DNA of 50,355 bases, counting the filler, from Streblomastix strix (taxonomy: Eukaryota), in the NCBI GenBank assembly GCA_008636045.1. It is 2 parts of 2 records of this genome, joined end to end, with 100 filler letters (N's around TTAATTAATTAA, not from the genome) between each part and the next. Parts side by side here need not be neighbours in the genome. Positions count along the whole stretch, not along the records: positions 1 to 25,138 come from SNRW01000209.1; positions 25,239 to 50,355 come from SNRW01000210.1. One strand, written 5' to 3'. Below, in pieces: positions 1 through 50,355 of the stretch. The notes below the pieces were generated by a model. The model ran no database searches. It saw only the letters and a program-made list of their open reading frames with translations, and had not been told where the DNA came from. A program made the position numbers and the translations under genes. Within the stretch, counting starts at the first letter, position 1. Each line of letters starts with the position of its first letter.

Positions 1-1700
1 CTATAGTACCTTTCGCATAGTTTCATTGTTCGTGATGCGAAGAGATCTATTGTTGGAACTAGATGCAGAAATGTTATTGCTTGATTGAGAATAAGAATGC
101 TAATTGAATAGTCACCATGGTGTGCCATTCTATTCAACGCATCCGCTTTACTATTATGAATACCCTTTATGTGCTCAGTCACTAAGGACACATTGAGATT
201 CTTCAACAATAGGAAGATTATTCTAGTAATGCGAATTAATGTTTTAGCTGATCTCCAATTTCTTGGGCAGAACTCTGTTGTGGGATTGTACGTTTGGAGG
301 GAAAGGCAATCTACATTCATTTATTATAGAATTGGTGAGAATGCTTTCAGAGACATTAATACCGCTACCATCTCGCGCTAGTTACTTGGTTTGAGGTGCC
401 AATTTCCATTCCATTCCTCTGCATCCATTAGCTCCCCATTATTAATCTGTAGTAAGCCTCCCCAACCAATCTCTGAAGCCTCTTTCGTATGTTTAAAGAA
501 TGGAGTCTTGACTGTCAATTCCTTTGGTTTATTATGTTTTATTAACTCGAAAAGTTTGTATAAATTAGGAAGGATTCTCTTGTTAAGCTATACTTGACAA
601 TTTCATGAACCATTTACTATAGCTTTTGATTTGAAAGTGTTTAGTGCGTTGATATAAAGAGAGATCTATTTGAATTGGAATCTTAGAAAATTCAGTACCA
701 CTATTAGGGACACTACTTGTTTCACTCCAACTATCTGTTATTATTTAGTTATTTCTATCCAATATCTTAATTTAGATTTCAACAATCTTCTTTGCTATTA
801 TGGAATTGTGACTTCCATAATGTTGGTGTTCCAATTCCAACCAGGATATTGAAACTTCTTGCTTGGAATCAGCCTACATTTAATGGTATAAATTAGCTAG
901 CTTAAATTCTTGAGAAATTGAACTATCTCGAGTGTTTTCTTAGTGAAAGATATCCTATTACTATCCAAAATAAATAAATCATAGATATATGCTTGAATCT
1001 TAACTGTCCACCATCTTCATATTTCTCTTATTGCTATTTAGAGGGTTTTTGTGAAGAAATACGGACTGTTATGCCATCCAAATGGGAGGCCTGTATAAGT
1101 ATATGTACGGCCTAGGAAGGAGAAGCCAAAGAAAGGATAGAGAGTCTGTGAAACTTTTATATGGTGAAAGGTGTCTTTCGGGTCTATGGTTATGGCGAAA
1201 TCCTTCTGCCTGATAAGATGTCTAAATTACTCCTAACCATCCATTTTGAAACGTTTCTATCAGGTAATAGCATTTATCATTCTGCACTCTAAAATTTTTC
1301 TAGGCCTGCCGTCTGTAAGTTTAATCAAGAAAGTTTGGTTGTAAAGTTTAACATCGTCCGTCCCGATAACAATCCCAGATCTTATTTCCTCTTGTAATTG
1401 TTTATTAAAAATCTACATAATACTTTGAGAACTTTAATATTCTCGATATTTAGAGGTGGAAGTTAGAAAACAAACGTCTTGAAGAGAAGTCCATGATTCT
1501 ATTGCTCCCTTCTGGATCATGTATTCGCCATAAATTTATTTCCAAAACTGATTTTTTGCTTATAATCTGTCGGGTACTGGAAGATTCTTCAGATATTCTT
1601 AATCTTCGAGAATATTACTCTCTTTAAGTTTCCTCTCTAATGAGGGCAGACGAAGGACCTCATTCAGACTAACTGTTTTTCTCATCATCAGTCTTCTCAC
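1..1700 (-). pseudogene. DIRS pol (reverse transcriptase, RNase H, MT-like), decayed; 5' boundary approximate
   Basis: RT motifs: 'RKILECRMIN', 'FKMDG', 'DFAITIDPKDTFHHIKV', 'YTYTGLPFGWHNSPYFF'. The YxDD motif reads YIYD (~980-991). RNase H: 'TKEASEIGWGG..SNQREMVAV'. In-frame TGA at 603-605, 1017-1019 and ~1260-1262. Confidence 0.85.
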
Positions 1701-2842
1701 TTGGCCGCTGCAGGGCCCCCTCCTGACTCAACTCGGTTCATTGAGTAGTTTGCTACTGCTATTGCTGTGTAGGCTGGGATTATACTTATGTATTCTATTT
1801 ACTGTTGAAATTTGGTTGAGGGAGAAGACCTAACTGATGCTTTTAATTCTATGGGAACAGTTATTAGTATTGATTGAATGCTATCGGTTGTTAGAGAAAG
1901 AGAGGCTGTTATTGTGAGAGCAGTGATTACGAAAAGAGGAAGGGGGCTTGTTGAATGAATCCCTGTTGAGGAAAGAAGTTTCCTGGATTATTAATACACT
2001 GCTTTCCCAAATTTGTTCTTTTTGATTGTAAAACCGAATTTAGGTAACTGCTTCAGTTAAACCTGAAACATAGATTACCCTCTTCCTGCTCAAAACTAGC
2101 TTCCAGATTATTATGTGTACATGATCAGATACATAGCCTGAATTGCTTATGGTTACTATTAAATGGGTAATTAATTTGAATCTATAGGTTTTTGTGATTC
2201 AGCTAAGATTTTGGCTGTTTTGGCTGATTCTCTTATGGCTTACTTTGACTATTCTCCTAAAACTTTATAAAGTGAAGTATTTTTTTCCAAAACATCTTTA
2301 AACTAGTCTGCAACTAAAACTACTTCGCTCCTCTGCTAATCATCTTCTGCAATAATTCAAATAACATTATGAGCAGTGAGGATCTAGCGTGTCGCTTCAC
2401 GTAGGTCACCGAAGATTAAAGCTGTTTCAGCTTCTACACATGTATGTTAAGCAAAAGCTGCAACCCGTTGAGTTTCTACGTCGACTTCTAGGTCATTCTC
2501 CCAATAACAGCCAATTACTTTTTTTTCATTTAATTCTAGACTCACAATGAATTCGTCATTTTCAGGGAGCCTGTCTCTTTCGAGCTTGTTTGCTCTTTCG
2601 CTCGTAGGATCAATAACTCTCTCTTTTTGCATAAAGAACTTTACAAAAACCTTCGTGGCAGCATCGAAGAGTAATGTTCTTTAGGTCTATTCCTATGAGT
2701 TAGGTGTATTGCTTATAAAATCATAAATCCAGGACTAAATTGTGAGATTTTATTATTTCACGTTTTCTTCATTGTCCTGATGCTGCTCTTACGAGTTTTA
2801 TATTTAGTTGATACGTTCCTTCTCTTTTGGGAGGTCGTCCAT
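1682..2842 (-). pseudogene. DIRS gag-like ORF1, decayed; 3' end approximate
   Basis: ATG at 2842 (MDDLPKEKERINQ...) runs through track ORF 2447..2632 when TAR=Gln. It has an in-frame TGA at 2357-2359, a Q/N/S-rich tail, and lies directly upstream of pol. Confidence 0.6.
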
Positions 2843-3238
2843 AAAGAAAACTAAATAGAATAACTATAATCTTCTTGTTTTGATCCGGCCCTTTTAAGTT
2901 GGCTTTGTATTCCAATAAATGGAGGTTGCAAGATGATGATTGGTTCAGGAAAACCTCACTCAATTGGGTTTTTTTTCTAAATACTATATTTTGAAATTGC
3001 CCAAAAGCTTCTTCAAATGAGATAATCAAAACCTTATTTTGAAGTTTTCATTTATTTTGTGAATTTATAATTTTAATTAAAAAATACAGAATATTTTTAT
3101 AATTCATTAAATAAATATTAGATTCTATTTTACTTTAATGCGAACTTTAGGCTTAATTTATTAATTCAAACAAATTTAATTACATTAATAAAAGAAAATC
3201 AATGAAATGAGTTAAATTAATAATATAAAATCAAGAGA

Positions 3239-4595
3239 TCACATATCAAACTCACCTCGCAACGGAATTTCCATTAATTCTTTAACTTCTCCAACATCAA
3301 AGTCACATGGACATCCGCTAAGTCTTCTATGTGTGCTAATGAGATAGATTAGCTTTGCATAAGCAGCAGCAGGAGTCATGTTAGCACTTCCAACACATCC
3401 CACCTCACGCATCACACCTCCAGTGTCATATGTTCCCATATCAACACGTCCCTGAATTGATGAAATGTTTAATATAATTTATAAGAAATAATGAAATATA
3501 CATTATAGCATTAACTGGCATCAACAAGAACTATTCCCAATTTATTGGCTTCGCTTAACACATTGATTATATCTTTAGCCGTACTAGGTCCATTTCCAAC
3601 TCCAAACGCTAGTAATATTGCTCCACAAACACTTCGATTACATTCTTCATTCAATTCAGTTTCTATCATAAGACTGCTTTTGAATAGATTTACCTACATC
3701 CCTGGATAGAATAAAATCTCTGTTACACAATCTGTTGCATTAGAATCATGTGGACTATAAACAAATTTATCTTTTTCTTCATCTGTTCCAAAGAGTGGCA
3801 ATATTAATCTGAGAAGAAGAAAAGAAGAAAAAAATGGAATTAATTGCATAGATCATTCATTTTTTCCATACCTATCAAAGTAAATGGTAACTTATGCATC
3901 CACTGTTCCAAGTATCTAAAAATTTGGTGAAAAAAAAGAAGATTCTAGAGACTCAGCATCCATGCTTACAATTCTGTTTCCACGATAGATTTTATTACCT
4001 ATACAAAATAAAACTTCTCTTACATTTGGCTATTAATTGACAAGGTCTATGGCCCCAAGCACATTCAAATCAAAGTCCATAAATAATGTTGTGGGATTTT
4101 TAATAAAAGTCGTTACAGCGATAGTTTTAGTGAGGTTTTCGAAGTGAAATGATAGGAAACTCGTAGAATATTCAATCATAGATGGACCTTAATGGTAAAA
4201 ATATAAAGAATGCAATAATAAATAAATATAAAATATAAATATAAAAATAAATAATTTTTATTTAACAAAAAACACACCATGAATGATAACAAACGCGCGA
4301 GCAGAAGTATATATTTTGTTGATTGCAGTCACGAGCTTATTCCAGTTTTCTGCCGTGAATGACGAACTGGAATCGCTATCAACAACTTCAATATCGAATA
4401 ATATTTTTTCCTACTTAAGAAACTAGCTATTGGCAAGTAGATCTTGGGCAATTTATGTATTTTTGCTCCCACTGTACAAATAGTAAATATATTAACATAA
4501 AAAAGCGCATACAGGCCTGTTAGCAATATTTTAATATTATTAGTATCAGTTCCTTTCGTAGCACAAGCAAACAGCAACAGAATAGCCAACAACAT
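3239..4595 (-). CDS. L-asparaginase-family protein with N-terminal signal peptide; catalytic motifs degenerate; multi-exon
   Basis: Spliced reading (first intron 4472-4512): MLLAILLLFACATK..KILLTGLGSK..DSSSSFTAENWNKL..FVIIHG/PSMIEYSTSFLSFHFENLTK..GNKIYRGNR..LFYPGM..LAFGVGNGP..YDTGGVMREVGCVGSANMTPAAAYAKLIYL. This is collinear with type I asparaginases. TGA at 3239-3241. Confidence 0.8.
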
Positions 4596-4719
4596 TCAAA
4601 TCATCAAACCACACTTCAAGACATATTGAATATGCTTTATCTTCAATATTAACATTTAGATCGTTAGATATTATAAGATGATAATATATATTGAAATTTA
4701 ATGTTATTTTTATCTAGAC
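4596..4719. promoter_or_regulatory. Probable compact bidirectional promoter
   Basis: Only 124 bp separate the divergent ATGs at 4595 (-) and 4720 (+). Inferred from geometry alone. Confidence 0.4.
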
Positions 4720-7554
4720 ATGTCCTCTTTACAGTCTTGGCGTGATCTTAACATCGATGAAGTGAATGAGAAAGTTAATTAGATTTGCCCTTTATAATCC
4801 GATCTTACAGATAGTGAAAAAATAATATTTTCTGTGTTGCGAGATGCAATCAAAGAGAAAGGGCTTCCAATTTAACTTAGAATAGCTGGAGGTTAGAATT
4901 GATATTATATTAATTGTGTTTTGATTTGCTTGTTTAATAAGGTTGGGTAAGGGATAAATTATTGAATATATAGAGCAAAGATCTTGATTTTACAACGGAC
5001 AAACTTACAGGGGTAGAATTTGCCAATATAATTCTAGATTTTTTGAAACGGAACAATAGATTGGATCTTGCAGGGCGAATATCTGTAATCAAAGCTAATC
5101 CCGAAAAATCAAAAGTTTTCATACTTCTATTATACAATATTACCTATACTTATATATAATACATTTAATAAGCACTTGGAGACTGCACATATGCGTTTAT
5201 GTGGAATTGATGTTGATTTTGTTGGATTGAGGAAAGAAACATACAAACAAGACAGTCGATGTCCAATAATTGTATACAAATTTTATTAATAATATTTTTT
5301 TTTAATTTTTTACTTATTAGGAAGTTGGTGAAGCAGCTGAAGATGCATTAAGAAGAGATTTGACAATAAATGCACTTTTTTATAATGTAACATAGAAGAT
5401 AGTTGAAGATTTGACAGGGAAGGTTTTTTAATTTGAAAATAATTTCATTTAATAATTTGTTATTTAATTTAATAAGGGATTGATTGATTTGAAAAATAGA
5501 GTAGCTCGAACTCCAATTGATCCTATTTAAACACTTACTGATGATCCTCTTCGAGCATTAAGGTTTTATTAATCATTCAAATATATTCTTTTATTTTATT
5601 TTATTTTAATTTGATATTATTTTTAGAGTTATTCGTTTTTCTTGCCGATTATCTTTAGCTATTGATCCATAACTTTCTGAAGGATTAAAAATAGATGAAA
5701 TACATGTATATTTATTTTTATTTTCAAATAATCTATTTTTATCTTAATTATTATCCTAATTATTATTAGAAACGAATTCTCACACTTATTTCAAGAGAAC
5801 GTATTGGTGAAGAAATGATAGGCATATTTCTCCGTAGTGGTGATGATATGCACAGAATGCATGCTGTTGACGGGCTCCGATTAATTGCAGCTCATAAACT
5901 AAATGATGTTATCTTTCCTCTTGGTTGTATGATTGAAATCACAATTAATGATTTTTAAACAACAATAAAATATTTTTTATTTATCTAATTTATAGAAGAA
6001 AAATGGAATGAATAAGAAATTTCTATTGGAATTTGCATTGCTGATGCAGTAATTAATATTCTTTATCCTTAAACAGCTTATATTAATAACGAATAAGTGA
6101 AAGAATAAGAGAAACATATGGATGATATAATAATCCACAAATCATCATAATTAGATTAATCTAATTCTCTCTTAAATTCATCACTTATTGAATTATTCAC
6201 TCCTGAGGCTAGCGAAGATTCTAAACCATCTCATTCTACATAGAAATCTTAATCTTAATCCTCTTCTTAACTACCTAACTCATCAGACAATGTTGAATGT
6301 TTTACTGGAACTATATATAACAGAAACAAATAGTTTCTTCTATGTTACTTACTCGCATCTGTTTTCTATCCCATAAGAAACCAGCAGATTGAAACAATAG
6401 TCAGCAAAAAAATAAAGACAATCCCCACATTTCATTTAATTCTTAAAGGATTTGCGGTTTGAATTTATAATATTATAAACAAAGATCCTTTATTTTATAT
6501 TTCAATTTTCAGTATAGCACGAATATTATTGAAAAAATAAGCCGAATTTTGGATAATTTTGAAGTGCTGAACAATCTATTTGGGCATGATATTGAAATAA
6601 TTTATAATAACTAGTAATATAGTGGAAATAGCAAAGAATTTAATAAAGAACCAGAGAAATATGAAGAAAAACAAAATTCCAACATATAAATAATTGACAA
6701 TTAAACAGATATTGATGAATTTAAGACAAATAAATTAGAATTAGGTTTTTTCATTATTATTATTTACAATATACTATATATCATTCATATTACAGCCAGA
6801 ATGATTGGATCATATGGAAAAGATTGGAAAGAAGCTGCTCTATTTTATGCGATTGTAATTAATGCTTAATATTAGCAAATGCATTAGACATCAATTTTTC
6901 ATCAATCTTCTTCTCGAAGCGTAACATAGACATCCTTTAATAAAACAGCTTTACTTATTTTTAATCATATACTATCCTTCGCAGAAAATGCTTAGATTTC
7001 AACATGCTATTCAATCAGTGCATTATTAAGCGTCTGTTTCAACTTTTTAATTATAATTGTTCTTTATACATTAATATTTTTTTAACAGGCTGATATAATC
7101 TAGAGGAAATTTTTAAATCCTGATTAAAAGCGATTTACAGGAGCTTTTTTACATGAATAATGGGAATATCTTGTTTTAAACAGAGAAGCTAAGGAAGAAG
7201 AAGTTGAAGTTTGTTTATTTTTAGTCTAATAATTTTAATATCTTATTATTTTCTTTAATATAAAATATATATTTGAAATTGTAGCAATTTTTAGCTAAGT
7301 CAACATAGGATATTATTGGAAAATATTTATTGGCGGAAGATAAAAAGAAGAATAAATGAGAAACAATAAATCCAATGGATGAAGAGAAATAATAATAATA
7401 AGATGATTCATAAGAAATATCAATTAAAAACAAGCGAAGGAGGGAATCAGAAGAGAATAATGATGAAAATGAAGATAGAAAATAAAGAAAGAGACGGAGA
7501 ATAGAAGACGATGATGAATAATAAAATATAAATCATCCATTTAACACCCAGTGA
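4720..7554 (+). CDS. CCA1: CCA tRNA nucleotidyltransferase (class II), multi-exon; ends at 7359 if the internal TGA is a true stop
   Basis: Motifs across GT-AG introns: LRIAGG/WVRDKLL..DLDF, KANPEKSK/HLETA, DVDFVGLRKETY..SRCP, EDALRRDLTINALFYN, EDLTGK/GLIDL..RTP, DDPLRALR/VIRF, SRERIGEEM. Confidence 0.92.
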
Positions 7555-7836
7555 AAAACATATAATCAATTAGTTGTCTTTTCTCAAATATTGATAATTA
7601 AACATCAAAATTTTGCATGAGCAGAAATTATAAAAAGACAAGATTCATGTGATAAAAATCCCTCCCAAAATATGAAAAATATATATAAATTTATTCGCTG
7701 CTTATCTATAGTGGATTAAATAATAAATTTATGTTCAATTTATCATATTAAAGCAAATAAAATTCAGTAATATGTTTAATGAATGATTAGATTTTTATTG
7801 TTTCATTAAGAAATGACTTTATAAGGATAAGCAGTC

Positions 7837-9704
7837 TCACTACTCACCACCTTCCTTGATAAGGTCATCTATTTTTAAAACCATTCGGACTACTTGAGTT
7901 GCAAGTTGAATCTATTACTTCTTTCCCAGAAGTGTTTCAAATACGCCAAGATCTTTCATATCGTTCTTACCTGTCTCAAGACAATCTATTCCAAGACGTG
8001 GATTCTTCTTCTTGCCTTGTTCTGCTTTAATACGGCCTACTTCGGCCATAGCATCAATTCCACTATTCTCTGCAAGTGCTATTGGAATAGCTTCAAGTGC
8101 ATCTGCAAATGCACGCATTGCATATTATTCACTACTACTAACAGTGTCAGCAACAGCTGCAATGTGTAATGAACAAGCTATTTCTGATGCACCTCCTCCA
8201 TAAACAATTCTATTATCTCTTATTAAGTTGCGCACAACACAAACAGCATCATGAATAGAACGTTTTGTTTCTTCAATAATCATCTTATTACCTCCTCTGA
8301 TGAATATAGTAACTGCTCTAGTCTATGGGCATCCTTCTATGCAGGTCATTTCTCCTTCACCACTTCCTCCACTTCCCAATCTCAATTCACGGACTATTCC
8401 TGCTGATCCCAATTTCTCTGGTGAAAGATCTTCAAATCTTGGGACAATCTTTGCTCCTGTGGCCATCGCTATTAATTCAATGTCTGGTCCACCAACCCAT
8501 CGAATCGCAGGAAGATCATTCTTCATTAGAAGATAATTGGCTTCATCATCAAATCCCCACTTCATTATATATATTATATTCATTGATAATAAATTAGTTT
8601 AATATAAATAAAATTACAATACCTGGCAGATGATGAGATTTGCACCACTCTTCTTACAGAGTCCAACCATATTTCTGTAATAAGCTTTTTCTTCCTCTTC
8701 TAATCGTTCAAATTTCTCTTTAGTATCAATTTATAACTGAAATTATTAAAATAGATTAATAATAATTAGTAACATAGTAAAATAAGAAGGTGGAAATAAA
8801 AAAATAATTATTTACCTCATATTTAGTCTTTGGTTTTGGACATTCAAAAGGGCAAGTAAGAATGGCTATCTTTGCATTCTCAATCTTCTTCTTCATTTAC
8901 ATGTGCGAGATTCCTTTGTCGATAATTAGACCGTGTACAAGTTCAGTATCTTCCAAACGACCTCCAGGCTGTATGATGTTAAAAAAAATTATTATAATAA
9001 AGCTTTCTGGTTTAAAATTGTATATTCTTATATATATATTTCTGTATTATAAAATTGAGGTATACCCTACTCTCTATTTTAATGTGATCAAAATGAACGT
9101 CTCTCCTTTCCCACTCACAGACAGAACACACAGCGTCAACTGCAATCTTCGCCATCTATTCACTCTAACGATTTATAATTTTAGAGCTTATGCATGATTT
9201 TGCAGGAATAAGAAGAGGTGCTGTGTTGTCCTTTGAGAAGTCAATAACTTCAGCAATATCATCAAGGCATTTGCAACATTCCTATGCACTGAGCTCGTAT
9301 CCCTCAGCAATACGAATTGGATGCACACCTTTATCGAGTAAGTGAAGTGCTTATTCTAAAAGAGCACATGCAAAAATTGCAACTCCAGTCGTACCGTCTC
9401 CTACCTCATCATCGTGCGCAATAGAAAGCTCAACAATTAATCGAGCAACTTCATTGCTAACATCAATTTGTTCGAGGATGGTGCGTCCGTCATTCGACAC
9501 TGTGACATCACCATCTTGCGAAACCAGCGCTTTATCCATGCCCCTAGGTCCATATGATGTACGTACAGAGCTTCCAAGCGCCATGGCAGCATAAATGTTA
9601 TTTTTCAGTGCCTCAATACCAGTTACACGCTAGCTGCTTTGTTCACGTAAAATTATGATTGGTTAGCCCATCTCATCTGTCGCGACTCCCACAGCTTGCA
9701 TCAT
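7837..9704 (-). CDS. CCT5: T-complex protein 1 subunit epsilon (chaperonin CCT), 3 introns
   Basis: Motifs: [125 protein letters not shown] at 7837-7839. Confidence 0.97.
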
Positions 9705-10275
9705 CTGTATTTTTTTGAATATATAATATCATATTTTACTAAAGATCCCAATAAACTTATTTCGTGGTATAAAAAATAATTACTAGCAGCAAAAAAATGT
9801 ATTTTAATGGAAATAAATTGTTCTGCTATTTTCTTGCCAGAAAATAAATTATATTTGCTAGCGTTAAGATAATTTGTAAAAAGGATATATGATTTAGATG
9901 AATCATTCAAATTATAACCTTATTGTTCCTTTAAGTTTGATAATTTTTAGAGCCTCTTTATTCAAATAATAAATGAATTTAAAAAACTCTAAGATTTAAT
10001 AATTAAATAAATAAAATTCAAAATAAAAATTTTGAAAGAAGAAATATAGGAATGCAAGTTAATAACATTCAAGGGGGGGGAATATTACGTTGCACTTAGG
10101 TTTTCTAGACACAGGATAGGAATTGTATATTATATTATATTTAAATATTATACATTTAATATAATGCCTAATGGTGTATTTTTATAATTAAATTTAATAA
10201 TCAAACGAAAAAATATTAAATATGTTGTTGATAATATTTATTAAATAACAGTTAGAAGCGAAGTTGCGAATTAAT

Positions 10276-12041
10276 TCACAAAAGTTATAATTTCTTTATC
10301 AACTTAAATTGATCAGGTACTTCCATTAATGCGTGTAAGGCAAAGTTTGGTGCAAAATTCTCTGAATATCTTTTGCGAATTGCAAAAAATTCTAGGAACT
10401 AGAACTGCAGGAGGAAATATATTTGAAATATTATTCGAAAAATTAGAATATTATTAATATTATTTTAATAAAAAAGTTTTTAACATACATTATCAAACAA
10501 TCTATTTTTGATCTTATCATCAAATTTCTTCATTTCATCCCAAGGTCCATCTCTTCAATAAAACAATCATAAAATTATGAATAGAATAAGATCAAATTGT
10601 CATACCCAACTCCAATACACACTATGCTAATAGGATAATGGGATGCCTCCTAAATCGCTTAAATTGTCGCTAATTCGCTCGTAACTTGCCCGTCTGTGAT
10701 TATGATCAGAATATGGTACTTTAAAAAATAATATATAAATATTTAAATTTATCAAAGTTTATAAAGCATCAGAAAGAAATATGCCCTTATTCTCTCTAGT
10801 CAGGTGTGAATTAAGTAATTTTATAATTGTATATATTACATAGTATGAAATTGAAATCAATTATTAAATGGTTATAATTGAATAATTATAAAATTATCAA
10901 AATTATTATAATATATTTTGAGTCTAAAATATGATAAATTAATTTTAATTTCTTAAATATCATTCAATTATATCCATTATATTATTGGTTTCAATTTCAT
11001 ATTATATAATATATATATTTATAAAATGAATCAAATCACATTTGACTAGAGAAGATAAGGACACATTTCTTCCAGAAGATAATATTATATATTGGTAAAT
11101 ATTTACATACTGAACGCTCTTTCTTAACAATCTCAATAGCTTGTTTTATAATTGGCTATGAATTAGGTAGTTCAATAGATGAAAATATAAATAAATATGA
11201 CAGATAGTAAATTGATTAAAACTAATATAAATTGACAAACAGCGAAGTTTGTAGGACCTGATAACTTAATGTCTGGTGTGATTTGCTTATATCTTTGAAG
11301 AACCTCCTAGAAATATATAAATAAATGAAAAAGTAATAATGCCCGTTAATATTGAATTTAAATAAATTTTGTTTTATCGTACCTGAAAACCAACTTTCAT
11401 TATTGTTTATTTATAAATAAAAATAGATAAATAAGTTATAGAAGAATAATAATAGAAAATAATTATATACCTGGATTTCGGTCTGGAAAGAAAGGGAACA
11501 CAGATTTATCACTGAAAATTAATATTTTATTAAATAATTAAGAATTTTTTGATATAATAAATTCATACGTTGTATAGCAGTCACCAAATCCGAAAGTTGG
11601 GATCTAATAGGATGATTATTTAAAATTAATTTGAATATATAAATAAATTTAACTAAATATAATAAAGAAGACAAACAATATTATCATCATCAAAAGGCTC
11701 AAGAGTCTCTCCAATAATTTAAATCACTTCCATATAAGGATTGGATAAACTACAATCGTGAAGAGATCTATTGCTGAAAGTTCTTTCACCCTGGATTTAT
11801 AATTATCAAATAATTGAAGAAATAGATATGTTTTGATTCTCATGAGGTATAAAGATTGCTCATTATTATTAATATTATTATTATATATTAATTTACATAC
11901 AGTATAAAGATTGCTCTTTGTATAATCTATAGCAAGTATTAAATTGGAGCTTTCTAACCCGTTTTGTCGAAGAGCAATTTGCACCTCTTCTAATGTCCTG
12001 AACCTGTCGGGAATATTGCTAGTAGGTAAGCAGTTTCCCAT
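10276..12041 (-). CDS. Copine/RGLG-type vWA domain protein with N-terminal acylation motif; many short exons
   Basis: Motifs: GLESSNLILAIDYTKSN, SLH..NPYMEVI..IGETLEPFDDDN, IPTFGFGD, LSGPTNFA/PIIKQAIEIV, YHILIIITDGQVT, EASHYPISIVCIGVG/DGPWDEMKKFDD, FALHALMEVPDQFK. Begins MGNC. TGA at 10276-10278. Confidence 0.9.
10775..11070 (-). repeat. Imperfect 27-bp inverted repeat inside the 392-nt copine intron (10719-11110)
   Basis: Arms are 10775-10801 (agaaatatgcccttattctctctagtc) and 11044-11070 (gactagagaagataaggacacatttct). Confidence 0.85.
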
Positions 12042-12585
12042 GTTTCTTTGTTAATTTCAGTAAGAAAATCAAAAACATAGATAGAGCAATGAATTACATC
12101 AAATTCATATGTAAATAAAGTTTTCTAAATATTTCATAATATTTTATAGGATTTAATGATTTGGAGTAACATAAAATATAAATTTTGTGGTATTATATGC
12201 CAAATTATTTTTATAAAATTTAAAATTATATATATATCAAAAATTGATAAAGTGGGTGTTGAAATAATCGAGAAAAATTATTTTATTTTGAAATTTAATA
12301 TTTGATTGATTATAATGAAATTTTGATTAAAAGCATATATATAACGATCAAATTCATAATTAATATAGAATTTTAATTCAAAGAACGGATTAAACAAAAA
12401 TTTGAAAAACAAACTCAACAAATAATTCAACAAACTAATATATAATTGATATTTTATTTCATTTGAAAAAAATTTAATGTTATTAAATTAAAATTTAAAT
12501 TATTTATACACTGAAGTAATACTATTCAACATTACTATAATTTACAATATAAAATAAAATAATATGTAATGTAAAAAAATGAATA

Positions 12586-26625: not shown

Positions 26626-27406
26626 TCATTAATTTAATGGTTGACCTTCAGCGTCAGGAGTTCTTCTTACAAAACGCAAATAGTCGGTTTCGAAATTAGA
26701 ATGTAAAATCAAATCATCTGACATTGGGAGTGCATCAAGCTGGAGTGTGAGTGATAGAAGCGCCGGTTCTTATGCCCAATTTATCCCACTTTCCATTATT
26801 GATTTCTGAAATATGAACAATACACAAATTATAATGAATGAAAAAATCTGTAAGATTATTTCAAACCATAAATACTTTTCGGAGAATGCAATTCTATTTG
26901 TGTAAAGTAGTATATTCATCTCTAAGACGTTTATCCTCTGCATTTATGGTATTTTATTTTAAATTCTATCTTTATTCTTTCAAATCCTCGACTTACGCAA
27001 ATAATTCCATATTGGCAATTCTGCGTTCTATTTTACCCAAAATCAATATAAGAATAATAAACATTATTTAAACATACATCGTATTTACATCTTAATTCGT
27101 TCTAGCTGATCCTTTCTGTCATTCACCTATCTGCTCAATTCGCTAAGTTGTGTGAGTAACATTCGCTTTTATTTAGTTTACTCAACTAATATTTAATAAT
27201 TTTCATTTTCGGTTCCTAATTCTTCTATAACTTTATCCACTGCATCTGTGCGAAAGGCACTAATTCAATAGGATTATAGAAAAAAGTAAATTTTGTTCAA
27301 AATGTTCAACATACGTCCTCATGGCAAGGAATAATATAGACAGAGCAGATTCACTATCAAATAATTTCTACGGTCCAGATTGTAAGTTTCCATCACCTTC
27401 TGCCAT
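26626..27406 (-). CDS. CENPH: Centromere protein H (CENP-H/Mcm16/Fta3)-like, 3 introns
   Basis: Coiled-coil protein ending 'SIMESGINWAQEPALLSLTLQLD', matching the CENP-H C-terminal signature (S-G/K-V-N-W-A-E-D-P-x-L). ATG at 27406, TGA at 26626-26628. Confidence 0.72.
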
Positions 27407-27922
27407 CTAAATCATAAAAAATAATATAATAAATCTATGAGTTAATAGTTAGGGAGTTGAATATAAAAGTATGTGAGCGTTTATGAGGTTGTATGCTTCA
27501 TTTTATTCGATAATAAAATAAAAAAAATCTGAATAAATAGACTAATAAACGTTTTATGCGTTTATCTTTGTTAAAAATAATAAATTAGTATTTTTTAGAC
27601 AAAAACTATAATAATTGATTATAAAAGACAAAAATAATACTATTTATTAAATTTAAAATATAGCTAGACAATAAAATTGACATATTTTTTATTAATTAAC
27701 GCGAAATCGTATTATCTTATGATTTTGGCACATAAACAATAATTGATTTAATGGCTGATTTTGTTGTGTAAAATATAAAAATACATACATAAAATTCGAC
27801 TAAAAGTACAAAATATCCATATAGGACTTAAAATAAACAACTTTAAAATAGTTTTATGTTTTAGTTTATTGTACATTTATATTCACAAAATTATTATTCA
27901 ATTATTTCAATAATTTCATTTT

Positions 27923-30900
27923 TCAATTCTTTTTCCCATAAATTGTAGGTTTTGCAGATGTAGGCAGTATCTAGGATTCCATTTTGATTATATCTGCTGA
28001 AGCACGAAGTGATGATTAAATAAGCGAGAGTTGTTTTGCAAAGTTTAATGCACTGATCCAACTCTCTAACTCATCCTTAGATAGAGCAGCAAATTTATCC
28101 TATTTGTTATCACATTTAGTCTATTGATTTGGCATACTTTGTTATTTTATGAAAAATGGGTAAATGAAAGGATTCTCAAAATCTCCTTATTCATTTAAAT
28201 TATATTCTGATTGGTTTTCTTGAGATATTTATGGAGATTTTTTCCCCATTTCCAATTTTTATCCTTACTTCTTATCGATTTAGCTCTCATTTACATGAAT
28301 ATGGAAATAAAATGCTTCTTGATCTTATGTATAATATCCTGTTTTATGAAAATTTTCTGGGTCTTTCAGAGGTTCAATAATTACTTTTCTTTCACCTTAT
28401 TAGCATTTATCATTATCATATTCTTTGTTTCCAATCATTATTGAATATATTGGCTTCTTTTGTTTTTATATACAAGAATATGGAGTTTCATAAAGGATAA
28501 ATTATTCTGTAAATAAAACTGCCCAAACAATCTTTTTCTTTTCCATCCATTTCAAAAATCCTGTTTTAATCGCATTTTCAACTGACATAAGAAACTTTTT
28601 AGCTTTTCTTCTTAAAGTAATAAATTTCAATATGTCACCTTAATTAGTATTGAAATTTTAGTAGAATTCAGGAGAGGCAATTTTTTCTAATTTGTCAAAC
28701 AATGTTTATCTGTAATCCTTTGAATCGGTATCATCTTTCATTATAGCTACATTATCAATAGCTCTAGACGTTATTGCTTTCTATTAACTTCCAATATCAT
28801 TTTTATTGTTTCTGTGTTAAATATTTATGTTACATGCAGTTGTTACATACGATATATTGATTCCAACATTTTAATTCTACTCTAATTAAATGGTTTAAGG
28901 TAAAAGTATATCAGTATTTTAATTTACTAGTTAGTTTGCCACTGCTGGGGAACCATTTATTATTTATTAAATTGGAGTTTATGAGTTTAATATTTAGCGT
29001 TATATATTTTATTAATAAAATGAATTATTTTGTATTTGTGGGGGATCAATTAATGTCTATGGACTAATTATTTGATTTATATCAGGTTCATTCTCTATTG
29101 TGTTTTTGTTCGGTTTTTATTACTTAATTTAAATATAAGGTAAAATCCAATGTAATTAAGCCTCTTTAAGTACATTTATATATCCAAATCCCGAATTTCC
29201 TAATTATGCAAACGAAAATGGAAAATTAAATTTACTTTGGATTAATTATTATTATGTTTGAAATTATTTGCGTTAATTTTAATATTATTGATTAATATTT
29301 TTCTGATTTTTATTTCCTTAAATGCTGATTTTCTATTCAATTCTTTTTTTAGAGACATTGTTATTGTTAATAAATGAGAAATCAGGAACATTGCCGACAT
29401 TCTAATAAAGTAATTAACTGCCAAATGTTCTTTATTAAGCAAATTATATTTTCCTTTGGATTTAAGGAAGAGATGAAGATGCCAATAGTAATGATTACAA
29501 ATTATTCATTTTATTTTATTCATCTAATTTAATATTTGAAATATTTTATTATTCAATATTATCAAATTTTTATTCTTAAATAGTATTATTCGTTTATTAT
29601 TCAATTATGGTTAAATTTCCTTTATTAATGATATTACGCAATGGAATAGATCTAATTTGTTTTTATATCTCAAATTAATAATTTGTATTTTATTAATCTC
29701 CTTCAAGATTAATATCCTGACTATTGAGGAACTGTTTGAATTATTCACAATATTTAAGAGCTCTTGCATCTTCTCTATCATTTTATATTTTTTATTCTCT
29801 CCTAATTCGCATTGTTGATATTAGTAATGATAAGAATACAGAACTTGAGGGATATTATCTGACATTAGACAACCAAGGTATATATCTTATTCCACATCCT
29901 ATCTTCATTAAATTCCACATCATCTGTTCTCTATTTTATTTCATCTCTTTTCTTCTTCTCTTTTGTATTTATTTATTATCTAGTTTTTCATATTATTATT
30001 ATGAGTTATTACTAAAGCTGTTTCTATTGATTTATAGTGAATATTTAATTTATTAGTTCAATTATTAATTCGTAGGCGTAGATGAAAGAGATGGTTATGC
30101 AGGAGTAGATGATGTTTCAGGAAATATTTCATTGTTATTTAAATTTTAATTCATATTTGTTTATCCAATTTCTTCATCTTCAAAGGAAGAGGATTATTCT
30201 TCTACCAGACTATTTAATTGGTTTTCTTATTCTTCTTATTAAAAATTTTATATCCATTTATTAAAATTTTAGAGGAAGTAATCATATTCTAAATGTCTTT
30301 TATATTTAATTTTATTATTATTATAATCTTCTTATTTTAAAAATGGTAATAATGTCATTATGAATATAAAACTTTTCATATCTCCTTATATCATTATCTT
30401 TTATATTACATTTAAGTTATTATTATCTTTTATCAATATATTGGCTCCTGATAGAATTAAGTTTGCAATTGGTTTGTTTGGAAGAGCCAATGAAAATGAA
30501 GAAGAATTTGGAGAGAATGAATCTAATTATTGAGATACAAATGATTCATTTTTTATTTATTCTGCATCCATTAGGGCTACAAATTATTATGAAAATGATT
30601 CAGCTGTTAATATTGCTTGAGGAGATAATTTGTAATAAATAACCTTTTTATAATCTTTTGAAGATTATTCGATTTTTTTATTTTATATATTATTCATATT
30701 TCTTATATTTTTGCTCTTATACTCTTAATTTTAATTAGTTTCTTTTTTATTATTTTCATCGGTATATATTTATTATTAAGATGTTTATAACATAGATGAT
30801 TATTATATTGGCATAATTATTTTATTTGTGTCATCTTTCTAATGTATCAGATATTTTATTCCTGATGGTAGAAATTAAGGTGATTCAATCTTAGAATTCA

Positions 30901-33900
30901 TATCCATATTCATACTCTCATTTACTTATTTACTTATAATTAAATTCTTTATGTTATCAAAACTGTTATTTAATACATTATTATTATTCTAATTTATGTT
31001 AAACTAAGGAGTAGATGGAGTAACAACTTATTAATTTAAATACGATGTAAAAGGAGATCTTATTGGAGAAGAGAAAGAAGAAGGTGAAGTTGAGAGATGT
31101 TATTATGAAGATGAGAATAAAGGAAGAATAACAGTTGATTGTGGTTATTGGTATGGTTATTGTATGTATGGTGATGAATGAATTGTATGCATATGAGATT
31201 ACATGGATGAAGGAGAAGAAGATTCAGGAAATAATCTTTTTCTTGGAGATTAATTACTCAGATCTTCTATATGAGGTAGTGATCTATTTAACATATTATT
31301 TTATAGTAGTTACTCTTATTATTGGTGCTTTTTCTTATGGTTCACAATATATTCCATTCTTTTTACTTATCTATCATCTTTTATTTTCTTTTTTTCAATC
31401 TTCTTTTGTTTCTTTCTTTCTTTTTCTTATTATCTTATTTTCTATCTCTCTTTTTCTTGTGTCAATTAATCTTCCAATTTTTTCACTTTATTTCCTATTT
31501 ATTCTTCTTAATACTCTTTTTAATTCATATTTTAGTTAATATTGACTTGTTTTTCTTTCTCCACACATTCTTTTATTTATTATTATTCTTTGTATTTCAT
31601 TTCTTGCAATTTTGTTTAATATTTAACAATAAGTCCTCTTAATAATTCTATTACTTAATTTGGTATTATTTAAATCTTATTCATTCCAGAAGAATGAATA
31701 TAATGTAATGCTGTTTTTCCATAATTATCCGTAGTATCAATTTATTTGCTGTTCAGAAAAGGTAATAATTATAATATTATTTTAGAGTGCTATTATTTAG
31801 ATGCCAATAATAAAGATGTAGCTTTTTATTGCCAATAAATATCTATCCCTTTAATATATTAGTTTAATCCAGCGAAATTTTCAACTGGTATAATCTATTT
31901 TTAATTAACATATGATATATATAAAGGAGGATAAATAGATTAATATTATTATAGTATTTATTATTGTTGTTGTTATGCATATAATTAAGAAGTATATAAA
32001 ATGTTGTTATATAATAAAGGTGATTAAATTAATTGAGGAACTGAAAGACCAGATCTGGAATTAATTTTCTTTTGTTCTTATTGTTTCTAATTCTTTAATT
32101 ATTAAATATTTTTTTCATTCATTTATTAATATAGGACAGAATTATCATCATTTTTGAAGAATGTATAATTAACTTGTTAAGAATGTAAAGGAGAATGTGA
32201 TATAGTAACAATTGGTCCTTTTTCATTGCTTTATTAATAACCAAGTTAAACTTAAGGAGAAAGGATAGTTAAAACATTTTATTTTGTATTTTTAACAGTT
32301 TTGGTATCATTAATATTTTAATGGTTATCAATAAGTTAATTTGAAGGTTAAGAATATACAGATTAAGAAGAATGAGAAGATTTTCTACTAAAATTATCCT
32401 TATTAACTTTATTCATATTTTAATTTCTGTTTTATTAGTTATAATAATCATATTTAATTTATGATAATGCAATTCCAGATGCGGAAGATTAAGATGATAT
32501 AGCATCTAGAAATGCATTAAGTGATTCTGAACACCCTGATAAGCAAATCAAATGAAATAATGAATAACCATTGAATAGTAAAATTGGCTGTTATTTATAT
32601 TCTGATTATTGATTCTATGGTATAAGTTATTATTATTATTTTGTTCTTTCTCTCAATTTCCTTTCTATATCTCTTCTATAATTACTATTTGAATTGTATG
32701 AAATTATTGGACTTTATTATTATAATTATTACTGATTTTATTATTAATTTAATTACTTTATTTATGATTAGATTAAAGGAGATAATATATTAGATGGAAA
32801 ATGAGATGTATTAAAAGAAAGATCTTTACTATTTGCTCTTACTCTTAATTTATCAAGTTCTCCTGTATAATTCATTATTTAATCATTAATGTTTCTTTGT
32901 TTAACTTATTATTAATATTTATTAATGTATAACAATTATGACTATAATGATGAAGAAGGATTTTAATATGAATAATTATTATCATCATATTTACCTTTAT
33001 CAAAACTACCTCTTCCTCTTCCTTATTCATTTGAATCTTCCATTCTTTTATTTATTTGTATATCTGTGCTTCTTCTCTATCTATCTCTATTTTATGATGA
33101 TTCATCCCCTATCTATTTTCTTACTTGTTAATCATTCTTATTTTATTATTATTTATGTTTGCATTATTTCTCCTATTAAAAAGAAGATGATATAAGTTGT
33201 GTTGTAAATAATTAAGGGGAATGAGTTGGAGACTGTTGCACATTGAGCCCCCAACTTCCAGATCTGTTTCTTTATATTGAAGATTGATTGCCTTCTTTTA
33301 TTCCTTTGTTATTAGTCTTATAATTTAATTTAACTGGCTATTCATTCTATTTCAACTTAAGTTCCATACTTAACTATCTTTTCTTTTATTTAATTGAATC
33401 TTTTATATCTTTTTTCATTCTTTTCATGTCTTATTTTACTTATTCTTCCACTTTTTCAAATTGATTTCTTAAACTCATTTTATTATTAATATTGAAGTAT
33501 TAATGAAATGATTATTTAAATGGATATTGATTTTATTATTTAATTTATATTTATTCTTCTCTATTTTATTTTTTTTATTATTAATTTTCATAAATATTTC
33601 TATTTATTCTTTCTGTTCCATTCTCTAATAAAATATTAGTATGCTCAGATGAAGAATATTCAATATTTTATTCATTTTCTCTTAATTTTTTCTTTTTAAT
33701 TTTCTTAGTTTCTTTTTTTCTCTATTGAGAAATATATCCTTCTTTATTCATAACCAATTCTCTTTATTAAAATTAGTTTTATTATTATTTATTAAAATAA
33801 AATAAATTTCCTCCAAATAGTGAATTTTCTTCACTATCACTCTTATAATCATTATAATATTAATTATCTTCACTTTATTCTTATTCTTAAACATATTTTA

Positions 33901-36900
33901 ATTCTTCATTATCAATTGTATCCTCACATTCATTTATTTCATTTTCAACCATCTTTTTTACTTTCATATTAATTTCTTTCTTCTTCTTTATTTTGTTTCT
34001 TTATTATTATTATAACTATTATAAATATGATTATGTTGATGAATGTGAAGGAGATGAAGATGATGAAGGTTATGATGTGTGAATATGAATATTTGTATGA
34101 GACTATGTTGAAGAGGATTATTATGATTCATTCGTTTTGCTACTTTTGACTGTTTCACTAAATTTTCTTTCTTTGCTTACATTTGTAATACTTCTTTATC
34201 TTTAAATAAATTATTGCCTATTTAATTATTGTGTTTTGCTTTTAGTTTAATTTTTGAAATTATTCTGTTAAATTCTTTCTTCATCCTAATCTTATTCACT
34301 ATCGTCTTCATCATCACTATGCAAATATCTATTTATCATCTATTTCTACATTCCATTTCTTCTTTCTCTTTCTCTCATATATTACATTCTCTCTTTTTCT
34401 TTCTATCTCTGGAATTATTATTAGTATTATTATTTCTATTATTTCAGTTTAATAAGTTATAAATATGAATTCTTTTAAAATAATGGAGATGATACATTAT
34501 ATGATTATGAGCCAGAGAATAATAATGATCGAAGAAATGTCTGTCCTGTTGAATATGATGAAGATATTGATGATGGAGAGTAAATTGTAATTATTATTTT
34601 AGATTAATTATAATTGTTTTATTCATTGTTATTTGTATTTGTAATATTTTACAATTATTCGCCTTGTTTTAAATCCAAATTATTGCTCTAATTATGTTAT
34701 TATAAAAAAACTGATTTTTATTCACTATTTTTTGATTAAAAAGATGTTTCTCTCGATCTCATTTCATTTTCTGGATTGAAAATACTTTTATCTTCATAAT
34801 CTCTGTTAGAATCTTTATTTCTATTTATTTCTTTTTCTCTTTATTCTTCTTCACCCTCTTCTTATCTTATTATTCTATCCGTTTCTATTTACTCCCTTTA
34901 TTTATTCCCTGTTGCTAAAGAAGAAAAAAATGTTCTTAGAAAAGTGCCAGAATCTAATGAAGCACAAATTAAAGCTTATATTTTAATTAAATTGAATGAG
35001 CATTGATCGCAAGGCTAATTGTGAATTATTTGTGTTTCTTACTATAATTATTTATTCTTTGAATTGGAATGTTAAGAATGATTAAATTATAGGTTATTAT
35101 CAACATTATTATCATTAAAACCTTTAGAATTTTATATTTTTTCTTGTCCTTTTATATTTTCATGTTACAAAAATGAAGATGAAGAAGAATTTGAGTCATT
35201 GGAAGATTATGAAAGTGAAGATTAACTTCTTATGAATTATTTATTATTACTATTTCCTTACTTAGTATTATTTTAATCTTTATTCTAATTTTTTTATTCC
35301 ATTTTGATACTTACATCTTTATCATCATCATATTCTTATTCTTCATCATTAATTTATTCTTATTTTTCTTTATTCTTATTTTTCTCAATAATAATTTATT
35401 CAACAAATAAACATGGTGTATGAATCATTATATAAAATATCAATCGAGAATAAGTCATCATTTATTAGCCTTTATCTTCATATATCTATTATTTGATATT
35501 TTAATTCATAGTCATATTCATTTGCCTATTGTTATTTTAATTAATATTAATAACATCTTCAAATCTTTCTCTATTTTAAAATATATTCTATTATTACCCA
35601 CTAAATATTTAATTTTATTCATTAATCAATTAGTCCTTATTATTTTATTATTCAAATTAACTCATTTGAGAAGTTGACTATGAAACTGATTATGATTATG
35701 TATATGGAGAATGAGAATAAGGAGAAGAAAAGGAATATGTTGGACTTGGATATTAGGATTATTATTAGGATTATTATTAGGATTATTATTAGGATTACGA
35801 TTAAGATTATGATTAAGATTAATAATATTGCATTTATTATTCATTTTAGGAAGAAAATAAGGATATTGGATATGGCTGAGACTATTAATTAATTGATTAA
35901 GAAAATATTTATTTATTAGTGAGAGAATCAGGTTATTTTGAATATAATTTTTAGTCAATTTTTCTAAATGGAGATCCTATTTCGGTTTATTAATATATTT
36001 GTTGTTATTATTAATATTAGTATTCTCTTTTCTTTATTCAATTTTATTTGCTAATCAATCTTCTTTTCCGATTCTCTTATCTAGAATCTTAATATCTTTA
36101 CTCTTATTTATTAATAAATTTTCTCCATCCCTATTCAATAGTTTAATTACTATTGCGAAAACAAAATGGTATATATGAAGCACAACTATAATATATCTAC
36201 TTCTATTAAGACTATTAAATATATTATTATTAAGAATTATTATAGGATGTTACAGAAGGAGATTGGAGTTAGATTGAAGGAGAATTAGTAGATAATATTA
36301 TTTATCTTTCTGTATAAGGTGTTTTCACTTATTATTATTATTCTTATTATTATTTAATATTAATTGTCTAAGAAGAATTTTATAATTAATAAAATAAAGG
36401 ATTACTTATTTAATAATCAAATGAATTTATGAAATTATTTTCCAATTTCATCATCTTTCTATTCGTTTATTTACATATTTCTTAAAATAAATCTTATTGT
36501 TGTATTATTTTTAGTTCATAATTTTTTTATTATTATTATTATTATTACTCATAATTATCATCTGTATCTGCTTCATTGTTATTATCATGATACTTATTAC
36601 CACTTTCAGATCTAAAAGAAGAAAATGGAGTAAAATATTAAGATTACGAAGATGAGGAAGAAGATTAAGATGAAAATGATGATAATGACTGTAAAGACGA
36701 TTTCAAATATGAAGTTTAATTAGAAATAATTGTACCATTTTTTTAAATATGAAATTTTTTTAAAGGACTATTTAATGGTGATACAAATGAAGAAGGAGAA
36801 GAAGATGAAGATTAATTTTGCTTATTTTGTTTATGAGAAGAATGATGATTGTGATTAGTATGAGAATGTGAGTTAGAATTGGATAAAGAAAATGATTATG

Positions 36901-39900
36901 ATTCACATTCAGATTATGAAGAAGAATTAGAAGAAGAATAGGAAGATTTATAAGTTGATGATGATGAAGAATAAGATGAAGACGAAGAAGATGAAGATAT
37001 ATATGTTGAAGAATATATAGGAGAACTGGATAAAGATGATGTACTTAATTCAGAATCAATCTATGATTCCTATTCATCATCTAAATAAGCGTCTCTTTTA
37101 TCTGTAATTATAAACTCATTGTCATTTCTTTCTTTCTTATTCTTCATATTCCTATTCTTATTCTATTTAATTATATCTTTCTTCTTTTTTTTAATTTCTT
37201 TCTCTTCAATTTATTATTCTAAATTTAATATAGATTTTCTTTCAATGATTTATTATGGTTGAGAAGTAAATAGCTAACATGGTCCTCCGTAAGCAAGTAA
37301 AATGAATAAAGAAGCAAAATTCTATGTCCTTATTGAAGATAATATTGGCGTTTCACCTGAACAGAAAGGAGATCCAAGAGGAGGAAGAGATTAATTAAAA
37401 ACATCTTAAATTGAAGTATTACATTAATGCTTGGGAAATGGATGCATTGAGATATTAGAATAAGATTAAGGTGATTAATATGAAGATTATTATGAGTTAG
37501 AATATGAAGAGATCTGTTAATTGGTATTATTATTGTTCCTATATTAAAATTAATATAAATAATAATAATGTCGATGAAAAGAATAAGATTAGAAGAAGGG
37601 AGGTGTAAATGAATAGTTAGGAGGATGAATTATAGATTATGATGAATTAAATGAATAATCTCTTTCTTACATCTCTCTAATCATCTTCTTTCTTTCTATT
37701 CTCCATTAATATCTTCTTTTCTTCTTCATTTCCTTTATTTGGTTCCTTTCTCTGACTCTTTCAATTTATATTTCATACTCTTCTTATTCATTTGAAATTA
37801 AATCTAAATAATTATTATATAATTATCGTGTTATTATAGAGTCGGTTTCATTATGCAATAATTAATGAGTAAATAATAAGGAAGACTTTCTACACAATGA
37901 ATTTGGCAATATATATTATAATGATTAAAATTATTAGAGAGAAGTATTATAAGGTTATTATTAATATTAAGATAATGAATCTGGAGATTAAATGGGTTGT
38001 TATTGAATTGAATTTGCAAATGAAGGAATGGAAGTTTAAAGAGAAGAAAATAACGGAGATTAAGATGAGGCTTGCATTTGTGGATTTGAAATTTTAAAGC
38101 TTTAAATTGATGTTTATACAAAATTTTACTTATTTTCTTATTAAAGTTAATCATTTACTTTATCAATTTTTATGTCCTTTTTATGTAATATACTAAAATT
38201 TCTTCCTCCTTTCTTTTTTTCAATTTCTTATTATTGTTTCTTTTATTACATTGACAATTATAATTATTATTTATTCCAATTTTCTAATTTAATTTTTCTT
38301 TCTTTCTTTATTTAAAATGCATAATATGATAAAGATTGTATAATATAGGTAATAACTTAAGAAGATATTAACAATGGAGAAGATAATAAATAAGAAATTG
38401 TGTCTACACTACCACGTTCGGTTAATAAATGTAAGCAATTTCTATTACCTAAATAGAATACCAATCTATTAAGAGGATGTGTCTCTATTTATTAATATTA
38501 TTATTACAAATGATTAGGATATTAAAGAATAAATTATTAAGGAACGTAGAATCTTGATTATTATTTGATTGGTGATTAATACATTTATTATTATTTAAAT
38601 GGAACAATAGAAGTTTAAGGTGATCGATTAATAATTGGAGAGTTAAATCCTATATAATTCTGCTGTTGGTATGATTAATTTAATTAATGTTGTTATTTTT
38701 AGTTTAAATTATAACTTTGACTTTACTGCAATGATAAAGATTAAGATAACTGCTCAGATGTAATAATAGGTGCCTGATGAGTAAATAGTTTTAATTATTG
38801 ATTCATTTATTCATTATTATTATTTATTTATTGTTATTATTATTACTATGATGATGATGATGATGATGAAGAAGAAGAAGAATAGGAATATGAAGAAGAT
38901 ATATTTGTTTAATTTAACTATGCTTTTTATTATATTTATTACTATTATTATGGATTATTAGAAGGAATGGTTGCTAAAATTGTTGGAAACAAAAATGGTT
39001 GTTATAATTAAGATTACTATTAAAATTAATATTAATTAGATAAATTATTATTTTTATTGTTAGATGCTTATAAATTTGATTGTGAGAAAGATTGAGATTG
39101 TATTTAATCTTATTTACTCTTTCCACCTGTTTTGATTTACTAAATAACTACTTTTGTTTATGATGAAGATTATAAAACTGATTATTTAATATTTTATTAT
39201 TAATTTAGTGGAATTTTGGAGGATGCATCTGAGAATATAACGTTCTAAAACTATTAGTTTTGTATTTTATTAATATTTGGATTTCCAACATTGTTACTTA
39301 ATGTTTACATTTATTATAATATTAAATTCTAATTTTTTATATCGCTTTAGTTTTAATTATTAATAGTTTATGATGATAATATACTTGCATTCATGTTAAT
39401 ATTTTCTTTTTCTGTTTCATGCACTTCTTTAGTTTCAAACTATCTTAAATTTTCTTCTTCCTTTTTCTATTTAGTTAATAAACTTTATAATGCTTATAAA
39501 TCTCTGTCAAATTAATTATAATTCATTAAAGCATTATCATATTATAATAGTAATAATAAAGGTTATAATCTGAGCTATGTGCAAGAATGGTGATAAGGAT
39601 TCATTTTTATTCTATCTTCCTATTTTGTATTTGCACCTCTCTACAATAATAAATTCATTAATTATATATCTCCTTAAGCAGCTGCAATATGAAGTAATGA
39701 ATAACCAAAAACACTGTCTTATTCATTTATATTAATACCAAATGCAATATACCAACCTATTTTATGTAATCTATATTAATGTTGCTTTGATTAATATTAA
39801 TGTTATTATGGATCAGGTAAAGATTAATATTTTTATTATGAATTTAATGTTGAAGAATACGAAGAGAATAAAGGAGATTATATATGAGAGTGAGCTAATG

Positions 39901-42900
39901 GAAAGAAGAAATGTTATTTAGTAGCAGAATGAGCATAATTATCATCATACTATTACTAATTAATATATTACAACCTATTCTTTTACAATTCTTCCTGATC
40001 TTCAAGAGATCCTGGGCATAAGAAACAAAACAAAGGGAAATATATTTTATTAAATTATTGAAATTTTTATTATATTTAATATCCTTATATATGCTGATTT
40101 GTTGAATGATTCTTCAATGTTCGATTTATTTTAAATTCTACGAAATTATTCATATTTTCAATTTATTTATTTTCTTTCTCTTAAATATTCTCATTCTTAT
40201 GTTAATTTTATTTCTTATTATCCTGATTTATATTTTCATTTTAATTTTCATTTTACCGATTTTATTTTTCATTATAAATTCTATTATTAACAATGGGAGA
40301 TTAAATTGCACTTCGAATTATGTTTTATTAATTATTTTATTAACTATTTTAATTGTTTTATTATTATTGTTATTTTTTAATTTATTATTATTAATAACTA
40401 ATATTATTTATTTATGGCGGTTGCAATATTTCAAATACTCTTGCAGTGCATACACATGAATCAATACATCCCTAACATTCATATGAATAGTAATCCTAAT
40501 TGTAATTATAACTGAAGTTGTCTTTGTGATTAATATAAGAAGTTTGTAAACATGAATATGGAGAATATGGTGTAAAAGGATTATAGTATTAATTGTATTC
40601 GTTAATTTCATCGTCATCTTCATTTTAATCTTAAAAAATATTAATATTAATATGATTATTGTTATTGTTACTGTTTTATTTTATTTTATTTAATCCTCCT
40701 TTTCTTTCTATTTTCATCTTCTTTATATAAATTCTCTCATTTCTTTATCCTTCAATTGAGACATTGTTATTTATCCATCCATTAATCGCTTTCTCTCTTT
40801 TCTTTTTCCAATATTCTTTTATTATTTATTATTTAAGTTAATCTTTTATAATTGATGTTTAATTTCTATTATTATTATTTGATTGTTTACTACTATTTCT
40901 TTATTGTTTATTGTTATTATTGATATTAGTTGGACTTTATACATCTACTCTTCCTTTTCCTTATTCATATTAATCTTCATTATTAATACATTTATCATTC
41001 TACTCTTTTTATTTACTTCTTTCTCTATCAGATTCATAATCCATATATTCATCTTCTTCATATTCATCTTAACCTTCTTCATCATACATACATGTAATCA
41101 ATGCTGGAGTTCTTCCCCAACAATCTCTTTAATTAATTGCAAGAAGTTATTATTAGTTTACAAGTCTCATATTATTATTAAATTCATTTAATATGATGTT
41201 AATATCTGATTAGTGTTAATGCAATTACAAAAATTAATCCTATGAAAATGACTATTAATTTTATTATGTTTGAATTTGAATATTATTCCTTATTAATGAA
41301 GGCGATATTGGATATTGGAATGAAGAAGATTATAATTATTAAGGTTCCTATTAATATTATTTTATTTATGATGGTAATTATTAATGCAAGAATGATGATG
41401 AAGTCTATTGTGATGTAAGATCTGGAGTTCTTTCTATCTTCATTCCTTTATTCATGCTTGTAATATCTTCATTAATCTTTTCTTCTTTACTATTTTATTA
41501 ATATTTAGTCTAATTGTTATTCATTTATTCATCATGTGTTAATTATGATATTTATAAATTATTATTTAACAACTATTTATGTTTTAATGGTGATGGTTAC
41601 GATTAAGAATTAGGGTTTAAGCTATTTGCTAATGATTCAAATTATAACTATTTATAGTTTTCAATATTCTTTTCTTCCAAATTTCTTACAATACCTTAAT
41701 TGTTATTTTGAACATACTTTTCTCTTGTTTATTCATCTTATCTCCTATTTCTCACATATTTCTCGTTTCTGCTTTTTTTCAATCTATTTCGTCTTCTCTA
41801 TTCATCTCCATTTATTATTTTCCAAATGTATTCATTATTTCTAATTGTAATTCTTGATAATATTTATAATGCATTTTAATTTATATACAATTATGGATAT
41901 GTAGAAGAATATTCCGAAGTAGATATGTAAGATGGAGGAGATACAAAACTCCTTTCATTATTGATAGTTTATAATTTCTTTAATGACTCGCTTTTTTTCA
42001 TTGTAGGTTTGTTTAATTCATTATCTTATTTGGATTATTGAGCTTTTTGTTAAATTTTATTATTATTAAAATTTAAATTCTGTAAGTATTATTATCCTTA
42101 ATATTTACCAATTAATTTTTCATTAAATTCAAATAAATAATATAAATTTTAATTTGGCTCATAAAGAAATTACTATTACCATTATTATTAAATATAATTT
42201 TTATTTACGAATTATTGTTCATATTTATTTTGTATTATTTCTCTTTCCTCTAAAGTTAAATTCTATATATGTGATGCTAATAATGAATAATATTATTATT
42301 ACTGATATTATTGTTAAAACTAATATGAAACTTAAGAATGAGGATTGTTATGTTATTTAGTTACAGAATTATGAGAAGGGTTAGTTTGATAATTAGAAGA
42401 ATTGTTTTCATATGATTATTAAGATGATGATAATGAAGAAAATTATGTTTGTGAAGTTTGCTCAGATTATTAATCTGTTAACTAATTGTGAAATTAAGAT
42501 TAAGATAAATGTTAAGATGGAGATTATGATGAAATGTTATCAGGTTTTATTTTCACACTTGATAATTATTTATTTTTATTGATAATACTTATAAAATTAT
42601 TATCGTTTTTAATATTCTATTTATCTTTATTTTTGATGTTGATTTCTATTTTGTTCTCTTTTTCAACATAATCTTCCATTTAAATTTATAATTCTTCTAA
42701 TTATTCAAAAGATGAAGAATTACTAGAAAAATTAGAAAAATATTTAGATGATTAATCAGAACTACTATCTTCTTAATTTTTTTATTCTTTTTCATAAATT
42801 TAATCAAAATGTTCATTACTTTACTCCTTTCTTTTTTATCTTGTGATTTTATTCAATCGTTTTAAGTTATTAATTTTTTATTCTCCGTTTGTTTCATGTT

Positions 42901-45900
42901 CATTATCTTCTTCTTCTTCTTCCTCATCATAATAACATTACCATTTAATTGACTGTAATAATGTTAATGGGTGAATATGAGGAGATAAATGTAATGTATT
43001 CATATTAAATATAGAAAATGGAGATTATATTCTATTTTAAATGAATTGCGATATATTAAATCAATGATCTAAGGGAATTGAGCAGGATGAAGAAAAATTA
43101 GAAAGAAATGAAAATGAAGATAATTATTGTTTTGTAATATTCACTTTAACATATTCATCAATATTCTCTCTTTATATCTCTTTATTACATAATTATATTT
43201 ATTAATCAATATTTTCCTATAATAATTATATTTTTGTTAATACTAATTATTTAGATTAAATTTTATCTTTATCTTCTTTAGTTAATTGTTATTCTTCTTA
43301 TTGCTATTCGTAAATTTAATTATTTTCCTCTTCCAGTTTAATTTCACTCACATTTACTGATTTATTATTTCCTAAATTAGTTTTCTATATTAATTTACTA
43401 CAATGAAATTCGCCCTGTAATATTTAATGTGGATTAATAAAACAATTGTGTAAATTTAGTAAAAATCTAACAATCTAATCGTTAGCCTCCTATTTCCCAC
43501 CTCTTTTACCTGAAAATAAAGCAATAGACAATAATGATTCTCCATTATAATTAGAATAAAACCAGGGTTAATAATTGTTTGATTGATCAATTGTATTAAT
43601 ATATGAATAAGAAGATGATGATGAAGAGTGAGATAATATTGGTGAAGGAGAAGGAGAATGTGAAAATGAATTATCTTATTATTATTATTAGTTTATATTT
43701 CTTTCTTTTTTTCTTAATTGATTTATATATTATTTGTATTTTTATCTATTCTTTTATTAATACATTTTCTCTTTATTATATCTCTTTTCTCCTACTTTTA
43801 TCATAAAAATCATTTATTTAATTAGCCTACATCCAATGGTCATCTAAATATTTTATTCCTCTTATTCATTTTTTTATTGATTGTTTTATTCATTTTGTTC
43901 CTTATTTGTATTAATAGAAGAATTATTTGTTGTATTTTTATATTTATCTATAACTTTACTCTTTATATTACAACTATTTTCTTTTTCTTCTTCAATTAAT
44001 TCATTATTATTAAAACAATAATCTAAATATTATATTTTAGCTTTTTTATAGATACTCAAAGGAAGTGATGAATGAATTGATGATTATGAGAATGGAGGAA
44101 ATGCTTATGGAAATGCAGTTTAAATATTATTGAAATGAAATATGGAGTTGATATTTTATTAAGTTATATCATTACGTAATTGCCGTTATGAATATAAGTG
44201 TTTTTAGTTATGAATAATCCTTCTAATATTTATTATTTTAGATGAATAAGGAAATGAAATATATAATTAAATAGACTTTTTCTTTTTCTTATTTAAACTT
44301 GTTAATTTTTCGTTATCTTTTAAATTACTTTTATTATTTTCTTTCATATTTATTGTTTTCCTAATAAAATACTCTTCATTTGTCCATTGCACATATATAT
44401 TCATATGATCTCATCTTTCCATCAGTTATTATTTAATATTATATTCACAATCATATAATGTATCGTCATCAAATAAATTTAAAGGAAAGTAATTAAACAA
44501 TAAATTAGTTTCAAAAATCCCTCTTATTAATTAATGTAATACTGTATCTCCTGAAAATAAACACGGAGATTAATAAAATAAAAATGGAGAAAATGAATTG
44601 ATTGATGAATTAACTGATGTGAATTAATTAAATTAATTATGTTTGATAGCAAGTTTCTAATTAGTAACATTAAATTATTTTATGCTTCCTTATAATTAAT
44701 TTTCAGTTTTGTTTTAATGATTTATTTCTTATATTCCTAATTTCTCGTTCCACAATTTAACTCCTTCAATAAATCCAGATCGCGAAGCATAATGAATGGG
44801 CAGCATCCCATTTAGATCATATACAGAAATTAATTATATTCCAATTTATTATTATTCTGATTATTCGACATAATCTAAAGTAATTTAATCTTCATGAGAT
44901 AAATGCAATTTTTATTAAGTATATAATTAAGCATATTTAATTAATATTTTACAAATTCTTATATTTCCCGAATAAAAAGCCATATGAATTGGAGTTGTGA
45001 AAGGGACTGCTACTAATTGATGTTTGAAAACTTTAATAGTATCATTTGAATGTTATGATGTGGATTAACTAATGATTTTGTTGCTTTCTTTAATTGGCAA
45101 TAATTTTTAAATTAATTCTATTTCTTATTTAATTTACTCTTAGCCATTTAATCTTTCAGTAATCGTATATGAAGGATAATGAAATCTTGGCCAAAATACA
45201 ACTTTTTAATCTTTTCGCGTTTGAACACTCGTTAACTCATTTGTTGAATTTATGCAATTTTCTTGTAATTTATTTTCCTAAATCTATTCAATATTCTATG
45301 AAATCAACTTTTCGCCGTTATTTTTATTTTGTTTTATTTACAAACTAATCCATTTACAAAAATAAAATAGTAAAGAATTAGGAGGTTATTAATTGAATCC
45401 TAATGAATGAATGCAATTTTAAATATCTTATATTGAATGACGTGGACAGAAGATTGAAGGAATTATATTATTAAAACTTGGAATTTAATATATTTGATTT
45501 ATTGGTTAAGGTTATTATGGTTTATAATCTATTAATCCAGGAAGAGTTACAGGAGTAATATATGAGAAAATACTGAATATCTTTGAATTTTATAGAACTA
45601 GATCATTTTATTTATATTTGTATTATTTACCTGATTTTTAATAATCAATTAATTATTAATGAATTTTCTTCTTATTCTTAATATATATCGGTTTATTATC
45701 TTCACTAATTTCAATATTAATTAATGTTCCAGGAAATTTCTCTTATTAAGAACAAAGAAATCCTCCAAATATATCAGCTCCAAACTACAATAATAATTGT
45801 GTAGTTTATTCCCATCCACGAATTATTGATAAAAGAAGAGCTGGATACGAAATAAGAGGTTAATTAGTTTCTGTCAATGGAATTGAAGTTGTAATAGAAC

Positions 45901-46600
45901 TCTCATTAATTTCCATTTCTCTATAAAATGCTTCATCTACCAAGTCTACTGCGCTCTAAAGTACAGCTCCATTAATAAATGAAGCAGCACCATTTGGATT
46001 TGCACCAGTTTTGAGACATTTAAATACCAAATGTTAATCTTCTATGCTCCCAAATATTAAGTGAGAAAGAAGTCTGTGTGTTTGATGTTCTCTCTAATCA
46101 TATCTCTTTCTAGCTGAAGGTGATCTAATAGCATCAATGACTGATGCTACAATAGGTTTTTAGGATTATGATGCTTTGATTTTAATATTCTTTTTCGAAG
46201 GAAAGAAGAACAAGTTTCGGTTTTGTATATTATTTTCTTTTCGTATATATGTATTCTATTTTTACTATTTCAATGTATTTAAAAATTACAATTTTTCTTT
46301 GCTACTTTCAATTGGAGTAAATATAAGTGGGAAATTCAGAGGAATAAAAGGTGGAATATAAGAAGTTGATTCTTGAGTATGGAAAAACTTTCTTGTTTTA
46401 CCATTGTGTAGATCTCTAATTTCTCTTGAAGTAATACATCTCTCCATAATATCTACAGGGGACATTCCATATATATCTGTAGCTTGTGAGTCTGCACCGT
46501 GTTGCACGAGGAATTACGCACGTTTGAACTAACAGGAAAGAAGAGCTCGCATCAAAGGCGTTCTTCCGCATATGTCCACGCTGTTAATATCGGCAGCCAT
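27923..46600 (-). CDS. Giant apparently intronless ankyrin-repeat protein with C-terminal PH domain (~6225 aa), mostly Q/S/N/P low complexity; three internal TGA
   Basis: One frame from ATG 46600 to TGA 27923-27925. Ankyrin motifs: GRTPLMRAL, TTPIHMAFYSGN, GMLPIHYASRSG, GYSLLHIAAAQGD..LLLQRGAN, DNYGKTALHY. PH motifs: IKTGFLKW..VWAVLF and FAALSKDELESWISALN. Internal TGA at 44411-44413, 43061-43063 and 36038-36040. An additional upstream exon cannot be excluded. Confidence 0.8.
35750..35800. repeat. Tandem 12-bp repeat (ATTATTAGGATT) within the ankyrin ORF, encoding QSQQ units
   Basis: Read directly; about four copies. Confidence 0.75.
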
Positions 46601-47113
46601 ATCTGAGATCTGTAGCAGAAAGTAAATAAAAATAAATATAAAGAAAATGAATAGGGCTATTAACTAATAATTAAAAAGTTCAAGAGAGAAAATGTATTTT
46701 TGATACAAACAGTTTAGTATTTTGTATAAATTATACAAAATTGTATTAAAGCATATATATATTACAAATTTTAATGAATATTATATTAGATTTATGAATT
46801 GATGGTGTATTAGGAAATTTTAGAAAATATTATTAAACTTTGGTTTCTAAATTCGTCGAAATCTTTTTTTTGATATTAAATGGTGATTACTTTACTAAAA
46901 TACATGGGACAGAACATAGAAATATTCATATCTTAAAGTTGCGGATATATACGTAAATAATAAACTAAAAAAACAAATTTCAATTGAATCTTTGTGTTTT
47001 TGTATTTATGACAACTCATGAGGGAATTCGTTCGCAAAAAAAGAAGAGAGAAGAAATGGATGTGTATGAAAGAAGAGAAGGGAAGTGGCAAAAGAATTAT
47101 GCACTCAGGCAGA

Positions 47114-48946
47114 TCATTCAGAATCGTCAATCTGTCCATTCTTTTGAGCATCAACAAGAACTTGTTGTGCTTCCTGTACTTTATTGACTAGCTCTGCTGG
47201 GTCCTCTAACAGTTTGACAAGATCAACAACTTCGAGCTCCAACAACATCCCTGTGATCTTCCCTGAATTTGTCTCATCGATCTTAGTGATTTGTGTGAAT
47301 AGATATTCTCCTAAGTTCTGTTTCTATTCTTCTTCAGCCATTTGTCCCAACTGTTGCTGGTCAATCATCACAGGAGCCAATCCAGCAGAACGAATGACAC
47401 CTGCAACCTGAGCAGAAACAGCGGCTGGAGTCCCATCTCCAGATACCTAAGAGATAGATGGAGTAGTTTGAGCCTATTATGGAGATAGAGATCCAGATGA
47501 TTGAGTATTCTGATCAAGTGGAGTTGGGAGTATCTATTCACCTTGAGAGTGAATTGGATTCAATTGAGGAATCAGTTACTATTAGAGAGGTTGAGGTTAT
47601 GGACCTTATTGAATAGTGCGTTGTTGTATCAATGGTTCTGGAGCTTCATTGTTACTGTCTTGAGGTGATGATTGAAAAGATGGAATATTGTTTTGTTATT
47701 CAACTGGACCTTAGATGTTCTATTGTGGAAGAGGATTGGGTTATAATGGAGGTATCTAATTGGGTAGATTAAAGAATTGATTGTACAATTGAGGATTAAA
47801 ATTCATAGGATTCATAAAATTCATATTTTGTAAGGCTTGCATCTATAACATCAATTAATTAAGCTCGTTGTTCATATTCATAATATTCTATTATTAGCCT
47901 TAGTTATTGGCATTGAATCCTTATTGATTCATTTAACGTGAACGATTATAGCCTTAAAACGCTTACTAATTTTGTTACTGAGGTTGTTGTCTATTGTGTG
48001 TTTATTATCGAGCTTGCATCCTCCTTCTGTATGTTGTAGTCCTTTCTTCTCTGGTTTAACAGTAGTTGACAATTAATTCATCTGTTGTTCCATCAATAAC
48101 TTTTCCTTTCAACTGTTTCAGAGCCAAGGCTGCTTCTTCATCTTTCTCATATTAACAGAGTCCAAATCCTCTACTAACTCCTTGTTCGTTCCTCATTACT
48201 TTAACTGATGTGATTTAACCATATTCACTGAATAGTGCTTTGAGATCTGTATCAGTATAATCAATTGGAAAGCCACGAACATAAAGATTACGAAAGCGAG
48301 TTTTCTCTCCCAATTGACGCTCGTATTTCTCCCTCTCAAATCTCGAATACGCACTTGATTACTCGGGGTGCTCTTTCATAAATGAATCGTCAAATAGATT
48401 ATCAAAAGCTTATGGCCGATATTATTCAACTGTTATCTGTTATTATTCAACTGTATAATTATTCATCTTCTCAATAGCTTTGTCTGCTTCCTCCTTAGAC
48501 TCGTATTGAATAAAGCCATGCTTTCCTTTGGCAGGACCGTGATGTTCAGAGATCCTGCAGGAGACTATAACACCGTATTCAGAGAAAATATCGTGTAATT
48601 TCTTACTATCAAACGTTGTAGGTAAATTGTCCACAAAAACATTCCCCTCGCCTGTTTTTCGCTTGCTTTAATCCGGTTGATAGCGGCTGAGTCGGTAAGG
48701 TTTATTTTTGCCTGGGATAGTCTAGTAGTTCAACAACTCGAGAGCTTTGTCAACATGCTCCTATCTGCTGAAGTTCACGTATCCATACCCAAGTGACTTT
48801 TACGGGTTGTTATAGTCTCGACAGACTTTGGTTGAAAGCACAGCTTCAGTTGATTCAAGCTTTTCATTGAAATAATGTTGTAGATCATCCTCTACAACAT
48901 CATCATCGAGATCACCAATAAAAAGTGAAAATTACCTGTAGCTCAT
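47114..48946 (-). CDS. PABPC: Cytoplasmic poly(A)-binding protein (three RRMs plus MLLE), intronless, 610 aa
   Basis: RRM1: SLFIGDL..KVCRD..KSLGYGYVNF. RRM2: GEGNVFVDNL..HGFIQY. Third RRM: NLYVRGF..KVMRNEQGVSRGFG. MLLE: LGEYLF..SGKITGMLLEL. TGA at 47114-47116. Confidence 0.95.
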
Positions 48947-50022
48947 GTCTACTGGTAATTATCAACTATTTGAAAAGATAATAAATATATGTAAATATTA
49001 AAAATGTGTTAATAAATAGGGTTTATATCTTAAATTAAAAAAATATAATTACAATAAATAATAAGTTTTAATTGTATATTTGTACGGTTGAGAGAAAAAT
49101 AAATAGGTAATGAATTATATTAATAAAAAGAATTATTTATTCAATTCGAAATTTTATTTATGAATATATAACTTATACATTATGTTGATCAAGAAACGAT
49201 ATTTCTTATTTTGTCATAATTCTTGGTTAGTTTCAATTCTGAAACATATTATAAATATTTATAATGATATATTAGTGTATTTTTTATATTAAAAATAAAC
49301 TTTTTTGGAGAACTAACGAAAAATGGGTGTCGATCAGACCCACATTATAAAACTTAAAATAGTTTTTGTTTGTAGAAAATAAAATAGGAATATTCAAATT
49401 GATAATAAAATTTATAAAATGAATATTATATGTTAATTTTTCACTTGAAGTAAAGAAAATAAGTTTTATTCTTAAAATCGGCATTCAAGTTAATAGTGAA
49501 TATAAAGATTACAAAATTTAGCTTTAATATGAATTATAATCGATAACTATTGTGAACATGGTTACTATTTTGATAATTAGCAGTTTTAAAAATATTTATA
49601 AAATTTGATTTTAGTTTATTTTACTCTTAACTTAAATTAAAAATATTTTTTCTTAAATGATGAATGCAATAATTATTCTTTTTATGATTATTGAATTATT
49701 TATTTTTAATTACTTTTATTTTCAAACTTATTAATGTATAAAATTTTAAATAATAATCATTCACAACAAAAAAATTAAATCATGAAAATCTCATTTATAA
49801 ACAATAATTTTTTAATAATTTTTTAAATATTAATAATAAAATTAATGACAAAATGAAAATATCTAAGAAATATTTCAAACTGTTTTATTCTAAGAATTTT
49901 CATAAAAAGGAATTAAATTCGTATAAATGAATAATAATCATTATTATTAAGCATAAATTATTTCTCGAAATAAATACAAATGGGCTTGTCCGGTCCATAA
50001 TCACGAGATCCATAAATTATTA

Positions 50023-50355
50023 AAAAAATAATATTCTATGCATTAAATTAGTGTGAAATTCACTATTTAAGAAGTCTAGTTACGCCTTAAATAAAAAGTC
50101 GAACTTTTGGCACTATTTTGAAACTTGTAAAAAATTAAATTGATTCAATTATAACTATAATATAAAATTTTTGAATTAATTATAAATTTTAACATAATAA
50201 TAACTTTAAAAAAATTTATTTAGTTATAATTGAATCAATTTAATTTTTTACAAGTTTCAAAATGGGGCCAAAAGTTCGACTTTTTATTTAAGGCGTAACT
50301 AGACTTCTTAAATAGTGAATTTCACACTAATTTAATGCATAGAATATTATTTTTT
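50023..50355. repeat. Long near-perfect inverted repeat (foldback/MITE-like) reaching the window end
   Basis: Arms 50023-50157 and 50221-50355 (135 bp each, two mismatches seen) around a 63-bp AT-rich spacer. Confidence 0.9.

Follow-up and report, generated by a model that had tools for sequence, protein, structure and literature searches.

In-frame UGA codons inside host genes of Streblomastix strix: a candidate ambiguous UGA code

Nine in-frame TGA codons lie inside four of the eleven host genes in a 50,355-nucleotide window of the genome of Streblomastix strix, a protist of the termite gut (the whole stretch analysed, composed of parts of SNRW01000209.1 and SNRW01000210.1), three of these genes holding two or three each. 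All nine were located at the coordinates and on the strands originally predicted. The best reading of these sites, to which we give roughly even chances, is that UGA serves as a sense codon, rare and selected against, that is decoded by a near-cognate tRNA and acts as a stop only near transcript ends. Slightly more tentatively, S. strix may have no dedicated stop codon, internal UGA being translated, perhaps as arginine, perhaps as a mixture of residues. The predicted ambiguity of UGA thus stands as the single best interpretation, with assembly error and introns both unlikely, but no TGA was found at a conserved column and tryptophan is not the best-fitting residue. No report of sense UGA in oxymonads was found in the literature, and an Arg meaning of UGA was not found reported for any nuclear code.

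In S. strix, TAA and TAG are published as encoding glutamine (TAR = Gln) according to the accessible text of two papers (PMC13002328, PMC1501061), which gives no sense meaning for UGA. The same code, as predicted, operates in the window: the PABP frame, with 30 TAA and 12 TAG codons, matches a deposited 610-aa protein at 100%, TAA and TAG are translated as Gln in both PABP and CCT5, and NCBI models on the same contig follow TAR = Gln. TGA was confirmed as the terminal codon of all ten complete genes (nine were located, and asparaginase was read). Also in line with the original prediction, the base at +4 does not separate internal TGAs (G5 A2 T2) from terminal ones (G2 A4 T3). The G found at +4 in five of the nine internal sites (P 0.009) is a post hoc observation and is weak when compared with Arg codons (64/255). 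Pfam backs the labels ankyrin, PABP, CCT, CCA1 (PolyA_pol), DPCD and asparaginase, whereas the C-terminal PH match of the ankyrin gene is weak (E 0.13) and the genes labelled 'Snf7-like' and 'SHIPPO-like' gave no Pfam match at E<=1; the gene labels are weaker than originally given. Two apparent TGAs in asparaginase were rejected as exonic in-frame codons, one being out of frame and the other intronic. No tRNA genes were found in the window.

The site in CCA1 (7357..7359, + strand, KKNK*ETIN, the asterisk being the TGA) lies in the last exon and is followed by a 64-codon acidic/basic tail that ends at another TGA (7552-7554). The other three genes are on the - strand. The 'Snf7-like' gene (12586..21252) is an intronless, low-complexity gene of 2,888 codons that contains, in addition to its terminal TGA, internal TGAs at 17998..18000 (codon 1085, TEPT*DRSN), 15907..15909 (NSNS*EGSE) and 15106..15108 (SPQS*RRKE). 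The multi-exon gene at 25240..26276, tentatively labelled SHIPPO-like from a motif, is cut by the assembly gap and contains TGAs at 26076..26078 (YRQY*GLIG) and 25853..25855 (KNLT*SIKD); its NCBI model, EZS28_001858, comprises only the part downstream of both. The ankyrin-repeat gene (27923..46600), intronless and 6,225 codons long, contains TGAs at 44411..44413 (codon 730, LMER*DHMN), 43061..43063 (codon 1180, PLDH*FNIS) and 36038..36040 (codon 3521, SKQN*IKKR), with ankyrin matches in segments 1, 3 and, below the cut-off, 4. NCBI models on the TGA-bearing genes cover only pieces (228, 134 and 70 aa), and exact look-up of five window translations found no deposited read-through product.

Past their TGAs, the two long frames remain coding-like over thousands of codons without a shift. 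In the ankyrin frame (46600-27926), three TGAs were counted against 95.3 expected (P 3e-37), and the other two frames of the region contain 92 and 232. In the second frame (21252-12589), three were counted against 48.9 expected (P 8e-18). TGA makes up 0.066% of the codons in these two frames, and no frameshift occurs in their 9,113 codons. All seven segments downstream of TGAs, the CCA1 tail among them, scored above zero in frame (0.18-0.27 per codon) and below zero off frame by a codon-frame score whose training was restricted to segments that are free of TGA or lie upstream of it. The splice phases of the SHIPPO-like exons remain compatible through both TGAs. The weakest site is 26076, because another frame of its exon is TGA-free; this alternative frame scores -3.7, as compared with +2.3 in frame.

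The conserved genes contain 0 TGA and 16 TGG by an eye count, as compared with 9 TGA and 30 TGG in weakly constrained parts (Fisher P 0.046). About two TGAs would be expected in about 3,300 conserved codons (estimated lengths) and none was found (P 0.10-0.19); similarly, none of the 16 Trp sites in conserved genes is encoded by TGA (P 0.05). These figures lean towards an absence of UGA from conserved domain columns. An exon query for orthologs spanning the SHIPPO-like TGAs drew 57 candidates, of which one matched, namely the model from the window itself, and a query with the ankyrin C-terminus returned one of 1,708, again its own. Among the best 150 of 493 matches to the N-terminal 1,199 aa of the ankyrin protein, none aligned across a TGA, and 80 CCT5 loci in metagenome contigs included no close relative (at most 68% identity). 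In a test of the residues flanking the TGAs, the top rank went to Arg whichever of four window sizes was used, and Trp was near or below zero. Judged by rank counts, Arg came first in 942 of 1,500 draws from true Arg sets, 333 from Gly, 289 from Trp and 83 from Gln, the last figure disfavouring an origin from Gln via TAA>TGA. A Gaussian 'posterior' for Trp (about 0) was set aside because it rests on just 29 Trp sites. The flanks suggest former Arg codons (CGA or AGA) at many sites, with Gly and Trp also possible; of the two residues originally proposed from the contexts, Arg fits better than Trp as the residue formerly encoded.

A possible but less probable explanation is that the TGAs do act as stops. 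They would be nonsense mutations, mostly C>T and G>A, that became fixed in genes or tails which a symbiont prone to drift can do without, with CCA1 losing only its tail and the other three genes truncated or recently dead. The window provides a control in the form of a decayed reverse-transcriptase retrotransposon (1..2944, - strand), in which the catalytic YxDD reads YIYD and 1,002 codons contain six in-frame TGAs and one frameshift; queries of viral and prokaryote contigs found no relatives of this element. Given this ratio, the absence of frameshifts is weak evidence against decay of the host genes: scaled from the control over six calibrations, the chance of zero frameshifts in dead host frames is 0.09-0.61. 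The no-frameshift argument put forward originally is thus correct as an observation but loses most of its force. Decay would also account for the zero TGAs at conserved positions, and the Arg-first, Trp-low flank ranking is the pattern expected from CGA>TGA decay; CpG is depleted (o/e 0.58). The SHIPPO-like gene, with two TGAs per roughly 270 codons (an estimate), has a TGA rate similar to the 0.6% of the dead element. Variants in contigs of one public DNA run (X1) show no sign of constraint past the first TGAs, non-synonymous changes not being depleted (two synonymous and three non-synonymous in the ankyrin gene, one non-synonymous in the SHIPPO-like gene). However, decay requires the recent, independent death of three of eleven neighbouring genes, each of which would have gone on to gain more TGAs while escaping frameshifts and losing no splice site, and the first ankyrin TGA would cut 88% of the protein. 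If an indel:substitution ratio of 0.05-0.1 is assumed, the probability that all nine lesions are TGAs is 9e-4 to 2e-5, although the window's own control points to a lower ratio.

It is improbable that the code is unchanged and that the TGAs are corrected in RNA, whether by U-to-C editing to CGA, A-to-I editing to UGG, or non-canonical or alternative splicing. The Arg-like flanks suit U-to-C editing, but such editing is not known from metamonad nuclei. Enumeration of 3n GT-AG stretches around each TGA revealed some stretch able to remove the codon at seven of the nine sites, those at 26076 and 25853 sharing a real splice site or overlapping a real intron, and none at the other two, one of which is 43061. 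Such stretches, however, surround 74% of random codons, and the best candidates at the seven sites are not T-rich (T fraction 0.22-0.36; four delimited introns have 0.40-0.56, and the median for random codons is 0.30). Removal by 3n introns is thus unlikely and fits poorly.

Errors of whole-genome amplification or assembly are a similarly improbable source. The S. strix draft was made from amplified DNA of picked cells; X1 may be the source of the window and is therefore not independent; and its contigs were tested for five of the nine sites (25853, 26076, 36038, 43061 and 44411), leaving 7357, 15106, 15907 and 17998. Nevertheless, all five tested TGAs are unchanged in these long contigs (depth 5.8-102), which differ from the window elsewhere. 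Those at 44411 and 43061 share one contig (depth 45.9), 36038 is in a contig of depth 101.8, and both SHIPPO-like TGAs are kept in a contig that differs at 8 other positions in 1,864 bases. As 2.8% of point changes create TGA, six TGAs would imply about 0.8% error (an estimate), against 12 differences over about 20 kb between the long X1 pieces and the window. In two further runs, X2 and X3, all matches were short or of low complexity. Assembly error is therefore unlikely. Selenocysteine recoding found no support: an Rfam search gave no match at the gathering score (a divergent SECIS would escape), and Cys was low in the flank test, although oxymonads possess Sec synthesis.

Under the preferred reading of UGA as an ambiguous codon, an eRF1 that is weakened and restricted to UGA would lose out to a near-cognate tRNA wherever the poly(A) tail is distant; UGA in coding sequence would be read through, and termination would occur only near the transcript end. 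With inefficient readthrough, selection would bar UGA from conserved and well-expressed genes, and the codon would drift into low-complexity regions. The inserted residue may be Trp by precedent (tRNA-Trp CCA) or Arg via a putative first-position wobble of tRNA-Arg UCG. Several points count against this reading. In the relative M. exilis, 3' UTRs are long (312 nt on average), the gaps after terminal stops in the window, which are an upper bound on the 3' UTR, are 282-570 nt, and Streblomastix has UPF1. The lack of TGAs in conserved genes also counts against it, because karyorelicts have UGA at conserved columns.

Ambiguous stop/sense codes are known from ciliates, Blastocrithidia and Amoebophrya. 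The karyorelict/Parduczia code (table 27; Swart et al. 2016, PMC4967479; Seah et al. 2022, 10.1101/2022.04.12.488043) is a ciliate code combining TAR = Gln with UGA as Trp or stop. The metamonad S. strix shares with it UAA/UAG = Gln and UGA in both internal and terminal positions (in S. strix at the DNA level, at nine sites). UGA is among the rarest codons in both: the S. strix rate of 0.066% lies near the lower end of the karyorelict range, which for the three canonical stops is 0.08-2.9%. Unlike in S. strix, where none was found at such positions and the flanks favour Arg, karyorelict UGA occurs at conserved Pfam/BUSCO columns as Trp, and karyorelict 3' UTRs are 31-43 nt. Condylostoma magnum (table 28) resembles S. 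strix in UAR = Gln and low UGA sense usage, few UGG having changed to UGA, whereas all three codons also terminate there and TGA ends all ten complete S. strix genes. Blastocrithidia, like S. strix an AT-rich insect-gut protist, keeps reassigned codons out of its highly expressed genes; it differs in UAR = Glu, UAA = stop and a UGA share of 0.72-0.85% of codons, and its sense reading of UGA needs a 4-bp-stem tRNA-Trp and eRF1 Ser74Gly (PMC12153298).

If decay is the true explanation, about a third of the local genes carry nonsense mutations, which would be a notable sign of genome decay in a living eukaryote. If UGA is ambiguous, S. strix would join, as a further lineage, the small group of eukaryotes without a dedicated stop codon, and its code would have originated independently from the TAR = Gln state in an amitochondriate metamonad. 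Because M. exilis 3' UTRs average 312 nt, the S. strix case would test the need for short 3' UTRs. The public S. strix proteome would be systematically fragmented at TGA, and the code would be the first ambiguous one in Metamonada, caught early, with UGA still rare and off conserved sites.

All nine in-frame TGAs of the original prediction were found in the sequence, at 7357 in CCA1, at 15106, 15907 and 17998 in a long Snf7-like gene, at 25853 and 26076 in a SHIPPO-like gene, and at 36038, 43061 and 44411 in an ankyrin gene. TGA was observed 3 times against 95.3 expected in the 6,225 codons of the ankyrin frame, and 3 times against 48.9 expected in the 2,888 codons of the Snf7-like frame. The predicted continuation past the TGAs in the same frame was borne out in three ways. 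A codon-frame score, for which TGA-free or upstream segments (stretches of a host gene delimited by its in-frame TGAs) served as training data, gave 0.18–0.27 per codon in frame in each of the 7 downstream segments and fell below zero off frame there; ankyrin matches were observed in segments 1 and 3 and, below the cut-off, in segment 4; and the splice phases of the SHIPPO-like exons match across both TGAs. Each set of segments was therefore one gene, and past unity alone does not prove present working.

Eleven host genes were counted in the window, whose two contigs are joined by an N gap near 25140–25238. Asparaginase-like (3239–4595, minus strand), CCA1, CCT5 (as CCT), DPCD, ankyrin (27923–46600, minus strand) and PABP genes were assigned by Pfam. 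The labels copine-like, Snf7-like, ZC3H15-like and SHIPPO-like are presumptive, and a coiled-coil gene is also among the eleven. The right-hand contig is 25,117 bases long and carries NCBI models EZS28_001858 and EZS28_001864 (Streblomastix strix). The window PABP matches a deposited protein at 100%, followed by Monocercomonoides and Blattamonas; another S. strix model resembling PABP, EZS28_044380 (P0004), is incomplete, shares long identical stretches with the window PABP and differs in the middle, and may represent a second allele, a paralog or a lineage within the assembly. The asparaginase-like gene begins with a hydrophobic, signal-peptide-like stretch (MLLAILLLFACA), and guinea-pig-type L-asparaginase and 60 kDa lysophospholipase are among its top matches to solved structures. 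The ankyrin gene, for which no ortholog was found, has long Gln/Asn/Ser-rich inserts between its repeats and is intronless, whereas conserved genes of the genome hold many short introns. By eye, several introns of CCA1 (at 4890–7284) and of the copine-like gene (at 10290–12040) appear to end in AAG instead of YAG, and the window end (~50030–50355) appears to form a long inverted repeat (arms near 50035–50150 and 50250–50355), which could stem from a small mobile element or from fold-back during amplification.

That the TGAs are tolerated nonsense is the main rival reading, which we consider possible but less likely than readthrough. At 1–2944 on the minus strand lies a decayed, presumptively DIRS/TATE-like retrotransposon (RVT_1, E 1.5e-14), which comprises gag-like and RT/RNase H frames and has lost a catalytic Asp (YIYD aligned with YVDD). 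Its pol frame contains 3 TGAs and 0 frameshifts in 575 codons and its upstream frame 3 TGAs and 1 frameshift, so dead DNA of this genome accumulates TGAs faster than frameshifts. Applied to the host frames past the first TGAs, 21.9 kb in all, this rate, calibrated on one event only, predicts 0.4–3.9 frameshifts, with a chance of zero of 0.09–0.61. P values under an assumed indel ratio of 0.05–0.1 were far smaller, but the window's own retrotransposon is the better guide. This control weakens the case for UGA as a sense codon: the host frames are intact, as predicted, but this carries little weight beside 6 TGAs and 1 frameshift in a dead element. Against tolerated nonsense, 3 of 11 adjacent genes would have had to die separately and recently, each via several TGAs and with no loss of frame or splice sites, in a lineage where TAR = Gln was in place beforehand, as published for S. 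strix (PMC13002328). Readthrough is favoured because it is more parsimonious than such separate recent deaths.

TGA is no free synonym of TGG, since conserved genes contain 16 TGG and 0 TGA (counted by eye), versus 30 and 9 in weakly constrained parts (Fisher P 0.046). The shortage fits equally a costly, leaky codon, for which Blastocrithidia is a precedent (PMC12153298), and tolerated nonsense. Among the matches listed in ortholog searches, none covers any TGA. Of the two residues, Trp or Arg, that the contexts had been predicted to fit, flanking composition sustained Arg, whose log-ratios of +3.1 to +7.2 were the highest at every window size (3, 5, 7 and 10 residues), but hardly Trp (−3.3 to +0.4); Gly was second, and Gln, Ser and Leu were negative. 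For calibration, nine true sites of a given residue were drawn 1,500 times; Arg ranked first in 942 draws for Arg, 333 for Gly, 289 for Trp, 83 for Gln, 58 for Cys, 52 for Leu and 16 for Ser. Flank composition informs on the ancestral codon, not on the residue inserted today, and a CGA-to-TGA change would yield Arg-like flanks whether UGA is sense or nonsense. The window CpG o/e is 0.58.

Removal of the TGAs by 3n introns, named in the original prediction as contrary to it, was assessed by enumerating GT-AG stretches of 3n length (39–120 nt). None spans 7357 or 43061; candidates exist at the remaining seven, as at 74% of 1,000 random codons, and their best T fractions (0.22–0.36) are below those of four delimited introns (0.40–0.56). 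Alternative splicing may occur at 26076. Correction at the RNA level is very improbable. An artefact is very unlikely: in X1, assembled contigs from one public DNA run, long contigs over the five right-hand sites (25853, 26076, 36038, 43061 and 44411) show no alternative letter at any TGA, with flanks of at least 200 bases per side except at 25853 (97), X1 being possibly the window's own source and its contigs losing rare alleles. Seven long X1 records are gap-free against the window. The contig over the SHIPPO-like gene (25756–27619) differs at 8 of 1,864 bases and keeps both TGAs, versus 0–3 differences per 3–6 kb over the ankyrin gene; the copies diverge unevenly. Variants were too few to show constraint in either the ankyrin gene (2 synonymous, 3 non-synonymous, one at a noisy site) or the SHIPPO-like gene (2 codons changed, both non-synonymous).

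In karyorelicts, UAR encodes Gln and UGA can mean Trp or stop. Canonical stops account there for 0.08–2.9% of conserved-domain codons, and 10.5–76.9% of transcripts have an in-frame UGA (10.1101/2022.04.12.488043); the 3' UTR median is 31–43 nt. The window resembles them in UGA rarity and in the share of genes with in-frame UGA (4 of 11), but no UGA was found at conserved positions, and the window is thus not classed as a member of this code. The M. exilis 3' UTR averages 312 nt (PMC8767320), and UPF1 is present in S. strix (PMC1501061). No report of UGA as sense in oxymonads was found by full-text search, among titles and abstract openings of literature on oxymonads or Streblomastix and genetic codes; the S. 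strix genome paper, the 2003 code paper and supplements, outside this scope, may bear on the claim. A 2026 oxymonad transcriptome paper never mentions TGA or UGA and takes its codes from tubulins only (PMC13002328).

The observation of in-frame TGAs is solid, whereas their interpretation as ambiguous UGA is an even bet. A near-cognate tRNA would compete with a UGA-only eRF1, as proposed for Condylostoma and Parduczia (PMC4967479); we infer all steps beyond the DNA. By this mechanism, internal UGA in S. strix may well be read through by default, and termination would occur at UGA only close to the transcript end.

Follow-up and report, generated by a model that had tools for sequence, protein, structure and literature searches.

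Functional stop-codon readthrough of the UGA-CUAG type appends a targeting signal to a protein, and in Blastocrithidia the UAR codons specify glutamate. All three canonical stop codons are found inside genes in Blastocrithidia nonstop and Amoebophrya sp., a likeness to the locus described here, and a tRNA-Trp(CCA) whose anticodon stem has 4 bp is a known UGA decoder in such codes (PMC13092985). The closest described systems are Parduczia sp. and other karyorelicts (translation table 27) and Condylostoma magnum (table 28), where UAA and UAG encode glutamine and UGA occurs both at gene ends and in frame, at 0.04-0.12% of codons (PMC4967479). Swart et al. reported 0.042%, 0.059% and 0.120% for three UGA-translating ciliates and pointed out that in-frame use of UGA is easily missed (PMC4967479). 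For these ciliates the demonstration that UGA=Trp drew on conserved genes, on mass spectrometry and on ribosome profiling, and 3' UTRs measure 21-23 nt (PMC4967479), whereas the present case concerns a metamonad lineage and no TGA was found at a conserved site in it.

For the oxymonad Streblomastix strix a code with UAR=Gln has been published, with TGA at gene ends (PMC13002328, PMC1501061, PMC11687900). In the excerpts of PMC10089648, PMC5304391, PMC11687900, PMC13002328, PMC1501061, PMC10703272 and PMC13092985 the species appears only as an example of UAR=Gln. Neither an in-frame TGA in S. strix nor an ambiguous oxymonad code was found in the literature covered, namely search listings, the openings of abstracts and the above excerpts; the first description of the code, from 2003, and the paper on the S. 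strix genome could mention the former.

The window, by which we mean the whole stretch of 50,355 nucleotides analysed, is AT-rich eukaryotic DNA with TAA and TAG as sense codons (1034 and 175 in frame in 10,833 codons). Direct support from alignment for UAA/UAG=Gln is thin, with Gln at one of four columns common to both oxymonad orthologues. The window departs from the published code in seven lone TGAs within host genes, one of which, at 7357, lies in the gene of a CCA-adding enzyme and the others in two giant genes, here called A and B (Table 1). They amount to 7 of 11,124 codons, or 0.063%, which falls inside the ciliate range, a count taken over genes modelled by coordinates; about six small genes, read by eye only, would lower it slightly. 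The reading we favour, at a probability just short of even, is that UGA is both a stop and a rare sense codon in S. strix, i.e. that the code is ambiguous and the TGA at 7357 translated.

Table 1. Features of the window (positions along the whole stretch)
Feature	Position	Strand	Basis or remark
Decayed retroelement (RT/RNase H, overlapping frames), decay control	3..2944	-	6 TGAs in 1484 codons
Predicted class II tRNA nucleotidyltransferase (CCA-adding enzyme) gene	4720..7554	+	model; P0004; PF01743; orthologues P0132, P0133
Last CCA exon to first TGA (QFLAK...DKKKNK)	7285..7356	+	aligns with end of M. exilis orthologue
Internal in-frame TGA, context AAT AAA TGA GAA	7357..7359	+	195 nt before second TGA; no GT..AG escape
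64-codon coding-like, low-complexity extension (Q/D/E/N/K/R-rich)	7360..7551	+	sequence reading, codon model
AATAAA, poly(A)-signal-like	7365..7370	+	5 nt 3' of first TGA; second copy 7351-7356
Basic cluster KNKRRR, NLS-like by pattern	7426..7443	+	pattern only
Basic cluster RKQRKRRR, NLS-like by pattern	7477..7500	+	pattern only
Second CCA TGA	7552..7554	+	DNA 3' of it scores non-coding
CCT5 (TCP-1 epsilon), control gene	7837..9704	-	intact; aligned to homologues
Gene A, one 2888-codon frame, mostly disordered	12586..21252	-	frame listing; no Pfam match
Gene B, one 6225-codon frame, start uncertain	27923..46600	-	frame listing; ankyrin repeats

The CCA-adding enzyme gene and the extension behind its first TGA

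Under a code with TAA/TAG=Gln the gene is modelled as 12 exons with 11 GT-AG introns of 49-76 nt each, and comprises 663 aa to the first TGA and 728 positions to the second. The best database match, a Streblomastix strix record (P0004), is identical to the model under code 6 at 307 of 309 residues and leaves its frame after this stretch. PF01743 matched one fragment of the head domain in Pfam (E=1.5e-8), and the model carries the DLD and RRD motifs of a poly(A)-polymerase-type head domain (DxD and RRD criterion). Judged by these features and by orthology, the predicted product is a class II CCA-adding enzyme. Among 1.84 billion representatives the two best matches came from Monocercomonoides exilis (P0132) and Blattamonas nauphoetae (P0133), the top match being named tRNA-nucleotidyltransferase (E=3e-74). 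These orthologues share 52% and 49% identity with the S. strix enzyme over the head domain and can be aligned as far as the C-terminal helix; the three Trp common to both are all TGG in S. strix (3/3). The last intron (7209-7284) joins EEEVE to QFLAK, and since this junction aligns with the C-terminal helix of the two orthologues we regard the frame as right. Three of the first four introns (4892-5476) have AATAAG at their 3' end, with AAG rather than YAG as acceptor.

Beyond the first TGA the frame continues as LAEDKKKNK-TGA-ETINPM...HPFNTQ-TGA for 64 codons, exact to the letter as given in the preliminary description, which had also called the extension coding-like and had seen two basic clusters in it. 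Both clusters are present, and the coding character was borne out by a codon model from which the CCA gene was excluded; its training set was 3095 codons from elsewhere in the window, all upstream of any internal TGA. The extension scored 0.62-0.66 bits/codon in frame, compared with -0.12 to 0.63 in 19 held-out coding windows of the CCA gene and about -0.2 behind the second TGA. An open run of 64 codons is in itself ordinary (P=0.29 for a non-coding frame with TGA as the only stop); the frame signal of the extension was reached by 4 of 5000 base shuffles. The extension is coding now or was so formerly. Of 142 windows taken from genes A and B, 3 had two basic clusters per 64 aa, and a further basic cluster already lies upstream of the first CCA TGA.

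Conservation of the extension in relatives, proposed earlier as a check, is absent from both orthologues compared (P0132 and P0133, both distant). The M. exilis protein ends two alignment columns before the first TGA. The B. nauphoetae protein is 17 residues longer, counted from that column, in an unbroken tail that holds two basic clusters, and no similarity between this tail and the S. strix extension was found by alignment. Among 119 full-length CCA matches, 13, including B. nauphoetae, have a basic cluster within the last 64 residues and three have two; in a smaller set of homologues the figures were 6/80 and 1/80. Going by these comparisons, the S. strix tail is specific to its lineage, whereas in the CCA-enzyme family basic tails recur and are unbroken. 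A search with the C-terminal half of the enzyme gave 0 of 172 candidates.

The distance from a conserved Trp to the C-terminus is 12-88 residues in 68 of the 119 homologues, namely those in which this anchor was found. In S. strix it is 40 residues to the first TGA, within that range, and 105 to the second, outside it. Together with the end of the M. exilis protein two columns earlier, the in-range distance marks the first TGA as a natural stop position. Both observations speak for a plain stop. On that rather unlikely explanation the enzyme would end at 7357 with its catalytic fold whole, the tail would be a relic of a protein that was once longer and was cut short by a nonsense change without harm, and broken alleles or young pseudogenes would account for genes A and B.

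The preliminary description had proposed that partial readthrough, or alternative polyadenylation deciding between the two TGAs, could yield cytosolic and nuclear isoforms; as a regulated process specific to the CCA gene, this would give a short cytosolic and a long nuclear form. The coding-like extension, its two basic clusters, the AATAAA flanking the first TGA and the recurrence of basic C-terminal tails in the family fit this proposal, and yeast Cca1 is needed in nucleus and cytoplasm (PMC10275265). In M. exilis, AATAAA serves as a poly(A) signal (PMC8767320). Against the proposal, the extension lacks conservation, the copies of AATAAA at the first TGA lack U-rich flanks (T 18%), and the hexamer, which occurs within 120 nt of 4 of the 7 internal TGAs, is common in A-rich coding DNA. 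As in UGA-CUAG readthrough, the tail behind the stop is in frame and may hold a targeting signal, but the CUAG context is absent at the CCA TGA (TGA GAA), no readthrough hairpin was found downstream of it (fold z -0.71) and no structure stood out in the 3' region of the gene (z -0.71). Moreover, the same TGA pattern recurs in two unrelated genes. Readthrough as such is plausible; the feature is not peculiar to the CCA gene, given the six further internal TGAs in genes A and B. The idea that poly(A) position chooses the stop matches the proposed working of ambiguous codes (PMC4967479). As to targeting, only nucleus and cytosol are at stake, oxymonads having no mitochondrion (PMC10703272). No readthrough isoform of a CCA enzyme was found in the excerpts of the literature searched. 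Overall, we consider a CCA-specific isoform switch improbable; two-isoform targeting is not needed to explain the sequence, though it may exist, and a position-dependent UGA would readily lead to it.

Less probable still is another kind of recoding or layout: selenocysteine insertion, a shift to the +1 frame at AAA-TGA or an independent ORF of 59 codons that starts at the ATG at 7375. Selenocysteine synthesis has been reported for oxymonads (PMC10703272), AAA precedes the CCA TGA and an in-frame ATG follows 15 nt later. Against these options, no SECIS family matched within 7200-8000, where three sub-threshold snoRNA matches were the only hits, and the TGA lies in a disordered tail at no Cys-aligned position. 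Besides, the shifted frames score lower (0.21 vs 0.62), AAA directly precedes only one of the seven internal TGAs, and a separate ORF would have no AT-rich spacer for a promoter. Splice bypass of the CCA TGA was tried and rejected, as alternative acceptors retain the TGA or enter lower-scoring frames and no GT..AG candidate exists.

Lone TGAs in two giant genes and TGA as a stop codon

Gene A, which is intron-free, Q/N/S-rich and has RGRP motifs that are presumably AT-hook-like, is interrupted by lone TGAs at 18000-17998, 15909-15907 and 15108-15106 and ends in a TGA at 12588-12586; the open runs measure 1084, 696, 266 and 839 codons, and each is parted from the next by one TGA. Gene B has the same layout, with lone TGAs at 44413-44411, 43063-43061 and 36040-36038, a terminal TGA at 27925-27923 and open runs of 729, 449, 2340 and 2704 codons. 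Its ankyrin repeats (Pfam) lie both upstream and downstream of the TGAs, spread among low-complexity inserts. A C-terminal PH match in Pfam was weak, split and below the cut-off (E=0.039), and a comparison of the PH region with PDB sequences gave 0 matches. In the other two frames the DNA of gene A holds 51 and 124 TGAs and that of gene B 92 and 232, as against three in frame in each gene. With the CCA TGA at 7357, this makes seven lone TGAs that lie within uninterrupted, coding-like frames. They are present in both parts joined in the window, on either side of the assembly gap. The join itself (25139-25238) consists of a 12-base TTAA-repeat spacer between two runs of 44 N.

No intron-like sequence was found spanning any of the seven internal TGAs. 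The 11 real CCA introns have a T content of 0.43-0.62 and a GC content of 0.08-0.20, whereas the best frame-keeping GT..AG candidates at internal TGAs reach T <=0.30 and GC >=0.23, and the CCA site and one site in gene B have no candidate at all. The same frame scores best behind all seven internal TGAs and the score is negative behind all eight presumed terminal TGAs, a comparison that is partly circular, since sites were classed by frame continuity.

TGA is a genuine stop in CCT5, where it stands at the aligned C-terminus and all three Trp codons are TGG. In the ATP-binding region of CCT5 (9069-9704, minus strand) SNDGRTIL replaces the TNDGATIL of the solved vertebrate chains shown; because the change involves two bases, it is not a single-base error. 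No internal TGA was seen in the small conserved genes of the window when these were read by eye. They include an intron-free gene for a poly(A)-binding protein (47117-48946, minus strand) with three RRM, an MLLE and no Trp codon or internal TGA. Small intron-rich genes, all on the minus strand and equally free of internal TGAs by eye, lie at 3241-4180, 10270-12042, 21822-22552 and 23004-24872; one is asparaginase-like by a weak Pfam match, and the others are presumably copine/RGLG-like, DPCD-like and ZC3H15-like.

TGA makes up 7 of 44 TGA+TGG codons, where about 82% would be expected of a free synonymous codon; the A-ending share of other codon pairs is 75-86%. None of the seven internal TGAs lies at a conserved aligned position. 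These two observations count against translation of UGA, as do the TGG codons at the shared Trp of the CCA enzyme and the small genes free of internal TGAs. Membership of table 27, for which TGA at conserved Trp columns would be the defining evidence, is putative, though the code would work alike.

Origin of the internal TGAs

TAA, TCA and TTA account for 65-77% of random one-step sources of TGA, and the flanks of the internal TGAs are unlike those of these codons, which speaks for translation. That they are less hydrophobic than TGG flanks (P 0.001-0.02) speaks against it. They also differ from the flanks of TGG/CGA sites taken together (P up to 0.036), which argues against a plain stop, since decay should hit TGG and CGA sites at random. 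Six TGAs arising by neutral change would imply about 215-237 substitutions in 27 kb, and the P value for zero frameshifts would be about 0.01 at 2 per 100 substitutions and about 0.1 at 1 per 100, where the argument loses force, all under assumed mutation spectra. A plain stop would go with a genome in which substitutions build up while indels stay few. It would also require independent hits in three of about ten host genes, with three hits in each of two of these, although 22 kb of downstream sequence have kept the frame. In its favour, the internal TGAs are confined to long, poorly conserved sequence.

A retroelement at one end of the window, which we take to be DIRS-like, served as a control for decay. 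It contains 6 TGAs and no frameshift, and its RT motif is broken (YIYD vs YIDD in sister copies). The residues found in sister S. strix proteins at its three RT TGA sites are Arg, Arg and Trp. A dead element has thus gained TGAs from Arg and Trp codons without frameshifts, and therefore decay in the S. strix genome can yield such a pattern, which supports a plain stop. The TGA share of TGA+TGG+CGA was 6/42 in the retroelement vs 7/88 in host genes (p=0.35), and TGA per codon was six times lower in host genes than in the retroelement (p=0.002). The retroelement family was also considered as a test of the inserted residue and set aside, as it gave only seven matches with columns Arg/Arg/Trp, and a dead copy is uninformative on decoding. 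In the public record P0125 two of the retroelement TGAs are skipped by gaps resembling invented introns. CpG observed/expected was 0.39-0.46 in the giant genes, 0.57 in the retroelement and 1.19 in intergenic samples.

Sequencing, amplification or assembly errors in true genes with sense codons at these sites have a low probability. The public S. strix assembly is described as made from whole-genome-amplified cells (PMC8767320), which would fit errors. The exact pattern around the CCA TGA had 0 matches among metagenome contigs, so that no independent copy was found. An imperfect inverted repeat at about 50030-50355, with the same translated text on both strands, is a fold-back chimera or a terminal repeat, and as a possible amplification fold-back it would suit errors. 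Nevertheless, errors would have to amount to about 0.8% substitutions with no indel in 27 kb, the flanks are unlike the commonest one-step sources, and the neighbouring CCT5 aligns cleanly.

A possible position-dependent meaning of UGA

What this 50-kb window with its seven sites shows is the frames and their continuity, the TGA rate, the lack of an intron escape and TGA as a true stop in CCT5. By analogy with Condylostoma and Parduczia, a near-cognate tRNA would outcompete eRF1 wherever UGA is distant from the poly(A) tail, and a UGA close to it would terminate. On the favoured reading the CCA TGA would be translated because UGA would stop translation only close to the end of the mRNA and would act as an infrequent sense codon in other places. 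The closest approach of an internal to a terminal TGA is the 195 nt in the CCA gene, outside the 24-66 nt zone of PMC4967479. Most of the CCA enzyme would then carry the 64-aa basic tail, and genes A and B would each give one protein, of 2,900 and 6,200 aa. The first CCA TGA may be an old stop that turned leaky, converting a 3' UTR into a coding tail.

For the inserted residue Trp is a candidate by precedent and Arg by flank composition. A flank classifier placed Trp at rank 15-19 of 20 and Arg at 2-9 of 20 at the internal TGAs, with controls in which true Trp and Arg were poorly separated. No tRNA genes were found within the window. At its boldest, the reading would have Arg complete a first-position series from CAR to UAR and from CGA to UGA, and would have the choice of poly(A) site by the first TGA toggle the basic tail of the CCA enzyme.

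More broadly, and with less than an even chance in our estimate, S. strix may have no dedicated stop codon at all, with UAA/UAG=Gln and UGA a position-dependent stop or sense codon, the first such case outside ciliates, trypanosomatids and dinoflagellates. Such an ambiguous code would have stayed hidden because gene models bypass TGAs by invented introns (P0004, P0125).

If this is false, the CCA gene has an ordinary dispensable tail behind a stop. If it is true, a metamonad whose code has been quoted for twenty years as UAR=Gln, with termination by UGA only, would add one more independent origin of codes that lack a dedicated stop codon. As an oxymonad has no mitochondria, a mitochondrial tRNA-Trp(UCA) could not be the decoder. 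Many S. strix gene models would be split or contain false introns, and the poly(A)-distance model would become testable beyond ciliates.
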